Assembly (NCBI GenBank): GCA_964544225.1 | Contig: CAZIZK010000003.1 | Span: 8,419 to 72,418 of the forward strand | Source of the DNA: an uncultured Candidatus Saccharibacteria bacterium | GTDB taxonomy: Bacteria > Patescibacteriota > Minisyncoccia > Phycocordibacterales > UBA9973 | Length of the DNA stretch: 64,000 nucleotides | Reading direction: 5' to 3' | Shown here: one piece after another, positions 1 through 64,000 of the stretch | Layout: each line of letters begins with the position of its first letter | Position numbering within the stretch: the first letter of the stretch is position 1 | The notes under the pieces: generated by a model | Databases searched by the model: none | What the model saw: the letters and a program-made list of their open reading frames with translations, nothing else | What the model was told of the DNA's origin: nothing | Translations under genes and position numbers: made by a program

Positions 1-489
1 ACAGGCTTTACTACCCATGGTGCAGGCATCTTGTTCCATACCATCTTTGCACGAGACATGGCATATTCATCCACAGGGCCATCGAAGTCGGATTGGTAAA
101 GTGGTAGCAATACATGCTGTGGTGTCTTTATATCCAGGCTATTGAATCGTTCACGAGCCAGGCGCCTGTTGTAACCCATACTGTGTGGAAATATTCCAGA
201 CCCAGTGTACGGTATATGCCAATGATCCAGTATCTGCTGGAGCTTGCCATCTTGGCCAAAGCTTCCATGCAGTGCGTTGAATATTACATCTACTTTATCA
301 TTGATCTTGTCTATAGATATAGGTAACCCGCGATAATGCAATACACCATCGCGATCGATCAATAAATCAATAGCCTGGTATTTATCTTTTAAAATATCAC
401 CATGCAAAGATGCAAGAACATGCGCCCCTGTTGCAAGCGACATGTCATACTCATTATTTACTCCTCCACGAATTACACCAACGCGTATC
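1..489 (-). CDS. ddl: D-alanine--D-alanine ligase, N-terminal part. The gene continues beyond the window start.
   Basis: The minus-strand reading frame opens at the ATG at 489..487 and runs off coordinate 1 with no stop. The translation begins MIRVGVIRGGVNNEYDMSLATG...LHGSFGQDGKLQQIL, which is the typical N-terminal domain of Ddl. It is absent from the ORF track because it is cut by the window edge. Confidence 0.7.
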
Positions 490-628
490 ATATTTATATT
501 ATAACAAAAATTTCCTAAAATAGTTCTTGAGCAGGAACTTGCGCAGGCCTGACTGAGGCCGAGCAGAGCAGAAAATTCACCAGAATTTTACGCGTGTCCT
601 GTGAAAGAAGCTATTTTAGGAAATTTTA

Positions 629-1933
629 TTAGAACATATTCTTGCGACTCTTTTTGCGATAGTACGATATAGCAAACCGGTGTGCTTCCACATTGGCCAA
701 CAATATTGCCTTTTTGTGTTGCTTTATTATGTCTTCCTTACCTATGATAGCCTTGGCTTTATGCTTGTCGTCCTTCACTACACCTACAATAGGGATCTTT
801 AGCATGTACCTATCCATTACCCTCTTGGCTACATTTATCTGAGCAGTAGAACCATCCATAACCACTAGATCCGGCATCCCCCACTCGGTATGTCGGAAAC
901 GACGTGACAATACTTCATCGAGCGCCCCTGTATCATTGGCACCACTTTGGGTACGGATTATGAACTTCTTGTATTCACTTTTATCCACTTCACCCCCTGC
1001 CACCACTGTCATTACCCCTACCATATTCTGCCCACTCATATGGGCTATGTCATATGCTTCGATTCGAAAATTTTGAGAAGGAAGATATTTGCTTTGAAGG
1101 ACGGCCGCAGAAAATTTCGCTTGGTTTCCGCTTTTAGCGGAAGAAATTTTCGAGGACAAGCGAACTTCTCGCTGGAAAGAAGTGAGCGGTCCTGAAAAGT
1201 AATTATCTTCCGAATCTTTTATCAGAGCCACATCATTTATATGTTCGAGGGCAAATATCTTCCTCTTTATTTCCCCTGCCTGTTCGAACTTACGCAACTT
1301 TGCACAAGCCATCATATCCTTCTTTAGATTTGAAATAATATTCTTCTTTTTACCTTGGAAAAATAATATTAAGTTTTTAATATTATTTTTATACTCTTTA
1401 TTTATATCTTCGGGGGTCAGACCAAGCTGTTTATAAAACTCTGTATTCTGCTTCTTACTAGAACTATCATCCACATATGGGAAGATCCTGCGGATGATCT
1501 TCATAGCTTCGCGCAGTTGCAGGCCATTTGGAAACGGACCAAAAACTTTCTTGTATTTCGACTTGTCCAGGCTTCTACCACGAATAGTTAGGACTTTAGG
1601 AATTGCATCCTTACTAATACAAACATAATTGAAACTCTTATTATCCTTCTCCTTTGTATTGTATTTCGGCTGATGCTTCTTTATAAGGTTTGCTTCTAGG
1701 ATCAACGCTTCCAGAACACTGTCGGTAACTTCAAACTTTATCTTGTCTGCCTTTGTTACCATATCTACAAGAAGTGGGCCACGGGTAGCTATCAAGTCAC
1801 GCCCAAAATAGCTCGCAACTCTTGAGCGTAGTGATGTAGCCTTGCCTATATATAACAATTCCCTACCCGCGTAGAAAAAGTAAACACCTGGCTTGTCGGG
1901 GAGTTTATTCTTTTTAAAGTCTTTAGAGTTCAT
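629..1933 (-). CDS. uvrC: Excinuclease ABC subunit C (UvrC), compact form
   Basis: It has an N-terminal GIY-YIG motif (GVYFFY...LYIGKA) and a C-terminal RNase-H-like endonuclease motif (EAHRFAISYYRKK). At 434 aa it is shorter than canonical UvrC and ends without the C-terminal HhH tail. Confidence 0.88.
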   Translation of the reverse strand: MNSKDFKKNKLPDKPGVYFFYAGRELLYIGKATSLRSRVASYFGRDLIATRGPLLVDMVTKADKIKFEVTDSVLEALILEANLIKKHQPKYNTKEKDNKSFNYVCISKDAIPKVLTIRGRSLDKSKYKKVFGPFPNGLQLREAMKIIRRIFPYVDDSSSKKQNTEFYKQLGLTPEDINKEYKNNIKNLILFFQGKKKNIISNLKKDMMACAKLRKFEQAGEIKRKIFALEHINDVALIKDSEDNYFSGPLTSFQREVRLSSKISSAKSGNQAKFSAAVLQSKYLPSQNFRIEAYDIAHMSGQNMVGVMTVVAGGEVDKSEYKKFIIRTQSGANDTGALDEVLSRRFRHTEWGMPDLVVMDGSTAQINVAKRVMDRYMLKIPIVGVVKDDKHKAKAIIGKEDIIKQHKKAILLANVEAHRFAISYYRKKSRKNMF

Positions 1934-1934
1934 T

Positions 1935-4556
1935 TTATTTTCTACCTTTTATTAGGACCTTCTTTAGGTATTTACCGGTGTGCGAGTTCTTGTTATTGGC
2001 TACTTCCTCTGGAGTACCACGCGCCACTATCTTGCCACCACCAAGACCACCTTCAGGGCCAATGTCGATAAGGTAGTCAGAACATTTTATAATATCCATA
2101 TTGTGTTCGATCAATACAACAGTGTTACCCTTGTCTACCAATTTATTCAACACTTCTAGAAGCTTTGCTACATCGTCATAATGCAATCCAACTGTTGGCT
2201 CGTCTAATAAGTATATAGTTTTTTCTGTATGTGGACGGTAAAGTTCACTAGATATCTTTACACGTTGAGCCTCACCACCGGAAAGTGTTGTTGCACTCTG
2301 CCCCAACTTTACATAACCAAGCCCTACATCCATCAATGTCTGCAAGCGGTCATTTATAGCTGGAATATCTTCGAAGAATTTTACACCCTCCTCCACTGTC
2401 ATCTGCAATACTTCATAAATATTCTTCTTGTTGTATTTTACTTTTAGAGTTTCTTTGTCGAAGCGCTTGCCCATACACACATCACAAGTTACATACACTG
2501 TCGGTAGGAAGTGCATCTCCACAGCTATCTCGCCATTACCTTCACAAGCTTCACAGCGACCCCCCTTCACATTGAAGGAGAATCGGTTCGACTTCCACCC
2601 ACGAATACGCGCCTCGTCGGTTGCCGCGAACAAGTCACGGATATGTGTAAATGAACCAGTATAAGTAGAAATGTTGGATCGTGGTGTACGGCCTATTGGT
2701 GACTGGTCGATAAGTATCGCGCGGGAAAGATATTCAGTTCCAGTGAAGCTGGCACAATTATAAGTCTTTGCGGTGCGTAGCTTCCTCTCCAGTCTGCCTT
2801 GCAAATTCTTGTAAAGAATTTCATACATGAACGAACTTTTACCCGAGCCGGACACACCAGTAATAGACACCATCTTGCCTAGTGGTATCTCTGCATTTAG
2901 ATTATCAATATTAAATACTTTACCACTTACTATCTTTAGCATGCCTTTGTCCTTCTCCCTCCTTTTCTCTGGAACATTTATTTTTACTTCATCACGCAAG
3001 TATGCAAGGGTGCGACTGCCCGATTTGTTCTTTGGAGCATCGAGTAATTCCTGTAGCCATCCAGCCTCTACCACCTGGCCACCATGAACCCCAGCTTTTG
3101 GACCAATGTCCACAATATAGTCTGCTGCATAGATAGTGTCCTCGTCGTGCTCCACCACAAGGATAGTATTGCCGAGGTCACGAAGGTCTTCGAGTGTCTT
3201 TATCAGTTTATCGTTGTCGCGCTGGTGTAGGCCTATTGTAGGCTCGTCTAGCACATATAGGGCACCCACTAGGCGTGAGCCCAGCTGGCTGGCTAGGCGT
3301 ATACGCTGACTTTCCCCACCGGAAAGAGTATTGGCCTTACGGTCCAATGACAAATAATCCAAGCCCACATTTAGTAGGAACTGGATACGAGCCTCTATTT
3401 CTTTTATAACTACTTTTGATATTTCCTTTTCTTGTTCGGTAAGCTTTAGCTCGATAAAGAAGTCGGCAACATTAGTTATAGAAAGTTTTGTAATGTTTAC
3501 AATATTTACTTTTTTGTTACCTAGGTATACATGCAGTGCTTCAGTACGTAGGCGTGCGCCATTACACTTTTCACATACTTCATCACCTCCAAAATATTTT
3601 GAGCCTAGGCCATTACATTCTGGACATGCGCCGTATGGTGAGTTGAAAGAGAACAAGCGAGGCTCTACTTCCGGGAAAGAGAATCCGTCATTTGCACAAG
3701 CAAACTTTGCAGATAACAAAATCTCTTCCTCGCCTATTACCACATTTACCAAGCCTTCACTTTCCAACAACGCCCTCTCTACACTCTCGGCAAGACGTGC
3801 ACGAGAGTCTTCAGCCTTGTCTTTAAATTCGTGAAGTTGAAATGCATCTACTAATACATCGATATCGTGAGTCTTTGTCTTTGACATATCTATCCTGTCG
3901 CGAAGACTTTTGATATTGCCATCGAGTCGGATCTTCTGGAAGCCTTTGCCAAGTAAATCATAAAGAAGCTGATAGTACTCGCCCTTTCTACCACGTACCA
4001 CAGGTGAGAATATCTGAATCGGAGTCTCGTCCCACTCTACACCCATTACATTCTTTTTCTTACCTAACTTTTTATATTCATTTATCTTTTCTAAAATAAA
4101 ATTAATTATTTCTTCGTTCGATAGCCTCTTGATCTCATCGCCACACTCTGGGCAGTGTGGTCGGCCAATACGCGCATACAATACACGCAAGTAGTCGTAT
4201 ATCTCAGTAATTGTTGCAACTGTTGAACGTGGGTTGTTCGAGCGGGATTTCTGATCAATAGATATAGCTGGGGAAAGACCGGTGATCTCGTCTACATCGG
4301 GCTTTGGCATTTGGTTTAGGAACTGGCGAGCATATGCAGACAGACTCTCCACATATCTACGCTGACCCTCGGCAAAGATAGTATCGAATGCAAGCGAGCT
4401 TTTACCCGAGCCAGACATACCAGTAATAACCACCATCTTGTTGCGTGGCATTTCTAGGCTTATGTTCTTTAGGTTATGGGTCCTGGCCCCTTTCACCACA
4501 ATTTTATCTCCTTCTATTTTTTTCATAAATATATATAACCCAAACTCACCCGCCAA
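1935..4556 (-). CDS. uvrA: Excinuclease ABC subunit A (UvrA)
   Basis: An 873-aa protein with two ABC ATPase modules (GMSGSGKSSLAFDTI and GVSGSGKSS), LSGGE signature motifs and zinc-finger cysteines. It lies 1 nt upstream of uvrC. Confidence 0.95.
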   Translation of the reverse strand: MAGEFGLYIFMKKIEGDKIVVKGARTHNLKNISLEMPRNKMVVITGMSGSGKSSLAFDTIFAEGQRRYVESLSAYARQFLNQMPKPDVDEITGLSPAISIDQKSRSNNPRSTVATITEIYDYLRVLYARIGRPHCPECGDEIKRLSNEEIINFILEKINEYKKLGKKKNVMGVEWDETPIQIFSPVVRGRKGEYYQLLYDLLGKGFQKIRLDGNIKSLRDRIDMSKTKTHDIDVLVDAFQLHEFKDKAEDSRARLAESVERALLESEGLVNVVIGEEEILLSAKFACANDGFSFPEVEPRLFSFNSPYGACPECNGLGSKYFGGDEVCEKCNGARLRTEALHVYLGNKKVNIVNITKLSITNVADFFIELKLTEQEKEISKVVIKEIEARIQFLLNVGLDYLSLDRKANTLSGGESQRIRLASQLGSRLVGALYVLDEPTIGLHQRDNDKLIKTLEDLRDLGNTILVVEHDEDTIYAADYIVDIGPKAGVHGGQVVEAGWLQELLDAPKNKSGSRTLAYLRDEVKINVPEKRREKDKGMLKIVSGKVFNIDNLNAEIPLGKMVSITGVSGSGKSSFMYEILYKNLQGRLERKLRTAKTYNCASFTGTEYLSRAILIDQSPIGRTPRSNISTYTGSFTHIRDLFAATDEARIRGWKSNRFSFNVKGGRCEACEGNGEIAVEMHFLPTVYVTCDVCMGKRFDKETLKVKYNKKNIYEVLQMTVEEGVKFFEDIPAINDRLQTLMDVGLGYVKLGQSATTLSGGEAQRVKISSELYRPHTEKTIYLLDEPTVGLHYDDVAKLLEVLNKLVDKGNTVVLIEHNMDIIKCSDYLIDIGPEGGLGGGKIVARGTPEEVANNKNSHTGKYLKKVLIKGRK

Positions 4557-4666
4557 AACTGTATATGGGGGTGCACCAATATTTAACTATGTCCATTTTA
4601 GCACACCAACCCACACTTGACAAATATATTTTATATAGTAATATAAAAGAAAAAATAATAGGAAAA

Positions 4667-5113
4667 ATGAAGAAAGAAATATTAATGCTATTATTTATAG
4701 CATTTTCAGGAAGCACATTTGCGCAAGACACATTACGCATAAGTGCAGGATTAACCCTTGTTCCCCAAGGGGCGATAGATTTAACCAATATTAATGGTTT
4801 CAAATCTTATACAAATATATTTAGTGGATTAACAGTAAGTAAAGGAAGGTGGTTCAACACAACTTTTTACAGTTTCACTTTCAATCAATTAGGTACAGCA
4901 TTTGGTTTTAACCATAACAAGTATCTAGTTAGTTATGTAGTTTATGCAAAAACAACTACAAAATCAAAAAGTGATTATTTGGGATTTGGCTTAGGTACAC
5001 CACTAGCCAAAGGCCGAGCAACTGGCTTTATTGAAACAGGTTCAAGCACTTACAAATACACCCCTGGATTATATATTGGGATGTTCATTCCTTTTAATAC
5101 AAAATTAAGGTAA
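4667..5113 (+). CDS. Hypothetical secreted or outer-surface protein of 148 aa
   Basis: The start was moved from the ORF-track ATG at 4565 to the ATG at 4667, which is preceded by the ribosome-binding site AGGAAAAATG. The protein begins MKKEILMLLFIAFSGSTFAQ, a signal-peptide-like sequence, and the remainder is rich in predicted beta strands. I recognise no homolog. Confidence 0.45.
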   Translation: MKKEILMLLFIAFSGSTFAQDTLRISAGLTLVPQGAIDLTNINGFKSYTNIFSGLTVSKGRWFNTTFYSFTFNQLGTAFGFNHNKYLVSYVVYAKTTTKSKSDYLGFGLGTPLAKGRATGFIETGSSTYKYTPGLYIGMFIPFNTKLR

Positions 5114-5133
5114 GGGAATTATGTAAAAAATCC

Positions 5134-5301
5134 GGAGGATTAGCTCAGTTGGCAGAGCATTGCATTATCAAATGATAGAAATTTTATCGGAATTGGATTT
5201 CTGGTGATCTAAAAATTTTAGTATTTGTGTTTTCGCGAGACACATTATTGAAGTATTTATCTTTTGAGCAAAGGTCAGGGGTTCGAATCCCTTATCCTTC
5301 A
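5134..5301 (+). tRNA. tRNA gene interrupted by an intervening sequence of about 95 nt in the anticodon-arm region. Isotype is unresolved.
   Basis: The 5' part reads GGAGGAT-TA-GCTC-AGTTGGCA-GAGC-A-TTGCA-TTATCAA, giving acceptor stem, D-arm and the 5' strand of the anticodon stem. The 3' part reads AGCAA-AGGTC-AGGGG-TTCGAAT-CCCTT-ATCCTTC-A, giving the 3' strand of the anticodon stem, a 5-nt variable loop, the T-arm, the matching acceptor strand and a discriminator A. About 95 AT-rich nucleotides (roughly 5172..5266) separate the two halves. CCA is not encoded. Confidence 0.55.
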
Positions 5302-5304
5302 CGA

Positions 5305-5336
5305 AGGCGTCTGAATCATCAGACGCCTTTTTTATT
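5305..5336 (+). terminator. Rho-independent terminator downstream of the tRNA
   Basis: The stem GGCGTCTGA/TCAGACGCC with loop ATCA is followed by TTTTTTATTT. The stop codon of uvrB on the opposite strand sits in the T-run. Confidence 0.6.
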
Positions 5337-7434
5337 TCTCAACTTTTTTTAGGCGTTCGAGGAGGACACCTATTTCATCACGCAATATTGCTGCAGTTTC
5401 AAAGTCCAGAGCTTTAACTGCGTTCTTCATCTCCTTCTCTTTTATCTTTATTATTTTATCATACACCATGGTCTTCCTCTCTGAGTCTGAAACTAGCAAG
5501 TTCTTTACCTGGGCGCTCTCGGTCTTGCCCTTACCCTTCTTACTTACACTCACCATCTTTTCAAATAAGTCTATATCCAGATCAAGCTCGGCATTTACTG
5601 CCTTTGCATGCTTGCTCTCCAGTTCCTCAGTTATGTCGTTGATCTTCTTCAATATTGTTTTGGGGGTTATGCCGTGCTTTTTATTATAAGCTATCTGGAT
5701 ATCCCTTCTGCGATTTGTCTCCCCCATTGCGCGCTCCATAGAGCCTGTAATATTATTAGCATAAAGTATCACCCTACCTTCGGCATTGCGGGCTGCACGG
5801 CCGATGGTTTGGATGAGTGATGTCTCAGAACGGAGGAAGCCTTCCTTGTCGGCATCAAGAACTCCGATGAGTGCCACCTCGGGCAAGTCCAAACCTTCAC
5901 GAAGCAAGTTCACACCCACTATTACATCAAAGTCACCCTTGCGGAATTGGGTAAGTATTTGGATGCGTTCGATTGTCTTGATCTCGCTGTGTAGATATTC
6001 GGCTTTGATACCTTTATCTTTTAGATACGTTGTGAGGTCTTCTGCCATCCTCTTTGTCAGAGTTGTGGCTATAACACGAAAGCCTTTCTTGATTGTCTTC
6101 TCTGTTTCAGCGATAAAGTCTTGCACTTGGCCTTTATATTCACCAACTGCACTCACAGGCTTCACTATTATCTCGGGATCTATCAATCCTGTTGGGCGAA
6201 TGATCTGCTCTACTATCTGGTCACTCATTTCTTTTTCCCTATCGCTTGGAGTTGCAGAGACATATATGGTCTGCCCTACACGTTCGTCGAACTCTTCATA
6301 CTTTAGTGGACGGTTATCCTTTGCACTTGGAAGTCGGAATCCAAACTCTACCAAAGTATTCTTGCGTGAAGCATCGGCTGCATACATACCACCTAGCTGT
6401 GGTAGTGTTACGTGTGACTCGTCGATAATAGTTAGAAAGTCTTTGCCGAAATACGATATCAGTGTATCAGGTGCTTCACCAGCCTTCTTTCCAGAAAATA
6501 ATCGTGAATAGTTCTCGATACCATTACAATACCCAACCTCGCGTATCATAGCCAAGTCATAGTTCGTACGGCGACGAAGACGCTCGGCTTCCAACACTTT
6601 GCCTTCCTTCTCGAACTTCTTTAACTGCGTAGCAAGCTCGGCCTTTATCAGTTTAATAGCGCGGTCCTTTTCCTCCTTATCTGTTATAAAATGTTTTGCC
6701 GGGAAAAGGAATATACCTTCCTCCTCTTTTAATACTACCGAAGACACTGGGTCCACCTTTAGAATCTTTGCTATCTTACTACCATTAAATTCAATCTGAT
6801 ATACAAAAGTCTCAGACACGGGCATTACCTCCACCATGCCACCAATAGATCGGAATTGCCCTGGATTAATATCGGCATTGGTGCGCTCGAAGTGAACATT
6901 GATCAAGTTCTTCATCAGTTCCAACCTGTCCATCTTCATACCGACAGACAATTTCATATTTACCTTCTCGTACGCCTCGGGGCTACCAAGGCCGTATATA
7001 CAAGACACCGATGCCACAATGATCACATCTTTGCGGGTCAGTACTGCCTGAGTAGATGCATGGCGGAGTCTGTCTATCTCTTTATTTATCTGGGCATCCT
7101 TCTCGATATAAGTATCGGTAGTGGGCATGTAAGCCTCGGGTTGGTAGTAGTCATAATATGATACGAAATAATGCACCGCAGCGTCGGGGAAAAATTCGCG
7201 GAACTCTTGTGCTAATTGTGCAGCCAGAGTTTTATTATGGGCGATTATCAATGTTGGCTTGCCAACTTGGGCTATGACATTGGCCATGGTAAATGTCTTA
7301 CCAGTTCCAGTAGCCCCCAATAATGTCTGCTTTGCCATACCTTTATCCAGGCCCTTTACCAACTCCGAAATAGCCTTTGGCTGGTCACCATCAGGCTTGA
7401 AATCACTCTTTAGTTTGAATACACTTTTAGACAT
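5332..7434 (-). CDS. uvrB: Excinuclease ABC subunit B (UvrB)
   Basis: A 700-aa protein with the helicase Walker A motif GATGTGKT, the sequence YFVSYYDYYQPEAY, and the C-terminal UvrC-interaction coiled coil (FETAAILRDEI). Confidence 0.95.
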   Translation of the reverse strand: MSKSVFKLKSDFKPDGDQPKAISELVKGLDKGMAKQTLLGATGTGKTFTMANVIAQVGKPTLIIAHNKTLAAQLAQEFREFFPDAAVHYFVSYYDYYQPEAYMPTTDTYIEKDAQINKEIDRLRHASTQAVLTRKDVIIVASVSCIYGLGSPEAYEKVNMKLSVGMKMDRLELMKNLINVHFERTNADINPGQFRSIGGMVEVMPVSETFVYQIEFNGSKIAKILKVDPVSSVVLKEEEGIFLFPAKHFITDKEEKDRAIKLIKAELATQLKKFEKEGKVLEAERLRRRTNYDLAMIREVGYCNGIENYSRLFSGKKAGEAPDTLISYFGKDFLTIIDESHVTLPQLGGMYAADASRKNTLVEFGFRLPSAKDNRPLKYEEFDERVGQTIYVSATPSDREKEMSDQIVEQIIRPTGLIDPEIIVKPVSAVGEYKGQVQDFIAETEKTIKKGFRVIATTLTKRMAEDLTTYLKDKGIKAEYLHSEIKTIERIQILTQFRKGDFDVIVGVNLLREGLDLPEVALIGVLDADKEGFLRSETSLIQTIGRAARNAEGRVILYANNITGSMERAMGETNRRRDIQIAYNKKHGITPKTILKKINDITEELESKHAKAVNAELDLDIDLFEKMVSVSKKGKGKTESAQVKNLLVSDSERKTMVYDKIIKIKEKEMKNAVKALDFETAAILRDEIGVLLERLKKVEK

Positions 7435-8635
7435 TATTTTTATTATACTCTGAAAGAAAAGATTCTTTCAATTCTTTGAAATTGCCATCCAGGATTGACT
7501 GACGCATGTCGGCGACGAGCTTGGTTATAAAGTATACGTTGTGGATAGTGGCCAATGTGGCAGCCTCCATCTCCTTTGCGCGAAAGAGGTGCGATAGGTA
7601 TGCAGAAGTATAATTACTACATGTATAACAGGCACAATCTTTTTCTATTGGCTCGAACATGTTTACAAACCTTGCATTCATTAAATTAATCTTGCCAGAG
7701 TGGGTAAACACTGTGCCATTGCGTGCAATACGTGTGGGACCAACACAGTCAAAAAGGTCCACCCCATTCTCCACACCCATAAATAGATCTTCGGGTTCAC
7801 CAATACCTAGTAAGTGCCTTGGTTTGTCCTCGGGTAATATTTCATTGACCCATTTTACAGCTGTCTCCATATCCTCCTTTGCAAAGCTTCCACCAATACC
7901 AAAGCCGTCGAAATCCATCGCGCCTATCACCTCTGCCGACTTTTTCCTCAAGCCTTCATCTCTTCCACCTTGCACTATTCCAAACAAAGCTTGATCAGTA
8001 TTTTTAGATTTATGATATTCAAGAGAACGCTTTGCCCAAGCGTGTGTACGATCCAATGCTTCAGACTGGTAACGCAGATCTTCAGTGGGTGAAGTACATT
8101 CATCAAAAGCAAATATCATATCGGCGCCCAAGTTGTGTTGGATCTCGATAGACTTCTCGGGTGTGATGTAATGCAAGCTTCCATCCAGATGTGACTTGAA
8201 AGACACTCCATCATTACCCACTTTTGCCAAAGGTGCATCACTGTCTGTGGATCGTTCGGGTATCAAGAAGCTAGGGTCAGTTATGGAAACTACTTTTGAC
8301 ATCTCCTTGCCATACGCAGCTCCGAGCGAGAAGACTTGGAAGCCTCCACTGTCTGTCATAGTCGGACCAGACCAGTTCATAAATTTCCCCAATCCGCCGG
8401 CATCACGCACCAATTCGTCACCTGGTTGTAGATAAAGATGATAAGTATTCGCCAATACCACTTGTACCCCAGCATCACGAACCTGCTCGGGAGTCAGGGC
8501 CTTTACTGTGGCCTTGGTACCTACAGCAACATATGCGGGCGTCAGAATATCCCCATGCACAGTATGTATCACACCAGCACGCCCAAGTTCACCATCCAAT
8601 TTTTTATTTATTTCAAAAAGAAATTTATTACTCAT
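7427..8635 (-). CDS. tgt: Queuine tRNA-ribosyltransferase
   Basis: It contains TDSGGFQVFSLG and the zinc site CACYTCSNYTSAYLSHL and aligns along its whole length with Tgt. It overlaps uvrB by 8 nt. Confidence 0.9.
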   Translation of the reverse strand: MSNKFLFEINKKLDGELGRAGVIHTVHGDILTPAYVAVGTKATVKALTPEQVRDAGVQVVLANTYHLYLQPGDELVRDAGGLGKFMNWSGPTMTDSGGFQVFSLGAAYGKEMSKVVSITDPSFLIPERSTDSDAPLAKVGNDGVSFKSHLDGSLHYITPEKSIEIQHNLGADMIFAFDECTSPTEDLRYQSEALDRTHAWAKRSLEYHKSKNTDQALFGIVQGGRDEGLRKKSAEVIGAMDFDGFGIGGSFAKEDMETAVKWVNEILPEDKPRHLLGIGEPEDLFMGVENGVDLFDCVGPTRIARNGTVFTHSGKINLMNARFVNMFEPIEKDCACYTCSNYTSAYLSHLFRAKEMEAATLATIHNVYFITKLVADMRQSILDGNFKELKESFLSEYNKNNV

Positions 8636-8662
8636 TCGTAATTCGTAATTTTTAATTCGTAA

Positions 8663-9454
8663 TTATTTCAAAACCTGTACCCACTTTAGATCCTGAATAT
8701 TTACAGGGCTACGAAGTATCACCTTCTTCAATGGGTCGCGTGGGTCCGACACAATATCGGCAACTATCGCTACGATGCGTGAATTTATATTGGGAATTAT
8801 CACATTTGTTCCACTAACTACTTCCATGTCATGAGGAACCATTATCTCAAAGTTACCACCTCCACGGCCGGTAAGTTCGATACTGGCATTGGAGCCTTCG
8901 ATCTGGGCTTCAGTTACAACACCAGCTGTTGAGTACAACTTTACTAAACATGATTTATTATAAACTTCAAATACTCTACCTATAGGTACCTGTGCATTTG
9001 CAAATACTAACTGCCCAACACTCAAGTTGTGATCTGCACCAACATCGAGCACGATAGTGTCATAAGGTGACCTGTTTGGCTTTGTAAGGATCGTACCTAG
9101 GATAAACTCTTCCTTTTCGGTCTTGCGTGATAATAATAATTTCAAATCTTCATTGTCCTTCTTCAATAATTGATAATCAAGCATTGCAAGCTCCAGTTCT
9201 GAAACACGAGCATTTAGATTATAATTATCTTTCTCTAAAGTCTTCTTACTTTTTATAATATTGGTTGATCCATCGATAGCTACATTTACAGTGTCGGCAC
9301 TTCGCCAAAACGGCCTAGCTATTGTATGTAGTAATCCACCCAAGCCTTTGAATAATCCGGCCAATGATAAAAGTACCAGTAGTACAACAAGAATAACGCC
9401 TAATAAAAAGCGCTTCTTTACCCTATCTCTTTTTCTATCGTGGAGGTAAGACAT
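8663..9454 (-). CDS. mreC: Rod-shape-determining protein MreC-like
   Basis: It has an N-terminal transmembrane helix, a coiled-coil segment and a beta-rich C-terminal region. It sits immediately downstream of mreB and overlaps it by 20 nt. Confidence 0.65.
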   Translation of the reverse strand: MSYLHDRKRDRVKKRFLLGVILVVLLVLLSLAGLFKGLGGLLHTIARPFWRSADTVNVAIDGSTNIIKSKKTLEKDNYNLNARVSELELAMLDYQLLKKDNEDLKLLLSRKTEKEEFILGTILTKPNRSPYDTIVLDVGADHNLSVGQLVFANAQVPIGRVFEVYNKSCLVKLYSTAGVVTEAQIEGSNASIELTGRGGGNFEIMVPHDMEVVSGTNVIIPNINSRIVAIVADIVSDPRDPLKKVILRSPVNIQDLKWVQVLK

Positions 9455-10481
9455 TGTTGGTACTTACAAGAACATCTTTATAATTATCAAAATCCTCGAG
9501 TATCACACCTGTGCCTCGGGCCACAGCTGTCAGAGGATCTTCGGCTACATATATAGGGATCTTTATTACTTGGTGCAGTAGTGTGTCCAGGCCCCGGATG
9601 AGTGCACCTCCACCGATAAGCACGACTCCGCGGTGCATAATGTCGGACAATAATTCCGGAGGAGTAGTCTCCAGAACTTCGCGTACACCGTCTACTAACA
9701 TGAGTATTGATGGTGTTATCGCTTCACGAATGTCTGCATCAGTCACTATCACTTCGCGAGGTAGACCTGTTACCAAGTCACGGCCTCGGACTTCGGCTTC
9801 CATATATTCGCCTTCTACGGCAGAACCGATAGCGATCTTTACACCCTCGGCAGTCTTCTCGCCTATGAGCAATTTAAACTCGTCTTTCATGTAGTTGATA
9901 ATATCGGTGTTGAGTTTGTCGCCAGCTATCTTCAAGTTCTTCGAACGTACTACACCAGAAAGTGATATCACAGCCACGTCAGTTGTACCACCACCAATAT
10001 CGATAACTACAGAACCGACTGGTTCCTTTACAGGCAGTGCTATACCTACGGCACCTGCCATCGGTTCCTCTACTATGTGAACTTCACGAGCACCAGCACT
10101 ACGAGCGGCGTCTTGAACTGCGCGGATCTCTACATTAGTTATACCTGTTGGCACACCCACTACTACACGTGGACGGATGAACTTCTTTGACATCTTCTCG
10201 GCTTTACCTATCAGGTAGGCTAGCATTTCTTCAGTCACTTCAAAGTCCGATATCACCCCATCTACAATAGGGCGTACAGCACGCACGTGCCCTGGTGTAC
10301 GGCCTAGCATCTGCTTTGCCTCGGCACCCACTGCCACGATCTGCCCTGTTTTATTATTGACCACCACAACAGAAGGCTCGTTGATAACGATGCCATGACC
10401 ATTTAGATACACGAGGGTATTTGCAGTACCTAGATCAATCCCTATATCATTTGAAAATGTTTTGTATATCTTTTTCAGCAT
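9435..10481 (-). CDS. mreB: Rod-shape-determining protein MreB (actin-like ATPase)
   Basis: It carries the diagnostic MreB motifs GIDLGTANTLVY and VIDIGGGTTDVAVISL. Confidence 0.95.
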   Translation of the reverse strand: MLKKIYKTFSNDIGIDLGTANTLVYLNGHGIVINEPSVVVVNNKTGQIVAVGAEAKQMLGRTPGHVRAVRPIVDGVISDFEVTEEMLAYLIGKAEKMSKKFIRPRVVVGVPTGITNVEIRAVQDAARSAGAREVHIVEEPMAGAVGIALPVKEPVGSVVIDIGGGTTDVAVISLSGVVRSKNLKIAGDKLNTDIINYMKDEFKLLIGEKTAEGVKIAIGSAVEGEYMEAEVRGRDLVTGLPREVIVTDADIREAITPSILMLVDGVREVLETTPPELLSDIMHRGVVLIGGGALIRGLDTLLHQVIKIPIYVAEDPLTAVARGTGVILEDFDNYKDVLVSTNNVLPPR

Positions 10482-11706
10482 AAATTTGTCCTTTCTCCTC
10501 TATCCTTTTCTTTACTTCGTAGCCACCATCTCTCAGACTCCTTGTCGATACTACCACACGATACGGAATTCCAATAAGGTCGGCATCGGCGAACTTCTCG
10601 CCAGCTGTGGTGTCAGCCCTGTCATCGTACAATACCTCTGTGCCACTTGAAATAAGTGATTCATACAATGCATCGGCCTTGGCTATCACTTCAGCATCAG
10701 CACCAAGTGATACGAGGTGCACCTTGAACGGTGCCACAGCCTCGGGCCAGATAATACCTTTGTCATCAGACAAAACTTCTACAATAGTACCCATTAGGCG
10801 TCCTGGGCCTATACCGTATGAGCCCATAAATACTGATTTACTTTCGCCTTCTTCTGTTTGGTATTTCAGATCAAGAGCGTCGGAAAAGCGTGTACCTAGG
10901 GTAAATATATTACCTACCTCTACCGCCCTGTTCTCTACCAAAGTTTCCTTCGACAAGCCTAGGCTTGTTAATACTTCATCATTGTAGACTTCCTTGTTCA
11001 CTGCGATTCCCTTTGATTCATCTACATATATAGTGTCCTCACCTGCGCCGGTGATAGTCTGGAACTCGTGCGAGAACTTCGAGAACATTCCACCCGAAGC
11101 AAAAGTCAGATATGTTAGGTGGCCGATACCTACACGCTTGAAAACATTCTTATAAGCTTCCTTTGCCTTCTCATAGAAAATATTATGTTCGGCCTCGTCG
11201 CGACAGAATGAGTATAGGTCCTTCATGACAAATTCGCGAGTACGCATAACACCGCTCTTTGCACGAGTTTCGTTGCGGAACTTGGTCTGGAATTGGTATA
11301 TAAATTTTGGCAAGTCACGATATGACTGCACGAAATTCTTTAGCATCTTTGTAATAGCTGCCTCGTGAGTTACAGCAAGACCTAGCTCGGTATCGTTCTT
11401 TAACTTTGTCTTGAACCATACGTCTACATTTGCATCGTTCCACTGATCTGTTGGTTCCCAAGTCTCCCTCTCTTGCAGTGATGTTAATACCACTTCCTGA
11501 CCATCGATAGCATTCATCTCCTCCCTTATAATATTCTCGATCTTTTTGAACACTTTTAGGCCCAGTGGCAAGTACGAGTAAACCCCCGCCATTTCCTTAT
11601 TTATAAAGCCTGCTTTTATTAAAAGCTCGGCATTCTTTGCCACCTCATCGGCTGGCATTTCCTTCTTTGTTTTAGTAAATAGTTGTGATTGTCGCATATA
11701 CCCCAT
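10447..11706 (-). CDS. proS: Prolyl-tRNA synthetase, short form without the INS editing domain
   Basis: A 419-aa protein beginning MRQSQLF.., with class-II core motifs and a C-terminal anticodon-binding region. Its 3' end overlaps the mreB start by 35 nt. Confidence 0.88.
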   Translation of the reverse strand: MGYMRQSQLFTKTKKEMPADEVAKNAELLIKAGFINKEMAGVYSYLPLGLKVFKKIENIIREEMNAIDGQEVVLTSLQERETWEPTDQWNDANVDVWFKTKLKNDTELGLAVTHEAAITKMLKNFVQSYRDLPKFIYQFQTKFRNETRAKSGVMRTREFVMKDLYSFCRDEAEHNIFYEKAKEAYKNVFKRVGIGHLTYLTFASGGMFSKFSHEFQTITGAGEDTIYVDESKGIAVNKEVYNDEVLTSLGLSKETLVENRAVEVGNIFTLGTRFSDALDLKYQTEEGESKSVFMGSYGIGPGRLMGTIVEVLSDDKGIIWPEAVAPFKVHLVSLGADAEVIAKADALYESLISSGTEVLYDDRADTTAGEKFADADLIGIPYRVVVSTRSLRDGGYEVKKRIEEKGQIYAEKDIQNIFK

Positions 11707-11783
11707 CTTACCCTAAAATCCCCTTTTGGGCAAAAATAAAAAGCCTCCGTTTCCAAAGGCCCTTTTAAATAGTTTTTGATCTT

Positions 11784-12050
11784 TTAGCTTTCTTTTCCCG
11801 ATTTTTCTTCTTCTTCCATTTTTTTGTTTTTCATAGCAATAATTATCTTATTCGTCATTAAATTTATTACCGTAATAATAAATTGACAAAAAGCTAGAAT
11901 TCCAAAATAAACACACAAAAGAATTGCCAGTCTGTAACTAAACCATTCGTTCCGGAAATCAGGTTTAAGTTCACTTAAAAATACAGCAAAAGCAAAAAAC
12001 ATTGCCATAGTTGGGATGCTAATAAGACTTGGAATTTTAATTTTTTTCAT
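11784..12050 (-). CDS. Hypothetical small membrane protein of 88 aa
   Basis: It has two predicted transmembrane helices and an acidic C-terminal tail. I recognise no homolog. It may be spurious. Confidence 0.35.
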   Translation of the reverse strand: MKKIKIPSLISIPTMAMFFAFAVFLSELKPDFRNEWFSYRLAILLCVYFGILAFCQFIITVINLMTNKIIIAMKNKKMEEEEKSGKES

Positions 12051-12344
12051 GATTTTTTAGTTTTTAGTTAGTTGTCAAAAGATTCCCTAAAAACCCTTTG
12101 ATAACTAACCAAAAAACTAAGTCATGAATATTTCAATTTGTGTGTATTATACCACATAAATACACTAAAAGTCAATAGGTCTTACTTCCCTACTTTACCA
12201 TTGCAAAATAAGGGATTTTCTGGTATTATTGGGCTTGTAATCCGTGAGGGGATTTTTTCATTTAAACCCCCTTGCCCCGTCGAAAAGGGCGAGCTGGAAT
12301 GCTTAAGAACGGGTTATATTATTAAGTAATTAACCATATAATAT

Positions 12345-13043
12345 ATGAGTAATACATCAAACAAAATCGATGCGATGTTTCAGGCAGGTACACACTTTGG
12401 GTACTCAAAGAGTCGCCGTCATCCATCAACTGTGCCATTTATCTTCAATACGAAGAATGGTGTAGACATTATAAATATTGAAAAGACAGAGGTAGATCTT
12501 GAAAAAGTTCTAGCATACGTATCATCACTTGCACAGTCTGGCAAAACAATCATGTTCGTAGGAACAAAGGCTGAGGCTCGTCATGCTACTGAAATAGCGG
12601 CCCTTGCACTAGGTATGCCATACGTTATCGAACGCTGGGTTGGTGGTACACTGACAAACTTCCCTGAGATAAAGAAGCGCATTACAAAGCTACTAGACTG
12701 GCGCGACCAAAAAGAAAAGGGTGGATTGGATAAATATACAAAGAAGGAACGCCTACTAATAGACCGCGAGATGGAGGACATGACTCGCAACTTCGAAGGT
12801 ATCACAGGTATGACAAAGGCTCCAGATGTAATGTTTGTTATCGATTCAAAGAAAGAACACATTGCAGTTACAGAAGCTCATAAAGTAAATATCCCTGTTA
12901 TTGCAGTATTGAACACTGACTGTAACATAAAGGAAGTAGAGCACCCTATCGTTGGTAACGACGGATCTGTGTCATCTATCACATTCTTCCTAGAAGCTAT
13001 CACAGAAGCTTACAAGAAGGGTCAAGCAGGCGAAACAAAATAA
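12345..13043 (+). CDS. rpsB: 30S ribosomal protein S2
   Basis: It contains FQAGTHFGYSKSRRHP..GGTLTNF, the canonical S2 sequence. Confidence 0.95.
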   Translation: MSNTSNKIDAMFQAGTHFGYSKSRRHPSTVPFIFNTKNGVDIINIEKTEVDLEKVLAYVSSLAQSGKTIMFVGTKAEARHATEIAALALGMPYVIERWVGGTLTNFPEIKKRITKLLDWRDQKEKGGLDKYTKKERLLIDREMEDMTRNFEGITGMTKAPDVMFVIDSKKEHIAVTEAHKVNIPVIAVLNTDCNIKEVEHPIVGNDGSVSSITFFLEAITEAYKKGQAGETK

Positions 13044-13088
13044 TATCCATCTGGAAATTATAATTAGTACTTTAAATTTAAAATAAAT

Positions 13089-13871
13089 ATGTCAACACAA
13101 ATAACAACAGAACAAGTAAAAGAATTAAGGGACTCAACTGGTGTGTCTGTAATGCAATGCCGTACTGCCCTAGTAGAAGCTGAGGGTGATATGGAAAAAG
13201 CATTATTGATATTGAAGAAGAAGTCTAGTGATATCGCTATGAAGAAGTCTGATCGTACTGCAAGTGAGGGTACAATAGTTGTTGTGGGTGATAGTAAAAA
13301 GGTAGTATTGTTAACTCTACACTGCGAGACAGACTTCGTAGCAAAGAACGAGGACTTTACAAACCTTGCTAACACTCTTGCAAACAAGGCTCTAACAGAT
13401 GGTATCGACGCTATGAAAGAAGCTTCTACAGAGATGATAAACCAAGTTGTACAAAAGGTTGGTGAGAAGCTAGAGCTAGGTACGACAGATGAGATAACTG
13501 GCGACACTATCGGTAGCTATGTACACGCTGGCAAGAGCGCTGTGATCGTATCTATGAAGGGTGGTAACGCAGATATTGCCCGTGATATAGCTATGCATAT
13601 AGCAGCTATGAAGCCTGCATACATGACTCGCGAGGAGATCGATGCAGATGCTCAGGCAAAAGTAAAAGAAATGTTCATGAAGGATGTTGCTGAGTCTGAC
13701 AAGCCACAAGAGATAAAGGACAAGATGCTCGAAGGTAAAATATCTACATACTTCAAAGAACAGACATTAGTAGACCAGAGCTTTGTAAAGAATCCTGACA
13801 TCACAGTAGGTGCATTACTTGCACAAAATGGTGCTTCATTGGTACAATTCATACGTGAGTCTATAAGTTAA
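13089..13871 (+). CDS. tsf: Elongation factor Ts
   Basis: It contains the UBA-like N-terminus VKELRDSTGVSVMQCRTALVEAEGDMEKAL and is arranged in the usual rpsB-tsf pair. Confidence 0.9.
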   Translation: MSTQITTEQVKELRDSTGVSVMQCRTALVEAEGDMEKALLILKKKSSDIAMKKSDRTASEGTIVVVGDSKKVVLLTLHCETDFVAKNEDFTNLANTLANKALTDGIDAMKEASTEMINQVVQKVGEKLELGTTDEITGDTIGSYVHAGKSAVIVSMKGGNADIARDIAMHIAAMKPAYMTREEIDADAQAKVKEMFMKDVAESDKPQEIKDKMLEGKISTYFKEQTLVDQSFVKNPDITVGALLAQNGASLVQFIRESIS

Positions 13872-13874
13872 ACT

Positions 13875-14309
13875 ATGATCATTATTACAATTACAATCTT
13901 TATTGTTGCTATTGTTGCATCACTTTGCCTCCTAAGCTATAGTGCTTGGGAGGTGGAGACTGGTGTACGCAAGGAAGACACATATCCAGTGTTCAAAATC
14001 TCGATTAGGAAAACCGAGAAATATGTGCTATATTACACCAAATGGATATTGCAAAGTATTGTAATAAACATTGTAAAAGTTTGGTTTATATTGGTTGTAA
14101 AGACAAAGAAATTCCTAAAAGAAAAGTGGCCACAGTTAGTCCACAAGCTACGCCCAAAGCCTCTTGAGGCCGGTGAACGCCCATCTTTTGTACGTAAAGC
14201 TGTTATCGAATCAAAGATAAAGATCAAGCGCGTAAAGGAAAACATACGTGAAAAGCACAAAGTAAAAGTAAAGACAGAAGAATTAGAAAATACTGAGACT
14301 GTTGAATAA
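13875..14309 (+). CDS. Hypothetical membrane protein of 144 aa with a basic C-terminal tail
   Basis: It starts 4 nt after the tsf stop. It has two hydrophobic helices followed by a Lys/Arg-rich tail. I recognise no homolog. Confidence 0.45.
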   Translation: MIIITITIFIVAIVASLCLLSYSAWEVETGVRKEDTYPVFKISIRKTEKYVLYYTKWILQSIVINIVKVWFILVVKTKKFLKEKWPQLVHKLRPKPLEAGERPSFVRKAVIESKIKIKRVKENIREKHKVKVKTEELENTETVE

Positions 14310-14409
14310 ATTACTTTTTAAAAAAAATTAATATGCCACTTTATGCTGTTTTGGTAGGTATAAGAAGTAAGTAATAAATTTAGGTTTGAAGTGTTCGATA
14401 AATTAATAC

Positions 14410-14482
14410 GCCGCTTTAGCTCAGTTGGTAGAGCAACGCTTTTGTAAAGCGAAGGTCCTCGGTTCAAGTCCGAGAAGCGGCT
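14410..14482 (+). tRNA. tRNA-Thr (anticodon UGU)
   Basis: A cloverleaf of 73 nt: acceptor stem GCCGCTT/AAGCGGC, D-arm GCTC-AGTTGGTA-GAGC, anticodon loop TTTGTAA, variable loop AGGTC, T-arm CTCGG-TTCAAGT-CCGAG, discriminator U. Confidence 0.85.
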
Positions 14483-14530
14483 CAAGGTAAGTATATAGGT
14501 TCTGTTCAAATATAACTAAACAAAATAAAA

Positions 14531-14557
14531 ACTCCCGTACGGGAGTTTTTATTTTTT
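14531..14557. terminator. Bidirectional intrinsic terminator
   Basis: The palindrome ACTCCCG-TA-CGGGAGT is flanked by an A-run upstream and TTTTTATTTTTT downstream. It lies between the plus-strand tRNA-Thr and the 3' end of the minus-strand CDS 14559..15254. Confidence 0.6.
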
Positions 14558-14558
14558 A

Positions 14559-15254
14559 TTAATTTGTATTCTCAGTTTGTACTTTAGTTTCTACTTTTTC
14601 TTTTGGTAGCAACTTCTTCAAGCCTGGTTCAGTCTTCTCGATCTCCTCGATAGTGTGGAAGCCTGTCATCTTCTTGTTGTTGATTATCAGTGCTGGAAGC
14701 TTTGTATCGTCTACCTTGTAGATCTTTAGCAGTGCACGCAATGCTGATAGGTCCAGATTGTAATCAAATGAATATACTCGCAAATCTGGGTACTTGTTAC
14801 GTAGCTCTGTCAGTACGAAGCCTTGCTTTGCACAGTCTGTACAGTTAGCGGCTGTAGTGTAGAAGTATAGTACCGGGATACGCTTTTGGCCACATTTGTC
14901 ATTGATCTTCTTTGTTAAAAGGTAATCTTTGATTTGTAGTATTGTATAGTAACGCTTCAGTTCCAGTACTGTATCGTTACCCTTCAAATTACGCTCACTG
15001 TATTCGATCTTGCTAGCTAAATCATTAAGTTCAATAGACAAGTTCTCTTCCCCATCGTCTTGATCACAAGACAGTTCTGAAAGTAATGAGAACTGAGTTT
15101 CAGAAGACATGATATCAGTAGCCAGCTTGTTCTGTATATCACGCATTAGTTGTATCTTCTTGTTTGTAAAGAAGTTACTTAGTCCCCCTGCTGTTGCAAA
15201 GAGTCCTAGTGTAATTAAGAAAACAATAATATATTTCTTCCAATCATTTTTCAT
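14559..15254 (-). CDS. Membrane-anchored protein with a C-terminal thioredoxin-like CxxC region
   Basis: It has an N-terminal transmembrane helix, a coiled-coil middle and a C-terminal region with a CTDC motif (YFYTTAANCTDCAKQGF), which suggests a thioredoxin or glutaredoxin fold. Confidence 0.55.
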   Translation of the reverse strand: MKNDWKKYIIVFLITLGLFATAGGLSNFFTNKKIQLMRDIQNKLATDIMSSETQFSLLSELSCDQDDGEENLSIELNDLASKIEYSERNLKGNDTVLELKRYYTILQIKDYLLTKKINDKCGQKRIPVLYFYTTAANCTDCAKQGFVLTELRNKYPDLRVYSFDYNLDLSALRALLKIYKVDDTKLPALIINNKKMTGFHTIEEIEKTEPGLKKLLPKEKVETKVQTENTN

Positions 15255-15259
15255 ATATT

Positions 15260-16531
15260 TTAATTTTGTGTAAGTGAATAATCTCTTTCATTAACCCAAC
15301 TTGCTTCATGATTTGTTATTGCATTCCATAATGCCTTTAGAAGCCAAAAAGGTGCAATAACAGTATACACAATAATAAATAAAAGTATATCCCAAGATAG
15401 GGCCTTGCGTCCATACACCATCCTACGGCCGTTCAACAAGGCTACAATAACCAGTATGTATAGTAGTAGCGATACGAACATAAAGGCCTTTGTATCTATG
15501 AAGAACGGGTCTATAGTAACTCGTGAACCAAATAACGAATCTACCCCTACAGCCTGAACCTGTGTCACCTTTCTGAGTATAAAGTTGTATATCTGACTCA
15601 GACTAAATACAAGAAGAAATATAGTACCAGATATAGATATAAGGCCTGATGGCAGTGTAAACATGCCTACAGCCCCATAACGTGGCCTAAATATCAGCTC
15701 CTTGTAATCGCGGGCATTTTGCAAGAATCCATATATCCAGCGTACTCTCTGGCGAAACAATTTTGGCACACTACTTGGACCACCTGTATATACATAAGCG
15801 TCTGGGCAGTGGTTGATCTTGTAGCCAAATTTGTGCATACGCAAAGCTATCTCTTGGTCCTCGGTATGATGCGCCTTGCGGTATGGACCCAAGTCATCAA
15901 ATACTTTCTTACGAAAGATCGAGAATGGTCCCGGAGTCACATGGATACCCTCCATAAAAGCCAGCATCTTCTTTGTATAATGAGCCATATCGTACTCTGC
16001 GCGTTGAGCGTATTGGATAATACTCTTCGGGTCACGAACGATGATAGACGGTGCTACTGCCATAGTATCCAAATCATCAAAATAAGTAATGATACGCTTC
16101 AGTGCCTCGGGATGTACAGATGAGTCTGAATCCAGACATCCTACGAATTCAGATGTAGTTTTAGTCAGTCCATAGTTGAGTGCTGTGTGCTTGCCACCAT
16201 TTTCCTTTTTATACAAAGATACTTGCGGATTGTTAGCGTACTTTTGCAATACTTCCCAAGTCTTGTCTTTCGATCCGTCATCCACAGCGATTATGGATAA
16301 TTTATCTTTTGGATATTCGAGTGCTAGAAGCGAATCTACAGTTAGGCATATAACAGCCTCTTCGTTGTAGCAAGGTATAATGATAGTCACACTTGGGTAT
16401 TTATCCAGGGCAATATCATGTATTCGAATATTTATCTCTTTCCTGTTCTCGAAATATGTTATAAGTAAAAAAACTTGCACATAAACGGCAAGGAAGGACA
16501 TCGTGTAAAAGAGTATTAAAAACACTGACAT
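15260..16531 (-). CDS. Family-2 glycosyltransferase, processive polysaccharide synthase type (PgaC, IcaA or chitin-synthase-like)
   Basis: It contains IIIPCYNEE, DDGSKD and the processive beta-GT motif QRVRWIYG (QxxRW). Transmembrane helices flank the catalytic domain. Confidence 0.85.
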   Translation of the reverse strand: MSVFLILFYTMSFLAVYVQVFLLITYFENRKEINIRIHDIALDKYPSVTIIIPCYNEEAVICLTVDSLLALEYPKDKLSIIAVDDGSKDKTWEVLQKYANNPQVSLYKKENGGKHTALNYGLTKTTSEFVGCLDSDSSVHPEALKRIITYFDDLDTMAVAPSIIVRDPKSIIQYAQRAEYDMAHYTKKMLAFMEGIHVTPGPFSIFRKKVFDDLGPYRKAHHTEDQEIALRMHKFGYKINHCPDAYVYTGGPSSVPKLFRQRVRWIYGFLQNARDYKELIFRPRYGAVGMFTLPSGLISISGTIFLLVFSLSQIYNFILRKVTQVQAVGVDSLFGSRVTIDPFFIDTKAFMFVSLLLYILVIVALLNGRRMVYGRKALSWDILLFIIVYTVIAPFWLLKALWNAITNHEASWVNERDYSLTQN

Positions 16532-16561
16532 ATTCCCCTATACTAGCATTTTTACGCCTTT

Positions 16562-16610
16562 TTTTCAATAGAAAATACCCCTATCAAATAGGGGTATTTT
16601 CTATTGAAAA
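16562..16610. promoter_or_regulatory. Perfect 23-bp inverted repeat (hairpin with a 3-nt loop) about 30 nt upstream of the GT2 start codon
   Basis: TTTTCAATAGAAAATACCCCTAT-CAA-ATAGGGGTATTTTCTATTGAAAA. No U-tract follows it on either strand, so it is not a canonical terminator. Confidence 0.55.
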
Positions 16611-16616
16611 CCTATA

Positions 16617-16919
16617 TTATATAGTCTTTGGAGTTTCAGCACATTCACCTTTGCAAGTCTTACATGGGCAACCAAATATACTAACAAGTGTACATACACC
16701 TACAACAACATATATGATAGCCTCAAGTGTTGGCATAGATCCTAGTAACAAATTCACAACGTTCAAATTTGTACCAATAAGCATACCCACACCTGTAAGA
16801 CCCCAGTTCAAACCACCAACCATTACCAATACATTGGCAATCTTTGCAAGGACACACTTATGACAGTGGCATCCACCCTTTCCATCGATAGCACAAACAC
16901 CGTTATTACAATTACACAT
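16617..16919 (-). CDS. DUF378-family small membrane protein with Cys/His-rich termini
   Basis: The central membrane region contains the GGLNWGLTGVG motif typical of DUF378. It is flanked by an N-terminal CNCNNGVC..CHCHKC cluster and a C-terminal CPCKTCKGEC cluster. Confidence 0.7.
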   Translation of the reverse strand: MCNCNNGVCAIDGKGGCHCHKCVLAKIANVLVMVGGLNWGLTGVGMLIGTNLNVVNLLLGSMPTLEAIIYVVVGVCTLVSIFGCPCKTCKGECAETPKTI

Positions 16920-17020
16920 ATTTATTAAAACAATTAAAATTATAATGACCTTTTATATTTATATTATATCACAATAACATGTATGGTGTGCAAGTATGTA
17001 AATATGCTACAATAAAACAT

Positions 17021-17716
17021 ATGGAAAATAACACAAAACAAACTATATCAACCCCTGTTGCTATTATTATCGCGGGTTTTCTTATTATGATTGGTATTAT
17101 AGTAACAAAAATGCCAGCAAAAAATGACATTAAAACAGATATTGCAGATACACAAACAAGCATCGACTCTATGAAGCCAATATCAAAAGATGATCATGTT
17201 TTTGGTGACCTATCAAAGGCTCAAGTCGTAATAGTTGAATACTCCGATACAGAGTGCCCTTTCTGCAAGAATTTCCACAAATCTATTCACAAAGAAATAG
17301 CTAAATACGGTGACAAAGTGGCTTGGGTTTACCGCCACTTCCCACTAGACTCTATCCACCCAAAGACTCGCATGGAGGCTCGTGCTACAGAATGTGTGGC
17401 TTCTATCGTAGGTAACGATGTTTTCTGGAAATATCTCGATGTAATATTCGACAAGACTCCTGCTAATAATGGTCTAGATCTTGCCCAACTTCCAGTATTT
17501 GCTGAAGCCCTCGGTGTAGACAAGGCAAAATTTGCAGATTGTTATGCAAAGACAGACATGGATGCTGTAGTTGAAGCTCAATACCAAGATGGAGTAAATA
17601 TTGGAGTAACAAGTACACCGTATTCTATAATTATGGATCGTTCTGGCAACAAGGTTCCTATACGTGGTGCAGATGAGCAAGCATTATCATCCACCCTTGC
17701 CGACATGTTGAAGTAA
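17021..17716 (+). CDS. DsbA-family thiol:disulfide oxidoreductase, membrane-anchored
   Basis: The start was set at the ATG at 17021 (MENNTKQ...). It has a transmembrane helix and a thioredoxin fold with the CPFC active site (EYSDTECPFCKNFH). Confidence 0.8.
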   Translation: MENNTKQTISTPVAIIIAGFLIMIGIIVTKMPAKNDIKTDIADTQTSIDSMKPISKDDHVFGDLSKAQVVIVEYSDTECPFCKNFHKSIHKEIAKYGDKVAWVYRHFPLDSIHPKTRMEARATECVASIVGNDVFWKYLDVIFDKTPANNGLDLAQLPVFAEALGVDKAKFADCYAKTDMDAVVEAQYQDGVNIGVTSTPYSIIMDRSGNKVPIRGADEQALSSTLADMLK

Positions 17717-17740
17717 ATAAATTAAATCATACAATTAAAA

Positions 17741-17765
17741 AGCCCTACATATGTAGGGCTTTTTA
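17741..17765. terminator. Bidirectional intrinsic terminator
   Basis: AAAAAGCCCTACAT-ATGTAGGGCTTTTT lies between the convergent dsbA-like gene and rpoD. Confidence 0.65.
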
Positions 17766-17776
17766 ATTGTAGAATA

Positions 17777-19102
17777 CTAATCAAAGTAATTCTTTAATCG
17801 AGCGATCTTCTCATTATGGCGAAGCTTCTCATGCACCTTGGCCTCGATCTGGCGGATACGTTCACGAGTAACACCAAAGTCTGTACCTACTTCTTCGAGT
17901 GTGTGTTGTACACCGTCTATCAATCCATAACGAAGTTCCAATATCTTTCTTTCTTTTGGAGTCAATTCAGATAGGACCTCTTTGATCTGATCAGATAGTA
18001 TACGACGTGAAGCGTCTTGGTCTGGGCGCAATATCTTGTCATCGGGGATGAACTCACCACGTGTAGACTTCTCATCATCGTCACCTATTGGCTGTTCAAG
18101 TGATACAGTGTCTTGGTTGATCTGTTCTATAACGTGGATCTTCTCCACCTCCAGATTCATCTCGGTTGCTATCTCCTCGGCCAAAGGTTCACGGCCCAGG
18201 TCTTGTGACAAGCGTCGGACAACTTGTTTGTATTTAGAAATAGTTTCCACCATGTGCACTGGTATACGGATAGTACGTGACTGGTCAGCAAGTGCACGAG
18301 TGATAGACTGACGTATCCACCATGTAGCATATGTAGAGAACTTGTAACCCTTTGTCCAGTCGAACTTCTCAACTGCTTTAAACAGACCCAAGTTTCCCTC
18401 TTGGATCAGGTCAAGAAGTGTTAGGTCAGAACTACGACCAACATACTTCTTTGCGATAGATACAACTAGACGCAAGTTTGCACGGGCCAACAAGTTCTTT
18501 GCTTCCAGGTCACCCTTTTCAATTCTTCGAGCCAATTCCTTTTCTTCTGCAGCAGCGATCAATGGGTACTGACCAATTTCTTTTAGATATATCTGGATAG
18601 AGTCATATGTTGGGCTGTCTTTACTGTATTTCAGTGCGGCCTTCTCGTTCTCGCCGTCCATGTCTAGCAGGTTGCCACCTTCCAATACATCGATACCAGA
18701 CACAGCCAACTTCTCGTACAATTCGTCTAGAAATAATATATTGTTCTCAATATCTGGAAAAGTCTTTATGATCTCGTCATAAGTTACGAAGCCCCTCTTC
18801 TTACCCTTCTCTATTACTTCGTTAGACTTTACTTCAAGCTCGAGAGCTTTGCGTTCAGCTGATGTAGCTTTTAAAGATTTTGGAGCTTTTTCCTTCTTTG
18901 GGGCTTTAACGGTGGCTTTCACAACCTTCTTTACGGGCTTCTTTACAACTTTCTTTACAGGCTTCTTTACCACCTTCTTTATAGGCTTCTTTGCCACCTT
19001 CTTTATAGGCTTCTTTATAACCTTCTTCACAACTTTCTTTATAGGCTTCTTTATAACCTTCTTCACAACTTTCTTTGTAGATTTTGTATTTTTCTTTTTC
19101 AT
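17777..19102 (-). CDS. rpoD: RNA polymerase primary sigma factor (sigma-70/RpoD) with a lysine-repeat N-terminal extension
   Basis: Regions 1.2 to 4 are conserved ([13 protein letters not shown], region 4 HTH). The first 65 or so residues are [12 protein letters not shown]-type repeats. Confidence 0.93.
18925..19085. repeat. Tandem 18 to 36-bp coding repeats that encode the K-rich tail of RpoD
   Basis: Repeated units GGCTTCTTTAYMACCTTCTTTATA. The unit CCTTCTTCACAACTTTCTTTATAGGCTTCTTTATAA occurs twice in tandem. Confidence 0.6.
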
Positions 19103-19118
19103 ATTATTTTATATAAAA

Positions 19119-20897
19119 TTATTGCGATCGACGACTTTTAATATTTTGTACCCTTGTAACTATGTTTTGATATTGTTTCAATAAATCTTTTGCTTTGTCT
19201 ATTTCACCACTTATTTCATAATTATTCATATTTACTTTTATATCAATCAGTTTTTCTTGCAGTATCGCTTCTTCCAAGTTCAGGGCAAGTTCGGATACAT
19301 CTTTCATCATCTTATCATTGTTACCTCCGTACCACATCTCTGTTTCGAGTGACAATGCCTCTGTCGCTATCTCATACTTCTTTCTTATATTATTATATAC
19401 ATCATTACCTATCGTATCGATAAATTCATCTACACGTTTCTTCAAAATATCTTCGGGCCAGTTCTTTGATTCTTGTTGTAGTACGATACCGAAGAATTGC
19501 TTTTCTATACTTGATTTCCTAGAACCGGTATCAAGAGTATTGGAAACATTATTATCTTTTACAATATCTACTGTATTTATTTTATGAGTTGATTGATAAA
19601 CTTCAAAATCCTTCATCAATGCGCTCTCGGGTATGTTGGTCTTGCTATTTATCTCTTTTATATATGTGGCTTGGTCTATAGCGCTCTTAGAAGCGTTAAT
19701 ATAAGGGAATACTATCTCACGTATCTGCCTACCTTTCATACGCATATCGTCGGTATTGCTACATATACGATCAATATAGAAACTTATTATATTAGTTGCT
19801 TTACGAAGTATCTCCTTCCAAGTGTTTGCATCTACCTTGATAATGTCAGCTGGGTCTTGGCCTTCTGGCAATACGGCTATCTTTACTTGCATATCTAAAG
19901 ACAAAGCGATCAATGCACTACGGCCCGCTGCTCGCACCCCTGCAGAGTCACCGTCAAATGCAAAGATAACATTAGAAGTCATACGTCGGATCAAACCTAG
20001 ATTATTGAGTGTATTGTTCGCATCGACAGTTGTAGATGACAAAGCTGTGCCAGACACGGCCACAGTATTGTCGATACCTATCTGGTGCGACATCAATAAA
20101 TCTAACTGCCCTTCTACAACTACGGCATAACCCTTCTTCCTTATTGCAAGTTTGGCTTTATCAATACCAAACAATACATTACCTTTGTTAAATATAGGTG
20201 TATCTGGGCTGTTGATATACTTTGCTTCGTCAGCTTCATCTCGGCCAAATATACGCCCAGAGAACGCTATAACCCGGCCACTGGTATCACTGATCGGGAA
20301 CATTATGCGTCCACGAAAACGATCATAGAAGCTGGCTTTGCCATCAGCATCCTTCTTTTCACCTCTTTTTATTAATCCAGCACGCTCAATATCTGCCTCT
20401 TTAAAGCCTTTCTTTATCAAATGATCAGACACGCTACGCCACTCTTGCGGAGCAAAGCCAACTCTGAAGTTCGCAATAGTTTCGTCTGTCAGCCCCCTTT
20501 CATGCAAATATTTATTCGCTTCATTATTTAACTTTAGCTTGTCTTCAAAGTAGACAGTGGCCTCCTCCATTATCCTATACAATGCTTCGCGCGCGTCGGC
20601 GACCTCTTGGGTCTCATACACAAGAGGTACGCCTGCACGAGTAGCGAGAGTTTTCAGAGCTCCACGGAAATCCACTCCTTCGAAATTTTCAACAAATGCG
20701 AATATGTCCCCCTTGGCACTACAGCCGAAACAATAATAACTATTGCGTTCAGTGGAAACAAAGAAAGATGGTGTCTTTTCATTGTGAAATGGACACTTTG
20801 CTTTGTAATTTACCCCCGAAGGTTCTAACGTTATATATGAAGATATTACATCAGCGATCGAGAGCCTTTCTTTGATCTGCTCGACAGGTGTGGACAT
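19119..20897 (-). CDS. dnaG: DNA primase
   Basis: It has an N-terminal zinc ribbon (CPFHNEKTPSF...YYCFGCSAKGD) and a TOPRIM domain (VVEGQLD..DGD). Confidence 0.9.
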   Translation of the reverse strand: MSTPVEQIKERLSIADVISSYITLEPSGVNYKAKCPFHNEKTPSFFVSTERNSYYCFGCSAKGDIFAFVENFEGVDFRGALKTLATRAGVPLVYETQEVADAREALYRIMEEATVYFEDKLKLNNEANKYLHERGLTDETIANFRVGFAPQEWRSVSDHLIKKGFKEADIERAGLIKRGEKKDADGKASFYDRFRGRIMFPISDTSGRVIAFSGRIFGRDEADEAKYINSPDTPIFNKGNVLFGIDKAKLAIRKKGYAVVVEGQLDLLMSHQIGIDNTVAVSGTALSSTTVDANNTLNNLGLIRRMTSNVIFAFDGDSAGVRAAGRSALIALSLDMQVKIAVLPEGQDPADIIKVDANTWKEILRKATNIISFYIDRICSNTDDMRMKGRQIREIVFPYINASKSAIDQATYIKEINSKTNIPESALMKDFEVYQSTHKINTVDIVKDNNVSNTLDTGSRKSSIEKQFFGIVLQQESKNWPEDILKKRVDEFIDTIGNDVYNNIRKKYEIATEALSLETEMWYGGNNDKMMKDVSELALNLEEAILQEKLIDIKVNMNNYEISGEIDKAKDLLKQYQNIVTRVQNIKSRRSQ

Positions 20898-20905
20898 TGA
20901 TTTAA

Positions 20906-23900
20906 TTATGCCTCGTTAACAATTACTTCGTTCTCTGCTGGCACTACTTCTATCTTTTTTGGTTGCTTCTTTACACCGAATCCTGTACCAGCTGGTATCA
21001 AGTTACCGATGATAACATTTTCTTTTAGTCCACGTAGGTTGTCTACTCCTCCACGAACAGCGTTAGTGATCAATACACGGTTTGTGTTCTGGAATGATGC
21101 AGCAGATAGCCATGACTTTGTAGTCAAAGATACTTCAGAAATACCTAGCACGATTGTCTCTGCCATCGCAGGGCGACCCTCGCTCTCTGCATGTACGCGA
21201 TCATTCTCTTCGATCAATTCTATAGATTCGACTATCTCACCTGGTGAGAATGTTGTATCGCCGGCATCCTTCACGCGCTTACGTGAGAAAATCTGACGGA
21301 TAATGATTTCGATATGCTTACGAGAGATAGATGCACTCTGTAGGTCATAGACTTTGTTGATTTCGTTTACGATATATTCTTCAGCCATTTCCTTGCCACC
21401 GTATTTAACGATTTCGTTAATATCAGCAGAACCGTCTGTGAGCAACTGACCCTTCACAACCTTATCACCAGCCTTTACAACGTTCTGACGACGGAATGCA
21501 ACTGTATACTCTATCTCATTATCTTTACCATCGTTCTTTGAGTCAGATAGAACCTTGATCAACTTCTCTTTACCATTTGATGTTACTTCTAGAACCTCGC
21601 CGTCTGTACGAGAAACGATCGCAGGGTTCTTTGGCATACGACGTTCGAAGATTTCTTCGACACGAGGTAGACCTGTAGTAATGTCGACTGTGGCCACACC
21701 TCCGGCGTGGAATGTACGAAGTGTTAGCTGTGTACCTGGTTCACCGATAGCTTGCGCTGCGATGATACCTACAGCCTGACCCTTCTCGATCAAACAGTTA
21801 CGTCCTAGATCAAGACCGTAACAAGTACGACATATACCATGTATAACTTCACAAGCAAGTGGTGAGCGAACATTAGCTTCTGTAACACCTGCTGTTTCCA
21901 TTGCTTTACCATCTTCTTTTGTTATTAGAGCTCCCTTCTTGAACATTACATTACCACTTGGATCTTTTACTTCAGAAAGTAGTACACGTCCAGTTACGAA
22001 CTTTGCAAAAACTCCATCAACTGCACGTACGATCTTGCCGTTCTTTGTACCACAATCATCTTCTGTAACAACCACGTCTTGAGCAACGTCTACCAAACGA
22101 CGTGTTAGGTAACCAGCCTTTGCAGTATTTAGCGCAGTGTCGGCTAGACCCTTACGTGAACCGTGAGTAGTGATAAAGTATTCAAGCGGTGATAGACCTT
22201 CGATATATGAAGGGATAACTGGGAAGTCGAGTGTCTGACCAGAAGTGTTCACGATCAAACCGATCATTCCACACATCTGTGCAAGTGATGCTGTGTTACC
22301 ACGGGCACCTGATGTAACTAGGTCGTATGTAGATCCACGAGTATCAAGTGTAGCTGGGATCAACTTCTCGATCTCTTTCTTTGCACGCTCCCAGATCTCG
22401 ATTACCTTCTCCATCTTTTCCTCTTCTGAAAGAAGACCGTCGTTGTATTGATCTTGCACCTGCTCCTCTTCCTTTCGAGAATTTTCTAGAATACCTTTTT
22501 TTCCTTCTGGAACACGGATATTGTCTATACCCCAAGTAACTCCAGAATATGTAGCATAGCGGAAACCGAAAGCCTTGATATTGTCTAGAACTTTTGGAGT
22601 AGCATCGATACCATAGTGCATGATAATCTCGTCTATTAATGTGATCATTCTCTTTATTGTGATTTCTTCATTTAGGTATGGGAAGTCTTCTGGCAAGATA
22701 CTGTTGAAGAACAATTTACCAACTGTTGTTTCAAATATTTTACCTTCGAATTGTGCATACTTTGCTTTGTCACTAGGTAACACTTTGATCTTTGCACGGA
22801 AAGTAATAGCGTTCAAGTCAAAGGCAGTGATAGCTTGGTTCGGAGTTGAGAAATACATGCCCTCACCCTTTTCACCTGGAACTTCTTTTGTCATCCAGTA
22901 ACATCCAAGAACAATATCCATCTTTGGGTTCACGATAGGTGCACCGTCCTGAGGCTTTAGCAAGTTCTTGTTAGCAGCCATGTATTCCTTTGCTTCACTC
23001 TGAGCTTCGTCAGAAAGAGGAACGTATACAGCCATCTGGTCACCGTCGAAGTCAGCGTTGAAACCTGTACATACAAGTGGGTGAACCTGGATAGCATTAC
23101 CTTCGATAAGTATTGGGTTGAAAGCCTGTATTCCTAGGCGGTGCAAAGTCGGAGCACGGTTTAGCAATACGTATTTACCTTTGATCACTTCTTCAAGTAT
23201 TGCCCAAACTTCTGGCACACCTTCTTCTATTAGGCGGTTCGCACCACGAATATTGTAAGCTAACTCGCCTTCCAATATCTTTGATATTACGAATGGGCGG
23301 AATAGTTCCAAAGCCATGTGCTTTGGCAAACCACATTGGTTCAGTTTAAGCTGTGGACCAACCACAATAACAGAACGTCCAGAGTAGTCTACACGCTTAC
23401 CGAGCAAGTTCTGACGGAACAGACCTTGTTTACTCTTCAGGTTGTCAGACAAAGACTTGAGTGCACGCTTCTGACTTGCAGACACAGCCTGTGAGTCATT
23501 CTGCTTTGCTATAGAGTTGTCGATGAGTGCATCAACTGCTTCTTGCAAGATACGCTTTTCATTACGCAAGATAACATCTGGCGCACCTATTTCCTTCAAC
23601 TTTCGTAGACGGTTGTTACGGTTGATAACACGACGGTAAAGGTCGTTGATATCACTTGTTGCATGACGTCCTCCATCCAGGGCCACCATCGGGCGCAATG
23701 CTGGTGGTATAACAGGGATCACGTTTAGGAACATCCATTCTGGACGGATCTTTGAGTAAAGCATAGAGCGGATAAGTGACATGCGCTTTTCCAACTTCTC
23801 CTTTTCTATTGCACTTGCCTTTGGAATCATAGCTTCTGTCTCGGCCTTCAACTTGTTCAAGTCTAAAGTTTTGAATATGTTAAATATTGCTTCAGCACCG

Positions 23901-24538
23901 ATACTCGCTTCGAAACAACTACCATACTTCAGTGAGAAGTGGTGGTATGATATTTCATTTAGAACTTTACCTGTGTGAATGTCGCTGATCTCGCGCTTTG
24001 TGTTTAGCAACAATTCCTTCAATTTTTCCTTTGACTCTTCGTCACCTGCTGACTTTATCTTTGCCTTGAATTCACTTTCCAAGTTCTTGATAACTTCATC
24101 CTTTTCATCTTGGTGAACCTTTGTGATTATGTATCCAGCAAAGTATATAACCTTTTCCAAGTCTGATACTGGTATGTTCAGCAATATAGACATACGTGAT
24201 GGAACACCACGTAGGAACCAGATATGTGCTACAGGACTTGCCAATTCGATATGACCCATACGTTCACGACGAACGATTGACCTTGTAACTTCAACTCCAC
24301 ACTTTTCACACACTATATCCTTGTAGCGGATACGTCGGTATTTACCACAGTAACATTCGTAATCTTTCTCTGGTCCAAATATGCGCTCATCGAACAAACC
24401 ATTGCGTTCTGAACGACCTGTACGGTAGTTGATAGTCTCTGGCTTTGTAACTTCACCGAATGACCACTCACGCATACGCTCAGGTGATGCGAGCTTTAGA
24501 TGTATTGAGTTAAAATCTGTTGTATCAATTGTTTTCAT
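20906..24538 (-). CDS. rpoC: DNA-directed RNA polymerase subunit beta'
   Basis: A 1210-aa protein with a zinc finger (CYCGKYRRIRYKDIVCEKCGVEV) and the catalytic NADFDGDQM motif. Confidence 0.97.
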   Translation of the reverse strand: MKTIDTTDFNSIHLKLASPERMREWSFGEVTKPETINYRTGRSERNGLFDERIFGPEKDYECYCGKYRRIRYKDIVCEKCGVEVTRSIVRRERMGHIELASPVAHIWFLRGVPSRMSILLNIPVSDLEKVIYFAGYIITKVHQDEKDEVIKNLESEFKAKIKSAGDEESKEKLKELLLNTKREISDIHTGKVLNEISYHHFSLKYGSCFEASIGAEAIFNIFKTLDLNKLKAETEAMIPKASAIEKEKLEKRMSLIRSMLYSKIRPEWMFLNVIPVIPPALRPMVALDGGRHATSDINDLYRRVINRNNRLRKLKEIGAPDVILRNEKRILQEAVDALIDNSIAKQNDSQAVSASQKRALKSLSDNLKSKQGLFRQNLLGKRVDYSGRSVIVVGPQLKLNQCGLPKHMALELFRPFVISKILEGELAYNIRGANRLIEEGVPEVWAILEEVIKGKYVLLNRAPTLHRLGIQAFNPILIEGNAIQVHPLVCTGFNADFDGDQMAVYVPLSDEAQSEAKEYMAANKNLLKPQDGAPIVNPKMDIVLGCYWMTKEVPGEKGEGMYFSTPNQAITAFDLNAITFRAKIKVLPSDKAKYAQFEGKIFETTVGKLFFNSILPEDFPYLNEEITIKRMITLIDEIIMHYGIDATPKVLDNIKAFGFRYATYSGVTWGIDNIRVPEGKKGILENSRKEEEQVQDQYNDGLLSEEEKMEKVIEIWERAKKEIEKLIPATLDTRGSTYDLVTSGARGNTASLAQMCGMIGLIVNTSGQTLDFPVIPSYIEGLSPLEYFITTHGSRKGLADTALNTAKAGYLTRRLVDVAQDVVVTEDDCGTKNGKIVRAVDGVFAKFVTGRVLLSEVKDPSGNVMFKKGALITKEDGKAMETAGVTEANVRSPLACEVIHGICRTCYGLDLGRNCLIEKGQAVGIIAAQAIGEPGTQLTLRTFHAGGVATVDITTGLPRVEEIFERRMPKNPAIVSRTDGEVLEVTSNGKEKLIKVLSDSKNDGKDNEIEYTVAFRRQNVVKAGDKVVKGQLLTDGSADINEIVKYGGKEMAEEYIVNEINKVYDLQSASISRKHIEIIIRQIFSRKRVKDAGDTTFSPGEIVESIELIEENDRVHAESEGRPAMAETIVLGISEVSLTTKSWLSAASFQNTNRVLITNAVRGGVDNLRGLKENVIIGNLIPAGTGFGVKKQPKKIEVVPAENEVIVNEA

Positions 24539-24560
24539 ATATTTTTATTGATTTAGATTA

Positions 24561-27500
24561 TTATTTATTAAGAGTTTCGTCATTCTTCAAGTCGACATCA
24601 AGAGCAAGTCCACGTAGGTAGTTAAGCATCACTGAGAATGAAGCTGGGACATTTGGCTCACCGATAGGTAGACCCTTAATAATTGCATCGAATGTCTGCG
24701 ATCGACCCATTATATCGTCAGACTTTATTGTTAACATTTCACGAAGTGTATAAGCAGCACCATGACCCTCCAACGCCCACACCTCCATTTCTCCGAATCT
24801 CTGACCTCCACCTTGTGCTTTACCGCCAAGAGGTTGCTGTGTGATAAGTGAGTATGGACCAATAGAACGCATGTGAAGTTTGTCTTCCACCATGTGGTGA
24901 AGCTTCAACATATACATGTATCCAACTGCAATATCCTGGTCAAATGCGTCACCTGTACGTCCGTCATATAGTGCTACGCGGCCATTCTCTGGCATACCTG
25001 CCTTTACCAATTCTTCCTTTATTTCAGTAACACTTGCAGATGAGAATGGTGGAACGATAGCTTGGTAACCCAAAGTGTTCGCAGCGTAACCAAGATGCAT
25101 TTCCAATATCTGACCCAGGTTCATACGAGATGGAACACCAAGTGGTGTAAGTATTATGTCTACTGGAGTACCGTCGGCCATGAATGGCATCTCTTCCTCT
25201 GGAAGGATTGTAGAGATAACACCCTTGTTACCGTGACGACCTGCGAGCTTGTCACCCACTGATATGTTACGGATCTGTGCAACTTCAATAACAATCCTCT
25301 TTATGATTCCAGACTCTAGGTTGTGGCCTTGGTCACGAGAGAATAATTTGATTCCAACTACGCGACCCTTCTTGCCATGTTCCAGACGCATAGATGTGTC
25401 CTTCACATCACGAGCCTTTTCAGCAAAGATAGATCGTAGCAAGCGCTCTTCTGGAGTAAGCTCGGTCTCACCCTTTGGAGTGATCTTACCTACTAGGATA
25501 TCGTTCTCGCGAACTTCAGCACCAACACGCACGATACCGTCTTCATCCAAATCTTTCAATTTATTTTCACCAACATTTGGTATGTCACGAGTAGTGATCT
25601 CGGGCCCGAGCTTTGTATCACGCACATTACATACGAACTCTGTTATATAGATACTTGTGAACTTACTTTTCTTTACCAAACGCTCTGACAATATGATCGC
25701 GTCTTCGTAGTTTGAACCACCCCATGACATGAATGCCACAAGAGCGTTCTGACCGATAGCGATCTGACCACGATCAGTAGTAGAAGTGTCGGCTAGAACC
25801 TGACCTTTCTTTACCTTGTCACCCATAGATATACTTGGGCGCTGGTGGAATACTGAGAAGTTGTTTGTACGTGAGAAGTTGATCAGTGGGTATTCATGAG
25901 CCTTGCCTTTATCATCTGTAATAACGATCCTCTTTCCATCTACGTGTGTTGCAGTACCTGCAACTTCTGCCACCACAAGGCGACCAGAGTCACGAGATGC
26001 CAATTCTTCCATACCTGTTGCAACAAGTGGAGCTTCTGGGACGATACATGGTACCGCCTGCTTTTGCATGTTACTTCCCATGAGTGCACGGTTCGCATTG
26101 TCGTGTTCTAGGAATGGGATCATAGATGTAGCAATAGAAAAAGCTTGGTTTGTAGCAACGTCTACAAAGTCTATCTCGCTCTTGTTTACGATTCCTGGCT
26201 TTGTCTTTACGCGAGCCTCTACCTTGTCCTCTAATATATTTCCTTTTTCATCATACTTCAGACCAGCGTGAGCAATGTTGTACTTCTCCTCTTCCAATGC
26301 GTTTAGGTAAACAACTTCAGAAGTAATCTTGCCTTTTACAACTTTGATATATGGAGTCTCGATTATGCCGAATTCATTGATCTTTGCATAAGTAGCCATG
26401 TGAAGTATCAAACCAATGTTTGGACCTTCTGGAGTGTGTATAGGACATACACGGCCGTAGTGTGAAGTGTGCACGTCACGAACTTCCAAGCCTGCACGTT
26501 CACGTGTAAGACCTCCTGGTCCAAGCGCTGAAAGAATACGCAAATGCTCTACTTCGGCCATTACGTTTTCCTGGTTCATGAATTGTGATAGTTGGTTCGC
26601 AGTAAAGAACTCCTTTATACGAGCCTGTAGTGGGCGCTGGTTGATGATCTGGATAGGCATAGTTGTCGCTACATCTATAGTAGACATACGGTCCTGAACA
26701 TTACGCTTTATCTGGGCCATACCCATGCGTACCTTTTGCTGAAGCATCTCACCTACATAACGCACACGACGCTGACCAAGGTGGTCGATATCATCTGCCT
26801 TTGCATTTGGAGTGTTATTCAATAGAACAATGTTTTCGATTATTGCTACGAGGTCATCTGAAGAGATAGTTCGGCGTTCCATTTCCTTTGCACCCATGTC
26901 CTTGTCGAAACGCTTGTTGAATCGGAAGCGTCCTACTGGTGATAGGTCGTAACGTTCACTTGAAAGAAGTGTTTTTATGAATTCACGAGCATTGTCAGGT
27001 GTTGCCAAGTCGCCATCACGTAGACGCTTGTATATTTCAAGATATGAGTCTTGTAGGTTCTTTGATGGGTCCTTTTCGAGACAAACTTTGACAGCCTTCA
27101 AAGCTTCCTCGTTCTTACCAAATGCCTTCTCTATAGATGCATCTGTGTCGAGGCCTAAAACACGCAATAGTGATGCCACACTGAACTTGCGCTTTTTGTC
27201 GATACGTACATATATGCCACCGTCTACATCAGACTCGATCTCGATCCATACACCACGTGCTGGGATGATCTTTGCTCCAAAGTAACGCTTGCCCTTTAGT
27301 TCCTGATCAGTGAAGAATACTCCAAATGATCGGGCCAACTGACCAACAATAACACGCTCTACACCGTTGATGATGAAAGTTCCGTGCTTTGTCATTAGAG
27401 GCACATCAGCCATGAATATTTCTTGCTCCTTTGATGTACCTATTGTTTTATTTAAAAGTTTTACGCGAGCCTTTAGCTGACCCTCGTAAGTTAGCTTGTT

Positions 27501-27740
27501 GATCTTTGAATACTCTTCAGTAAACTTTGGTTCACTGAGTGAGAAAGATGCAATATCAAGCTGGAACTTCTTTCCAGAATAATCCTCGATAGGAGAAAAT
27601 TCTTTAAAGACTTCCTTGATACCAGATTCAACTAACCATGTAAATGAATTTAGTTGATCGGCTATTAGATTTGGGAACTCGACCAACGGCTTTTTATACC
27701 GTGAAAAATACTTCTTCTCGCGTGTGGCTGTTTTCTTCAT
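24561..27740 (-). CDS. rpoB: DNA-directed RNA polymerase subunit beta
   Basis: A 1059-aa protein with conserved beta-subunit blocks throughout. It lies 22 nt upstream of rpoC. Confidence 0.97.
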   Translation of the reverse strand: MKKTATREKKYFSRYKKPLVEFPNLIADQLNSFTWLVESGIKEVFKEFSPIEDYSGKKFQLDIASFSLSEPKFTEEYSKINKLTYEGQLKARVKLLNKTIGTSKEQEIFMADVPLMTKHGTFIINGVERVIVGQLARSFGVFFTDQELKGKRYFGAKIIPARGVWIEIESDVDGGIYVRIDKKRKFSVASLLRVLGLDTDASIEKAFGKNEEALKAVKVCLEKDPSKNLQDSYLEIYKRLRDGDLATPDNAREFIKTLLSSERYDLSPVGRFRFNKRFDKDMGAKEMERRTISSDDLVAIIENIVLLNNTPNAKADDIDHLGQRRVRYVGEMLQQKVRMGMAQIKRNVQDRMSTIDVATTMPIQIINQRPLQARIKEFFTANQLSQFMNQENVMAEVEHLRILSALGPGGLTRERAGLEVRDVHTSHYGRVCPIHTPEGPNIGLILHMATYAKINEFGIIETPYIKVVKGKITSEVVYLNALEEEKYNIAHAGLKYDEKGNILEDKVEARVKTKPGIVNKSEIDFVDVATNQAFSIATSMIPFLEHDNANRALMGSNMQKQAVPCIVPEAPLVATGMEELASRDSGRLVVAEVAGTATHVDGKRIVITDDKGKAHEYPLINFSRTNNFSVFHQRPSISMGDKVKKGQVLADTSTTDRGQIAIGQNALVAFMSWGGSNYEDAIILSERLVKKSKFTSIYITEFVCNVRDTKLGPEITTRDIPNVGENKLKDLDEDGIVRVGAEVRENDILVGKITPKGETELTPEERLLRSIFAEKARDVKDTSMRLEHGKKGRVVGIKLFSRDQGHNLESGIIKRIVIEVAQIRNISVGDKLAGRHGNKGVISTILPEEEMPFMADGTPVDIILTPLGVPSRMNLGQILEMHLGYAANTLGYQAIVPPFSSASVTEIKEELVKAGMPENGRVALYDGRTGDAFDQDIAVGYMYMLKLHHMVEDKLHMRSIGPYSLITQQPLGGKAQGGGQRFGEMEVWALEGHGAAYTLREMLTIKSDDIMGRSQTFDAIIKGLPIGEPNVPASFSVMLNYLRGLALDVDLKNDETLNK

Positions 27741-28126
27741 ATTTTAAGAAAATTAAAACAAAAAATTCCATTTGTATAAATACAAACAAAATACCTTTGT
27801 TCAGGCTATTAATTTAACTTGATAATAGTGAGGTTTTTATAGAGAAAATCCTCTTTACACGTGATCGAATGGCCCATAACTCAATCAGTTCAATCTGGTT
27901 CCTATCTTATATTAAAAGGCCCCAAATGTCAAATTATACACTGATTAACCCACCAGACAGTGCTTTAGGCACGGGCTGGATAGTGACCGGGTCTCTATCT
28001 GGGGATAAGTAATTTGGTATTATAGGGGTTATGGTGTACAATTTCTTTAATTTGGGTACGTCCTTTATCGGACAAATAGTGTACCTCGACAACCACATAA
28101 TTTCTAACCCTTTAATAAAATAAAAA

Positions 28127-28552
28127 ATGGAAAAACTTCCTTACAACGTGATGTTTATCTCTGTGTCTGAATACACAGGAAAAGAAAACGGTATTCAAAA
28201 TACCAACAAGTGTCAAAAGACAAAAAGAATTGTGGACTCAGTAAAAAATGAGATCCAAAACAACAAACCAATTTTGTATGGAGGATTATTTTCCGAGGGC
28301 AACAAGTATGCAAAGCATGCACAAGAAGAACTCCAAAAAGTATTAGAGTACGCAATATTACCTTGTAAAGATCTTGCGTGGGGTCTATTAGATCGAATTC
28401 AAATGTGTGTACCACGTGTGTCACCAGACGCTAATGGGCATGTTGTAATTATTACTGACAAAGAAACAGTAAAAAAGCTTACTGAATCTTTGGAATTAAT
28501 TCCAACACCGTATGGAGCCATTTTAACTGCCTCTCAAACAAGTGAGCAGTGA
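28127..28552 (+). CDS. Hypothetical protein of 141 aa
   Basis: It is oriented divergently from rpoB and is followed by a clear terminator. I recognise no motif. Confidence 0.45.
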   Translation: MEKLPYNVMFISVSEYTGKENGIQNTNKCQKTKRIVDSVKNEIQNNKPILYGGLFSEGNKYAKHAQEELQKVLEYAILPCKDLAWGLLDRIQMCVPRVSPDANGHVVIITDKETVKKLTESLELIPTPYGAILTASQTSEQ

Positions 28553-28583
28553 GCCTTTTTAAAAAGGTTAGAACAATGCATTT

Positions 28584-28618
28584 ACAGAACTGAAATAACC
28601 AAAACCAGTTCTGTTTTT
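28584..28618 (+). terminator. Intrinsic terminator
   Basis: ACAGAACTG-(12-nt loop)-CAGTTCTGT followed by TTTTTATTTTTAT. Confidence 0.6.
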
Positions 28619-28641
28619 ATTTTTATACAAATTATTTTAAA

Positions 28642-29340
28642 TTATTTTTTATTACGCTTCCAATCCTCGATCTTTTTATGATCACCTGATAGTAGTACTT
28701 TTGGTACTTTATATTTCTTACCTTTATACTCAATTATTTCAGGGCGGGTATATATTTCAGGACTTGCCACCCTCTCCTCCTCGCGAGAGTCAAAATTACC
28801 CAAAACGCCCTCTATTTGACGAGAGATAGAGTCTATCAATATCATGGCTGGAATTTCCCCACCTGTAAGTACATAATCCCCTATTGATATCTGATCAACT
28901 TTGCCAAACTCTTTTGAAAGTATCTTATCTACTCGTGCATCGATGCCCTCGTACCTACCACATATCATGATAATGTCTGTATATTTCTTTACTGAATTTT
29001 TCGCATAAATAGTATCGAACTTTTTACCTGATGGCACGAAATTTATTATTTTGATTTTACTTACTTTTTTCTTTTCTATTTTTTTTACCACACTCTCTAC
29101 CGCTTTTATTATCGGCTCGGCCATCATCACCATACCCGGACCCCCTGCATATGGGCGCTCATCTACCTGTGCTGACACATTGCCATCTGGCCAAACTTTT
29201 TTATATTTACCAGTTACAAATTTACGAGGGTTAACAAAACTAACTTTTATCTTTTTTTCTTTCTGCGCCCGCGCCAAAATACTCTCGCCTAGATACGAGT
29301 CGAACATCTCTGGAAATAATGTAACGATGTGAAAATTCAT
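28642..29340 (-). CDS. trmD: tRNA (guanine37-N1)-methyltransferase
   Basis: A SPOUT-fold protein whose motifs FHIVTLFPEMF, IGDYVLTGGE and EGxxG match TrmD. Confidence 0.9.
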   Translation of the reverse strand: MNFHIVTLFPEMFDSYLGESILARAQKEKKIKVSFVNPRKFVTGKYKKVWPDGNVSAQVDERPYAGGPGMVMMAEPIIKAVESVVKKIEKKKVSKIKIINFVPSGKKFDTIYAKNSVKKYTDIIMICGRYEGIDARVDKILSKEFGKVDQISIGDYVLTGGEIPAMILIDSISRQIEGVLGNFDSREEERVASPEIYTRPEIIEYKGKKYKVPKVLLSGDHKKIEDWKRNKK

Positions 29341-29362
29341 AAAAACATACTACCATAAAAAT

Positions 29363-29390
29363 CAAAAAACCGCTCTAGAGCGGTTTTTTG
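29363..29390. terminator. Palindromic hairpin between khpA and trmD, a possible attenuator or bidirectional terminator
   Basis: AAAAAACCGCTC-TAGA-GAGCGGTTTTTT. Confidence 0.45.
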
Positions 29391-29410
29391 ATGATAGAGA
29401 TTTTAAAATT

Positions 29411-29785
29411 TTATATTCCTTTTAAGTCTTCCAATGCTGCGTCTACACTGCGAGATGCGTCGCCTTGTGCGGCTGGCATAGCGGCTGGTGTTGCAGGAGC
29501 TGCGTATTCACGAGGCTCACGTGGAGCGCGTGGTTCTGCACCTTCTGGTTCGTTTATCTTCAAGTTTACACGAGCGTTGTTCTTCATGCCTATAACACGT
29601 AGCAATGTGCGGATAGCCTTTGCTGTGTTACCCTGGCGACCAATTATCTTACCCATATCTGCCGGATTGACTGTCATTGTGATTAATACACCCATCTCAT
29701 CTACAGTACGATCCACCACAACATCGTTTGGGTTATCGACTAGAGCTTTTACGAGGTATTCTAGAAATGCTTTATCATCTGTCAT
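29411..29785 (-). CDS. khpA: KH-domain RNA-binding protein (KhpA/YlqC-like) with a Pro/Ala-rich C-terminal extension
   Basis: The KH core GKIIGRQGNTAKAIRTLL is present and the gene sits in the usual position after rpsP. It has an extra 45 or so C-terminal residues (PEGAEPRAPREPREYAAPATPAAMPAAQ...). Confidence 0.72.
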   Translation of the reverse strand: MTDDKAFLEYLVKALVDNPNDVVVDRTVDEMGVLITMTVNPADMGKIIGRQGNTAKAIRTLLRVIGMKNNARVNLKINEPEGAEPRAPREPREYAAPATPAAMPAAQGDASRSVDAALEDLKGI

Positions 29786-29914
29786 ATTATCTTCTTTTTA
29801 ATGATCTTATTCTTAATATCTTGCAGTATATTTCGACTATGACTGCTGTACAATATTGTATCATAGTGCCAACAAAAAACACAAACGAGAGTTTGTGTTT
29901 TTTGTTTATAATTT

Positions 29915-30220
29915 CTAAGCAGCTTTTAGTTCTTTACGCTTTTTTGTTGGAGACTTGCGTGAAAGTGCGTTCTTCTTCTTTGCTTCAATTATTTTCTTTG
30001 TAACAAGGAAGTTGTGAACTGTGTCTGATACTTGTGCACCATTCTTTACCCAGTGCAATATACGATCAGCTTTGAATTCTACAACACCTGCCTTTACATT
30101 GTATGAGCCCAATATTTCCAAGAATTTACCACTCTTTGTAGCATTCTTTGAGTCAGTCAAAACAACACGGAAAGCCGGGTCATTCTTACGTCCTGTTCTT
30201 TGTAATCTGATTTTTAACAT
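29915..30220 (-). CDS. rpsP: 30S ribosomal protein S16
   Basis: The start was set at the internal Met (MLKIRLQRTGRKNDPAFRVVL...), which matches the canonical S16 N-terminus. The ORF-track start 36 nt upstream is rejected. Confidence 0.88.
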   Translation of the reverse strand: MLKIRLQRTGRKNDPAFRVVLTDSKNATKSGKFLEILGSYNVKAGVVEFKADRILHWVKNGAQVSDTVHNFLVTKKIIEAKKKNALSRKSPTKKRKELKAA

Positions 30221-30223
30221 ACG

Positions 30224-32359
30224 GTGTATATTAGCACGAACTATATAAAGAATCAAGAGCCCTGTAGGGATAGGGCGTATGCCTTTATATGCTATAATCT
30301 AAATGTGAAAAATGAACTAAAAACTACCCACAAACACAAGGCAAGTAAAAAGGCTAAATATGGCAGTGATAAGCGTTACGACAAGAGCCATAATGTCAAA
30401 ATACATAGGCCCCATAATAACAAAAACACACCTAGAACAAGTACAGAACTAACGAGCCCTTTTGTAACTGGTCCTATTGCTATATCCCACAAAGGTACTG
30501 GTAAAGTGCGCATATTAGGCACCGACGACTTTGTAGAGATCGATCACAACTTCCTAGCTACAGCCTGCCATGGTGACACTGTAAAAGTAGCATTGTACCC
30601 AAAGGCCCGTGATAAAGAGCAGAAGGGTCATGTAGTGGAGATACTTCGCCGTTCCAAGCTAGGCTTTGCTGGTGTGTTAAAGAAGGAGCATGACATATAC
30701 TTCCTAATACCGGCAGACATACGTATGTATGCTGATATTATTATCCCCACTGAGAAATTAAATGGTGCACAAATAGGCCAGAAAATATTCGTAACTATTA
30801 CCGACTGGACCGACGCAAAGAAAGCGCCAATTGGTGAAGTAACCAAAGTCCTCGGTTCTCCTATGGAGCACAATGCCGAGATGGAAGCCATAGCACTGGA
30901 GAAAGGCTTCGATGCTACATTTCCACCAGAAGTTGTTGAAGAAGCAAACAAGATAAAAGCTCGCGGTATCACCGAGGCCGACATGAAGGACCGCCGTGAT
31001 ATGCGTGGTATTTCTACTTGTACTATTGATCCAGCCGATGCAAAAGACTTTGACGATGCGATATCATTTAAAAAGTTGGATGATGGCCACTTCGAAATAG
31101 GTGTGCACATTGCCGACGTGTCGCACTATGTAGTGCCAGGCACGGCCCTGGATAACGAGGCCAAGATGCGCGGTACATCGGTATACCTTGTGGACCGTAC
31201 TATACCTATGCTTCCAGAAGCACTTTCAAACGACTTGTGTAGTCTGAACCCAAATGTGGACCGACTCACCTTCTCTGCTGTATTTGATATCGACAAGAAC
31301 GGTGTTGTTCACAAGGAATGGTTCGGCAGGACTGTCATACACTCAGACAAGCGTTTCTCTTACGAAGAGGCCCAAGAAGTTTTGAATAAAAAGGAAGGTG
31401 AGATGTATTACGAGCTGGACACTCTGAACAACATAGCAAAGAAATTATTGAAGCAACGCTACAAAGACGGCGCTATATCACTGGAACAAGATGAAGTAAA
31501 ATTCAAGCTCGACGAGCGTGGTGTGCCTGTGTCTGTATATGTAAAGTCTCGCGGTGATACACACAAGATGATCGAGGAGTTGATGCTATTGGCAAATAGG
31601 CGCGTAGCAGAATTTATGTCACAGAAGAAGAAGGGTGGCCCAGGTGTATTCCTATACCGTGTGCATGACAAGCCCAACAAGGAACGCATGCAGGACCTAG
31701 CATTCTTCCTAAAGCGCCTCGGCTACAATGTAAAGATGAAGGATGGAATAATTCCAGCAGAGGAAATAAACATACTAGTAGAGAAGCTCGAGGGTAACCC
31801 CCTACGTGACACTGTACACACAGCTATCATCCGCACAATGGCAAAGGCAATATACACCACGAAGAATATTGGCCACTGGGGTCTGGCATTCAAGTTCTAC
31901 ACACACTTTACTTCACCTATCCGCCGATACCCCGATGTAATAGTGCACAGGTTACTTGCTGAATTCCAAGCTGGTATCGCAGTACCAAAGGAACGCTGGT
32001 TAGAGTACGAGGGTATGAGTATGGAAGCTTCCAGCCGTGAGAAGGAGGCCGCCGAAGCCGAACGCGCAAGTATCAAATATAAACAAGTCGAGTTTATGTC
32101 TACACGTATTGGTGAAGTCTTCGAAGGTATCATCACTGGTGTTACCGAATGGGGCCTATATGTAGAGGAGAAGAATACGAAATGTGAAGGTATGGTCCGC
32201 ATGCGTGAGCTAGGCGATGACTATTACACTTTCGAGAAGAAGCATATGAGTATCTATGGCAAAAAAACAAAGAAGAAGTATACACTAGGTGACAAAGTAA
32301 AGTTCAAGGTAAAGGGTGCCGACATGAACAAGAAGACTATCGACTATCTATTCGTATAA
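30224..32359 (+). CDS. rnr: Ribonuclease R (RNase II/R family 3'-5' exoribonuclease, VacB)
   Basis: It has cold-shock-like N-terminal domains, an RNB catalytic domain (CTIDPADAKDFDDAISF) and a C-terminal S1 domain with a basic tail. The true start is probably downstream of 30224. An extended -10 element (TGCTATAAT) at 30290..30298 is consistent with transcription starting near 30305. Confidence 0.85.
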   Translation: MYISTNYIKNQEPCRDRAYAFICYNLNVKNELKTTHKHKASKKAKYGSDKRYDKSHNVKIHRPHNNKNTPRTSTELTSPFVTGPIAISHKGTGKVRILGTDDFVEIDHNFLATACHGDTVKVALYPKARDKEQKGHVVEILRRSKLGFAGVLKKEHDIYFLIPADIRMYADIIIPTEKLNGAQIGQKIFVTITDWTDAKKAPIGEVTKVLGSPMEHNAEMEAIALEKGFDATFPPEVVEEANKIKARGITEADMKDRRDMRGISTCTIDPADAKDFDDAISFKKLDDGHFEIGVHIADVSHYVVPGTALDNEAKMRGTSVYLVDRTIPMLPEALSNDLCSLNPNVDRLTFSAVFDIDKNGVVHKEWFGRTVIHSDKRFSYEEAQEVLNKKEGEMYYELDTLNNIAKKLLKQRYKDGAISLEQDEVKFKLDERGVPVSVYVKSRGDTHKMIEELMLLANRRVAEFMSQKKKGGPGVFLYRVHDKPNKERMQDLAFFLKRLGYNVKMKDGIIPAEEINILVEKLEGNPLRDTVHTAIIRTMAKAIYTTKNIGHWGLAFKFYTHFTSPIRRYPDVIVHRLLAEFQAGIAVPKERWLEYEGMSMEASSREKEAAEAERASIKYKQVEFMSTRIGEVFEGIITGVTEWGLYVEEKNTKCEGMVRMRELGDDYYTFEKKHMSIYGKKTKKKYTLGDKVKFKVKGADMNKKTIDYLFV

Positions 32360-32368
32360 ATATTTAAA

Positions 32369-33178
32369 ATGAACAAAAGTTTTAATAAAAATAAAAAAAA
32401 GATTGTTATAACAATACTTATATTGTTTGTATTATTTTTATGTACTTTTATACCAATACAAACATTATCAAAAAATAATAAATCTAATACCATCAATACT
32501 TCAGACACTTCAAATGTAGCCAGTATTTCAAAACAGGAAGTGTCAGAACAGAACAATAAAGATACTTATAAAGTCAATAATAAATATGACTTAGTTCCGA
32601 CAGACAAAATGATGAATTCTAAAGTTGTATTACTTACATTTGACGATGGCCCGACAAAACGAAGCCAAGATATAATAAAGATATTGTCAGAAGATAATAT
32701 AAAAACAATTTTCTTTATCAACGGTATTCATGATAAGGAAAATAAGGGTGTTATACAAAGCATGTTTGAAGCCGGCCACAGTATCGGCAACCATACTTGG
32801 GACCACCAGAACCTGTCCAAGATTAAATACGAGAAAGCTGTAAAAGAAATAGATGACAATTCAAAATTGATAAAGACTATTACAGGTGCGAACCCAACAT
32901 TCTTCCGATCACCGTTTGGCATGAGCACCAAAGAGACTCGCGAATATGTAAAAAGTTCTGGCATGCTAGCTATGAACTGGTCAGCATCAGTAAAAGATTG
33001 GGAAAGTAACACAAAGAATAAAGATGTATTTATAAAGAATGTCATGCAGGACCTGCACCCAGGCGCTATCATACTTCTACACGAACATCCACATACAGTA
33101 GCCTTCCTCCCCGACCTTATCGAGGCTATAAAATCCGCCGGCTACACATTCATCACCCCATCACAAATCGTACAATAA
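32369..33178 (+). CDS. Polysaccharide deacetylase (CE4/NodB-homology domain), membrane-anchored
   Basis: It contains the TFDDGP motif and H-x-x-x-H (GNHTWDH), with an N-terminal transmembrane helix and a low-complexity linker. Confidence 0.85.
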   Translation: MNKSFNKNKKKIVITILILFVLFLCTFIPIQTLSKNNKSNTINTSDTSNVASISKQEVSEQNNKDTYKVNNKYDLVPTDKMMNSKVVLLTFDDGPTKRSQDIIKILSEDNIKTIFFINGIHDKENKGVIQSMFEAGHSIGNHTWDHQNLSKIKYEKAVKEIDDNSKLIKTITGANPTFFRSPFGMSTKETREYVKSSGMLAMNWSASVKDWESNTKNKDVFIKNVMQDLHPGAIILLHEHPHTVAFLPDLIEAIKSAGYTFITPSQIVQ

Positions 33179-33229
33179 AAAACAGCCGAAAGATTTCTCT
33201 TCCGACTGCTTGTAAAATTGTTTGCGAAG

Positions 33230-33727
33230 TTATTTTTGACCTCCAACAACACCGGTCTCAGGAAAGTATCCATGATTGAATGTAAAGTCTTGGTCAGACT
33301 CAAACTCATCTTGTTTAATTTCTTGTTGCCATTCAATTCCTTTCAAATTTCCAATATGGAAATTCAACTGGTAAGGCTGAACCATTGACATGATATATCT
33401 CTTGAAAAGAGTATTTTCATCATAATCACCATCAACAATCTTATCAAACTCTTCTTTGTTCCAAAAACGAATTGTTGCCAATTCATTCCCGTCAAAAGTA
33501 AGATTGATGCCTTTTGTATCGTTGATTGTGATTTCTTTGTCTTCTGGTGCAACCTTTTTAGGCCCAAATAATCCTTTCAAACCAGCTTGTTTGATTTTTC
33601 TTTCTTTCGAAAGATAACAAACAGTAACAGAGGAAATTGTTTTGGTTGAAATAATTTCCTTTAGTTCCAGTGATTCACCATTATGTGTAAATACTGGATT
33701 TGCGTTAAAAATGTTTTCGTTGTTCAT
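33230..33727 (-). CDS. Hypothetical protein of 165 aa
   Basis: It has a clean ORF boundary after the smc terminator. I recognise no motif. Confidence 0.45.
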   Translation of the reverse strand: MNNENIFNANPVFTHNGESLELKEIISTKTISSVTVCYLSKERKIKQAGLKGLFGPKKVAPEDKEITINDTKGINLTFDGNELATIRFWNKEEFDKIVDGDYDENTLFKRYIMSMVQPYQLNFHIGNLKGIEWQQEIKQDEFESDQDFTFNHGYFPETGVVGGQK

Positions 33728-33781
33728 TTTGTGTTATTTAATTTTTGTATATTATATCACTTTTTGGTGTATTTGTCAAAT

Positions 33782-33810
33782 AAAATACCCTTACTATGTA
33801 AGGGTATTTT
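33782..33810 (-). terminator. Intrinsic terminator downstream of smc
   Basis: AAAATACCCTTA-CTATG-TAAGGGTATTTT. On the minus-strand RNA the hairpin is followed by UUUAUUU. A second GC hairpin (CCCCTCTC..GAGAGGGG) lies at 33828..33853. Confidence 0.5.
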
Positions 33811-33877
33811 GAGGCAATGAGGGTATTCCCCTCTCATTATCAAGGAGAGGGGTCGAGACGGTAGTCCGAGGGAGAGG

Positions 33878-36148
33878 TTATTTAGCGTAGCTTTTGGCGT
33901 CGTCAAGCTTGATAGATAGGAGCTTCGATACCCCATCGGCACCTACTGTCACACCGTATAGTACTTGGGCTCGAGACATTGTCTCACGATTGTGTGTTAC
34001 CACTATTAGCTGTGAGTATTTCGATAGGTTCTCGAGCATGTTACCGTACTTGCGAGAGTTTGCTTCATCTAGGGCCGCATCGGTCTCGTCTAGCACTAGG
34101 AATGGTGGTGGATTCACCTGTGACATAGCAAAGAGTAGTGCAATAGATGTCAGTGATCTTTCCCCACCAGAAAGCATATGCAAGTCGCGCACCTTCTTGT
34201 GAGGAAGCGACACATTGATATCTACTCCCCTTTCAAATTGCAATTCACCCTCGCCTTCCTCACCTTCCATATCCTCCTCATCATATTCATCTTTACTCTT
34301 GCGCGGGCGCTTGTGCTCCAATACAACTGACAGGAATGCAGTTCCACCACCGAACATAAGTGCGAAGAATTCTTGGAATTGTTTATTGATCTTCTCTACA
34401 CCTTGTTTGAATTCGTTATCCAAAGTCTCCTTCAATTCACTAATAAGTGATCGTAGTGACACCATACTAGTATTCAAGTCCTCCAACTCACGAGCCAGGA
34501 ACGTGTCACGCTCAACTGTGTCATTGTATTCCTTTGTTACTTCGCTACTGTTACCCAGGCCTGCATCCTCGAGCTTTATCTTTATCCTCTCTATCTTTCT
34601 TCTTGTTTCCTCTTGCATTGTACGGTCTGGCATATCAGTCACTACATTGGTCTCGTTGCGCATACCTTCCTGCGCATATACTAGAGCTTCACGACCCACA
34701 ATTGTGCCAGCCTCTTGGACCTCGGTCTCGAACATGTTCTTTATTACTTGCAACTTCTCCTCTTCAAAGCGAAGTGAGTGGAGTGACGAATTGAGTTCGT
34801 TCTTTTGTTGCAACAATTCGTAGCGAACCTTCTCGCTATCACGGATAGTGTTCGTGCGCGAACGATCCTCGTCTTCCAATACTTTTATTTTGTCTTGTAT
34901 TGTCTTCTCATCTGTTTTTATATTTTCTACCTCTTTGAGTATATTATCGCGTTCAGCTGACAAAGTTTTTATCTTTGCTTCTACCTCGTGTTTCTTTGTA
35001 TTGTCGGTACCTTTTATATTATTTGAAATTGTTTTCAGGCTATCACGAAGTGACTTTAGTATTGTTACAGTACTATCCATATCATTACTTGCGATAGCCT
35101 TGTCGATCTCCACCTCGCACATATTGATCATGCTCTTCCACTCGCCTTCAGTGATCATCTTCTCGGGCTCGGTGTCGCCATCGAGTTCCTCTTTTGCATT
35201 ATCGAGCATCGCCTCAAGACGGCCCAATGTGCGTGACAAGTCCGACGATGCAGAGCGCAGTTTGTATGCTTCGCTATTTAGTTCGTTAATCTCCTTTTGG
35301 TTAGTTTCCTGTTCGGCCTCTGCCTGCGGTAGAAGTGCGATACGTTCTTCGATAGCCAAGATCTTCTCATCTAGTATCCGGCGCTCATGTTGCAGGCGCT
35401 TTGACTCGACTGACACATACATACCCTCGGCAAATAGGTACTTTTTATAAAGCTCTGCCAATTCGTCACGCAATGATTGCGCCTTTTCGATCTTCTCCAC
35501 CTGCTTCTTTAGGAATGCCATATGTGGGGCAATTTCACGGCGTAGTGATGACACCTCTTTCATATTTAATTCGGTCTTCTCCAGCTTCTTCTCGCTTTCT
35601 TTTATACGGTATTGATACACTTTCAAACCCAATGCATCTTCAATCATACTTCGGCGATCTTTTGATGAAGCATTCAATACACGGTCTGCCTCGCCTTGGG
35701 ATATGATATGGTGGCCCGATGTACCGATATTTACCGATGCAAGTAGATCCACAACATCCTTTAGGCGTACTTCGGATCCATTGATAATATATTTATTTGA
35801 TCCATCGGCATATACCTCACGAGTTATCTTGATCTCGTCAAAGTCCAGTTGCACACCAAGCCCACTATTAGTAAAAGCAAAAACCTTTTTGCTATTGTCG
35901 AATGTAATAGTCACAGATGCACGTGAGCCTTGTGATGTAGTCTTTGAGCCTTTGAATATTAGGTCGATACCGCCCTTACCACGCAGACTCTTCATGCTCT
36001 GCTCACCTAGTACGAATCGGATAGACTCTACAATATTACTCTTGCCAGAACCATTTGGCCCCACTACAGCTGTTACAGGCGTAGTAAAATCTACGATACT
36101 CTTCTTACCGAAAGATTTAAAACCATTTAGTTCTAGACTTTTTAACAT
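33878..36148 (-). CDS. smc: SMC-family chromosome-partition ATPase, compact form with no recognisable hinge
   Basis: The N-terminal head is NGFKSFGKK...VVGPNGSGKSNIVESIRFVLGEQS. The C-terminal head is LSGGERSLTSIALLFAM...FLVLDETDAALD. A long coiled coil links them. The rnc-smc gene order is conserved in many bacteria. The protein is 756 aa. Confidence 0.8.
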   Translation of the reverse strand: MLKSLELNGFKSFGKKSIVDFTTPVTAVVGPNGSGKSNIVESIRFVLGEQSMKSLRGKGGIDLIFKGSKTTSQGSRASVTITFDNSKKVFAFTNSGLGVQLDFDEIKITREVYADGSNKYIINGSEVRLKDVVDLLASVNIGTSGHHIISQGEADRVLNASSKDRRSMIEDALGLKVYQYRIKESEKKLEKTELNMKEVSSLRREIAPHMAFLKKQVEKIEKAQSLRDELAELYKKYLFAEGMYVSVESKRLQHERRILDEKILAIEERIALLPQAEAEQETNQKEINELNSEAYKLRSASSDLSRTLGRLEAMLDNAKEELDGDTEPEKMITEGEWKSMINMCEVEIDKAIASNDMDSTVTILKSLRDSLKTISNNIKGTDNTKKHEVEAKIKTLSAERDNILKEVENIKTDEKTIQDKIKVLEDEDRSRTNTIRDSEKVRYELLQQKNELNSSLHSLRFEEEKLQVIKNMFETEVQEAGTIVGREALVYAQEGMRNETNVVTDMPDRTMQEETRRKIERIKIKLEDAGLGNSSEVTKEYNDTVERDTFLARELEDLNTSMVSLRSLISELKETLDNEFKQGVEKINKQFQEFFALMFGGGTAFLSVVLEHKRPRKSKDEYDEEDMEGEEGEGELQFERGVDINVSLPHKKVRDLHMLSGGERSLTSIALLFAMSQVNPPPFLVLDETDAALDEANSRKYGNMLENLSKYSQLIVVTHNRETMSRAQVLYGVTVGADGVSKLLSIKLDDAKSYAK

Positions 36149-36153
36149 ATTTA

Positions 36154-36849
36154 TTAATCAAGCCAATTTTTATTTTCTAATGCGGCACGTGCAGCTGCCT
36201 GCTCGGCCTCTTGCTTACTCTTGCCTTTGCCTTCAGCTACGCGAGTGTTACCAAAGAATATTCCAATAGTAAAATGCTTGTCGTGGTCAGGACCCGACTC
36301 GTTCAGTACTTTGTATGAAGGTGTTACATTTTCATGCTCTTGGCATTTCTCTTGCACTAGACTTTTTGCATCACGCCATAGCTTCTTCTCCACTATTTCA
36401 TCGAGGCGCCCTAACAATGTTTCAATTATAAATTTATCTGCCACTTCATAACCTTGGTCCATATACACAGCACCTACATAAGCCTCGTAAGTATTGGCTA
36501 GTATGTATGTGCGGGCTTTGCCGACATCTTTGGCTTCGCCACGTGACAGGTGCAGGTATTCATTCATATTTAACCCTGCAGCCACTTCACCAATGATCAC
36601 TGCATTTACGAGTGATGAGCGATAAGCTGTCAGCTCGCCTTCATCACGATCGGGATATTTCTTGTAAATATAATCTGTAACTGACAATTCCAAAACGGCG
36701 TCACCTAGGAACTCTAGGCGCTCGTTGTGCGAAACTTTATTGTGAACATTTTCATTTATATATGATCGATGTGTAAAAGCCTGCTCTAAAAGTAGCTTGT
36801 TTTTAAATACGATCCCTGTGCTTTCTTCGAATCCTGTAAAATTAATCAT
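36154..36849 (-). CDS. rnc: Ribonuclease III
   Basis: It contains the catalytic signature ERLEFLGDAVLEL and a C-terminal dsRBD. Confidence 0.9.
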   Translation of the reverse strand: MINFTGFEESTGIVFKNKLLLEQAFTHRSYINENVHNKVSHNERLEFLGDAVLELSVTDYIYKKYPDRDEGELTAYRSSLVNAVIIGEVAAGLNMNEYLHLSRGEAKDVGKARTYILANTYEAYVGAVYMDQGYEVADKFIIETLLGRLDEIVEKKLWRDAKSLVQEKCQEHENVTPSYKVLNESGPDHDKHFTIGIFFGNTRVAEGKGKSKQEAEQAAARAALENKNWLD

Positions 36850-37759
36850 TTTTCTTTGTTAGTATTTCTATTGCTTTTGTAAGTAGTGGTATCATGTTGT
36901 CATACATTTTCAGTGTTGGCACCTCTGACAGTTCGAACCATTTTGCATCGTCTAGTCCCCCTGTACCTTTCTCTAGTACTATTTCTGTATATTCAGACTC
37001 ACCTAGGAAGAACACTACCTGCTTGCGGATCTTGCCGTCTATTGGATGAGTAGCTATGTATTCATTGCGTCCGAGCATCTCGATGATCTTTATATCCAGA
37101 CTCATCTCTTCCTTTATCTCGCGCATTGCGCCTTGCTCCTCGTTCTCGCCGTCTTCGATACTACCTTTTGATAGTGTCCAGTAGCCGAACACGTCGTGCA
37201 CGAATGCGAAATATATCTTGCCATCGTGGCGTGAGTACACTACAGCCCCGGCCTTCTTCTCGATCGGGAACTTGGCAGGGTCAGTCTCTACATGCTTCTT
37301 TTGGAACTTCTTTGGGTTTATGTCGTCTTTACCTGGTTCACCTATTTCTTTGTACACAGCACCTAGAACTCCGTTTACGAAACGGCTAGAATTTTCCCCA
37401 CCAAAGCTCTTTGCAAGTTCGATTGATTCATTGATAGCCACTTTTGGAGGGACCTGTGTCCTGTCGCCAAAGATAAGCTCATATAGGCCGAGGCGTAGTA
37501 TGTTGCGATCAACCATAGATATCTTCTCCAAAGGCCAGTCAGGTGCAGCCTTCTCTATTATTTCATTTAGGATGGAAACTTTCTTCAATACACCATTGAA
37601 TAGTTCTTCGATGAATTTGTTGTCGTTGAGCCCTGGACCAAATTCCTCGATATTGCGAGATAGCATTTCACTCGGATTCTCCTTGTCTTTTGAGACAGCA
37701 AAATCCCACTCAAAGAGTGTCTGCAGAACTATTGAACGTGAAAGGTGCCTGTTTGCCAT
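36842..37759 (-). CDS. nusB: NusB antitermination factor fused to a C-terminal NUDIX hydrolase domain
   Basis: The N-terminal ~150 aa are NusB-like (LQTLFEWDF, VAINESIELAKSFGGENSSRFVNGVLG). The C-terminal ~150 aa carry a NUDIX box (GSIEDGENEEQGAMREIKEEMSL). Confidence 0.78.
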   Translation of the reverse strand: MANRHLSRSIVLQTLFEWDFAVSKDKENPSEMLSRNIEEFGPGLNDNKFIEELFNGVLKKVSILNEIIEKAAPDWPLEKISMVDRNILRLGLYELIFGDRTQVPPKVAINESIELAKSFGGENSSRFVNGVLGAVYKEIGEPGKDDINPKKFQKKHVETDPAKFPIEKKAGAVVYSRHDGKIYFAFVHDVFGYWTLSKGSIEDGENEEQGAMREIKEEMSLDIKIIEMLGRNEYIATHPIDGKIRKQVVFFLGESEYTEIVLEKGTGGLDDAKWFELSEVPTLKMYDNMIPLLTKAIEILTKKND

Positions 37760-37829
37760 ATTTTGTACTATAAATAGTAACTCGTTATTAGTGGCAATAA
37801 TATTACCACCAAAGACTAACTACCAAAAA

Positions 37830-38039
37830 CTACTTTGACTTTTTTGCCTGCTTTTTCTCTACCTTCTTCACCACATCTAATACCTTTCGGCCGCGGTAGA
37901 ATCCACAAGCTTCACACACAGTGTGTGTTAGGCGAGGCTTTCCACAATTAGAACAAGCTGAAAAGTTCTTCCCTTTCAGTGCGTGATGTGAACGGCGGTT
38001 CCCTGTGTGGGAACGTGTATGTCTCATTCGTATTACCAT
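37830..38039 (-). CDS. rpmF: 50S ribosomal protein L32
   Basis: MRHTRSHTGNRRSHHALK...C..C...C..CGFYRGRKV matches L32. The true start may be the internal Met at 38027. Confidence 0.85.
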   Translation of the reverse strand: MVIRMRHTRSHTGNRRSHHALKGKNFSACSNCGKPRLTHTVCEACGFYRGRKVLDVVKKVEKKQAKKSK

Positions 38040-38047
38040 ATAAAGGC

Positions 38048-38075
38048 ATTATACTCGTTTTCCCTAAAAATGCAA
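38048..38075 (-). promoter_or_regulatory. Sigma-70-like promoter for rpmF
   Basis: On the minus strand a -35 element TTGCAT is followed by a 16-nt spacer and a -10 element TATAAT. It ends about 9 nt before the first ATG of the ORF, which implies a very short leader or a leaderless start. Confidence 0.45.
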
Positions 38076-38158
38076 GAATCTATGGGTATAATGGGCAAAT
38101 AAAAAAGGCCCCGTATGTACAAGTACAGTCGGTGCCTTTATAAAAAAATAGTCTTGAC

Positions 38159-38911
38159 TTATACCGGATTCATCATCAGGCATTTTTCGATAATAGCCAC
38201 ATATCCAGCTTTATCTGGCTCATATGCCCAAATTTGAGCAAGAGTAGATAAAGTGTTGTTTAGGAATGGTTTATGGTTTCTGTAAATCAGTTGATACAAC
38301 TGTTCTACACCCATATGCAGACTTTCCACAACATCAGGATCAGGTGACCCTTTGTAATTGTCTGGTGCATCGGAACCAAGCACCAAAAATGGATATTGCT
38401 TGTGTTCACCACGGCTCATCTCGCCGCAATCAATAGCATCAGTAAAATGGCTCATAGCACACTCTTCACCAAGTTCACGGGAAAGAGTAGCAAGCTTCAC
38501 CTCGCGTTGAAGTACTTTATGCTGATCATAATGTACATAAGTTTCAATAACTGTACGAGCTTTTTTTAATGAATCAACAAAAAGATCTCTGCGGGCTTTT
38601 TTCTCTTCGTTTGATCTTGCTGGCATTTTGGAAACCTTGGCTTCCATCTTGTCAGAAATTTCAGTTATTTCACTTACAATAAACTCTACCATTGCTTGGT
38701 CAATCTTGAGCTTTTCAGCACCAAGTTTATTTACAGCAGCGGTGATATCGCTGAATTGAATGGTGCCTCCAGGGAGGCGGTACTCGTGAACCTGTTTGTG
38801 GTCAGACTCGTCGAAGTAGTGCACTACGAGGATTTTCAAATCCCCATTAATCTTCACGCATGTGCCTGCAGTGAAGAAATCCAGTTGTATCATTTTTATA
38901 TATTTGTACAA
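38159..38911 (-). CDS. Hypothetical protein of 250 aa
   Basis: I recognise no domain. It is followed on the minus strand by an imperfect hairpin and a T-run at about 38104..38141, which suggests an independent transcription unit. Confidence 0.45.
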   Translation of the reverse strand: MYKYIKMIQLDFFTAGTCVKINGDLKILVVHYFDESDHKQVHEYRLPGGTIQFSDITAAVNKLGAEKLKIDQAMVEFIVSEITEISDKMEAKVSKMPARSNEEKKARRDLFVDSLKKARTVIETYVHYDQHKVLQREVKLATLSRELGEECAMSHFTDAIDCGEMSRGEHKQYPFLVLGSDAPDNYKGSPDPDVVESLHMGVEQLYQLIYRNHKPFLNNTLSTLAQIWAYEPDKAGYVAIIEKCLMMNPV

Positions 38912-38987
38912 ATCATATCACAAATATAGGAAAAGTCAAGGACTATACGGCCCTTACAAAACAAGGCTTTTGTGATAGAATACTTCT

Positions 38988-40757
38988 ATGGAAAACAATG
39001 AAAAATTAGCTCATATACGCCACACACTCGCCCACCTATTAGCCCAGGCAGTATTGGATAAATATGTCGGTGTAAAATTGACTCTTGGCCCTTCTATCGA
39101 CAATGGCTTCTATTACGATATCGACATGGGTACTAACAAGATAAGTGACGAAGATCTAGCAAGTATCGAGGCTACAATGAAAGCCAATCTTCCCTCTTGG
39201 ACCGAATTTACTCACAAAGAAGTATCCAAGGACGAGGCTCTCCAGATATTCGCTGGCAATACATACAAAGAAGAACTGATAAATGAAATAGCAGAGCGTG
39301 GTGAAAAGATCACATTGTATACATGTGGCAACTTTACCGATCTTTGTCGTGGTGGCCATGCCGAGAACCCTGCAAAGGAAATACCTTCCGACTCTTTCCG
39401 TCTTGACCGTGTAGCTGGTGCATACTGGCGCGGAAGTGAGGAGAACAAAATGCTCACTCGTATCTATGGACTAGCATTTGAGAGTAAAGGAGATCTTGAT
39501 GCATATATTACACAACAAGAAGAAGCAAAGAAGCGTGATCACAGGAAGCTCGGTTCTGAAATGGAACTATTCGCTTTCTCAGACTTTGTTGGCCCAGGGC
39601 TACCTCTTTGGTTACCAAATGGTGGGGCTATCACTGAAGAGTTGGAAAAACTAGCAAAGGAAACAGAATTCCTAGCTGGCTATCACCGTGTACGCACACC
39701 ACATATTGCAAAAGAATCTATGTATCTAACAAGTGGCCACCTGCCTTATTACGAGGAATCTATGTACCCTTCTATGGAATACGAAGGTGGTAAATATTAT
39801 CTAAAAGCCATGAACTGTCCACACCACCATCAGATATTTGCTGCGTCAAAGCGTAGCTACCGTGACTTACCATTACGCTTGGCTGAATACGGTACATGTT
39901 ACCGCCACGAAAAGTCTGGTGAACTATTTGGACTTATGCGTGTACGCTCACTATCTATGAACGACGCACATATATATTGTACCGAGGAACAATTTGCCGA
40001 TGAATTCCGTGCAGTAAATGAAATGTATTTAAAGTATTTCAAAATATTCGGTGTTGATAAATACGTAATGCGCTTCTCTACACATGCCCCGGAAAAATTG
40101 GGTAAGAAATACGTCGACCAGCCCGAGCTATGGAAGAAGACCGAAGATATGGTTCGCAATGTATTGATCGAGTCAAACATACCTTATGTAGAGATCCCTG
40201 ATGAAGCTGCATTCTACGGCCCAAAGATCGATGTCCAAGTATGGAGTGCCATAGGCCGCGAATTTACATTGGCGACAAACCAAGTAGACTTTGCTGTTCC
40301 TGCAAAATTCGAATTAACTTATACTTCAAATGAAGGCAAGTTAGAAACTCCACTTTGTATCCACCGTGCACCTCTTGGTACACATGAACGCTTTACAGGG
40401 TTCCTTATTGAACACTATGCAGGTATATTCCCTACATGGCTGTCCCCTGTACAAGTTTCTATAATACCAGTAAAGGAAGTTCACGAAGAAGAAGCAAATA
40501 AAATTCTAAATTCTTTGCGAAGTGACTTTATCCGTGCTGAATTAATCTCGGGCAATGAGAGTCTCGGCAAGCGTATTCACCAAGCAAAGAAGCTAAATAC
40601 TCCTTATGTTATAGTCCTAGGTGATAAAGAAAAGGAAAGTGGCATGCTCACTATCGAGACACGCAATATAGGTGCCGATGGTAAAGGTGAAAAGCTTTCA
40701 ATGTCCCTCCCCGACTTCCTAACCCACCTCACCTCCGAAATAAAAAACCGCTCATAA
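38988..40757 (+). CDS. thrS: Threonyl-tRNA synthetase, lacking the N-terminal TGS-like domain
   Basis: It has an editing (second-additional) domain, then the class-II catalytic core (DHRKLGSEMELF, YCTEEQF) and an anticodon-binding domain. It is 589 aa. Confidence 0.92.
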   Translation: MENNEKLAHIRHTLAHLLAQAVLDKYVGVKLTLGPSIDNGFYYDIDMGTNKISDEDLASIEATMKANLPSWTEFTHKEVSKDEALQIFAGNTYKEELINEIAERGEKITLYTCGNFTDLCRGGHAENPAKEIPSDSFRLDRVAGAYWRGSEENKMLTRIYGLAFESKGDLDAYITQQEEAKKRDHRKLGSEMELFAFSDFVGPGLPLWLPNGGAITEELEKLAKETEFLAGYHRVRTPHIAKESMYLTSGHLPYYEESMYPSMEYEGGKYYLKAMNCPHHHQIFAASKRSYRDLPLRLAEYGTCYRHEKSGELFGLMRVRSLSMNDAHIYCTEEQFADEFRAVNEMYLKYFKIFGVDKYVMRFSTHAPEKLGKKYVDQPELWKKTEDMVRNVLIESNIPYVEIPDEAAFYGPKIDVQVWSAIGREFTLATNQVDFAVPAKFELTYTSNEGKLETPLCIHRAPLGTHERFTGFLIEHYAGIFPTWLSPVQVSIIPVKEVHEEEANKILNSLRSDFIRAELISGNESLGKRIHQAKKLNTPYVIVLGDKEKESGMLTIETRNIGADGKGEKLSMSLPDFLTHLTSEIKNRS

Positions 40758-40770
40758 CGAGCGGTTTTTT
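40747..40770. terminator. Bidirectional intrinsic terminator shared by the convergent thrS and rdgB
   Basis: AAAAAACCGCTC-ATAAC-GAGCGGTTTTTT. Both stop codons fall inside or beside the hairpin. Confidence 0.6.
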
Positions 40771-41326
40771 ATTTATTTCTTTGAGATAACTTTAGCACAA
40801 GATCCTGCAATGCGCGACCTCGGTGGGATATCTTATTTTTCTCTTCTGGGGTAAATTCCACCATTGGCTTGTCGGTGCCATCTATCTGTACAAACAGGTC
40901 AAACTCGCGTGGGCCTGGGTCAATATCTTTAGGCATTATTACATCACCTTCGATAGTACCAGTTGCAATGACCGGATCTGTACCGTCATAAAATCCAAGC
41001 CTACAAGCCACCTGTATGCGTGAACCTGCAAACTTCACACCCATATCATATATGGGTATATGTGCTATAAAGTCTTTTATATACGGACCTGGGAACCCAC
41101 CAAGAGCTTCAAAGTGTAGTGATGTATCATCTACTAATACAGGCTTTTGAAAATATTCATAAGCAGCCATAAGCTTATGAAGGATTATGTCTTCTGGCTT
41201 ACCTTGTATTTCATTATACCCTTCAAGTGTGACTTGCTCGCAATCAAAAAATTTATCCAGTTCTATGGATAGCTCTCTAAACTTTAATGCGTTCCCTGTT
41301 ACAATTGCTAATTTTTCTTTTTGCAT
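40769..41326 (-). CDS. rdgB: Non-canonical purine NTP pyrophosphatase (RdgB/Ham1/ITPase)
   Basis: It carries the ITPase signatures IVTGNALKFRE and SHRGRAL. Confidence 0.85.
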   Translation of the reverse strand: MQKEKLAIVTGNALKFRELSIELDKFFDCEQVTLEGYNEIQGKPEDIILHKLMAAYEYFQKPVLVDDTSLHFEALGGFPGPYIKDFIAHIPIYDMGVKFAGSRIQVACRLGFYDGTDPVIATGTIEGDVIMPKDIDPGPREFDLFVQIDGTDKPMVEFTPEEKNKISHRGRALQDLVLKLSQRNK

Positions 41327-41373
41327 ATTTATGTATTACGCAATTCCCCGAGACAATAATCTCGGGGAATTTA

Positions 41374-43482
41374 TTATATATCCAAGTTTGCCATTTTGGC
41401 ATGTGACTGAATAAATGATTTACGAGGAGGAACTTCCGATCCCATCAACATATCAAATACTTTATTTGCTTCTTCTGCATTAGTTATAGATACTTGTTTT
41501 AATACGCGTCGTGCAGGGTCCATAGTTGTCTCCCACAATTCCTCGGCATTCATTTCTCCGAGACCCTTGTAGCGTTGTATATGGATCTTGCCTTTACTTG
41601 CCACTGCCTTGTCACCCTTTACTTTCTCTTCAGCCATTTCTGCTTCTGTACCTTCGGTATTTTCACCCCCACCTTCTTCTGCAGATTCTACTAGCAACTC
41701 TTCGAGCTTTGGTGCGTCTGCACCTAGTATGTTGTCGCGTTCTGTGTCAGAGTAAGCGTAGAATATTTCTTTACCTTTCTTGATCTTGAACAATGGTGGC
41801 TGTGCAATATATACATAACCAGCATCCAGTATTTGTCGGAAATAGCGATACATAAGTGTAAGTATCAGTGTACGGATGTGTGCACCGTCCACGTCGGCAT
41901 CGGTTGCTATGATTATCTTGTGGTAGCGCATCTTCTCCAGATCAAATGTATCACCTATAGATGTACCCATGGCGATAACCAAGTTCTTGATCTGCTCACT
42001 TCCTAGCATGCGGTCCAGACGTGCACGCTCCACGTTCAATATCTTTCCACGAAGTGGAAGTATCGCCTGAGTCTTTCTGTCACGGCCCATCTTTGCTGTA
42101 CCACCCGCAGAGTCTCCCTCTACTATGAACAGTTCTGCACCTGAAGCCTCACGGATCTGACAGTCTGCCAATTTACCAGGAAGTGTCATCCCCTCGAGTG
42201 CCCCTTTACGCAACACTGAGTCCTTTGCAGCTTTGGCGGCCTTACGAGCACGCATAGCAAGTAGTGATTTGTTTATGATAGCTTTCGCTTCGTCTGGGTT
42301 CTCTTCGAAGAAGGCATTGAATGCTTCACCAAATACGGTAGCCACTGCACCTTGGGCCTCTGTAGAACCAAGCTTGCCCTTTGTCTGGCCTTCGAATTGG
42401 ATCTCGCGTAGTTTTACAGATACTACAACCATCAAGCCTTCCAATACGTCATCACCGGTGAATCCACCATCGGACTCTTTGATTATGTTATTCTTCTTTC
42501 CATAAGTATTTAATATGCGAGTAAGTGCAGTTTTGAACCCGGTAATATGTGTACCGCCTTCTGGGTTATAAATATTGTTTGCAAAAGGTACAATACGTGA
42601 TTGCATGTCGTCTACATATTGTAGTGCTACTTCTACACCCACATCGTCCACCTCCTTCTCTACGTAAAATACAGTTGGGTGTATTGGCTTCTGGAGTTTG
42701 TTATAGAACTTTACGAGTGATACAAGTCCCCCTTCAAAGTAGAATGTTGTCGATGGAACTTCTAATCCCAAGTCCTTGAACCAAAATACTTCATCTATAT
42801 TTGTCTTCTTGCCTTTCAATACTTCATCGCCCATCTCGCGAGCATCGATAATATGGATCTTCAAACCTTTCACCAAGTATGCCTGTTGGCGCAAGTGGTT
42901 CACAATAGTGTTCCAGTCGAATCTTACTTGCTTGAATATTTCTTCATCTGGAGTAAATGTAATGATAGTACCCTGATCCTTTGAAGTTGAAACTTTTTTT
43001 ACATTGGCCTTCTTCTTACCTTGTGAGTATTCCTGAACATATCGGCCACCATCGCGGTGAACCTCGGCTTTTGTATATATAGAAAGTGCGTTAACTACAG
43101 AGGCACCCACGCCGTGCAAACCTCCGGAAACTTTGTATCCACTTTCGTCACCTCCGAACTTACCTCCGGCATGCAGTGTTGTCATAACAGTTTCAAGAGC
43201 GGAAACTTTTGTCTTTGAGTGTACATCTACCGGTATACCACGGCCATTGTCGGCAACTCTAACAGTGTTACCTGGTAGTATGACAACTTCGATCTGATTA
43301 CAGAACCCTCCCATGGCTTCGTCACGAGAGTTGTCGAATATTTCCCATACCAAGTGGTGCAAACCATCAATACCAGTTGAACCGATATACATACCAGGGC
43401 GTCGGCGAACCGGCTCTAAGCCTTCGAGGACCGATATCTCATTTGCGCCGTATTTTGCTTTTTTCTCTTCTTTTTTTGCCAT
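41374..43482 (-). CDS. gyrB: DNA gyrase subunit B
   Basis: It has a GHKL ATPase domain (HHLVWEIFDNSRDEA, GGLHGVGASVVNALS), a TOPRIM domain (EGDSAGG) and the PLRGKILNVE motif. An acidic insertion sits before the C-terminal tail. Confidence 0.93.
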   Translation of the reverse strand: MAKKEEKKAKYGANEISVLEGLEPVRRRPGMYIGSTGIDGLHHLVWEIFDNSRDEAMGGFCNQIEVVILPGNTVRVADNGRGIPVDVHSKTKVSALETVMTTLHAGGKFGGDESGYKVSGGLHGVGASVVNALSIYTKAEVHRDGGRYVQEYSQGKKKANVKKVSTSKDQGTIITFTPDEEIFKQVRFDWNTIVNHLRQQAYLVKGLKIHIIDAREMGDEVLKGKKTNIDEVFWFKDLGLEVPSTTFYFEGGLVSLVKFYNKLQKPIHPTVFYVEKEVDDVGVEVALQYVDDMQSRIVPFANNIYNPEGGTHITGFKTALTRILNTYGKKNNIIKESDGGFTGDDVLEGLMVVVSVKLREIQFEGQTKGKLGSTEAQGAVATVFGEAFNAFFEENPDEAKAIINKSLLAMRARKAAKAAKDSVLRKGALEGMTLPGKLADCQIREASGAELFIVEGDSAGGTAKMGRDRKTQAILPLRGKILNVERARLDRMLGSEQIKNLVIAMGTSIGDTFDLEKMRYHKIIIATDADVDGAHIRTLILTLMYRYFRQILDAGYVYIAQPPLFKIKKGKEIFYAYSDTERDNILGADAPKLEELLVESAEEGGGENTEGTEAEMAEEKVKGDKAVASKGKIHIQRYKGLGEMNAEELWETTMDPARRVLKQVSITNAEEANKVFDMLMGSEVPPRKSFIQSHAKMANLDI

Positions 43483-43560
43483 AAATTAATGTAAAAATGC
43501 CCTAAAATAAGGACCAATATTATGCGTATATTATATCAGATACAACTATTAAAAGAAAGG

Positions 43561-43590
43561 TAAATAACCCTTTATTTCAAAGGGTTATTT
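43561..43590. terminator. Terminator at the end of the surface-protein operon
   Basis: TAAATAACCCTTT-ATTTC-AAAGGGTTATTT. The stop codon of CDS 43572..45164 lies in the loop. Confidence 0.5.
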
Positions 43591-45164
43591 GGTGTATTTG
43601 GACTATTTTTACCAGATTCTAATTCAGGAACAAAAGCTGTTATTTCTGAATGTTTACTCTCTGCTATAATCGGTGTTTTAACATTTATAACAGGTGTTGG
43701 ATATTTAGGTTTTGGAGCGTCAGGAATACTATCGATAGATACATCCTCATTTACTTCAATTGTTTTATTTTCTATTGGTTTAGCTGGTTCGAGTGATATT
43801 AATTCTTCTTTTTTTATTATAGGTTTTATTTCTTCTGTTTTTATAGGTTTTACTATTGGCTGTACTGGTTGTTGTACTGGTTTTTCTATTTTGTCTATAT
43901 TGTCGTCAGACACAGATGTCTTTTTAAAGATAGAGTACACTCTGCGTAAACGATCCAGTATGTGGTGGCCGAACAAATAGTGCAGTAATAACTCAGCAAG
44001 TATAATTAATAATATTAGTAGCAATAGGTAGATAAAGTATTTTTTGAAAAATGAGATAAATGTAAAACCTGGATATAGGTCGACACTTGCTTCCCTAATA
44101 TTGCCGGCTGTATCGTATGCCCGCACAATAACTCGCATACTATCAGCTGTCGTATTTGGAGCCAGATACGGGCTCTGTGTTTCAATAAATACAGGCGAAG
44201 CCACCTCACCGCTATTATTATCCACTACTCCGACTTCATAATGATCTATTCCTGCTAGTGTATCTGTGGTCAGAAATGATACTAGATACTTTTTTGCTCC
44301 AACTGCGTCTTTTAGATTACTAACATCCAGGGAGAAATTTGCAGGAGGAGCTGTGTCTATCTTTATCTGGAAATGTGTTGTGTTGCCCCACACACCCAAC
44401 GCTATCGCACGTACGTGGAAATACCATATACCATTTTTCAAATTGGTATATGAATACGATGTATCATTGGTTGTAATATTTGTCGGGGGTATCGTATTGG
44501 GATTAGAATCCATCGCAATACTAAAACCTTGTATATTTGGTAAACTTTCCCAGCGCAATATAGGACTATTGTTGTTATACCACTGTTCTTGGATAGGGTG
44601 AGTTTCCGAAGATATTACTACACCTTCTGGAGCTTTGGGTGTAATAGTATAGAACCCGCCACTACGTGACAACTTTACATCGGTACCCAGACCATCATCC
44701 AGATTTGCACTAGAATAATCACTAATAGTTATCCCTGCATTTCCTGTTCCTATTGTTTTAAAAGTAATTGTAGCTATTAAACCCGAGCTTGTCGTAATAC
44801 CACCTGGGATAACACCGGCCATACTAGCGGTACCTATCTTGTTATCATACTTTGGAGCCTGGATCCATATACCAAAGATGGACTTACCACCTGAAGGGTT
44901 CACTATTGCCAATTTTGCCGGATTAAAATCTATCTTTAAACTAATAGTATTAATACGGTTCAAATTCGTATTAATATACACAGGAACTTCAAAGGTAGAC
45001 CCAACTATAAAGTTACCAGTACGGGGTGTTACGAACAATTCCGCCTTTGGTAAAAGCGATGGTCCATATAGATCTATAGTCTGAGCTTTTGTGTAGAATA
45101 CAGGACTGAACAATAAAAAACATAGATATATAGATATAAATATTTTTTTGAATACTTTTATCAT
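43572..45164 (-). CDS. Membrane-anchored surface protein with a cohesin-like domain (paralog 3 of 3)
   Basis: It has a signal peptide, a beta-sandwich region with a cohesin-like pattern (TFEVPVYINTN..ISLKIDF..AKLAIV...IATITFKTIGTGNAGITIS), a C-terminal transmembrane helix (YLLLLILLIILAELLL) and a cytoplasmic tail with KP/PV-type repeats. Confidence 0.55.
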   Translation of the reverse strand: MIKVFKKIFISIYLCFLLFSPVFYTKAQTIDLYGPSLLPKAELFVTPRTGNFIVGSTFEVPVYINTNLNRINTISLKIDFNPAKLAIVNPSGGKSIFGIWIQAPKYDNKIGTASMAGVIPGGITTSSGLIATITFKTIGTGNAGITISDYSSANLDDGLGTDVKLSRSGGFYTITPKAPEGVVISSETHPIQEQWYNNNSPILRWESLPNIQGFSIAMDSNPNTIPPTNITTNDTSYSYTNLKNGIWYFHVRAIALGVWGNTTHFQIKIDTAPPANFSLDVSNLKDAVGAKKYLVSFLTTDTLAGIDHYEVGVVDNNSGEVASPVFIETQSPYLAPNTTADSMRVIVRAYDTAGNIREASVDLYPGFTFISFFKKYFIYLLLLILLIILAELLLHYLFGHHILDRLRRVYSIFKKTSVSDDNIDKIEKPVQQPVQPIVKPIKTEEIKPIIKKEELISLEPAKPIENKTIEVNEDVSIDSIPDAPKPKYPTPVINVKTPIIAESKHSEITAFVPELESGKNSPNTPNNPLK

Positions 45165-46558
45165 ATTTCCTTATCAAGATCTTTAACTTCTTTAATTAAC
45201 AATTTCTCAGCATCTTTCAAGTCTTTCTTTATTTCAGACATTGAAGCATGGGCACCTGATGCAACATCGTCTGCAAGGATGCCAAAGCTCTTAGTAATTG
45301 TGTCTTTTGTTTCTTCTATTTTCTGACGTAACTTCTTGTGTGACTTGTGTGTTCTGTATACAAAGTACATAGATATGAGTAAGCATATCAATAGCAACCA
45401 TAATACAATTATGTTACTTGAGAACAAATTTACAAATTTACCCCATGAATTCAAGACAACTTGAAAAGTTACCGGGGCACTCTCTACACTCTGTGCGCCA
45501 TCTTCTATAACAGTTTTGGCTGTCACAGTGTACCCACCTAGTGTGACCTTTGAATCAGATACGTAACTGAACTTACCATTACTATTGGTATGTGTATGTG
45601 CGACTGTTAGTTGGTCTGTTACTGTATTTAATATATTGAGCAGAACATCACTATCAGGCTCGGCTAGACCCTTGAGTACTATAATATCTCCAAGGTGAAG
45701 TTCCGTAGGGTATGTTGTAATGATGGGTGTTATAACAACATTGTTATAAAACTTTATAAAACCATTCATGCTGTTGCCATACTTATCAAATGCTTGAACA
45801 CTTATATTGTGATCACCTTTTGACACAGGCGGTGTCTGGAATATATGAGTCCCATCATCTACCCACGAAATTATATCCAAAGAATCAATCTTTACTGTAT
45901 AGGTGTCGTCTTTGGCTTGTCTTGGGGATAGTATTAGAAATTTAGGAGGCACATTGCTTGCCATGTTCTCCTTTATTTGTTGTATCTTGATTGTAGAGTC
46001 ATTGTTGGCACCAGTTGTCTTGTCTTCTGTTACTTGTACTTTTGGAACAACCGAAGCCGATATATTGAAAGTGGCCGTACCCTTGCCAGATATTAGTTCG
46101 GTACCATTGCCATCATTTGCAAGTATAGATGCAGATATAAATGATACATTGGCAACACCGATTGCAGTTGCTTTGAATGTAAGTGTGGCAACTAGGCCAG
46201 CGCCACCACTGTAACCATTGCCACCGAGTATCCCCCCTATGAGTGAAGCAGTGCCCGCACTATTGGAAAAGGCTGGGTCAACGATCCAATTTGTTATAAT
46301 ACTTCCACCTTTTGATATAGATACAAGTTTCAGAGTATCAGTCGAGAATTTGATACTATCTTCAGTTGCATTCACTGGAACTCCATTTGTATTTATCAAA
46401 ACACTGACTTTTATGGTGTCACCAACTTTATATGAGCCGGAATTTGGACTGAGGTTGATACTGGCAGCGTGTGATATGTGCGACACGGTAAATAAAGCTA
46501 TTAGTATAAATAGTTTTATAAAATTTACATTAGAATATTTTTTACTTAATCTTTGCAT
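45161..46558 (-). CDS. Membrane-anchored surface protein with a cohesin-like domain (paralog 2 of 3)
   Basis: It has a signal peptide, a cohesin-like module (GDTIKVSVLINTNGVPVNA..IKFSTDTLKLVSI...VATLTFKATAIGVANVSF), a C-terminal transmembrane helix and a charged tail. It overlaps its neighbour by 4 nt. Confidence 0.55.
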   Translation of the reverse strand: MQRLSKKYSNVNFIKLFILIALFTVSHISHAASINLSPNSGSYKVGDTIKVSVLINTNGVPVNATEDSIKFSTDTLKLVSISKGGSIITNWIVDPAFSNSAGTASLIGGILGGNGYSGGAGLVATLTFKATAIGVANVSFISASILANDGNGTELISGKGTATFNISASVVPKVQVTEDKTTGANNDSTIKIQQIKENMASNVPPKFLILSPRQAKDDTYTVKIDSLDIISWVDDGTHIFQTPPVSKGDHNISVQAFDKYGNSMNGFIKFYNNVVITPIITTYPTELHLGDIIVLKGLAEPDSDVLLNILNTVTDQLTVAHTHTNSNGKFSYVSDSKVTLGGYTVTAKTVIEDGAQSVESAPVTFQVVLNSWGKFVNLFSSNIIVLWLLLICLLISMYFVYRTHKSHKKLRQKIEETKDTITKSFGILADDVASGAHASMSEIKKDLKDAEKLLIKEVKDLDKEI

Positions 46559-47438
46559 GACGCTTCTTCTTGTTCTTCTTTACAAACAATAGCGCCAATA
46601 GGACAATAATAAATACAATAACAGTAGTACCCAGTATTGCGTATAATGGCGGATATATAACTACTGTTGCAAAATTATAAGCAAAGTCAGTAGCCTTAAC
46701 TTTAATTATACTCTGATGTGACTGATCTTCCAATAGATATGGGCTCGATACAGCCTTCCATTGACCCAACAATCCCTCCTTTACCATTACATCCTTCATG
46801 CCTACCCCTCTATCTATCGCCTGAAATATAAGTGTGTATTTATTATCGAAAAGATTTTCGTCTTTTTCTACACTTGCTATCAATTCCGGCTTGTTCGTAT
46901 CATCTATTTTATAATCTGTATTAATTGATTCAGAATTTGTATCTATTAGCACAGAAGTAGACTCGATATTATTAATAGTTCCTAAGCCGTCGTTTTGAGT
47001 TACAACAATATTCTGTGTAGATACCAGAGCATTACCAACTTTTGTAGACTTAAATACTAATCGCATTATATTGCCAGACTTTTTCTTTTCACTATTGATA
47101 GTATCTATCACTCCTGTAAATCCGTTCGGTATAATACCTGAGAAATTAATTGTATCTCCTATTGTATTTGGGTGTATGAGCCATGCACGTACTATGGACT
47201 GACCATCTTCTACACGAACAAGCTTTATTGTATCGTTATTTGGTATTGATACGGAACCCTCGATACCATTGATATCATTGCCTTGTACATCGAGCATTAC
47301 ATCTATGTAGAACTCACTACCTACACCAACGCTCTTGTTGGGTATATCGAAATACACACTTGGGTTAGCCGCCTTTACCAGGCTAGGTACAAGAGTAAAG
47401 ATACAGACTAATAAAATTGTATAAAATATTTTTTTCAT
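46542..47438 (-). CDS. Membrane-anchored surface protein with a cohesin-like domain (paralog 1 of 3)
   Basis: It has a signal peptide, a cohesin-like module (GSEFYIDVMLDVQGNDINGIEGSVSIP...MRLVFKSTKVGNALVS), a C-terminal transmembrane helix and the basic tail KKNKKKRHAKIK. Confidence 0.55.
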   Translation of the reverse strand: MKKIFYTILLVCIFTLVPSLVKAANPSVYFDIPNKSVGVGSEFYIDVMLDVQGNDINGIEGSVSIPNNDTIKLVRVEDGQSIVRAWLIHPNTIGDTINFSGIIPNGFTGVIDTINSEKKKSGNIMRLVFKSTKVGNALVSTQNIVVTQNDGLGTINNIESTSVLIDTNSESINTDYKIDDTNKPELIASVEKDENLFDNKYTLIFQAIDRGVGMKDVMVKEGLLGQWKAVSSPYLLEDQSHQSIIKVKATDFAYNFATVVIYPPLYAILGTTVIVFIIVLLALLFVKKNKKKRHAKIK

Positions 47439-47439
47439 A

Positions 47440-48780
47440 TTATCCTGTCCAGTTATAAGCTAATATACTAAAGTCGACTAGTGACACCTTCTTATCATTA
47501 TTCAAATCAACTTTGGCTGGAACATTTGGCTTTGTATACCAATAAGCCATAATAGAGAAGTCGATCAAGTTCACATGCCCATCACAGTTCAAGTCTCCAC
47601 GTAGTGTCGAACAATCCAATGGGTCTTTCTTTATGTTTTGATTACCAACATTGAATGCTACTGCTGTACCATAGTTACTAACCTCGCCACTTTTTGCCGC
47701 TTTGGATTTGGTAAGGTGACCCCCTATTTCAAGAGGTGCTGTATCAAAGTTCAATAGATATACTCCATTATTATCCGATGGTACGTTCTTGAAATATTCC
47801 TGTTCAGAGTGGACCGAGATAGTAACTTGTGCATTTGGCACACTCTGACCAAATATAACAACATTGTCGCCTTGCTTTACCTCCTTCTTGTCTGTATCGA
47901 TAGTTGGTGATAGGAATATACTACCAATATTTATAGTTGCACCTTCGGTAATATATACAGGGAAAGAGAATGATGCGGACTTCTTGTTCTGTGAGTCTGT
48001 CCCATATACTGAGAAAGTATATGTACTGGATGAGAGCCCAGATAGGCTAACACTAAAGTTGGCTTGTGGGTCTGCTATTGTACTTGCCACGATCACACCA
48101 TCTTTGAGTATATACACCTTCGATAGTGGAAAAGCGCGTCCAGAAAAGTTAACTACACCTGTACCCCCTGTTGTTGTGGTTCCTCCACCTCCGCCGCCTC
48201 CTCCGCCGCCTCCGCCTCCTGCACCACCTGCACCCGCCGGTGTAGATGATACAGCTGCAGACTCACTGAGGAGCAACCCTGAGGCATAAGCCCTTACTTT
48301 AAAATAATACGTAGTACCATTCGTTAACCCAGTCACCGTATTACCTAGTACATTACCAACTACACTATATGTAAATGGCCCAGATGGTGATGTAGATACA
48401 CCCACAGAATAGCTTGTAACATTCGCCAGTACCCCTACCGACGCTGTCCAAGATAAAGCAACTGTGGTGTTCCCTGCTGTTGTAATCAATACCGGAGTTG
48501 TAGCTGTCGGGAAATACAAAAACCCTGCATTCTGAGCAAAGCTTGTACTTGAACTCTCGCCATTATCTAACTGCCCAGAACTAGATAAATATCGGAAGCT
48601 TGCAGATGATGCTTCACCACCCTCTATGATAGAATTTACAGGATTCTCCATCTCAAAGCTTGTACTAGTAAAGTCGGCTCGTGATATAGCAAAAAACAAC
48701 CCCATCAAAACAAAGATAGAAAATATTTGTAAAACTAATTTTCTATTCTGTTTTTCTTTAGAGTTGTTTTTCATAACCAT
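47440..48780 (-). CDS. Secreted protein with a fibronectin-III domain, a poly-Gly linker and a type-I dockerin
   Basis: The FN3 signature is TGLTNGTTYYFKVRAY. The linker is a G16 tract. The C-terminal duplicated calcium-binding dockerin repeats are DLNCDGHVNLIDFSIMAYWY and DLNNDKKVSLVDFSILAYNW. Confidence 0.7.
   Translation of the reverse strand: MVMKNNSKEKQNRKLVLQIFSIFVLMGLFFAISRADFTSTSFEMENPVNSIIEGGEASSASFRYLSSSGQLDNGESSSTSFAQNAGFLYFPTATTPVLITTAGNTTVALSWTASVGVLANVTSYSVGVSTSPSGPFTYSVVGNVLGNTVTGLTNGTTYYFKVRAYASGLLLSESAAVSSTPAGAGGAGGGGGGGGGGGGGTTTTGGTGVVNFSGRAFPLSKVYILKDGVIVASTIADPQANFSVSLSGLSSSTYTFSVYGTDSQNKKSASFSFPVYITEGATINIGSIFLSPTIDTDKKEVKQGDNVVIFGQSVPNAQVTISVHSEQEYFKNVPSDNNGVYLLNFDTAPLEIGGHLTKSKAAKSGEVSNYGTAVAFNVGNQNIKKDPLDCSTLRGDLNCDGHVNLIDFSIMAYWYTKPNVPAKVDLNNDKKVSLVDFSILAYNWTG
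48181..48240. repeat. (GGNGGN)n simple repeat that encodes the poly-Gly linker
   Basis: TCCTCCACCTCCGCCGCCTCCTCCGCC... lies inside CDS 47440..48780. Confidence 0.6.
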
Positions 48781-48821
48781 ATATATGCACTACTGACTAA
48801 GCTTATGCCAGATTTACATTA

Positions 48822-49250
48822 TTATGGCTTCTTCTCTGCTGTAGTAGTTGTAGTCTTTGCTGTTGTAGTAGGTGTTGTAGCTTTTGTTGTGCCTGCACCA
48901 ATATTTAGTGGAGCTATGTTCAAAACTTTATTTAATGTTGGGCTGTACAAGATAGCCTTCTTTGCTTGAGCATATATTAGAACCTTGTCACCTTGTTGTG
49001 CGCTTGCAAAGAAAGGTTGGTCCTTCAATGCAGCTAAGTCTGTAACTGTAGCTATTGTTGGTGTCTCACCTTCTGGCAATACTGTAACAGTCGCTACTTT
49101 TGCAACTAGATCTTTTACTTCTTTCTGAGCAATTGCTTGTGGATTCTTCTTCAAAGTATTCCACTGATAGTAGAAGTAACCTGACAATGCAAGTGCTACT
49201 ATAGCAAAAGCTGGAGCTACCATGTTTATAATCTTTTGTTTGTTCATCAT
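48822..49250 (-). CDS. Hypothetical membrane-anchored protein of 142 aa with a Thr-rich tail
   Basis: It has an N-terminal transmembrane helix and the C-terminal tract TTKATTPTTTAKTTTTTAEKKP. It lies between the giant gene and the dockerin gene. Confidence 0.45.
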   Translation of the reverse strand: MMNKQKIINMVAPAFAIVALALSGYFYYQWNTLKKNPQAIAQKEVKDLVAKVATVTVLPEGETPTIATVTDLAALKDQPFFASAQQGDKVLIYAQAKKAILYSPTLNKVLNIAPLNIGAGTTKATTPTTTAKTTTTTAEKKP

Positions 49251-49377
49251 TTTTAGTATATTTTTAAATTAATAATTACAACACAAAGGGCCAAAACCCT
49301 ATATAAGTATCATTATAGTTTATATAAACACAGAGAGCAATACTTTACAACGTGTTAGATATTAGATATGGTAACGT

Positions 49378-52300
49378 TTAAAAAAATGATTTAAATGCAC
49401 TTGCAAGAGCAAAGAATCTTGGTATATAGCTAGGTGTAAACTTCCATAACATAAAGCCGATATCTCCGCCACCACCTCCGCCTTGGTCTCCACCACTATT
49501 TGGATTATCAGGGTTTCCACTACCTTCAGAGCCCCCTCCACCTCCGCCTTGGCCGCCGCCGCCAACATCAGCATCAGGTGTCGCTGATGACTCTACCCCA
49601 CCTCCACCGCCACCATATGACCTAAATGTAAATGTCCATCCAGTATTTGTAGACCCACCAGTTGTGTCATCCACACTACCAGGACCAGCATGTATTGATA
49701 TAAAGTTACTGTTACCAGATGCCGCACTGTCACGCAAAGATATGAATTCACTTGTATAAGCACCATAACCAGCAGTGGTTGGTGCTAAGTATAGGTTCCA
49801 ATCTGTACCATTGCTTGTACTGTTTAATGTAATCAAACTATCTGATGTTCCTTTTACATCCCATTCTTTTACTGTCTGAGTACTACTTGCAGTAAACTTC
49901 ACTGTATGTGGTGGATTAATAACACTGAATTTATTAAACGTATTACTGCCAGATATTATAAAGTCTCCAGTACCAGTCCCTGCAAACACAACATTGTAGA
50001 ATGTTTGTCCTCCTCCTGCAAAAGTCTTGCTACTTGCAGATGAATCAGTTAGGTTAATTGTCTCACCAGTGCGTGTATATGTACCCGATGAATAATTAAA
50101 CACAGTGCCTGCACCTGACAAGTTGATTGTAGAAGAGTTTGGCAAGAATGTTCCTCCGGTAATGCTGATAGCACCCGAGTTCAATGTATAGCTAGAACCA
50201 GATGAAGTATCGAGCGTTCCACCAGATATGGTTGTTGTACCCACAGCTGTAGTTGCACCACCAAGAGTCTTTGTGCCAGATGTTGATATGGTTAAGTTAC
50301 CATATGAAAGAGTCTGATCAATTGTTTGAGTACCTGCAAGATTGTAGTTAACAGTAGAAGTCGCATTGAGTGTCTTTGTGGTGAACCCACTATCATAGCT
50401 ACCAGCAAATGTAGATGCACCTACTGCAATTGTGCCACTTGCCCCAACAGACAATGTATTAGTACCAGTACCTGTGACCAAGTATGTAGCTGGGTTAAAT
50501 GTACCAGCAGTAACTGAAAGTGTTCCAGATGTTGCAAGGGTAATACCAGCACCTAGAGTTTTAGTACCAGTACCTGAACTTGTTAGATTATAAAATACCG
50601 GAGAACCACTATTGATTGTCGCATCACCATTACCTGTTAGGTTAACAGTTGATGTACCCGCATCTAGGTAGCCATTACCAGATCGTGTTACAAGTGTCCC
50701 AGATGTTCCAGCAATAGATATTGTTGAAGCATTTGCTGATAGTGTACCACCATCTAATATTATTTTGTTTGCAGATATTGCATAGTTACTTACTGCATTT
50801 GTATCCAGGCCTCCACCTGTAAGAGTTAGGTTATTGGTAACAGTTAGTGCTTCACCGAGCCTGTTCTGATACGCACCAGATGCAAGTGTTAGGTTGTAGA
50901 ATGATGGTGTACCAGATGCAAGTGTTGTAGGCTCTGTAACACGTATGTATCCAGTACCTGTACTGATACCTTCTGCAAACAAACCTCCAGCAGATGAACC
51001 GTTAGAATTGTACCTTGCTGCCGCACTTACATCACTGTCTGTTTGTGATACCCATGTTACTCCCGCATCATCGGATGTATATATTTGGGTATTTGCTCCA
51101 CCACCTCCGGCATATTCAGTTGCTATTAGGCGCTGGCCATCAGCACTTGAATCTACGGCGAACCAGTTCCTACTTCCTGACGAGTTACTATTTGTTGACC
51201 AGTTCGCACCACTATCTGTGGAAGTATAAATATACCCACCATAAACACCTGCAACCATTTTTGTCCCGTCGTATGATGTGTCTACTCCTTTCCAGTTCAG
51301 GCTTGAACCTCGTGGTGTCCAATTGGCCCCATCATCGGTTGATACATACAACTGACCATTAGAAATAGAAGCAAGCATTGTTGTCCCGTCCCCTGATACT
51401 GAAATATGGTTCCAAGATGTTGAAGTAATAGACCCAGAAGCAGCCCAAGTAACACCATAATCCGTAGAGACATATACTTTATTGCTAACAGTCCAAGTAA
51501 CAGCTGCCAATTTCTTACCATCGGCAGACATTGCAATACCTGAAACTCCAGATACTGTCTGGCGTGATGTCCATGTTGCCCCACCATCATCTGATGTATA
51601 TATAGTAGTTCCTACCGCAACAGCCGCACGTAAACCATCGGCAGACATTGCTGCATCTGATGCATTGCCAGAGGTCAAATTAGATTGAGTCCATGTTAGT
51701 CCATAGTTAGTTGAATAATACATACCACCATTACTAGCATTACCAGCTATCATGCGTGCACCATTTGCAGATACAGCTATCTTTGAGTACACATCTTGTG
51801 TGTAGTTACTCAATACCCATGACAACTGATCACTTTGATTTGTAATATTTACAGTACTTGTGTCACTGTTAAATGTTCCAGAGGATTTTGTAAACAATGT
51901 ACCTTGTGATGCAGTTAGGTTTATAGTTGAATTATTTGCAGTTAGTGTTCCCCCACTTATTACAAGCTTGCCAGTTGTTAATGAATAGTTATTACTAAAT
52001 GATGTATCCAAGGTTCCGTTAGATATTGTTGTTATATTTGTAACAGTAGTGTTGGCACCGAGTGTCTTTGTACCTGTGCCACTAGATGTAAGGTTATAAA
52101 ATGTTGGGGTACCACTATTTACAGTGGCACTACCGTTACCAGTAAGGTCCACAGTGGAACTAGCAGCAGTAAATACACCAGAGTTTGTAAAGAGTGTTCC
52201 ACTTGTACCAGAAAGATTTATAGTTGGTGTACCTGTTGCTGTGATTGTACCGGCGTTTGACAATAATTCTGTTGTGATAGATTCCGTAGAACCACTATCG

Positions 52301-55300
52301 ACTGTTAGTGTATTGCTCGCCAATACAGACAGTGTCTCGCCTGTATATGAATTGCTACCACCTTGGACAAGCAAAGCACCTGTCACAGAAGTATGCATCA
52401 CATCCTCATCGTCGGTGGCTTCGTATTGACCCATATTCGTAACAGATACACTATTGTTTTGGTTACTACCGATTGTTAGAACATTTGTATTTAAAACCAT
52501 TCCTGTAATATTTCCCGAGCCTGCGTATTTAGTTATGGCAGTAGACTCTAGATTGTCGGCAACGTTATCAACCCATGTAGTTATAATATCATTAGTAGTT
52601 GCTGGTACACTGACAGTCCAAGCACTACTACTGATAGTCCCTGTACTTACACCAAGTGTCCCATTGACAGCAACTTTTACAGTTGCTGTATCGTTACCAT
52701 TGGCTGTACCTGAGACAGATATACAGTTAGCTGCTGTCCAAGTCGTGTCCCCTGACAATGTAGAGTTGTACACAGTAACACTAGCACCTGTCATATCGTC
52801 TACATCTAGATTGTGTAGATTGAATGTTCCAGTTCCTGTTGCACCACTAGACCAAGCTCTTGTTGTGTTATTTACACTGGATCGAACCAATATACTATTT
52901 GCCCCATCTACACAGAATGCTCCATTGCCAGAGTTCAAAGTAATAGTACCCGAGTTGGTAACAGTACTAGACAATGTCACAGATCCTGTACCAATATTTT
53001 GCCAGACACCAGATGTTGCAACTGTAACTGCACCAGATGTTAGATTGTTACCTTGATCGTATGTACCGTTATTTATAGTCATTGTGGAACCCAAGGTCAC
53101 CACCCCTGTAGTGCTTAGTGTACCTGTACCGTATTTTACAAGTCCCGATGCTGAACCCATCGTACCAGCTACTGTGATTGTGTAGTCGTTAGTATCAAAT
53201 GTTCCAGCCGATGTCAGTGTCACAGCTCTACCAGACGGTGAAGATATGTCACCCCCTGCTTGAAGTGTTCCACCGTTAAATATTAGCGTATTATTAGCAC
53301 TTTCATCACCCAATGCGCGAGATTTGGTTGCGCGTAAAACTCCAGCTGTGATAGTCGTAGTACCAGTATAAGTATTTGTTCCAGACATTGTAACTGTACC
53401 GGCCGTCGTCTTCGCCACAGCAATTGCTCCACCCAGAATCGCACTGACTGTACCACTCGCAAATGGATAAGATGTTCCAGTCAAAACTCCGCTACTACCT
53501 ATTATAGATCCACTGGTTAATGTAACCGCCCCTACTGTATCGGTAAATGTGGCAATATCAGCAGTACCCCCAGTAACTGTAAGTGCGCCACTTGATAATG
53601 CATTATTAATACCCCAAGCAAGTGTTCCGGCATTTATAGTTGTTGTTCCAGCAAAAGTGTTGGCCGCAGACAGTGTCACAGTCCCCCCAGTGTTCTTTGC
53701 CATAGCGATCGCTGCACCAGCGAGAACTGCACTGATTGTTCCACTCTCTACGGTATATGTTGCTGATGACGTAATAGTTGCCGCCCCACCAGTATTTACG
53801 ATTGAGCCACTTATCAAAGTAACGGCACCTATTATAGTAGTACCTCCTTCAGAATAACCTTTTAGATCCCATGTTCCGCCAGCTACAGTTACAGCATTGG
53901 TTGCCAATGCGTCTGTAATACCATATGCAAGAGTACCACCATTAATACGCACCAAACCTGTGTTAGTAGCTACTGCACTTATAGTAAGTGTTCCAGCACC
54001 ATCTTTTGTCAGAGTTGCCGAGGTTGCTGCCCCATAGACTCCACTTATAGTTGTAGGACCACTTCCATTTATCCATAAATTTATTGAAGCCGCAGCTCCA
54101 ACAGCACCAGTGAATGCAATAGTACCCGCGCCAGAATTAGTAACTATAGAGTTCGCACTTACAGTCACTGCACCAAAGTTAGTAGTACCAGACGCCGCTG
54201 AACTAATCAATGCGCCACCGTTTTTTATACCAGTACCACTAATAGCCAATGTCTCGTATGTAGATGCACCACCCAGATTATATGTAGAAAGATCAAGCAC
54301 TGCTCCGGCAGATACTGTAGTACCTGCACCACTTGTACCCAGTGGTGTATTCGTAGCACCACCACTTGCCCCTAGCTGGAGGACCCCCGTACTCACGGTG
54401 ACAGTTCCAGTAGTAAAACTATTCTGCCCGGCTAAAATGAGCGTGCCCGATCCTTCTTTTACTAAAGAAGTAGAAGTACCCGACCAAACACTTGATGAAG
54501 ACTGAGTAATATTACCCACTGTTACAAATGTTATAGCACGAGTCGAACCTACAATATTACCACTTAGAGTGAATAAGCCAGTTCCATGGTTAGCAAGACG
54601 AGATGTAGCACCAGGAGTAATAACTCCAGAATATGATATTGAATTATTCGAACTATTGATAAATGCTCCAATGCTTGCAATACCTGTTCCGTTAATAGCT
54701 AGGGCTTCAGCAGTACCAAGAGTAAATCCATTCAAATCAAAGACAGCTCCACTTGTGATAGATATTCCACCAGCATTTGTACCAAGTGGCGTATTTGTTC
54801 CATTTCCAGCAGCTCCAAGCTTTAATGTCCCCGCACTAACTGTAGTTGCGCCCGTAAATGTACTTGATGCGCCAGATATTGTCCAAACCCCAACACCGTT
54901 CTTTGTCAAAGTTCCTGATGTTGTATTTAATTGACTTGCAAAAGTTCCATTGCCTGCACCACCAATAGTTAGACCAAAGGTATTACCCGTCATGTTTCCA
55001 GTAGCAGTAATATTGATATCACCATAGTTAGCAATAATAGTACCAGCACCAGTAGTCAGGACAATCTGCCCACTATAAGAAACATTAGTACTTGAAGTAT
55101 TTTGCAAACCACCAGTCGCAAGCGAAGCCCCACTCAGAGTCAAACCTTCAGTAGTGCCAAGAGTATAACCATTTAAATCAAGTGCTGCAGTTGCACCAGA
55201 TACAGTCGTACCACCAGCAGTTGTGCCAAGTGGTGTATTGGTACCGCCACCAGCTGCCCCAAGGCGAAGAGTCCCGGCACTAATAGTAGTTGCCCCTGAA

Positions 55301-58300
55301 TAAGTGTTGTTACCTGACAACATAAAAGCTCCAGCCCCAGCTTTTGCAAAAGTAAAACCTCCGCTTATTATAGCCGATGCAAATGCGTCGTTATCCATGA
55401 GCCCATCACCTATAGTAAATGTTGCATTGGCTCCTAGGCCCAAGTTACCAGTTATTATTGAAGCAACGTTGTTGTTGGCTACAGTTGTAAATGTTCCATT
55501 GCCTGTCAGAGTTCCTGCACCTGTAGCAATAGTACCAGCGTTTATAGAGATAGAGCCCACAGTGTCAGAATTACCATTTAGATTATAAGTACCCCCTACT
55601 ATAGTCACACCTCCACTTGATATGACATTACTTGCACCCGCAAAAAGTGTTGCACCGTTTATAAATGTTGTACCAGTATAAGCGTTAGAGGCACTAAGTG
55701 TAACATTACCAGAACCACTGAGTGTTAATGTGCCAGCTGCTGCAGTATCTAAAATTGCAGATATAGTAGAAGTATTTGTAGAGAGTACAGGTAGTTCCAA
55801 AGCACCAAAACCAATAGTTGTATTAGCTCCGGCAATATTTGTTGCCGAGTTCATTAAAATATTTCCAGACAAAGAGGCAGAGGCCAGTGTAATAGTTGCA
55901 GAAGCATTGGTAATACCATAACCATTTAAAATAAGTGAATTGATACTTACAGTACTTGCTGCCACATCAGCAGTCAATTTTACATTTGTATTTGTAGTTA
56001 ATGTCGTAGAATATTCTCCAGAAAATCCAGCACCGTTTAGTAGACGCAACCCTGTTCCACCTTGGTATGTCACCATATCTGACCCAGTACCACTAAGAGA
56101 TGTGTCCCCAAAGGCACCCTTAATTACACTAACAGTTGTTGAACTAGATGCACCACCGGCACCAGTAAGTGTTGGTGTTGCAGTGAATACTAAAGTAGAT
56201 ATGTTTGCTGCAGATGCTGTTCCTAAACTAGTACCTCGGAATAGTACCGTTGCACCCGCTGTACGAGAAAGACTGGCAAATGTCATAACAGTAGAACCAC
56301 CAGTTCCTGGAGTCACAGTTACAGTGTTATGCCCTGTTGATAAAGTTAGAGCCCCAGTGGTTTCAGAAGACCCAGCCGCAGAATTACCAATAAAATTAAA
56401 ATTACCACCGTTCATAGTTAATGCCAGTGCGTCACCCAAACGACTTGCTACAGCAGTGGTGCTATTATCAAGTGTCAGTGTTCCACCTAGGTTTACTGTA
56501 ATAGTTGTAGCAGTAGCAGAACCTGAGCCACTAATAGTCAGTGTTCCAGCATTAATAGTAGTTGTACTACTAATAGTATTTACACCAGTTAGTGTAACTG
56601 TATTGTTTGTATTTTTAGTAACAGCTACAGCGCCCGCCAGAATTGCACTAACTGTCCCACTTTCCATAGTATATGCAGTTCCGGTCAAAACACCACTAGA
56701 ACTAGTGATAGATCCACCGATCAAAGTAACAGCACCGACAGTGTCACTAAATGTTGACATACTATAAGTCCCACCTTTTACAACCAACGCTCCAGAAGAC
56801 AAGGCGTTGAGTATACCTGCGGCTATTGTTCCTGCATACACTGTTGTTGTTCCAGTATGGCCATTGGCCGCAGTCAGGTTCAGAGTACCAGATCCATCTT
56901 TATATAAAGAACTCGCAGTCGCTGCAATTGCAGCAGAAATAGTTATATTACCAGAGCCACCATATCTTGATTCAAATGCACCACTTTGTATACCACTAAG
57001 TGTTAAAGTTCCTGCACCATTATTTGTAGTTCTACTATCAGTTGCAAGCGCTCGAGTACCCAGATAAGTCGCACCAGCAGCATTACTTGATATCATAGCT
57101 CCACCACCATCTATTCCAAATCCATTGATAGTCAGTGGTTCAGCTAAAGCACTAGAAGAGAATGTAACAAGATCAAGCACTGCCCCACTATAAACAGTAG
57201 TGGCACCAGTAACAACCCCGAGTGGTCCACCTCCGGCTGCATCACTAACACCAAATTTAAATGTTCCCAGGTTTATAGCGGTTGCACCAGTATAAGTACT
57301 CACACCTGAGAGAGTCCAAGTTCCTGTACCAATCTTCACAACACCACCAGTAGTATTACCAACAATACTAGACAGAGTTCCTGTACCAGTACCACCAAGA
57401 GTGAGCGCAAAACCAGCTCCTGAGATTGTTCCAGCAGCGGTCAGATTGATATCACCATTATCAGCTTTGATAGTAGATGCTGCACCGAGCGTAATAAGCC
57501 CTGTAAATGTCACAGCAGAAGCTGAGCTATTTATAATAGCTCCGGATGCAAAGTCTCCCAGCCCGTACCCTACACCGTTTAGGTTTGTTATTGGTTCGGC
57601 TATTCCAAGTGAAAATCCATTTAGATCAAGTCTTGAACCTGTGGCAATAGAGGTGGCACCCCCTGTGGTACCCAGTGGTGAGTTTGACCCGACAGCTATT
57701 GCACCAATCTTTACTGTACCAACACTGATAGTTGTTGCACCTGTATATGACGAGTTACCATTTGAAAGAGTCAGTACCCCTATTCCGTCTTTAACTATAG
57801 TACTAGTACCAGAGCGCACTCCTGAATATTCCAGATTACTAAACCCACCGAAAGTCAATGCAAAGTTCCCAGAAGCATTGCCACTAATAGTCAGTGCTCC
57901 ATAGTCAGCGTTGATACGAGCCGCCGCAGTAAGAGTAAGAGCCCCACTATAGCTAACAGGTGTTGCCGAGCTATTCATGATTGCACCCATGTTACTACTA
58001 CCAGAAGCTCCATACCCTGTTCCTGCCAAAGACGATATTGCTTCTGCTGTTCCCAAAGTAAAACCATTTAGATCTAACGCTCCCCCACTTGCAATAAGTG
58101 TTTCAGAGCCAGCCCCAGCAATACCAAGTGGTGTGTTTGTTCCACCACCAGCAGCACCAAGTTTCAAAATACCGCTGGTAATAGTTGTTGTTCCTGTATA
58201 AGTATTATCGCGAGTAAGCGTTACAACACTATCAGGTGCAGTGTTGGTAGCGATACGTGTTAGTGCAACACCTGTACCATTTATAATAGCACTGACAGTT

Positions 58301-61074
58301 CCCTCGCGAAAAGAGTACGATGTTCCACTTAACACACCAGTGGATCCTGTAATAGTTCCTGTTTGTAAAATTACCGCACCTACACTATCAGTAAAAGTAG
58401 CAATATCGAGTGTTCCACCATTGACCGTCACATTACCAGAAGATATAGCATTACTTATAGAATAAAGTAGTGTTCCTTGGTTTACAGAAGTAAGCCCTGT
58501 ATAGTTTTTCGCAGAAGAAAATTCCAAAGTACCTGCACCACTTTTAGTAAGACCAGTAGACCCTGTGATATTTGAAGAGATTGTTAGATTTACTGGATTT
58601 AATACATGCAATTCCACAGCACCACCTGCAATTGTAGTGTTGGCCCCAGCAATAGTGTTACTGGAAACTAAGTTCAATATATTACCTGAGGTAAGTGTGA
58701 TAGTTTGTGATGTTCCTGCATCAGTTATATCGGCTGAGCCACTTAGTATAAGTGAGTTAATAGAAGATGTAGCTGCTACTGTAGTGGTTGATAGTTTTAC
58801 ATTGGCATTGGTTGCCAATGTAAATGCATATTCACCGGAGAACCCAGCCCCATTTAGTAGGCGCAAACCATTACTATTACCCACACCATATGTAACCATA
58901 TCAGTACCAGTGCCACTTGTCGAATCATCACCAAATGCTCCGGCAATGATACTAATAGTTGTAGAGTTCGCAAGGCCAGCACTACCTGTCAAAGTTGGGG
59001 CTGTTTTGAACAATAAAGTCGAAACATTGGCAGCAGGAGTTGAGCCAAATGAATTACCTCGGAATAGTATGGATGAGCCCGCCGTTCGCGTGAGTGACGC
59101 GAACTGCATCGTCGTGGACCCTCCCGACCCGGGGTCAATAGTTATAATATTATTACCTGATTGCGTGGCTATACCAGATGTTAGTACACCCGCACTTTCG
59201 TCCATATCTGCCGAGCTTGAACCTATCATTTCAAATTCACCACCGTTCATTGTCAGTGCCAATGAATCAGCCAGGCGGTCAACTACAGTTGATGAGCTAC
59301 TATTATCTAGTGTCAGTTTACCACCCGAGCTTATAGTCATAGTAGTTGAAAGAGGCATTGCCCCACTACCACTGAGCACCAAATTACCATAGTTAATATT
59401 TGTCGCGCCGGTAAAGTTATTGAAGGCTTGTAGAGTTAGTGTACCAGCATCCTGCTTGGTCAACGTTGCACTTGTACCATATATAGGTGCATCCGAGGCA
59501 AAAGTAGTATTACCCAAACCACCAATAGTAAGGCCGAATGTGACTGCTGAAATACCTTTGTCATCAATAGTAAGTGTAGTACCAGTATCTGCCTCTATCA
59601 TGGCTGCCGCACCCATTGTGAGCAAGCCTGTCAAAGTATTACTACCGGTAGTATTATGAATAGCAGCACTGTATAAATGCCCTGTTCCAGAAAATGTAAT
59701 ATATTCAGGGATTGAAAGACCTGTTCCGTCTATCTGCAGTGTTGCACCAGCAGATACAGTAGTAATACCATCGATCAAACCTAAAGAAAGACTATCTTGA
59801 ATTTTAAGTATACCAGCAGTTACTGTCGTAGCACCGGTGTACTGGTTTGGCCTTGTTAGTGTCACTGTACCTGTTGTACTTTTTGCCAATGTTCCAGCTT
59901 GACCTGCAATAATTGCACTGATTGTGCCTTGGTAAACTACCCATGATCCACTACTAAGCATTCCAGTAGATCCGGTAATTGTTCCCGAAGCTAAATCAAG
60001 GGTACCAAGTGTCACAGTACCCACCATGTCTGAATATGTTGCAATGTCCAGTGTCCCCCCTGTAACAAACACAGTTCCTGATAAAATTGCATTATCTGTT
60101 CCATAAAGAAGTGTTCCAGCATTTATAGTTGTAGCGCCTGTATAAGTATTTGGGAAATTATATGTCAGTGTACCTGCACCATTTTTCGTAACAGTACTAA
60201 CAGCTGTAGCAATAGGTGCTGTTGAGTATGTAACATTCCCCGCACCATCTATCACCAATGGGAATGCCCCAGCCATACCACCTTTTAATGTTAGTGTTCC
60301 AGAGTCTGACGCTATTTCGGTACCACCACCCGATGATAGGGTGATGAGTCCACCATAACTATTACTACCACTAATATTGCGAAGTGCGCCACCTCCAGAA
60401 ACACCGTACCCGCGCAGTGCCAATGCTTCATAACTAATATTTATATCTCCTTGCAGTTCCAATGCTGCACCACCGACAACTTCCGTACCTGCCAAGTATG
60501 TTCCAAGAGATCTATTGTTTCTTGCATTAACAACACCCACATTTATTTTTAAAATTCCACCAAAAGTATTGGCACCAGATAATATCAAAGTTCCAGTTCC
60601 TTCTTTGTTGATACCGCCCACACCAGCAATACGCCCACTGATAGTTAGACTCTCGGCAGTATTAGTAACAAAAATATCTCGAGTTGCATCGAGGCGAATA
60701 TCCAGTGCAATAGTGTTACCACCAGAAGAAGAACTATCTGTAATACCAGCAAGTCCTGCACCAAGGATTAATGGATTTCCAGAAAGGGTGTAACCACTAG
60801 CAGAGATAGTAATCGAATTGATAATTGTATTTTCAGTAAGATCATTTGTGTTGGAAAGATTTGATGCAGTGCCAGGAAATAATAAATCATCCCCCGTAAC
60901 AGGAGCAACACCACCTGACCAGTTAGAACCCACTGACCATGCACCACTTGTTGTACCTGTCCAAGTCCTTGTTGCAGCATATGCATCATGAAGATTAAAA
61001 ACAAAGAAAGAAAAACAAGCAATAGAAAAAATTGCTAATAATTTAATTATTTTATTGATTTGATTTTTAATCAT
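49378..61074 (-). CDS. Giant secreted surface protein of 3898 aa. It is built from autotransporter-associated (PATR-like) beta-strand repeats plus a BNR/Asp-box beta-propeller, and carries a C-terminal Gly-rich region followed by a hydrophobic tail.
   Basis: It has a signal peptide (MIKNQ...AYAATRTW). It contains dozens of degenerate repeats of about 30 aa of the type GAGTLTLSGANTYTGATTINAGTL. At about 51040..51760 it contains 6 to 7 S-x-D-x-G-x-T-W blades (YYSTNYGLTWT, YTSDDGGATWT, YVSTDYGVTWA, YVSTDDGANWT, YTSTDSGANWS, YTSDDAGVTWV). The C-terminus is a Gly-rich region followed by FMLWKFTPSYIPRFFALASAFKSFF. Confidence 0.85.
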   Translation of the reverse strand: MIKNQINKIIKLLAIFSIACFSFFVFNLHDAYAATRTWTGTTSGAWSVGSNWSGGVAPVTGDDLLFPGTASNLSNTNDLTENTIINSITISASGYTLSGNPLILGAGLAGITDSSSSGGNTIALDIRLDATRDIFVTNTAESLTISGRIAGVGGINKEGTGTLILSGANTFGGILKINVGVVNARNNRSLGTYLAGTEVVGGAALELQGDINISYEALALRGYGVSGGGALRNISGSNSYGGLITLSSGGGTEIASDSGTLTLKGGMAGAFPLVIDGAGNVTYSTAPIATAVSTVTKNGAGTLTYNFPNTYTGATTINAGTLLYGTDNAILSGTVFVTGGTLDIATYSDMVGTVTLGTLDLASGTITGSTGMLSSGSWVVYQGTISAIIAGQAGTLAKSTTGTVTLTRPNQYTGATTVTAGILKIQDSLSLGLIDGITTVSAGATLQIDGTGLSIPEYITFSGTGHLYSAAIHNTTGSNTLTGLLTMGAAAMIEADTGTTLTIDDKGISAVTFGLTIGGLGNTTFASDAPIYGTSATLTKQDAGTLTLQAFNNFTGATNINYGNLVLSGSGAMPLSTTMTISSGGKLTLDNSSSSTVVDRLADSLALTMNGGEFEMIGSSSADMDESAGVLTSGIATQSGNNIITIDPGSGGSTTMQFASLTRTAGSSILFRGNSFGSTPAANVSTLLFKTAPTLTGSAGLANSTTISIIAGAFGDDSTSGTGTDMVTYGVGNSNGLRLLNGAGFSGEYAFTLATNANVKLSTTTVAATSSINSLILSGSADITDAGTSQTITLTSGNILNLVSSNTIAGANTTIAGGAVELHVLNPVNLTISSNITGSTGLTKSGAGTLEFSSAKNYTGLTSVNQGTLLYSISNAISSGNVTVNGGTLDIATFTDSVGAVILQTGTITGSTGVLSGTSYSFREGTVSAIINGTGVALTRIATNTAPDSVVTLTRDNTYTGTTTITSGILKLGAAGGGTNTPLGIAGAGSETLIASGGALDLNGFTLGTAEAISSLAGTGYGASGSSNMGAIMNSSATPVSYSGALTLTAAARINADYGALTISGNASGNFALTFGGFSNLEYSGVRSGTSTIVKDGIGVLTLSNGNSSYTGATTISVGTVKIGAIAVGSNSPLGTTGGATSIATGSRLDLNGFSLGIAEPITNLNGVGYGLGDFASGAIINSSASAVTFTGLITLGAASTIKADNGDINLTAAGTISGAGFALTLGGTGTGTLSSIVGNTTGGVVKIGTGTWTLSGVSTYTGATAINLGTFKFGVSDAAGGGPLGVVTGATTVYSGAVLDLVTFSSSALAEPLTINGFGIDGGGAMISSNAAGATYLGTRALATDSRTTNNGAGTLTLSGIQSGAFESRYGGSGNITISAAIAATASSLYKDGSGTLNLTAANGHTGTTTVYAGTIAAGILNALSSGALVVKGGTYSMSTFSDTVGAVTLIGGSITSSSGVLTGTAYTMESGTVSAILAGAVAVTKNTNNTVTLTGVNTISSTTTINAGTLTISGSGSATATTITVNLGGTLTLDNSTTAVASRLGDALALTMNGGNFNFIGNSAAGSSETTGALTLSTGHNTVTVTPGTGGSTVMTFASLSRTAGATVLFRGTSLGTASAANISTLVFTATPTLTGAGGASSSTTVSVIKGAFGDTSLSGTGSDMVTYQGGTGLRLLNGAGFSGEYSTTLTTNTNVKLTADVAASTVSINSLILNGYGITNASATITLASASLSGNILMNSATNIAGANTTIGFGALELPVLSTNTSTISAILDTAAAGTLTLSGSGNVTLSASNAYTGTTFINGATLFAGASNVISSGGVTIVGGTYNLNGNSDTVGSISINAGTIATGAGTLTGNGTFTTVANNNVASIITGNLGLGANATFTIGDGLMDNDAFASAIISGGFTFAKAGAGAFMLSGNNTYSGATTISAGTLRLGAAGGGTNTPLGTTAGGTTVSGATAALDLNGYTLGTTEGLTLSGASLATGGLQNTSSTNVSYSGQIVLTTGAGTIIANYGDINITATGNMTGNTFGLTIGGAGNGTFASQLNTTSGTLTKNGVGVWTISGASSTFTGATTVSAGTLKLGAAGNGTNTPLGTNAGGISITSGAVFDLNGFTLGTAEALAINGTGIASIGAFINSSNNSISYSGVITPGATSRLANHGTGLFTLSGNIVGSTRAITFVTVGNITQSSSSVWSGTSTSLVKEGSGTLILAGQNSFTTGTVTVSTGVLQLGASGGATNTPLGTSGAGTTVSAGAVLDLSTYNLGGASTYETLAISGTGIKNGGALISSAASGTTNFGAVTVSANSIVTNSGAGTIAFTGAVGAAASINLWINGSGPTTISGVYGAATSATLTKDGAGTLTISAVATNTGLVRINGGTLAYGITDALATNAVTVAGGTWDLKGYSEGGTTIIGAVTLISGSIVNTGGAATITSSATYTVESGTISAVLAGAAIAMAKNTGGTVTLSAANTFAGTTTINAGTLAWGINNALSSGALTVTGGTADIATFTDTVGAVTLTSGSIIGSSGVLTGTSYPFASGTVSAILGGAIAVAKTTAGTVTMSGTNTYTGTTTITAGVLRATKSRALGDESANNTLIFNGGTLQAGGDISSPSGRAVTLTSAGTFDTNDYTITVAGTMGSASGLVKYGTGTLSTTGVVTLGSTMTINNGTYDQGNNLTSGAVTVATSGVWQNIGTGSVTLSSTVTNSGTITLNSGNGAFCVDGANSILVRSSVNNTTRAWSSGATGTGTFNLHNLDVDDMTGASVTVYNSTLSGDTTWTAANCISVSGTANGNDTATVKVAVNGTLGVSTGTISSSAWTVSVPATTNDIITTWVDNVADNLESTAITKYAGSGNITGMVLNTNVLTIGSNQNNSVSVTNMGQYEATDDEDVMHTSVTGALLVQGGSNSYTGETLSVLASNTLTVDSGSTESITTELLSNAGTITATGTPTINLSGTSGTLFTNSGVFTAASSTVDLTGNGSATVNSGTPTFYNLTSSGTGTKTLGANTTVTNITTISNGTLDTSFSNNYSLTTGKLVISGGTLTANNSTINLTASQGTLFTKSSGTFNSDTSTVNITNQSDQLSWVLSNYTQDVYSKIAVSANGARMIAGNASNGGMYYSTNYGLTWTQSNLTSGNASDAAMSADGLRAAVAVGTTIYTSDDGGATWTSRQTVSGVSGIAMSADGKKLAAVTWTVSNKVYVSTDYGVTWAASGSITSTSWNHISVSGDGTTMLASISNGQLYVSTDDGANWTPRGSSLNWKGVDTSYDGTKMVAGVYGGYIYTSTDSGANWSTNSNSSGSRNWFAVDSSADGQRLIATEYAGGGGANTQIYTSDDAGVTWVSQTDSDVSAAARYNSNGSSAGGLFAEGISTGTGYIRVTEPTTLASGTPSFYNLTLASGAYQNRLGEALTVTNNLTLTGGGLDTNAVSNYAISANKIILDGGTLSANASTISIAGTSGTLVTRSGNGYLDAGTSTVNLTGNGDATINSGSPVFYNLTSSGTGTKTLGAGITLATSGTLSVTAGTFNPATYLVTGTGTNTLSVGASGTIAVGASTFAGSYDSGFTTKTLNATSTVNYNLAGTQTIDQTLSYGNLTISTSGTKTLGGATTAVGTTTISGGTLDTSSGSSYTLNSGAISITGGTFLPNSSTINLSGAGTVFNYSSGTYTRTGETINLTDSSASSKTFAGGGQTFYNVVFAGTGTGDFIISGSNTFNKFSVINPPHTVKFTASSTQTVKEWDVKGTSDSLITLNSTSNGTDWNLYLAPTTAGYGAYTSEFISLRDSAASGNSNFISIHAGPGSVDDTTGGSTNTGWTFTFRSYGGGGGGVESSATPDADVGGGGQGGGGGGSEGSGNPDNPNSGGDQGGGGGGDIGFMLWKFTPSYIPRFFALASAFKSFF

Positions 61075-61231
61075 TTATACAACAACAGGACACAACAACA
61101 TTTATATATACATATTATATCGCATGGTAAAAGTAGTGTAAATCTAAAATAATCATTAAAACACATATAATTTCAGGCTAAATAATAGTGCTTTAGAAAC
61201 CAAATTCATATATAATATGTGTAGATAATAT

Positions 61232-62023
61232 ATGGCAAAGATAAAGCAAAAAGTTAATATTACAAACGCTGAGGAGGCTAAAATTCGTCGAGTTTGGAGT
61301 AACGAGAGGGATCGATGGTACTTCTCTATAACAGATGTTATGGGTGTATTGACCAACAGTGTAGATGCTCGCAACTATTGGAAGGCTCTAAAAAGTCGTT
61401 TAAAGACAAATCATAATCAGTTGGTTACTGATTGTAACCAACTGAAGATGGAAGCCAACGATGGCAAGTCGTACCTAGTAGATACAGCAGATTCAGATAC
61501 AATAATAAAAATTATACAGATAATAGCACCATATAATACCCCTGCTTTTAGAGCCTGGTTCGACCATATTGAGGTGGTAAATTCCATAAAAATAGACCAG
61601 GAAAATACAACGAGCTCTGATATTATAAAAGAAGAAGGATTTACTTCAGAAACAGGTGCAGATGAGTTATCCACAACTTTGGAACCAAGTATCGATATTT
61701 ATGAAAATCACAACAATATTATCGTTCAGGTCATGCTCGCTGGTGTATCCCCCGACAAGATAATCATTGCAGTAAATATGCACACGCTGACTATAAAAGG
61801 TGAGCGTCTTCGCCCAATAAATCTTTCAAGTAAAAATATAAACGTAGAATATTTATACAATGAACTTCAGTGGGGTCATTTCTATCGTGAGATAAATTTT
61901 GATACACTTATCGACGTTGACCAAGTTGAAGCAACAACACAAAGAGGTCTACTAAATATAAAGTTGCCTAAAATAGATCAAGATAAAAACAGGTTCATAA
62001 AAATAAAATCACTTGGTGAGTAA
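61232..62023 (+). CDS. Fusion protein with an N-terminal Bro-N/DinD-like domain and a C-terminal Hsp20/alpha-crystallin domain
   Basis: The N-terminal region is RRVWSNERDRWYFSITDVMGVLTNSVDARNYWKALK...NQLVTDCNQL. The C-terminal ACD is IDIYENHNNIIVQVMLAGVSPDKIIIAVNMHTLTIKGER...HFYREINFDTLIDVDQVEATTQRGLLNIKLPK. Confidence 0.65.
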   Translation: MAKIKQKVNITNAEEAKIRRVWSNERDRWYFSITDVMGVLTNSVDARNYWKALKSRLKTNHNQLVTDCNQLKMEANDGKSYLVDTADSDTIIKIIQIIAPYNTPAFRAWFDHIEVVNSIKIDQENTTSSDIIKEEGFTSETGADELSTTLEPSIDIYENHNNIIVQVMLAGVSPDKIIIAVNMHTLTIKGERLRPINLSSKNINVEYLYNELQWGHFYREINFDTLIDVDQVEATTQRGLLNIKLPKIDQDKNRFIKIKSLGE

Positions 62024-62049
62024 CCAAGTGATTTTATTTTTACTATTTT

Positions 62050-63003
62050 TTATTTACTTACAGCATACGCACGTTCCGATATTTCTTTCATCAACCCTAC
62101 AGCCCAATTCCTTGTTTCCAGACTACTATCTTTACCTTTGATAATTACGGTCAACATATATGGCTTATCATTTACATACACGATACCTGAGTCGGCAAAA
62201 ATATTGTATTGCACATTCTCGCCATATTTATGGGCAAACTTTACACCACTTGGTATACCTTGGGAAAGATAGTCTTTGAACACAGCTTGCGACATTAGTT
62301 CCAATATCTTTTCGGAATTTTCTGGTTCTAGATAATTCGAAGTATATAATACTCGCAATATGCGAGTATACTCCTTCGCAGATATAAAACCTTTTTCATT
62401 GTACAAATCTTCAAGCCCAGTTGCCTGTTGGAAAGAAATATAATCTGGGATATCTAATTGACGCCTAAAAATATTTTGAGCTGTATTGTCAGAATTTAAT
62501 AACAATTCTTCCAATAGATACTCGACTGTCAATTTGCGAGATCCTATACTTTTATATAATTCTCCAGAATCAGATGATACATCGGCCTCGGTAGCTTTTA
62601 ACTCTTGATCCCATTTTAACTTACCATCCTCTACCTTTTTAACTATCAGGATTGCTTGTACAAGCTTTGACAATGACGCCGGGAATAGGCGCAAATCCTT
62701 ACCAACAGATATGTTGGAGCCTGTATTGATATTTTCATAATATATAGATACATTGTCAGGGTACTTCTCTTCTAAATCATGCAAATAGACTCGCAAATCC
62801 TGAATGTTAGTAACATATGCATCTTTTGGCATAAGTTCACGCATTGGGTCTAGTAATTCATATTGCGACTTTGGCACGCTATTACTACACATAGAAATAA
62901 CCAAGACTGTTAGAATAATACAAGTAAACACAGCAAGAATCCGAAGGAATCTCTTTTGTGACTTTATCTTTTTATTTGTGACATTATTTATATTGTTCGA
63001 CAT
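62050..63003 (-). CDS. Membrane-anchored serine hydrolase of the class A beta-lactamase or low-MW PBP type
   Basis: It has an N-terminal transmembrane helix and the motifs SLSK (SxxK), SDN (LLNSDNTAQN) and HKYG (a KTG-like triad). Confidence 0.6.
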   Translation of the reverse strand: MSNNINNVTNKKIKSQKRFLRILAVFTCIILTVLVISMCSNSVPKSQYELLDPMRELMPKDAYVTNIQDLRVYLHDLEEKYPDNVSIYYENINTGSNISVGKDLRLFPASLSKLVQAILIVKKVEDGKLKWDQELKATEADVSSDSGELYKSIGSRKLTVEYLLEELLLNSDNTAQNIFRRQLDIPDYISFQQATGLEDLYNEKGFISAKEYTRILRVLYTSNYLEPENSEKILELMSQAVFKDYLSQGIPSGVKFAHKYGENVQYNIFADSGIVYVNDKPYMLTVIIKGKDSSLETRNWAVGLMKEISERAYAVSK

Positions 63004-63032
63004 ATAATTTTATATAATTGATAATCTTATAA

Positions 63033-64000
63033 CTATTCATTTGGGGTAGGTTCAGGGGCTTGATCTTGTGCAGGTTCTGAGCTTTGGTTTGTTAGTGTAC
63101 TGTCACCTTCTGTAGATGGGACTTCCTCTATTATCAATTCGTCTTGTGTTGGAATGTTGGTATTATCACCTGTGCCTGATTCTATAGGTGTATCTGTTAC
63201 TGGATCTGTGTTTGGTGCCGGTTCTGTATCAGGAGTTGGAGTTGGATTTGGATTTGGATTTGGATTTGGCTCTGGAGTCACTTCTGGTGTAGGTGTAGGA
63301 GTAGGAGTTGGAGTTGGAGTTGGACTCTCTATTGTAAGCCCTGGTATCACACTCTCGAATACTTTTGCATCTTTGACAGCAAGTGCTGTCCATGAGAAGC
63401 GGATATCTCGTGTAGCGTTCTTGTTCAATATGATAGTGAATCCATTCTGACTCTTGTTTATAACAAGTGACTTGATATCGTCTGCAAAGATCTGATCGGC
63501 GTCTTGGTCTGTTATATTGTCCCCTGTTTCAAATGATATTGTTGTGTTCACCACTGGTGTTGCTATGTATGGTGTGTCGAATGTTACCTCGACTTTCTTT
63601 GATCCTTGTTTTACTACAGCAAAGCCTGCTGTGTCCTTGTTGAACACAGGTGGTGTATTGAACTCGACATCCCCACCAAATACTGCACCTGCACTGAATT
63701 GTGCTTTGTTGTTGAAGAATGTTAGGCCGTTGAATGTAGAGTCCCCTGTGGCTTCCAAGCTTGTAGTTTGTACACTTGATAACCCTGCCCATGCATTTGC
63801 TTGTAACAATGCCTCTGCTGTAGACAACCTATCACCGAGGTTGGTATTTGTATTATTTATATCAGATATTTGTGTATTCATATCAGCAACATTGCTCTGT
63901 AATGCCTGGATACTAGTATTTACAGTGTCCATAACTAGCTTCATGTTTGCCTCATTTTCCTCTACTTTGGTAGCATCCGTACTGATAGATGTATTTACGG
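63033..64000 (-). CDS. Hypothetical secreted protein with a (PT)n/(PN)n low-complexity linker. Its 5' end may lie beyond the window.
   Basis: The minus-strand frame stays open from the annotated Met at 63944 to the window edge, so the true start is uncertain. The C-terminal half is the Pro/Thr/Asn-rich stretch TPTPTPTPTPEVTPEPNPNPNPNPTPTP. Confidence 0.5.
   Translation of the reverse strand, partial: VNTSISTDATKVEENEANMKLVMDTVNTSIQALQSNVADMNTQISDINNTNTNLGDRLSTAEALLQANAWAGLSSVQTTSLEATGDSTFNGLTFFNNKAQFSAGAVFGGDVEFNTPPVFNKDTAGFAVVKQGSKKVEVTFDTPYIATPVVNTTISFETGDNITDQDADQIFADDIKSLVINKSQNGFTIILNKNATRDIRFSWTALAVKDAKVFESVIPGLTIESPTPTPTPTPTPTPEVTPEPNPNPNPNPTPTPDTEPAPNTDPVTDTPIESGTGDNTNIPTQDELIIEEVPSTEGDSTLTNQSSEPAQDQAPEPTPNE
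63235..63330. repeat. (GGATTT)n/(GGAGTT)n hexanucleotide repeats that encode the PN/PT linker
   Basis: GGATTTGGATTTGGATTTGGATTTGG ... GGAGTTGGAGTTGGAGTTGGA. Confidence 0.6.

Follow-up and report, generated by a model that had tools for sequence, protein, structure and literature searches.

What is encoded at positions 5134-5301 of the 64,000-nucleotide stretch of DNA analysed here (the window)? The first-pass annotation, made from the letters alone, described a tRNA gene split by about 95 nt, and left its status open between an intron, a MITE-like insertion and a disrupted pseudogene. The split tRNA gene proved to be real and correctly delimited, with a score of 40.2 bits for the tRNA family model RF00005 and an identical sequence in two Logan assemblies. 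The most probable reading is a disabled accessory tRNA gene residing in a recombination hotspot, although there is a modest chance of something new.

The window is a piece of bacterial chromosome with an overall GC content of 41%, and its genes include uvrC, uvrA, uvrB, tgt, mreC, mreB, hisS, rpsB, tsf, rpoD, dnaG, rpoB, rpoC, trmD, rnr, smc and rnc, among others. The closest relatives of its UvrB protein come from genomes of Paceibacteria, Nomurabacteria and Parcubacteria, implying that the host is a member of the Patescibacteria (Candidate Phyla Radiation, CPR) of the Paceibacteria type.

When the sequence is read directly, 5134-5301 on the forward strand forms a complete class I tRNA cloverleaf, save for the interrupted anticodon loop. 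The acceptor stem (5134-5140, GGAGGAU, with 5294-5300, AUCCUUC) makes seven of seven pairs, one of them a G2·U71 wobble. U8 and A9 are followed by the D arm (5143-5158, GCUC-AGUUGGCA-GAGC), A26 (5159) and the 5' strand of the anticodon stem, UUGCA (5160-5164). The next seven nucleotides, UUAUCAA (5165-5171), have the shape of an anticodon loop with an 'anticodon' AUC, just as the first-pass annotation had read them. The insert of about 95 nt (5172-5266; 26% GC) then replaces the interior of the loop, with its boundary uncertain by 1 nt (A5172 = A5267). Beyond it lie the 3' strand of the anticodon stem, AGCAA (5267-5271), in which A39 stands opposite A31, the variable loop AGGUC, the T arm (5277-5293, AGGGG-UUCGAAU-CCCUU), which matches the T-loop consensus exactly, and the discriminator A73 (5301); the CCA end is not encoded. 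U8, A14, G18G19, G53, U54U55C56 and A58 are all kept, every stem outside the anticodon loop pairs, and no decay is visible there. The anatomy, the size of the insert and its position in the anticodon-loop region thus agree with the initial description.

The tRNA model supports this reading. On 5125-5305 alone, RF00005 reached its 40.2 bits (E=1.4e-7; gathering score, 29 bits) over 5134-5301 and model positions 1-71, and this check, which had been proposed at the outset, therefore returned a match above the gathering score. The 5' part (5134-5171) was aligned to model positions 1-33 with a posterior probability near 1 and the 3' part (5267-5301) to positions 39-71, while a 100-nt insert replaced loop positions 34-38 and the 31:39 pair was marked as non-canonical. 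Given its score above the threshold, its cloverleaf and its tertiary nucleotides, 5134-5301 belongs to the tRNA family. Default ARAGORN made no call at 5134-5301, and no tRNA match was obtained there when Rfam was run on the whole window or on 600 nt; since the same model scores well above threshold on the short segment, the Rfam misses are artefacts of the speed filters. Exact matches to the 18-nt D-arm consensus occur in the window only in this gene and in the genuine tRNA-Thr(UGU) (14410-14483), our reference for a working tRNA, with a chance expectation of 0.13 matches even when up to three mismatches are allowed. The exact T-loop 11-mer is likewise found at these two sites only. Two independent Logan assemblies (L001 and L002) contain the sequence of the gene at 100% identity, so that it is not an assembly artefact.

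In the predicted fold, in which the minimum free energy and centroid structures coincide, the cloverleaf is kept and the two ends of the insert pair with each other. The first helix, UCAAA/UUUGA, takes in loop nucleotides 35-39, and the second is GAUAGA/UUUAUC; the anticodon arm would thus become one long helix with a two-hairpin cap. From its base, this arm consists of a 4-bp UUGC/GCAA stem, a 4-nt bulge, UCAAA/UUUGA, a U·U mismatch, GAUAGA/UUUAUC and a junction of two hairpins (5184-5207 and 5215-5254), and the paired insert ends are predicted to prolong the anticodon stem and to stack coaxially on it. The helices have pair probabilities of 0.86-0.96. The sense strand folds with -25.7 kcal/mol (z=-3.9), a value equalled or bettered by 0 of 200 shuffles, as compared to -7.5 kcal/mol (z=-0.2) for the antisense strand. 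Compared with 103-nt stretches of matched GC content from this genome, the fold energy lies in about the top 4.6-5%, the rest of this low-energy tail being intergenic terminators, which fold on both strands. G·U pairs make up about 27% of the predicted pairs. The structure signal is real yet moderate.

The insert has no second copy in the 64-kb window, no homolog in 2.2 Mb of relatives' and other retrieved loci, and no match in exact scans of IMG/VR, and permissive scans of Rfam gave no family at E<=10. Several candidate assignments were rejected, namely tmRNA-like tag frames, which occur at chance level, C/D-box motifs, a purine-riboswitch-like junction and an RNase III stagger. The strands of the three-way junction (AAUU, UCUAAAA and A) do not match the hammerhead core, and none of the small self-cleaving ribozyme families (hammerhead, twister, pistol, hatchet, HDV-like) matched at E<=10.

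Could the insert nevertheless be spliced out? None of the group I, group II and small-ribozyme models of Rfam matched it even at E<=10, including the group I model RF00028, which had been suggested as a check. Group I introns measure about 200 nt or more and possess a P3-P9 core, and an insert of 95 nt does not reach half the length of the smallest ones known; the first-pass annotation was right to call it too small and core-less for this class. The tRNA genes that do contain group I introns, such as cyanobacterial tRNA-Leu(UAA) and Azoarcus tRNA-Ile, resemble the window gene in having the insert inside the anticodon loop. However, their introns are at least ~200 nt long, with a P3-P9 core, a 5' U·G pair, a terminal G and canonical exons, whereas the window gene has 95 nt, no model match, a broken U·G/terminal-G rule and a non-canonical arm. 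The group I splice rule (a 5' exon U paired to G, and an intron-terminal G) fails because the sole junction ending in G (5266) needs an exon 1 that ends in A, and the possible P1 pairing, CAUU/AAUG, provides a U-A rather than a U·G pair. A bulge-helix-bulge motif, with two 3-nt bulges separated by 4 bp, is absent from the predicted fold, where a 4-nt bulge interrupts the 5' strand alone and is followed by helices of 5 and 6 bp with a U·U mismatch between them; the bulge-helix-bulge-like intron that had been considered earlier is not borne out. A Pfam scan of 30 of the 42 window ORFs detected neither a splicing endonuclease nor RtcB, the window being part of the genome.

To examine the possible splice products, we enumerated every exon-1 end against every exon-2 start in all plausible registers. 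No product had five stem pairs together with a canonical loop. The best junction yields UUGCA-UUAUCAA-AGCAA, with the anticodon AUC and an A31·A39 mismatch, and the other best register yields a CUUUUGA loop, with the anticodon UUU and G37, and misses nucleotide 26. Every splice choice leaves at least one mismatch in the anticodon stem. Thus, a functional decoder, with a 5-bp stem, a 7-nt loop, U33, a usable anticodon and a purine at position 37, is not obtained even after excision. To our knowledge, A34 is found in bacteria only in tRNA-Arg(ACG), and we know of no bacterial identity set that AUC together with A73 would fit, A73 not being the Asp identity. In its intron mode, ARAGORN forced a call of tRNA-Asn(att), in which the intron measured 77 nt and the variable arm was long; this candidate was rejected for one stem mismatch, its class I D arm and its A34. 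When applied to 1,800 artificial splice products, ARAGORN was too permissive to discriminate, and the strict enumeration was used instead. These results do not support the label of intron for the insert. With no ribozyme or intron model matching at E<=10, no canonical junction and the gene absent from a close relative (L245, see below), the earlier idea of a spliced intron is not supported.

The genomic setting of the gene was compared with that in relatives identified by a UvrB protein search (99%, 94%, 94% and then 82-84% identical), and the uvrA-uvrB spacer was aligned pairwise by BLAST with those of L243-L246. The flanks of the spacer show 74-99% identity around an unrelated interior, with conservation reaching on the uvrA-promoter side to ~4588-4658 and resuming with the terminator and the uvrB end from ~5308-5328. 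The wholly unrelated interior between conserved flanks is thus a variable cassette, an islet at approximately 4659-5307 between the conserved uvrA-promoter side and the terminator and uvrB 3' end. Its GC content is 29-36%, as compared to 39-52% for the flanks. Across nine relatives, the spacer holds differing small ORFs or none. In L247 and L248 (82-84% UvrB identity), uvrA directly follows uvrB, and in the other relatives the small ORFs are unrelated and lie on the opposite strand. L245, whose UvrB is 99% identical, has no tRNA-like gene and a different ORF in the spacer, and its cassette is flanked by direct repeats, the 3' end of uvrB being duplicated over 73 nt. This duplication reads as a recombination scar and suggests that the islet is captured by site-specific or homologous exchange. 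The spacers of L244, L246, L254, L255 and L257 also contain no tRNA-like gene; altogether, the gene is absent from seven relatives besides L245 and L243, and no counterpart was found in 80 uvrB loci from species-representative genomes.

L243 (94% UvrB identity) carries a different tRNA-like gene at an equal distance from the orthologous terminator. By hand count, the two genes share 57% identity, and in five of the pairs both nucleotides differ. RF00005 gives the L243 gene 41.4 bits, with 2 nt replacing loop positions 34-38, and its anticodon arm, CCCUG-UUCG-CAGGG, is closed by a 4-nt UUCG tetraloop. It has a G·A mismatch in the D stem, and ARAGORN calls it 'tRNA-??? (tc)'. On the other hand, the tRNA-Thr of the window is 100% identical to that of L247, at 84% UvrB identity, indicating that the working tRNAs of this lineage do not drift like the cassette elements. 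As judged from the sequences compared, the cassette elements differ in every genome, appear to be dispensable and are anticodon-defective in both cases seen.

The other component of the cassette is an ORF upstream of the tRNA-like gene, with its likely start at M35 (4667-5113, forward strand; 148 aa with an N-terminal signal peptide, MKKEILMLLFIAFSGSTFAQ). Its longest frame begins at 4565 and encodes 182 aa, and its end lies 20 nt before the tRNA-like gene. The product has no Pfam or PHROG match and a single homolog (P0002 of locus L083; 61%) among 5.8 billion proteins, at a locus with no RNA alongside; its AlphaFold model, with a pLDDT of 39, is unusable. On the downstream side, a terminator scan located an intrinsic terminator (5303-5337, forward strand) composed of a hairpin (5303-5330) with a 12-bp stem and a 4-nt loop, and a T run. 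It begins 2 nt past the tRNA-like gene and abuts the stop codon of the convergent uvrB. The strong terminator noted in the first-pass annotation is therefore real, but it had been taken as the gene's own and hence as a sign of expression, and this part does not hold: an orthologous hairpin is present in L243, L244 and L245, and a terminator kept in relatives without the tRNA-like gene belongs to the conserved flank.

We consider the chances about even that 5134-5301 is a cassette-borne, strain-variable tRNA derivative that no longer decodes, i.e. a pseudo-tRNA, and the disrupted pseudogene that had been left open is accordingly the best reading here. The acceptor, D and T arms and the elbow nucleotides are intact, the anticodon loop is occupied, and no excision restores it. 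An essential element is lost, the gene appears dispensable, and it is not conserved like working tRNAs, as is the mark of a pseudo-tRNA. Such genes are known, for example the 'tRNA-Other' of Bacillus cereus. They share with the window gene a cloverleaf recognised by tRNA models, a nonstandard anticodon loop and an accessory, strain-variable occurrence, whereas their lesions are point changes and that of the window gene is a 95-nt structured insert.

As a pseudo-tRNA, the gene would probably be co-transcribed with the upstream ORF for a small secreted protein, with the transcript ending at the conserved terminator. Given that the top half is that of a normal tRNA, the RNA would be expected to be released by RNase P together with an enzyme of 3' processing, and to receive CCA. 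It would presumably not be spliced into a working tRNA, and would be dispensable to the cell. The lesion may sit in the anticodon loop because a change in this loop neutralises an acquired tRNA.

Observations on this locus count on both sides. Counting for a pseudo-tRNA are the confirmed cloverleaf, the lack of a restorable arm, the lack of a ribozyme match, the hypervariable spacer and the absence from L245, and also the defective gene of L243, the drift-free tRNA-Thr and the GC content of the cassette below that of its flanks. Counting against it are the lack of decay outside the anticodon loop, a sense-only fold that is far better than shuffles, which is not expected of random filler, and the fact that two unrelated tRNA-like genes occupy this site and both have their main lesion in the anticodon loop. 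This coincidence could reflect selection for an anticodon-less, tRNA-shaped RNA instead of decay.

The intact remainder of the cloverleaf and the strand-specific, stacked fold keep other readings alive. By analogy, the gene might encode a functional non-decoding RNA on a tRNA scaffold, in which the 95-nt, Y-shaped domain would be the working part, for instance a protein-binding or regulatory one, and we regard this as unlikely on balance. The acceptor/T/D framework might then ensure cleavage by RNase P, maturation of the 3' end, addition of CCA and resistance to nucleases, and this part of the proposal we hold to be similarly improbable. That the principle is the one realised in tmRNA, in phage T4 species 1 RNA and in engineered 'tRNA scaffold' RNAs is a parallel that we draw with equal reserve. 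The stable, sense-only fold with its high pair probabilities and low z score, the coaxial stacking of the insert ends on the anticodon stem, the otherwise perfect cloverleaf and the second anticodon-less gene at the same position in L243 would all suit such an RNA. The fold of T4 rnaC shows that RNAs of this kind exist: it is predicted to comprise a T arm, a closing stem and two long hairpins. Both rnaC and tmRNA are processed as tRNAs. The function of the phage RNA is still unknown (PMC3014915). In the window gene, as in these two RNAs, an acceptor-like stem and a canonical T arm frame large extra helices; unlike them, it keeps a normal D arm, and it has no sequence homology to either. A tmRNA would combine a tRNA-Ala-like domain bearing G3·U70 with an internal tag reading frame and would lack the D stem, whereas the window gene has A3-U70, G2·U71 and a complete D arm; ARAGORN detected no tmRNA, and the tmRNA model RF00023 gave a partial match of 11.9 bits, as compared to its threshold of 47. 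However, the lack of an insert homolog in the 2.2 Mb of loci and in the exact IMG/VR scans means that there is no covariation to support a working domain, the L243 counterpart has a mere tetraloop without any extra domain, and the gene is missing from the 99% strain L245. Moreover, G·U pairs account for about 27% of those predicted, and the energy of the fold is only in about the top 5% of GC-matched windows.

Alternatively, the insert might be a genuine short tRNA intron of an undescribed type, removed by a protein or an RNA to yield an unusual working tRNA, which we find very doubtful; it would possibly be of the same kind as the 30-100-nt inserts of jumbo-phage tRNAs. Inserts of the anticodon loop that are not group I introns do exist in phage tRNA genes. 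In a jumbo-phage locus from our IMG/VR screen (L166, 3415-3574, reverse strand), excision of an 85-nt anticodon-loop insert leaves a perfect tRNA-Thr(UGU), and this gene and another one (L088, 1073-1208) score 52.8 and 46.5 bits, respectively, with RF00005. Introns in tRNAs of Lak megaphages have been reported without a mechanism (PMC6784885). The window insert resembles these phage inserts in its size range of 30-100 nt, in not being a group I intron, in interrupting a bacterial-type tRNA gene that is otherwise normal and in an RF00005 score of 40-53 bits, and its pairing with anticodon-loop nucleotides recalls the architecture of pre-tRNAs in other domains of life; it has no sequence similarity to the phage inserts. 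Unlike in L166, no junction restores a canonical arm here, and AUC with A73 matches, as far as we know, no bacterial identity set. The bulge-helix-bulge is lacking and the rule of the U·G pair and terminal G is broken, no splicing endonuclease or RtcB was seen in the scanned part of the window, itself part of the genome, and the near-identical strain L245 dispenses with the gene. A DNA-level event seems quite unlikely as well, but it would concern only the origin of the insert and would be compatible with a pseudo-tRNA: the insert might be what remains of a non-autonomous mobile element of small size, or of a site-specific integration into the tRNA gene that later underwent internal deletion, and its fold, with the same low probability, might reflect terminal inverted repeats rather than an RNA function. 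The insert ends carry an imperfect 12-nt inverted repeat (TCAAATGATAGA...TTTATCTTTTGA; 10/12), the locus is a recombination hotspot, as illustrated by the 73-nt duplication of the uvrB end in L245, and anticodon loops of tRNA genes are classic targets of integrases. However, neither the window nor the 2.2 Mb of retrieved loci holds a second copy, so the MITE-like insertion that had been suggested finds no support, and no target-site duplication restores a normal loop, since the TTATC repeat leaves a loop of 12 nt. Multiple copies, terminal inverted repeats and a target-site duplication, which together characterise a MITE, are thus not found in combination. In addition, the antisense strand is unfolded, whereas true DNA palindromes, such as the terminators of the window, fold on both strands.

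The rRNA genes of the CPR offer a further comparison. Insertions are abundant in their 16S and 23S rRNA genes; only 35-45% of these insertions are classifiable as group I, and the short ones have been attributed to RNase III-type intervening sequences (PMC11270868, PMC9297842). Over half of the intervening sequences fit neither group I nor group II (PMC11270868), a richness that favours the short-intron interpretation. The window insert is like these insertions (PMC11270868) in occurring in the same bacterial group, in being short, ORF-less, unclassifiable and helix-forming, and in its location at the tip of a stem-loop. However, an rRNA tolerates fragmentation, whereas a cut within the anticodon loop leaves a tRNA unable to decode. 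The first of these papers (PMC11270868) does not mention tRNA, and the second (PMC9297842) does so once, within a reference title; our literature search found no report of tRNA inserts in the CPR. We see a small chance that the 95-nt domain is not junk, and that it represents either an undescribed class of short tRNA introns in the CPR, shared with jumbo phages, or a natural, cassette-borne tRNA-scaffold RNA.

If the gene is a relic, the small genomes of uncultured Patescibacteria would take up cassettes with foreign tRNAs at a uvrA-uvrB hotspot, and the acquired tRNAs would then be neutralised at the anticodon. If it is spliced or works as a whole, it would represent a bacterial tRNA intron of a novel kind or else a natural tRNA-scaffolded RNA, and could be tied to the unexplained short inserts of megaphage tRNAs. 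For annotation, such a gene is liable to be miscalled or missed, as happened here with default ARAGORN and the filtered Rfam scans.

With respect to its isotype, the acceptor stem of the tRNA-like gene is that of Firmicutes-type tRNA-Val, and its best full-length phage matches are tRNA-Ala(UGC) genes, at 76%. Against tRNA-Ala, the gene has A3-U70 and G2·U71 instead of G3·U70, and the true tRNA-Ala of L246 (84%) is different. Metagenome scans with the 5' half gave 0 matches and then one unrelated tRNA-Cys. In IMG/VR, scans with the insert and with both 3' halves returned nothing, and those with the 5' half retrieved a Firmicutes-type tRNA-Val, a Phe-like tRNA and one interrupted tRNA.

In this Paceibacteria lineage the uvrA–uvrB spacer, at about 4659–5307 of the window, forms a hypervariable islet bounded by conserved flanks on either side. 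As compared with the uvrB–uvrA spacers of the relatives (loci L243–L246, L254, L255 and L257), its content differs from genome to genome and consists of small ORFs, often encoding membrane or secreted proteins, or of none at all; one of the compared islets carries a SET-domain gene. In the relative L243 (94% UvrB identity), the orthologous spot is occupied by a second aberrant tRNA-like gene (GCA_964639185.1, contig CAZXCN010000006.1; locus positions 5134–5203, minus strand). This gene folds into a cloverleaf of 70 nt, scoring 41.4 bits with the Rfam tRNA model RF00005, in which the anticodon arm is capped by a UUCG tetraloop rather than the usual 7-nt loop. Its ancestor looks to have been a tRNA-Arg(UCG), A20 being present in the D loop.

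The cassette of the 99% strain L245 is flanked by a direct duplication of the uvrB 3′ end (2634–2706 and 3206–3278), with the two 73-nt copies being 96% identical. This duplication resembles an att-like scar left by cassette capture. Separately, in the 84% relative L247, a partial copy of the first ~12 nt of tRNA-Thr (about 2078–2103, minus strand) precedes the intact gene (1958–2033, minus strand) by ~70 nt and may be a recombination scar at the tRNA gene.

As for the 182-aa ORF of the window, its first 34 codons (4565–4666) overlap the uvrA-adjacent spacer segment that is conserved with L244. The true start of this ORF is probably at 4667, because its signal peptide begins at M35.

Interrupted tRNA genes were also found in jumbo phages from IMG/VR, with inserts of 30–85 nt in or near the anticodon loop, at L166 (3415–3574, minus strand), L088 (1073–1208, plus strand), L145 (about 9616–9717, minus strand) and L209 (2723–2836, plus strand). 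Removal of the insert from L166 leaves a perfect tRNA-Thr(UGU), and at gathering score no Rfam family except tRNA was found in L166 and L088. Other phage contigs bear families of tRNA-shaped genes of 97–127 nt (L138, 5644–7100, plus strand; L221, 2740–3860, minus strand; L230, 8075, plus strand; and L147, L191, L207 and L219, with 116-nt units), which have either a common acceptor stem, AGUCAGG...CCUGACU, with highly divergent long internal segments, or variable arms of ~46 nt.

Rfam reported the 40-bit tRNA match at 5134–5301 of the window when 181 nt alone were submitted; neither the whole window, scanned at the gathering threshold, nor a 600-nt slice, scanned at E ≤ 10, had yielded it. Speed filters can drop interrupted tRNAs.

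Elsewhere in the window, a single minus-strand ORF (49378–61074) encodes 3,898 aa, which is very large for a small-genome bacterium, and a 305-aa ORF (36842–37759, minus strand) fuses a NusB domain to a C-terminal NUDIX hydrolase domain.

Follow-up and report, generated by a model that had tools for sequence, protein, structure and literature searches.

Cohesin and dockerin are known as the cellulosome pair. In C. thermocellum (OlpA, OlpC and SdbA) and in R. flavefaciens (ScaE), each surface-fixed protein carries one cohesin, which captures a dockerin partner. SLH domains or sortase anchor proteins of this type, and their partners are enzymes or scaffoldins. Cohesins and dockerins are also found outside cellulose degradation, in the glycosidase/toxin complexes of C. 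perfringens (2vo8, 2jh2) and in Archaeoglobus fulgidus (2xdh). The C. perfringens modules reside on secreted enzymes and link these enzymes to each other.

The locus described here shares with OlpA, OlpC, SdbA and ScaE the arrangement of one surface-fixed cohesin per protein, predicted to capture a dockerin partner. It differs from them in the anchor, which is a C-terminal transmembrane (TM) helix followed by a cytoplasmic tail, no LPXTG having been found. It also differs in the partner, which is an adjacently encoded, enzyme-free FN3-Ig-Ig rod, at one dockerin to between one and four cohesins. As in C. perfringens and A. fulgidus, the modules occur outside cellulose degradation; in contrast to C. 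perfringens, the cohesins here belong to integral membrane proteins and no enzyme takes part, and a fixed triad of genes is conserved across a major bacterial radiation.

In that radiation, Patescibacteria (CPR), the structures implicated so far in surface and host attachment are type IV pili, T4SS and a few unnamed adhesins (PMC10633639, PMC11665869). In Southlakia epibionticum, the dockerin-domain protein SEML1_0315 is needed for epibiotic growth; we considered it as an ortholog and found no support for this, as it is encoded by a stand-alone 2784-nt gene between hydrolase and tRNA genes, with no cohesin neighbours listed (PMC10633639). No description of a cohesin–dockerin module in Patescibacteria/CPR was found in the literature searched, which may miss accounts elsewhere. 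What is new here is the genomic context of the module and the linkage of the triad across related loci.

Results

Organization of the gene cluster

The sequence analysed, hereafter the window, is a 64-kb stretch of DNA. It is chromosomal, carrying rpoB/C, sigma-70, dnaG, gyrB, uvrA/B and tRNA synthetase genes. Its GyrB is 82-87% identical to that of MAGs named Candidatus Nomurabacteria, Paceibacterota or Patescibacteria, which agrees with the reduced genome assumed in the first-pass annotation. Six co-directional minus-strand genes were read from the open reading frames, with a promoter-like site before the first and a stable hairpin at the end of the last, as follows.

61114..61142, minus strand: promoter-like site TTTACA-17-TATAAT, 5' of the giant gene; a consensus match only, 11/12
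49378..61074, minus strand: giant secreted protein, 3898 aa, with a signal-like N-terminus, PATR repeats and Asp-boxes
49251..49377, minus strand: gap of 127 nt separating the giant gene from the small gene; contains TTGTAA-18-TATATA and TATAAT hexamers and a weak 5-bp hairpin
48822..49250, minus strand: small membrane-anchored protein, 142 aa, with a TM segment at the N-terminus, then a conserved domain (~75 aa) and a tail rich in Thr and Pro
47440..48780, minus strand: secreted rod protein, 446 aa, with fn3, Big_6 and Dockerin_1 all above Pfam gathering scores
46542..47438, minus strand: cohesin-TM paralog A, 298 aa, with an AF2 fold match to solved cohesins
45161..46558, minus strand: cohesin-TM paralog B, 465 aa, by homology to paralogs C and A
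43572..45164, minus strand: cohesin-TM paralog C, 530 aa, with Pfam Cohesin above cut-off
43562..43590, minus strand: terminator-like hairpin with a 13-bp stem, overlapping the stop codon of paralog C and followed by a T-rich run

All six genes lie where they had first been annotated, as confirmed by translation of the open reading frames and by an independent public gene call on an identical contig, which gave the same six lengths (3898, 142, 446, 298, 465 and 530 aa). The spacing originally reported was correct for the 4-nt and 17-nt overlaps and for the 41-nt gap; only 1 nt, and not 2, separates the dockerin gene from the first cohesin gene. The earlier description did not include the 127 nt that lie between the giant gene and the small gene.

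The expected upstream promoter region was recovered as the site at 61142..61114, which was the top sigma-70-like match in a scan of 19 kb. The terminator proposed at 43561..43590 likewise corresponds to a hairpin at 43590..43562 with its T-rich run. The hairpin has a folding energy of -13.2 kcal/mol (z = -3.4), and none of 200 shuffled sequences folded as well. The weak hairpin inside the 127-nt gap lies at 49300..49287. Together with the hexamers, it suggests that the gap may hold an internal promoter or an attenuator; the five downstream genes could therefore have a promoter separate from that of the giant gene. A scan of the cluster against Rfam returned no match.

The rod protein ends in a dockerin

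The rod protein is composed of a signal peptide, a Ser-rich motif (residues 36-95), an FN3 domain (96-181), a poly-Gly linker, two Ig-like (Big_6) domains (207-381) and a dockerin (392-446; window 47443..47607). Its Pfam scores are 32.5 bits for fn3, 34.2 for Big_6 and 25.8 for Dockerin_1. The dockerin type I match (PF00404) covers residues 395-440 and has a gathering score of 22.9, and the same family is precomputed on many rod homologues.

The dockerin contains two near-identical Ca-loop/helix repeats, DLNCDGHVNLIDFSIMAY and DLNNDKKVSLVDFSILAY. Each is a segment of ~22 residues of the DxNxDGxxxxxD type, the two standing in tandem, with Ca2+ loops DLNCDGHVNLID (396-407) and DLNNDKKVSLVD (425-436). 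In a 16-sequence alignment, the Ca-loop residues D396, N398, D407, N427 and D436 were invariant; across 117 homologues, D396 and D436 remained invariant and the other Asp/Asn residues of the loops were invariant or nearly so. The AF2 model of the rod (mean pLDDT 84.7) consists of a signal helix, the FN3 domain, the Gly linker, the Ig-like pair and a dockerin with two helices, at residues 405-415 and 434-445. The dockerin assignment made at first reading is thus backed by profile, Ca-loop motifs and modelled helices alike.

The PDB fold matches of the rod model were strings of FN3/Ig domains, among them fibronectin, contactin, SiiE and Bap. The N-terminal Ser-rich motif is near-invariant across homologues. 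This motif, the presumed working end of the complex, was modelled with low confidence (pLDDT below 50). We considered it as a tag common to the giant proteins and rejected that idea, as the motif hardly occurs outside the dockerin family (two exceptions).

A database search returned more than 1200 rod homologues at E <= 0.001, and the top 120 listed were 46-64% identical to the query. Few of these 120 carry names, and the named ones are nearly all Patescibacteria. The titles of homologue records name Nomura-, Kaiser-, Wolfe-, Vogel-, Uhr-, Falkow-, Magasanik- and Gracilibacteria. Organism labels of TPA MAGs (e.g. 'Saccharibacteria' and 'Gammaproteobacteria') look unreliable and were kept out of the taxonomic breadth. 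Among the best 150 representatives of clusters at 50% identity, 108 were proteins of 290-690 aa. The representative search gave 2170 matches at E <= 1e-30, a number inflated by multi-FN3 giants and used here only qualitatively.

Three membrane-anchored cohesin paralogs

The three genes downstream of the rod gene encode proteins of one architecture. Paralog A has a signal peptide, a cohesin (residues 24-170), an Ig-like domain (180-262), a TM segment (263-286) and a short basic tail. Paralog B has a signal peptide, a cohesin (32-168), an Ig-like stalk (Big_13-like) and a TM segment (374-399), followed by a cytoplasmic tail of ~65 aa with a coiled-coil appearance. Paralog C has a signal peptide, a cohesin (~40-175), two Ig/FN3-like domains, a TM segment (367-398) and a Pro/Lys-rich cytoplasmic tail of ~130 aa. 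Each therefore begins with a signal-like segment and has one TM segment near the C-terminus, with basic residues behind it, a topology which would place the cohesin outside the cell, at the tip of an Ig-like stalk. With one cohesin and one TM segment per protein, these cohesins are anchored in the membrane rather than borne on a scaffoldin, as had been supposed.

The cohesin assignment rests on a different line of evidence for each protein. Paralog C scored 31.6 bits against Pfam Cohesin (PF00963), for which the cut-off is 24.1. Paralogs A and B fell below that threshold when searched singly, and paralog A had no Pfam match of any kind. The three are related by BLASTP, with ~30% pairwise identity across 120-220 aa at the N-terminus (E values from 8e-9 to 4e-14; paralog B against paralog C, E 4e-14). 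An hhalign comparison of the A family with the B family gave a probability of 100% and E 1.8e-47 over the cohesin and the Ig-like domain that follows it. Pfam Cohesin was the only family recurrently matched by the N-terminal domain, in 4/42 and 13/40 members, the latter being members in the position of paralog B. The profile of the A family also matched the R. flavefaciens cohesins 5aoz and 5m2o, weakly and only in part (E 6e-4).

Paralog A was in addition placed by its fold. Its AF2 model has a pLDDT of 90.6, and the best single-domain matches in a Foldseek search against the PDB, which returned 75 matches overall at E <= 0.001, were the cohesins 2vo8 (E 2e-7, TM 0.78), 2xdh, 4dh2 and 1g1k. 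The C. perfringens and A. fulgidus structures 2vo8, 2jh2 and 2xdh were among the five best, and the cohesins of OlpA and OlpC (3ul4, 4dh2) were also among the matches. By these matches the model has the nine-stranded jelly-roll beta-sandwich of cohesins, the best of them having target-normalised TM values of 0.6-0.78 and an rmsd of ~3 Å. The profile, homology and fold searches consequently uphold the naming of the domains as cohesin and dockerin, and the three paralogs belong to one family rather than being unrelated Ig-like proteins.

These data also bear on an alternative in which the proteins are neighbours that do not bind each other. The cohesin-like domains would then be generic Ig/CBM-like adhesive domains, and the dockerin a Ca2+-binding stabiliser or the ligand of some other partner. 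Such a reading would suit the sub-threshold Pfam scores of paralogs A and B, the sequence identity of only 11-19% between the paralog A model and solved cohesins, and the presence of integrin and AgI/II beta-sandwich proteins among its fold matches. It fits less well with cohesins being the best single-domain matches, many of which come from structures of cohesin–dockerin complexes. It also fits less well with the conservation pattern of the family. The near-invariant residues N57, W86, P90, F99, G101 and D150 lie within or just after the long beta-strands 3, 5, 6 and 8 of the paralog A model, strands that we take to form the dockerin-binding sheet; the placement is by strand and not by side-chain orientation. 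A further argument against it comes from gene linkage.

A dockerin–cohesin–cohesin triad is conserved in related loci

Profiles built from the window proteins were used to analyse 63 related loci, which share phylogeny, so that locus counts are of non-independent events. Downstream linkage was counted in the 58 loci with at least 1.2 kb of sequence after the dockerin gene. All 58 had a cohesin-TM gene 3' of the dockerin gene and in the same orientation; it was the immediate neighbour in 53 of them. Two cohesin-TM genes were present in 42 loci, three in eight, one in seven and four in one. The median length of the product was 301 aa for the first cohesin gene and 482 aa for the second, and the family in second position has a conserved cytoplasmic tail. 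Almost all loci with the triad are from Patescibacteria MAGs.

Given the linkage in 58/58 loci and the usual presence of two cohesin genes, we take the conserved core to be a dockerin–cohesin–cohesin triad, of which the window has the three-cohesin version. The search of other genomes for the same neighbourhood, proposed in the first-pass annotation, therefore found its dockerin–cohesin part again in every assessable locus, and the view of the dockerin and cohesin genes as a functional unit has strong backing from synteny. The invariable linkage of one dockerin to between one and four cohesins also counts against neighbours that do not bind, and we regard that alternative as quite unlikely.

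Two mutually exclusive accessory sets surround the triad. Set 1, found in 16 loci, comprises a small TM protein, often together with a large 'type-A' protein, whereas set 2, found in 24 loci, comprises two families of ~350 aa. The window was assigned to set 1, and profiles of the two set-2 families detected neither of them in the window. Set-2 loci, and only these, bear a faint likeness to the WxL/Csc complexes of Firmicutes: 11/17 members of their TM family weakly matched WxLIP_PGBD, with a best E of 4e-5. The combination of WxL-domain proteins with a WxL-interacting TM protein (DUF916/PF06030) that marks WxL/Csc was not found in the window, where both set-2 families are absent. We also considered a WxL identity for the partner family of ~350 aa ('c0') in set 2 and rejected it, there being no Pfam WxL match and no PDB match.

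The module is not a cellulosome

Since cohesin and dockerin are the cellulosome pair, the module could in principle be a minimal cellulosome-like system for polysaccharide degradation, in which dockerin-bearing enzymes encoded elsewhere dock onto the membrane cohesins. The analysis viewed 64 kb of the genome, and further dockerin carriers may be encoded outside this window. A few related loci (L051, L067 and L070) do have extra dockerin proteins. These are, however, the only 3 of 71 dockerin-positive loci with more than one dockerin protein within ~20 kb, the other 68 having a single one, and the dockerin carrier beside the cohesins is always of the enzyme-free Ig-rod family.

In the window itself, the only dockerin is on the FN3-Ig-Ig protein. 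This is consistent with the original statement that the sole dockerin carrier has no enzyme domain. Each paralog has one cohesin, and no CBM was found; no CAZyme is encoded in the cluster, and Pfam and NCBIfam scans of the six proteins detected neither a catalytic domain nor a CBM. With neither enzymes, CBM nor a multi-cohesin scaffoldin, the module is not a cellulosome. The earlier conclusion that it is not a cellulolytic complex holds for the window, where no CAZyme or glycoside hydrolase, CBM or multi-cohesin scaffoldin was detected, and we judge a degradative system with distant enzymes to be very improbable.

The giant protein as an apparent variable insert

In the giant protein, PATR beta-strand repeats occupy residues ~300-2600, and the protein closes with a Gly-rich region and a short hydrophobic stretch at its C-terminus. 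The PATR family (PF12951) matched 17 stretches (150.3 bits, E 1.3e-44) and TIGR02601 scored 187.5 bits (E 1.5e-56), with multiple repeats of 30-32 residues above threshold. Six Asp-box motifs (S-x-D-x-G-x-T-W), ~40 residues apart, lie at residues 3121, 3161, 3203, 3245, 3285 and 3334 and together span 3121-3341. On the basis of these motifs, we place a putative BNR-type propeller at residues ~3100-3350 (window 51025..51777); alongside them the Pfam BNR match is sub-threshold, at 18.1 bits against a cut-off of 27. The DNA repeats within the gene are old, at 60-78% identity, and the gene has no sign of recent duplication or of a phase-variation tract.

The 17 PATR stretches and the signal peptide liken the giant to other PATR (TIGR02601/PF12951) proteins and to autotransporter passengers. 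Patescibacteria are not known to possess an outer membrane. In contrast to autotransporters, the giant has a putative propeller with six Asp-boxes and a Gly-rich C-terminus, and Pfam and NCBIfam scans found in it no autotransporter beta-barrel, so that it does not qualify as a Type V autotransporter.

The first-pass annotation had suggested that the cohesin–dockerin pair might connect to this giant. That link found little or no support. Homologues of the giant lie near the triad in only 4/63 loci (L003, L025, L043 and L049), the 127-nt gap with its possible internal promoter separates the giant gene from the genes that follow, and neither a dockerin nor an LPXTG motif was found in the protein. 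Within the locus, the PATR giant has the appearance of a variable insert, and no evidence was seen for a dedicated partnership with the triad.

Neighbours of the triad and a possible role of the complex in the envelope

Two further genes lie between the cluster and the right edge of the window.

62050..63003, minus strand: Beta-lactamase2-family gene (PF13354), Pfam E 4e-39
63033..64000, minus strand: C-terminal part of a type-A large surface protein, at least 320 aa, with the frame (ORF 63033..63998) open to the window's right edge

The product of 63033..64000, which had no Pfam match, combines a C-terminal domain that is conserved with a tail rich in Pro and Thr. Its matches were the C-termini of ORFs of 609-2909 aa, several of which end at a contig end. 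Type-A ORFs were located 5' of the small–dockerin–cohesin genes in 10 loci, and the small protein was present in all 10. The small-protein family itself lies directly 5' of the dockerin gene in 16 loci; no relatives of the 142-aa protein were found in Pfam, NCBIfam, PHROGs or the PDB. Homologues of the Beta-lactamase2-family gene adjoin the module in eight other loci. As the type-A and beta-lactamase2 neighbours recur, the locus therefore extends beyond the boundaries first drawn for it. Judged from these co-occurrences, the large protein that tracks the module subtype of the window is the type-A protein at the right edge and not the PATR giant. Both are present in locus L003 (Nomurabacteria), where the genes are arranged as in the window: first type-A, then an oppositely oriented Hsp20 gene, the PATR giant gene, the small gene, the dockerin gene and the cohesin genes.

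Large proteins are a recurrent feature of the upstream side. Genes of at least 900 aa were found just upstream of the triad in 20/44 loci, compared with 4/43 just downstream (Fisher p 2e-4, loci not independent). The large upstream proteins are diverse. A common C-terminal sorting tag was sought on them and rejected, their C-termini being of several unrelated types. A link to type IV pili was rejected as well: upstream TM proteins of ~400-500 aa that in some loci resembled PilB/PilC are, by Pfam, MacB/FtsX ABC transporter, histidine kinase and TPR proteins.

These neighbours are relevant to an explanation in which the complex forms as we propose and its role is in cell-envelope architecture rather than host attachment, either as a membrane tether to the wall or S-layer or in organising the wall, the giants being unrelated cargo encoded in a shared neighbourhood of surface-protein genes. 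The degree of conservation of the rod noted above and its near-invariant N-terminal motif would be expected of such a component. The diversity of the large neighbours, the conserved cytoplasmic tail of the second-position cohesin family and the recurrence of a beta-lactamase2/PBP-like gene beside the module point in the same direction. The enrichment of large surface proteins upstream, however, is not what an envelope role would lead one to expect, and Pfam and NCBIfam scans found no peptidoglycan- or S-layer-binding domain in the six proteins. We consider a purely architectural role possible, if rather doubtful.

Discussion

Building on the domain identities, membrane topology features, gene linkage and breadth observed here, we propose that the triad probably encodes a conserved surface complex of Patescibacteria, built on a non-cellulosomal cohesin–dockerin pair, in which membrane cohesins are predicted to hold a secreted rod. 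Beyond domain identity and gene linkage, this is our interpretation of the sequences. Two or three type-I membrane proteins would each have an Ig-like stalk that is capped on the outside by a cohesin and continues inwards into a TM helix and a cytoplasmic tail. The membrane cohesins would capture the C-terminal dockerin of the rod in a presumably Ca2+-dependent manner. The rod would thereby be tethered to the membrane, with its conserved N-terminal motif and FN3 domain projecting through the wall. The triad would serve as a fixed anchoring platform, and the surrounding genes would supply exchangeable surface cargo or accessories; in the window, this cargo may comprise the small TM protein, the PATR/BNR giant, the beta-lactamase-like protein and the second large protein.

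Binding between the cohesins and the dockerin is predicted from the adjacency of their genes. This adjacency is suggestive and not proof, because dockerins with no known cohesin partner are common outside cellulosomes, as Peer et al. reportedly noted in 2009. The Ca2+ dependence of binding, the transcription of the genes as one unit and a biological role that may include attachment to host cells are likewise what we would expect from the arrangement. Good conservation of the rod, next to diverse large neighbours, suits a fixed platform more than it does a host-specific adhesin.

A dockerin with two-fold symmetry, regularly accompanied by two distinct cohesin proteins, allows the speculation that binding is either alternative or simultaneous. 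An extension of the platform model, which we think unlikely, would make the triad a previously undescribed envelope organelle across Patescibacteria and the common chassis of episymbiont attachment, with a dual-cohesin clamp and lineage-variable adhesins mounted on the rod motif. A short-stalk and a long-stalk cohesin would grip both near-identical faces of the dockerin at once. Through the conserved cytoplasmic tail of the long-stalk cohesin, the clamp would become a transmembrane-coupled tether presenting the N-terminal motif of the rod. The PATR giant, the type-A giant and the WxL-like sets would then be mounted on that motif.

If the predicted complex is real, it would extend cohesin–dockerin biology to a membrane-anchored, enzyme-free, stoichiometric assembly, and its components would be a candidate natural orthogonal pair for surface display. 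Few components have so far been implicated in how Patescibacteria (CPR) build their surface and hold on to their hosts, and the module is a compact set of genes present in many of their classes. It carries a plug-and-socket pair whose biochemistry is well understood, and thus offers a directly testable handle on the surface biology of CPR.

Accessory genes around the dockerin-cohesin triad

Two accessory sets surround the triad, the conserved core of a dockerin gene followed by cohesin-TM genes, and they are mutually exclusive: no locus carries both. The first, found in the window, includes the small TM protein. The alternative set lies upstream of the dockerin gene in related loci L025, L026, L031, L034, L041, L043, L049, L050 and others, and comprises two families of approximately 350 aa each. 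One is secreted, ends in ...TEAGSYTTTLTYVATANF and had no match in Pfam; the other is TM-anchored, and 11 of its 17 members weakly matched the WxL-interacting protein domain (PF06030). In two related loci, L059 (locus coordinates 3437..6014) and L060, a MacB/FtsX-type ABC transporter pair lies upstream, a few genes away from the triad.

Within the window, the giant and small genes are separated by an intergenic gap:

49251..49377, minus strand: 127-nt gap with promoter-like hexamers and a weak hairpin

Judging by these sequence features, the five genes downstream of the gap may be expressed separately from the giant.

Genes flanking the module

Next to the cluster are three further genes:

61232..62023, plus strand: Hsp20 gene
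62050..63003, minus strand: beta-lactamase2-family gene
63033..64000, minus strand: large surface protein represented by its C-terminal part, the ORF being open to the right edge of the window

The C-terminal part of the large protein had no match in a Pfam scan. In 10 other loci, ORFs of 609-2909 aa (a range that includes several ORFs truncated at contig ends) positioned upstream of the module share this protein's C-terminal domain and Pro/Thr tail; the small TM protein is present in all loci with a large ORF of this type (10/10). Since homologues of the beta-lactamase2-family and Hsp20 genes also adjoin the module, in eight and six other loci, respectively, their recurrence hints that the module is tied to wall or stress. 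Elsewhere in the window, a 305-aa ORF (36842..37759, minus strand) fuses a NusB domain (residues 7-137) to a NUDIX domain (191-288).

Cytoplasmic tails and distribution of TM-anchored cohesins

The second-position cohesin family (alignment A3) has a conserved cytoplasmic tail of approximately 60-70 aa, coiled-coil-like in appearance:

45164..45361, minus strand: conserved cytoplasmic tail

Paralog C has a Pro- and Lys-rich cytoplasmic tail of approximately 130 aa. Either tail could link the surface complex to the cell interior.

Two loci lie outside the main family or at its edge. L067 (Limnocylindrales, Chloroflexota; locus coordinates 2..6964) encodes a TM-anchored cohesin protein beside three dockerin proteins, and L070 (Saccharimonadales) encodes three dockerin proteins. 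Thus, TM-anchored cohesins may not be confined to Patescibacteria.

Follow-up and report, generated by a model that had tools for sequence, protein, structure and literature searches.

A giant PATR-type surface protein of a Candidatus Saccharibacteria bacterium with a Gly-rich linker and a family-specific C-terminal tail

A stretch of 64,000 nucleotides (the window) from a member of Candidatus Saccharibacteria (Patescibacteria/CPR) encodes a real secreted giant surface-fibre protein of 3898 aa. The protein ends in a Gly-rich linker and a short C-terminal module that is absent from Pfam and NCBIfam; this module, though conserved within one giant-protein family, evolves fast. In the reading that we tentatively favour, at a likelihood a little short of even, the linker and the family-specific peptide fasten the base of the giant fibre to the envelope of the cell that makes it.

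Saccharibacteria live attached to host bacteria, and their lineage is regarded as monoderm. To our knowledge, the molecules that join them to their hosts are mostly unknown. Epibiotic growth of a Saccharibacterium needs surface adhesins (PMC10633639), and giant beta-helical exoproteins of Patescibacteria have already been read as adhesins (PMC11809585).

Results

Integrity and domain architecture of the giant gene

The ORF at 49378..61074 (-) starts with ATG and is uninterrupted in the window sequence. A sequence-only reading of this DNA had described a single ORF of 3898 aa, and the ORF is indeed intact: the identical 3898-aa protein is encoded on two contigs, one of 124.6 kb from an NCBI genome and one of 26.8 kb from Logan. 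The DNA of the ORF contains neither tandem nor near-identical repeats, and its dispersed repeats share just 60–78% identity. Therefore, a repeat or assembly collapse is unlikely, and we reject it as far as sequence can show. A frameshift or assembly artefact at the 3' end is rejected as well, since the other two frames extend only very little and the stop codon occupies the identical position in three close strains from independent samples. The gene and its upstream region comprise the following features:

61114..61142 (-), promoter-like site TTTACA-17-TATAAT, about 40 nt upstream of the ATG (11/12 consensus matches; a match to consensus only)
60976..61074 (-), Sec-type signal peptide, residues 1–33 (read from sequence: basic n-region, hydrophobic LLAIFSIACFSFFVF, AYA/A)
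52906..60612 (-), PATR-type (autotransporter-associated beta-strand repeat) stalk, residues 155–2723 (Pfam, TIGR02601, iterated HMM)
51829..52905 (-), further Thr/Ser/Gly-rich solenoid-like repeats, residues 2724–3082 (sequence and a weak PATR-like unit, 3019–3049)
50914..51828 (-), predicted seven-bladed BNR/Asp-box beta-propeller, Ycf48/sortilin-like, residues 3083–3387 (motifs, Pfam, AF2, Foldseek)
50062..50913 (-), solenoid-like repeats, residues 3388–3671 (sequence and a weak PATR-like unit, 3618–3646)
49615..50061 (-), terminal beta-solenoid domain, residues 3672–3820, KTFAGGGQTF...STNTGWTF (homologues and AF2)
49468..49614 (-), Gly-rich flexible linker, residues 3821–3869 (46% Gly over 3829–3869; pLDDT below 45)
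49381..49467 (-), conserved C-terminal module, G-D-I-G-F followed by a 24-aa hydrophobic/aromatic tail (alignments of 13–17 tails)

The N-terminal signal peptide would direct export of the giant protein via Sec and is probably cleaved at AYA/A. Its best 19-mer has a Hessa dG sum of +1.1, between the values of the tails and those of real transmembrane segments (see below). If left uncleaved, the signal peptide could anchor the N-terminus and make the C-terminus distal, a point against attachment at the C-terminal base. With a Sec-type signal peptide and no RTX/HemolysinCabind Pfam match, the protein does not qualify as a T1SS RTX adhesin. An ABC exporter is encoded only in some syntenic loci (L002) and is absent from the window; ORFs of L006 and L007 have C-termini that, judged by eye, are ABC-exporter-like.

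The stalk is composed of PATR repeats

The giant protein matches PF12951 with an E of 1.3e-44 (150.3 bits, cut-off 27) over 16 stretches and TIGR02601 with an E of 1.5e-56 (187.5 bits, cut-off 19.85). Thus the ~30-aa repeat G-x-G-T-L-x-L-x-G-x-N-x-Y-x-G-x-T is present in multiple copies above the curated cut-offs, as in PATR repeat proteins. An iterated HMM detects 28 units (about 20 strong) between residues 155 and 3646, with 26/28 inside 155–2723. The ~2300 N-terminal residues of passenger-type repeats proposed earlier are therefore real repeats of somewhat greater extent (155–2723), and the beta-helix or fibre predicted from them is backed by the PATR matches. These ~2600 residues would form a PATR-type beta-solenoid that serves as a long stalk.

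Like PATR proteins (PF12951, TIGR02601), the giant protein carries a long Thr/Gly/Ser-rich beta-solenoid stalk behind a Sec signal peptide. In contrast to PATR autotransporters, it has neither a beta-barrel translocator nor an outer-membrane targeting domain. In accordance, a Pfam scan of the whole protein finds PATR and BNR only, and the C-terminal beta-barrel of type V autotransporters is absent. Instead, the last 78 residues consist of the Gly linker and a 29-aa peptide.

A BNR propeller is inserted in the fibre

The propeller is flanked on both sides by one type of unit, Thr/Ser/Gly-rich and solenoid-like. It contains exactly six Asp-box motifs (S/T-x-D/N-x-G/A-x-T/N-W; residues 3121, 3161, 3203, 3245, 3285, and 3334; window 51052..51714), spaced 40–49 residues apart, in agreement with the 6 to 7 blades placed earlier at ~51040..51760. 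On the whole protein BNR scores 0.0023, under the Pfam cut-off; on the isolated region it reaches 5.6e-13 (47.2 bits, cut-off 27), and Sortilin-Vps10 matches at 1.3e-10 (41.1 bits, cut-off 33). An AF2 model of the region (pLDDT 84.6, pTM 0.85) predicts a closed fold with seven blades. The best Foldseek match of this model is Ycf48 (5oj3_A; E 9.6e-14, TM 0.70), and further matches include GH74, DAIP, and seven-bladed WD40 proteins (E about 1e-13, TM 0.65–0.75). The 1308 homologues of the propeller are mostly ~450–540-aa Ycf48-like proteins, some of them with fused prepilin N-termini.

The propeller thus resembles those of Ycf48/HCF136, the sortilin Vps10 domain, GH74, and DAIP in its ~40-aa Asp-box blades, its predicted seven-bladed fold, and a TM of about 0.7 to Ycf48, but it is an insert within a fibre and matches no catalytic family (sialidase, GH74) beyond the Asp-boxes. 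A propeller of the sialidase or sortilin kind had been suggested; the propeller and its Ycf48/sortilin/GH74 character stand, and the sialidase part does not. No sialidase (GH33) family is among the Pfam matches of the isolated region, and the only sialidase match in the PDB covers 58 residues (E 6.9e-4). Set into the stalk, the propeller is predicted to be a ligand-binding module. Its position varies among relatives (residues 3083–3387 here, about 1172–1343 in P0013) and therefore gives no clue to the polarity of the fibre.

The terminal domain also occurs in phage tail-module proteins

The terminal domain (~150 aa) has 1225 homologues and is modelled by AF2 with beta-strands at pLDDT 80–90. 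It matches no family in Pfam, NCBIfam, or PHROGs, and a fold search of the PDB with the C-terminal model finds nothing significant (best E 4.7). Homologous domains of ~110–150 aa (E 1e-13 to 1e-25, 38–54% identity) occur in proteins of phage tail modules, on IMG/VR contigs and in tail-gene neighbourhoods, where adjacent genes have PHROG matches to tail fibre, minor tail, and tape measure families. The phage proteins have 300–1300 aa. They either stop within the domain or have a short hydrophobic end of the 'GFFxLF' type; unlike the giant protein, they have no Gly linker and no D-x-G-[FY] tail.

This relationship would fit a reversed orientation, in which an uncleaved N-terminal signal-anchor holds the protein, and the terminal domain and tail touch the host cell like the tips of phage tail fibres. 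The fairly long N-terminal hydrophobic stretch and the fast divergence of the tail between strains, as for a host-facing element, are consistent with such an orientation. However, a canonical A-Y-A/A signal-peptidase site lies behind the hydrophobic core, and the propeller position lends no polarity to the argument. We consider a distal C-terminus quite unlikely.

The C-terminal tail recurs in one family of giant proteins

The window tail has 25 aa (FMLWKFTPSYIPRFFALASAFKSFF; residues 3874–3898; window 49381..49455) and includes the elements F-A-L-A-S-A and F-K-S-F-F. The Gly-rich region and the tail are exactly as quoted in the sequence-only reading. At the position of the linker, homologues have variable Gly or Cys-module spacers. 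The tail, consisting of a Gly run, D-x-G-[FY], and 24–46 hydrophobic/aromatic residues, is present in at least 19 distinct related giant proteins (11 proteins, then L006, L007, L027, L050/51, two genes of L079, L084, and the strain variants L092/L093), so that it is not a peculiarity of one protein. G-D-x-G-[FY] is almost invariant among the aligned tails, and the general pattern is D-x-G-[FY], [FL]-x-[IL]-A-S-A, then a hydrophobic/aromatic end. Each tail-bearing locus has the tail on a single gene, apart from a tandem pair in L079. Over 0.98 Mb of related DNA (92 loci), a tail HMM matches giant solenoid proteins only. Searching 5.8e9 proteins with a profile of 13 tails, a test of very low power for a ~35-aa motif, yields no match at E≤10 (87 candidates).

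With its many Phe, Leu, and Ile residues and its place at the extreme C-terminus, the tail could be taken for a plain transmembrane anchor. Across the 13 tails, however, Hessa sums for the best 19-mer lie between +5.4 and +11.4 kcal/mol (window tail +9.3), compared with -4.1 to -5.1 for the anchors of three neighbouring genes, which serve as positive controls. On the Kyte-Doolittle scale, no tail has a 19-mer mean above 1.41 (the window tail reaches 0.83), and Lys, Arg, Asn, Asp, and Pro are scattered through the tails. Two hydrophobicity scales with internal positive controls thus effectively refute a transmembrane anchor, which we regard as extremely improbable. By these calculations and the AF2 model, the tail is too polar for a membrane-spanning segment, and alone it is predicted to be unstructured (pLDDT below 35). 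Helical amphipathicity relative to shuffles is weak (mean z 0.6; 5/13 tails with p<0.04; window p=0.28), a weakly positive indication that the tail might form an amphipathic in-plane helix. A test for beta-periodicity is negative.

The predicted disorder also fits a tail that is a largely unconstrained extension of the Gly-rich linker and has no specific function. Between close strains the tail is 56% identical where the adjacent domain is 97% identical, and its DNA is as diverged as the intergenic spacer (65.5% and 65.6%). Moreover, the tail after G[FY] ranges from 24 to 46 residues in length and is missing from some relatives. Yet G-D-x-G-[FY], A-S-A, and the aromatic/hydrophobic end are retained even where the terminal domains share only 39–60% identity. 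The frame and the stop position are kept across four strains with 9 synonymous and 10 non-synonymous codon changes; synonymous changes are over-represented per site number, corresponding to a rough dN/dS of about 0.4 estimated from these codon counts. We regard an unconstrained tail as unlikely.

The tail matches no known sorting signal

The earlier statement that the tail fits no known sorting signal is borne out. NCBIfam searches at E≤10 with the last 60 and 227 residues and with the homologues P0001 and P0004 find no sorting signal, and Pfam finds PATR and BNR only. There is no LPXTG-like motif in the last 80 residues and no basic tail. PEP-CTERM, GlyGly-CTERM, and related exosortase/rhombosortase signals have no NCBIfam match, and a transmembrane segment is lacking. 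The T9SS C-terminal domain, a beta-sandwich of ~70–100 aa, has no match in Pfam or NCBIfam, and the tail has 25–29 aa and is predicted to be disordered. A lone EspB match in the C-terminal NCBIfam search (E 5.5) is meaningless.

A true processed sorting signal would be cut by an enzyme near the Gly run/D-x-G-[FY], and the protein would then be attached to wall or lipid, as with LPXTG/sortase and PEP-CTERM/exosortase. The near-invariant short motif between a flexible linker and a hydrophobic segment is consistent with this, as is the presence of the tail on both tandem genes of L079. Some relatives (L024, L036, L043/45, L047) stop right after the Gly linker and resemble the would-be processed form. 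However, the tail lacks both a membrane-spanning segment and a basic cluster at its end, no known signal model matches it, and its HMM finds giant solenoid proteins only. In addition, the window and the conserved cluster contain no sortase gene, and no protease or transpeptidase conserved in the cluster is recognisable in the window and the syntenic loci; the DNA covered amounts to ~7% of this genome, so that the power of the test is limited. Co-occurrence with a dedicated protease or transpeptidase, which had been put forward as the mark of a sorting system, is thus not seen among the conserved neighbours, and in the DNA covered the tail is found on relatives of one giant-protein family only, is missing from some of them, and changes between close strains at about the pace of non-coding DNA. 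A processed sorting signal is, in our judgement, improbable. The two findings that the earlier reading said would refute a sorting signal, a tail on this one protein only and a plain transmembrane anchor, were not made. The idea of a sorting or anchoring signal survives in part: a family-specific anchoring or docking peptide is plausible, and a general sorting system is unsupported.

The giant gene is linked to a gene for a small N-anchored protein

Downstream of the giant gene lies a co-directional cluster:

48822..49250 (-), small conserved protein of 142 aa with an N-terminal membrane anchor, a ~80-aa domain, and a Thr-rich end; first gene downstream of the giant gene
47440–48780 (-), fn3/Big_6/dockerin protein, 446 aa
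46542–47438, 45161–46558, and 43572–45164 (-), three paralogous cohesin-type proteins with C-terminal transmembrane anchors
43572..48780 (-), whole extent of these dockerin and cohesin-type genes, the remainder of the cluster (window ORFs)

The order of the genes is identical in L002, L004, L006, and L007. The small-protein gene lies directly downstream of the tail-bearing gene in 12/12 independent loci, counting tail-bearing genes for which downstream DNA was recovered and excepting the first gene of the tandem pair (in L079 it lies behind the second). In 8/8 loci it begins 4–130 nt past the tail-bearing gene (HMM E 1e-34 to 1e-72), and in L027, L050/51, L079, and L084 it is likewise the next gene. 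The linkage holds even at loci that have no cohesin and dockerin genes.

The small protein is a candidate partner of the tail. It has 397 relatives in metagenomes, and it also trails many tail-less genes: only about 5 of 69 distinct upstream gene ends have a tail, at least 15 are acidic and Pro/Glu/Thr-rich, and several are Gly-rich and tail-less. A role as dedicated tail receptor is weakened, most upstream partners being tail-less. Close strains differ at 10 tail residues but have an identical small-protein domain, which argues against tight co-evolution. A PDB profile search with the small protein gives chance-level matches only.

A beta-lactamase/S11-like gene is located nearby in the window and in L002. 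At several metagenome loci, beta-lactamase-like genes adjoin the small gene, and the adjacency is not invariable.

The cluster might be thought orthologous to the locus of the essential dockerin SEML1_0315 of Southlakia epibionticum; we reject this, as the neighbourhood is unrelated. The supplementary tables of the Southlakia epibionticum paper contain no PATR, dockerin, or cohesin Pfam accessions.

Discussion

The giant protein resembles FhaB/beta-helix exoproteins such as those of Patescibacterium danicum (PMC11809585) in being >3000 aa long, repeat-rich, lineage-specific, and fast-evolving, and in belonging to ultrasmall host-dependent bacteria. Compared by description, it differs from the Patescibacterium danicum proteins in having PATR rather than FhaB/DUF2341 repeats, a BNR insert, and the module of Gly linker and tail. 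The Sec signal, long repetitive stalk, low-complexity spacer, and short C-terminal signal-like element are reminiscent of the LPXTG/sortase adhesins of Gram-positives, but an LPXTG-like pentapeptide, a transmembrane helix, and a basic tail are lacking. As in cohesin–dockerin surface assemblies, the giant gene clusters with genes for one dockerin protein and three membrane-anchored cohesin-type proteins, but the giant protein itself has neither dockerin nor cohesin (Pfam).

In the favoured reading, the giant protein would be an adhesin with its C-terminus as the cell-facing end. The linker and peptide most likely hold the base of the fibre non-covalently on the envelope of its own cell: the Gly-rich linker would reach through the wall, and the C-terminal peptide would dock on a membrane-bound partner or sit in the membrane interface. 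The best candidates for a partner are the small N-anchored protein encoded just downstream and the cohesin-type anchors of the cluster, the use of the latter by the tail being speculation. The weak helical amphipathicity of the tails, the spacer-like divergence of their DNA, and the many tail-less genes upstream of the small-protein gene weigh against this reading. A more far-reaching possibility, which we consider a long shot, is that the Gly-run/D-x-G-[FY]/tail and the small N-anchored protein make up an undescribed, Patescibacteria-specific system for fastening fibres to a monoderm envelope. Such a system would act by peptide-in-groove docking or by proteolysis at the Gly linker, and the rapid divergence of the tail would stem from pairing specific to each strain or from selection by the host.

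Together with the small anchored protein, the dockerin protein, and the three cohesin-type anchors, the giant fibre represents a concrete candidate for an attachment apparatus, and the ~35-residue tail HMM is a simple handle to find the family. If the tail is merely the family-specific end of a linker, the protein is an ordinary case of the giant adhesin-like proteins already known in the phylum. The finding raises the question of how monoderm CPR bacteria hold megadalton-scale surface proteins without LPXTG-type signals.

Architecture of the giant protein

The giant gene (49378–61074, minus strand) is a single ORF of 3898 codons with an ATG start and a TAA stop, as the sequence-only reading had called it. 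The identical protein is encoded on two contigs, the 124.6-kb NCBI genome contig and a 26.8-kb Logan assembly of SRR13208889, and around the 3' end of the gene the remaining two frames give no more than trivial extensions. Tandem Repeats Finder detects no tandem repeats in the gene, and its dispersed direct repeats share just 60–78% DNA identity, indicating that they are old and degenerate and that assembly collapse, raised as a concern in that reading, is unlikely. Some 40 nt 5' of the ATG there is a strong promoter-like site (TTTACA-17-TATAAT). The protein begins with a predicted export signal.

Residues 1–33: Sec-type signal peptide (Lys-rich n-region, hydrophobic core, A-Y-A/A), as read from the sequence

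Should the N-terminus be an anchor instead, the C-terminal tail would be a distal, host-facing element, which we consider improbable.

The giant protein matches PATR (Pfam; 1.3e-44, 16 stretches) and TIGR02601 (NCBIfam; 1.5e-56), and an iterated HMM made from its own sequence finds ~20 strong and several weak repeat units within residues 155–2723. The passenger-type repeats proposed earlier are thus supported, over somewhat more residues than the ~2300 allotted to them.

Six Asp-boxes are located at residues 3121–3341 (window 51052–51714). When scanned alone, residues 3080–3392 match BNR (5.6e-13) and Sortilin-Vps10 (1.3e-10), both past the Pfam cut-offs. The region has 1308 homologues, mostly 450–540-aa 'photosystem II stability/assembly factor-like' proteins; some of the homologues carry prepilin N-termini. 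Structure prediction, which had been proposed, covered the propeller and the C-terminal region. The AlphaFold2 model of the propeller (43 sequences; pLDDT 84.6, pTM 0.85) has as its best solved neighbours Ycf48, GH74 enzymes, DAIP, and seven-bladed WD40 proteins (E ~1e-13, TM ~0.7). Taken together, the Pfam scores, the homologues, and the neighbours of the model indicate a seven-bladed propeller of the Ycf48/sortilin kind; the earlier call of a BNR propeller holds, but not its likening to sialidases. Solenoid repeats of one kind flank the propeller on either side, and the Asp-boxes of a 3668-aa homologue (P0013) are at residues 1172–1343, suggesting that the propeller behaves as a mobile insert.

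A terminal domain with phage relatives

An exhaustive HMMER search with the last 227 residues retrieves 1225 homologues at E ≤ 1e-3. Common to them is a ~150-aa terminal domain (KTFAGGGQTF...GNNTGWxF).

49615–50061, minus strand: terminal domain, homologous to the C-terminal part of 300–1300-aa proteins (loci L008, L009, and L095–L103)

No family in Pfam, NCBIfam, or PHROG matches the domain. It is modelled as stacked beta-strands (AlphaFold, pLDDT 80–90), and the model has no significant solved neighbour. Distant members are 300–1300-aa proteins encoded among genes matching PHROG tail fibre, minor tail, and tape-measure families, and nine phage-type loci are in IMG/VR viral contigs. The phage-type proteins stop within the domain or, in many cases, in a short 'GFFxLF'-like hydrophobic end. 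The domain in locus L079 is a Cys-containing variant (DSGC...CW.F), which the A3-based HMM missed.

Recurrence of the tail

In the giant protein, the terminal domain is followed by a Gly-rich linker and the tail, the last 25 residues. Among the best 150 of the 1225 matches, eleven proteins also extend past the terminal domain, with a spacer, a Gly run plus D-x-G-[FY], and a tail of 24–35 mostly hydrophobic or aromatic residues after D-x-G-[FY]. The spacer is either Gly-rich or composed of small Cys-containing modules, C-x-D-G-x-Q-N-G-[DN]-E-T-G-x-D-T-G-G-R-C as repeats (proteins P0013, P0014, and P0027; loci L006, L007, and L084) or, alternatively, L-P-x-C-S-D-x-I-D-N-D-x-D...C-H-L-D-G-[DN]-L (P0045, P0058, and P0067). 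The window protein has the Gly-rich linker alone where homologues have the Cys modules. Further tails are found in genome and metagenome loci (L006, L007, L027, L050/51, L084, and two tandem genes of L079) and in close strains (L092 and L093).

L079 1–3645 and 3703–9888: tandem tail-bearing giant genes, both ending ...GGGDSGFLFKP[RH]LMLASVPEVFEI...

In the aligned tails, G-D-x-G-[FY] is nearly invariant, an [FL]-x-[IL]-A-S-[AV] element is frequent, and the end resembles [FL]-[KR]-x-[FL]-[FL]; the window tail has all three elements despite being the shortest version. The search for the tail elsewhere, which the sequence-only reading had advised, thus finds it in related giant proteins and not in one protein only. 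A tail HMM run on every six-frame ORF in 0.98 Mb (92 loci and the window) matches nothing but giant solenoid proteins, at their C-termini; within this DNA the tail is confined to one protein family. The Gly linker and tail are a conserved, lineage-specific C-terminal module, undescribed before, on a known kind of protein.

Properties of the tail

No NCBIfam model, of a library that includes LPXTG, PEP-CTERM, GlyGly-CTERM, and T9SS models, matches the tail even at E ≤ 10, in agreement with the earlier statement that it resembles no known signal. No membrane-spanning stretch is found in any of 13 tails. Their best 19-residue Kyte-Doolittle means are 0.57–1.41 and their summed Hessa free energies +5.4 to +11.4 kcal/mol, compared with −4.1 to −5.1 on the same scale for the C-terminal anchors of three neighbouring genes. 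A plain transmembrane anchor is therefore effectively excluded. The helical amphipathicity of the tails is weakly above shuffled controls, that of the window tail is not (p = 0.28), and beta-periodicity is not enriched. The linker and tail are unstructured in the AlphaFold model (pLDDT <45).

Evolution of the tail among close strains

Three close strains, recovered from other runs, have the stop codon at an unchanged position. Of these, L094 matches the window exactly, and the tails of L092 and L093 read DIGFWLWKFFIPSYVSRVFALASV[TA]HTIF. Comparison of the window with L093 gives 97% identity for the terminal domain and 91% over the last 458 residues as a whole, but just 56% for the tail. At the DNA level, the tail is 65.5% identical and the intergenic spacer behind it 65.6%, with 9 synonymous versus 10 non-synonymous codon changes in the tail. 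The constant stop position, the divergence, and the codon changes argue for some purifying selection, acting on the reading frame, the length, the composition, and a few positions of the motifs; otherwise the tail changes very fast or is swapped as a block along with the spacer. An essentially unconstrained linker end would fit the fast change but not the signs of selection, and we regard it as unlikely.

In the comparison with L092, L093, and L094, the hypervariable block (window 49251–49467, minus strand) comprises the tail DNA and the 127-nt spacer, ~65% identical, and the flanking coding sequence is 90–100% identical between strains. The spacer retains short conserved islands (TTGTAAAGTATTGCTCT, CTATAAT), a possible promoter for the downstream genes.

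Gene cluster and the small protein

The giant gene and its neighbours are organized as follows.

43572–49250, minus strand: conserved co-directional cluster encoding a 142-aa N-anchored protein (the small protein), a 446-aa fn3/Big_6/dockerin protein, and three cohesin-type proteins
61232–62023, plus strand: Bro-N-like (weak) N-terminal region fused to HSP20/alpha-crystallin, between the beta-lactamase-like and giant genes
62050–63003, minus strand: Beta-lactamase2/Peptidase_S11-like protein with an N-terminal anchor
63033–64000, running past the window (L001 2–5317), minus strand: second giant gene, at least 1771 aa in L001

Synteny of the window cluster extends to L002, L004/L005, L006, and L007. 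In the loci whose flanking sequence is available, the order is divergent Bro-N/HSP20, sometimes beta-lactamase/S11-like, giant, small protein, fn3/Big/dockerin, and three cohesin-type paralogues. The paralogues (298, 465, and 530 aa in the window) each combine an N-domain of cohesin type with a C-terminal transmembrane anchor; the window cluster has one dockerin versus three cohesin-type modules. The dockerin gene highlighted in PMC10633639 was considered as a counterpart of the cluster and rejected, its neighbourhood being different.

L002, L003, and L004 also have an HSP20-family gene on the opposite strand, upstream of their giant gene. L002 has a homologue of the Beta-lactamase2/Peptidase_S11-like protein directly upstream of its giant gene, and several metagenome loci have beta-lactamase-like genes directly upstream of the small-protein gene; the protein has a serine-peptidase fold and its gene adjoins the cluster, but no evidence of action on the tail was found. 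The second giant gene ends at 63033 in acidic Pro/Glu/Thr-rich low complexity (...EPAQDQAPEPTPNE), with no hydrophobic tail. Elsewhere in the window, a DUF378 gene adjoins genes for a DsbA-like thioredoxin (16979–17716) and a family-2 glycosyltransferase (15260–16531).

16617–16919, minus strand: 100-aa protein with a DUF378 membrane domain (1e-10) and Cys-rich ends (MCNCNNGVCAIDGKGGCHCHKC... and ...CPCKTCKGEC)

The small protein (119–156 aa across loci) has an N-terminal membrane anchor and is highly conserved (61% mean column identity). Its gene is immediately 3' of the tail-bearing gene in 8/8 independent loci (gap 4–130 nt), even in loci without cohesin and dockerin genes. In the reverse direction, a metagenome collection scanned with the small protein yields 397 relatives, and 80 loci were inspected for the upstream gene. 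The tail is present on about 5 of the 69 distinct upstream gene ends, and ~4 halt right behind a Gly-rich linker, without a tail. The commonest class (at least 15) is large proteins with an acidic Pro/Glu/Thr-rich low-complexity C-terminus, similar to that of the second giant gene at the window edge; other ends include a beta-lactamase-like gene and cohesin-type genes. Therefore, the presence of the tail predicts that of the small gene but not vice versa, and the small protein seems to be a general component of this surface-protein cluster, not a receptor devoted to the tail.

The tailless Gly-rich stops upstream of the small protein (L024, L036, L043/L045, and L047) read ...GGGGSGGGGSEAP, ...GGSGGGESP, ...GGGGGGTP, and ...GGGGQSGGGDSE, the length expected of a tail-cleaved product. 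The L036 and L047 ends have a W-x-F/L motif that resembles, by motif alone, the end of the terminal domain.

The genes scanned in the window and in the conserved clusters include none that resembles a sortase, exosortase, or rhombosortase. The earlier idea of an uncharacterised signal for sorting or anchoring is only partly supported. The tail does exist, recurs, and resembles no known signal, but in the loci scanned it is confined to one protein family, some relatives lack it, no associated enzyme was found there, and its sequence changes quickly. We consider it quite doubtful that it is a processed sorting signal.

A putative surface fibre

Giant beta-helical exoproteins are known in Patescibacteria and have been interpreted as adhesins (PMC11809585), and epibiotic growth of Southlakia epibionticum requires surface adhesins (PMC10633639). 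In our best reading, the giant protein would be a surface fibre, exported by Sec, of a Saccharibacterium that is epibiotic or depends on a host, with the PATR solenoid as its stalk and the Ycf48/sortilin-type propeller as a probable ligand-binding module. For the Gly linker and tail, we tentatively favour a role in non-covalent attachment or docking at the cell-proximal end of the fibre.
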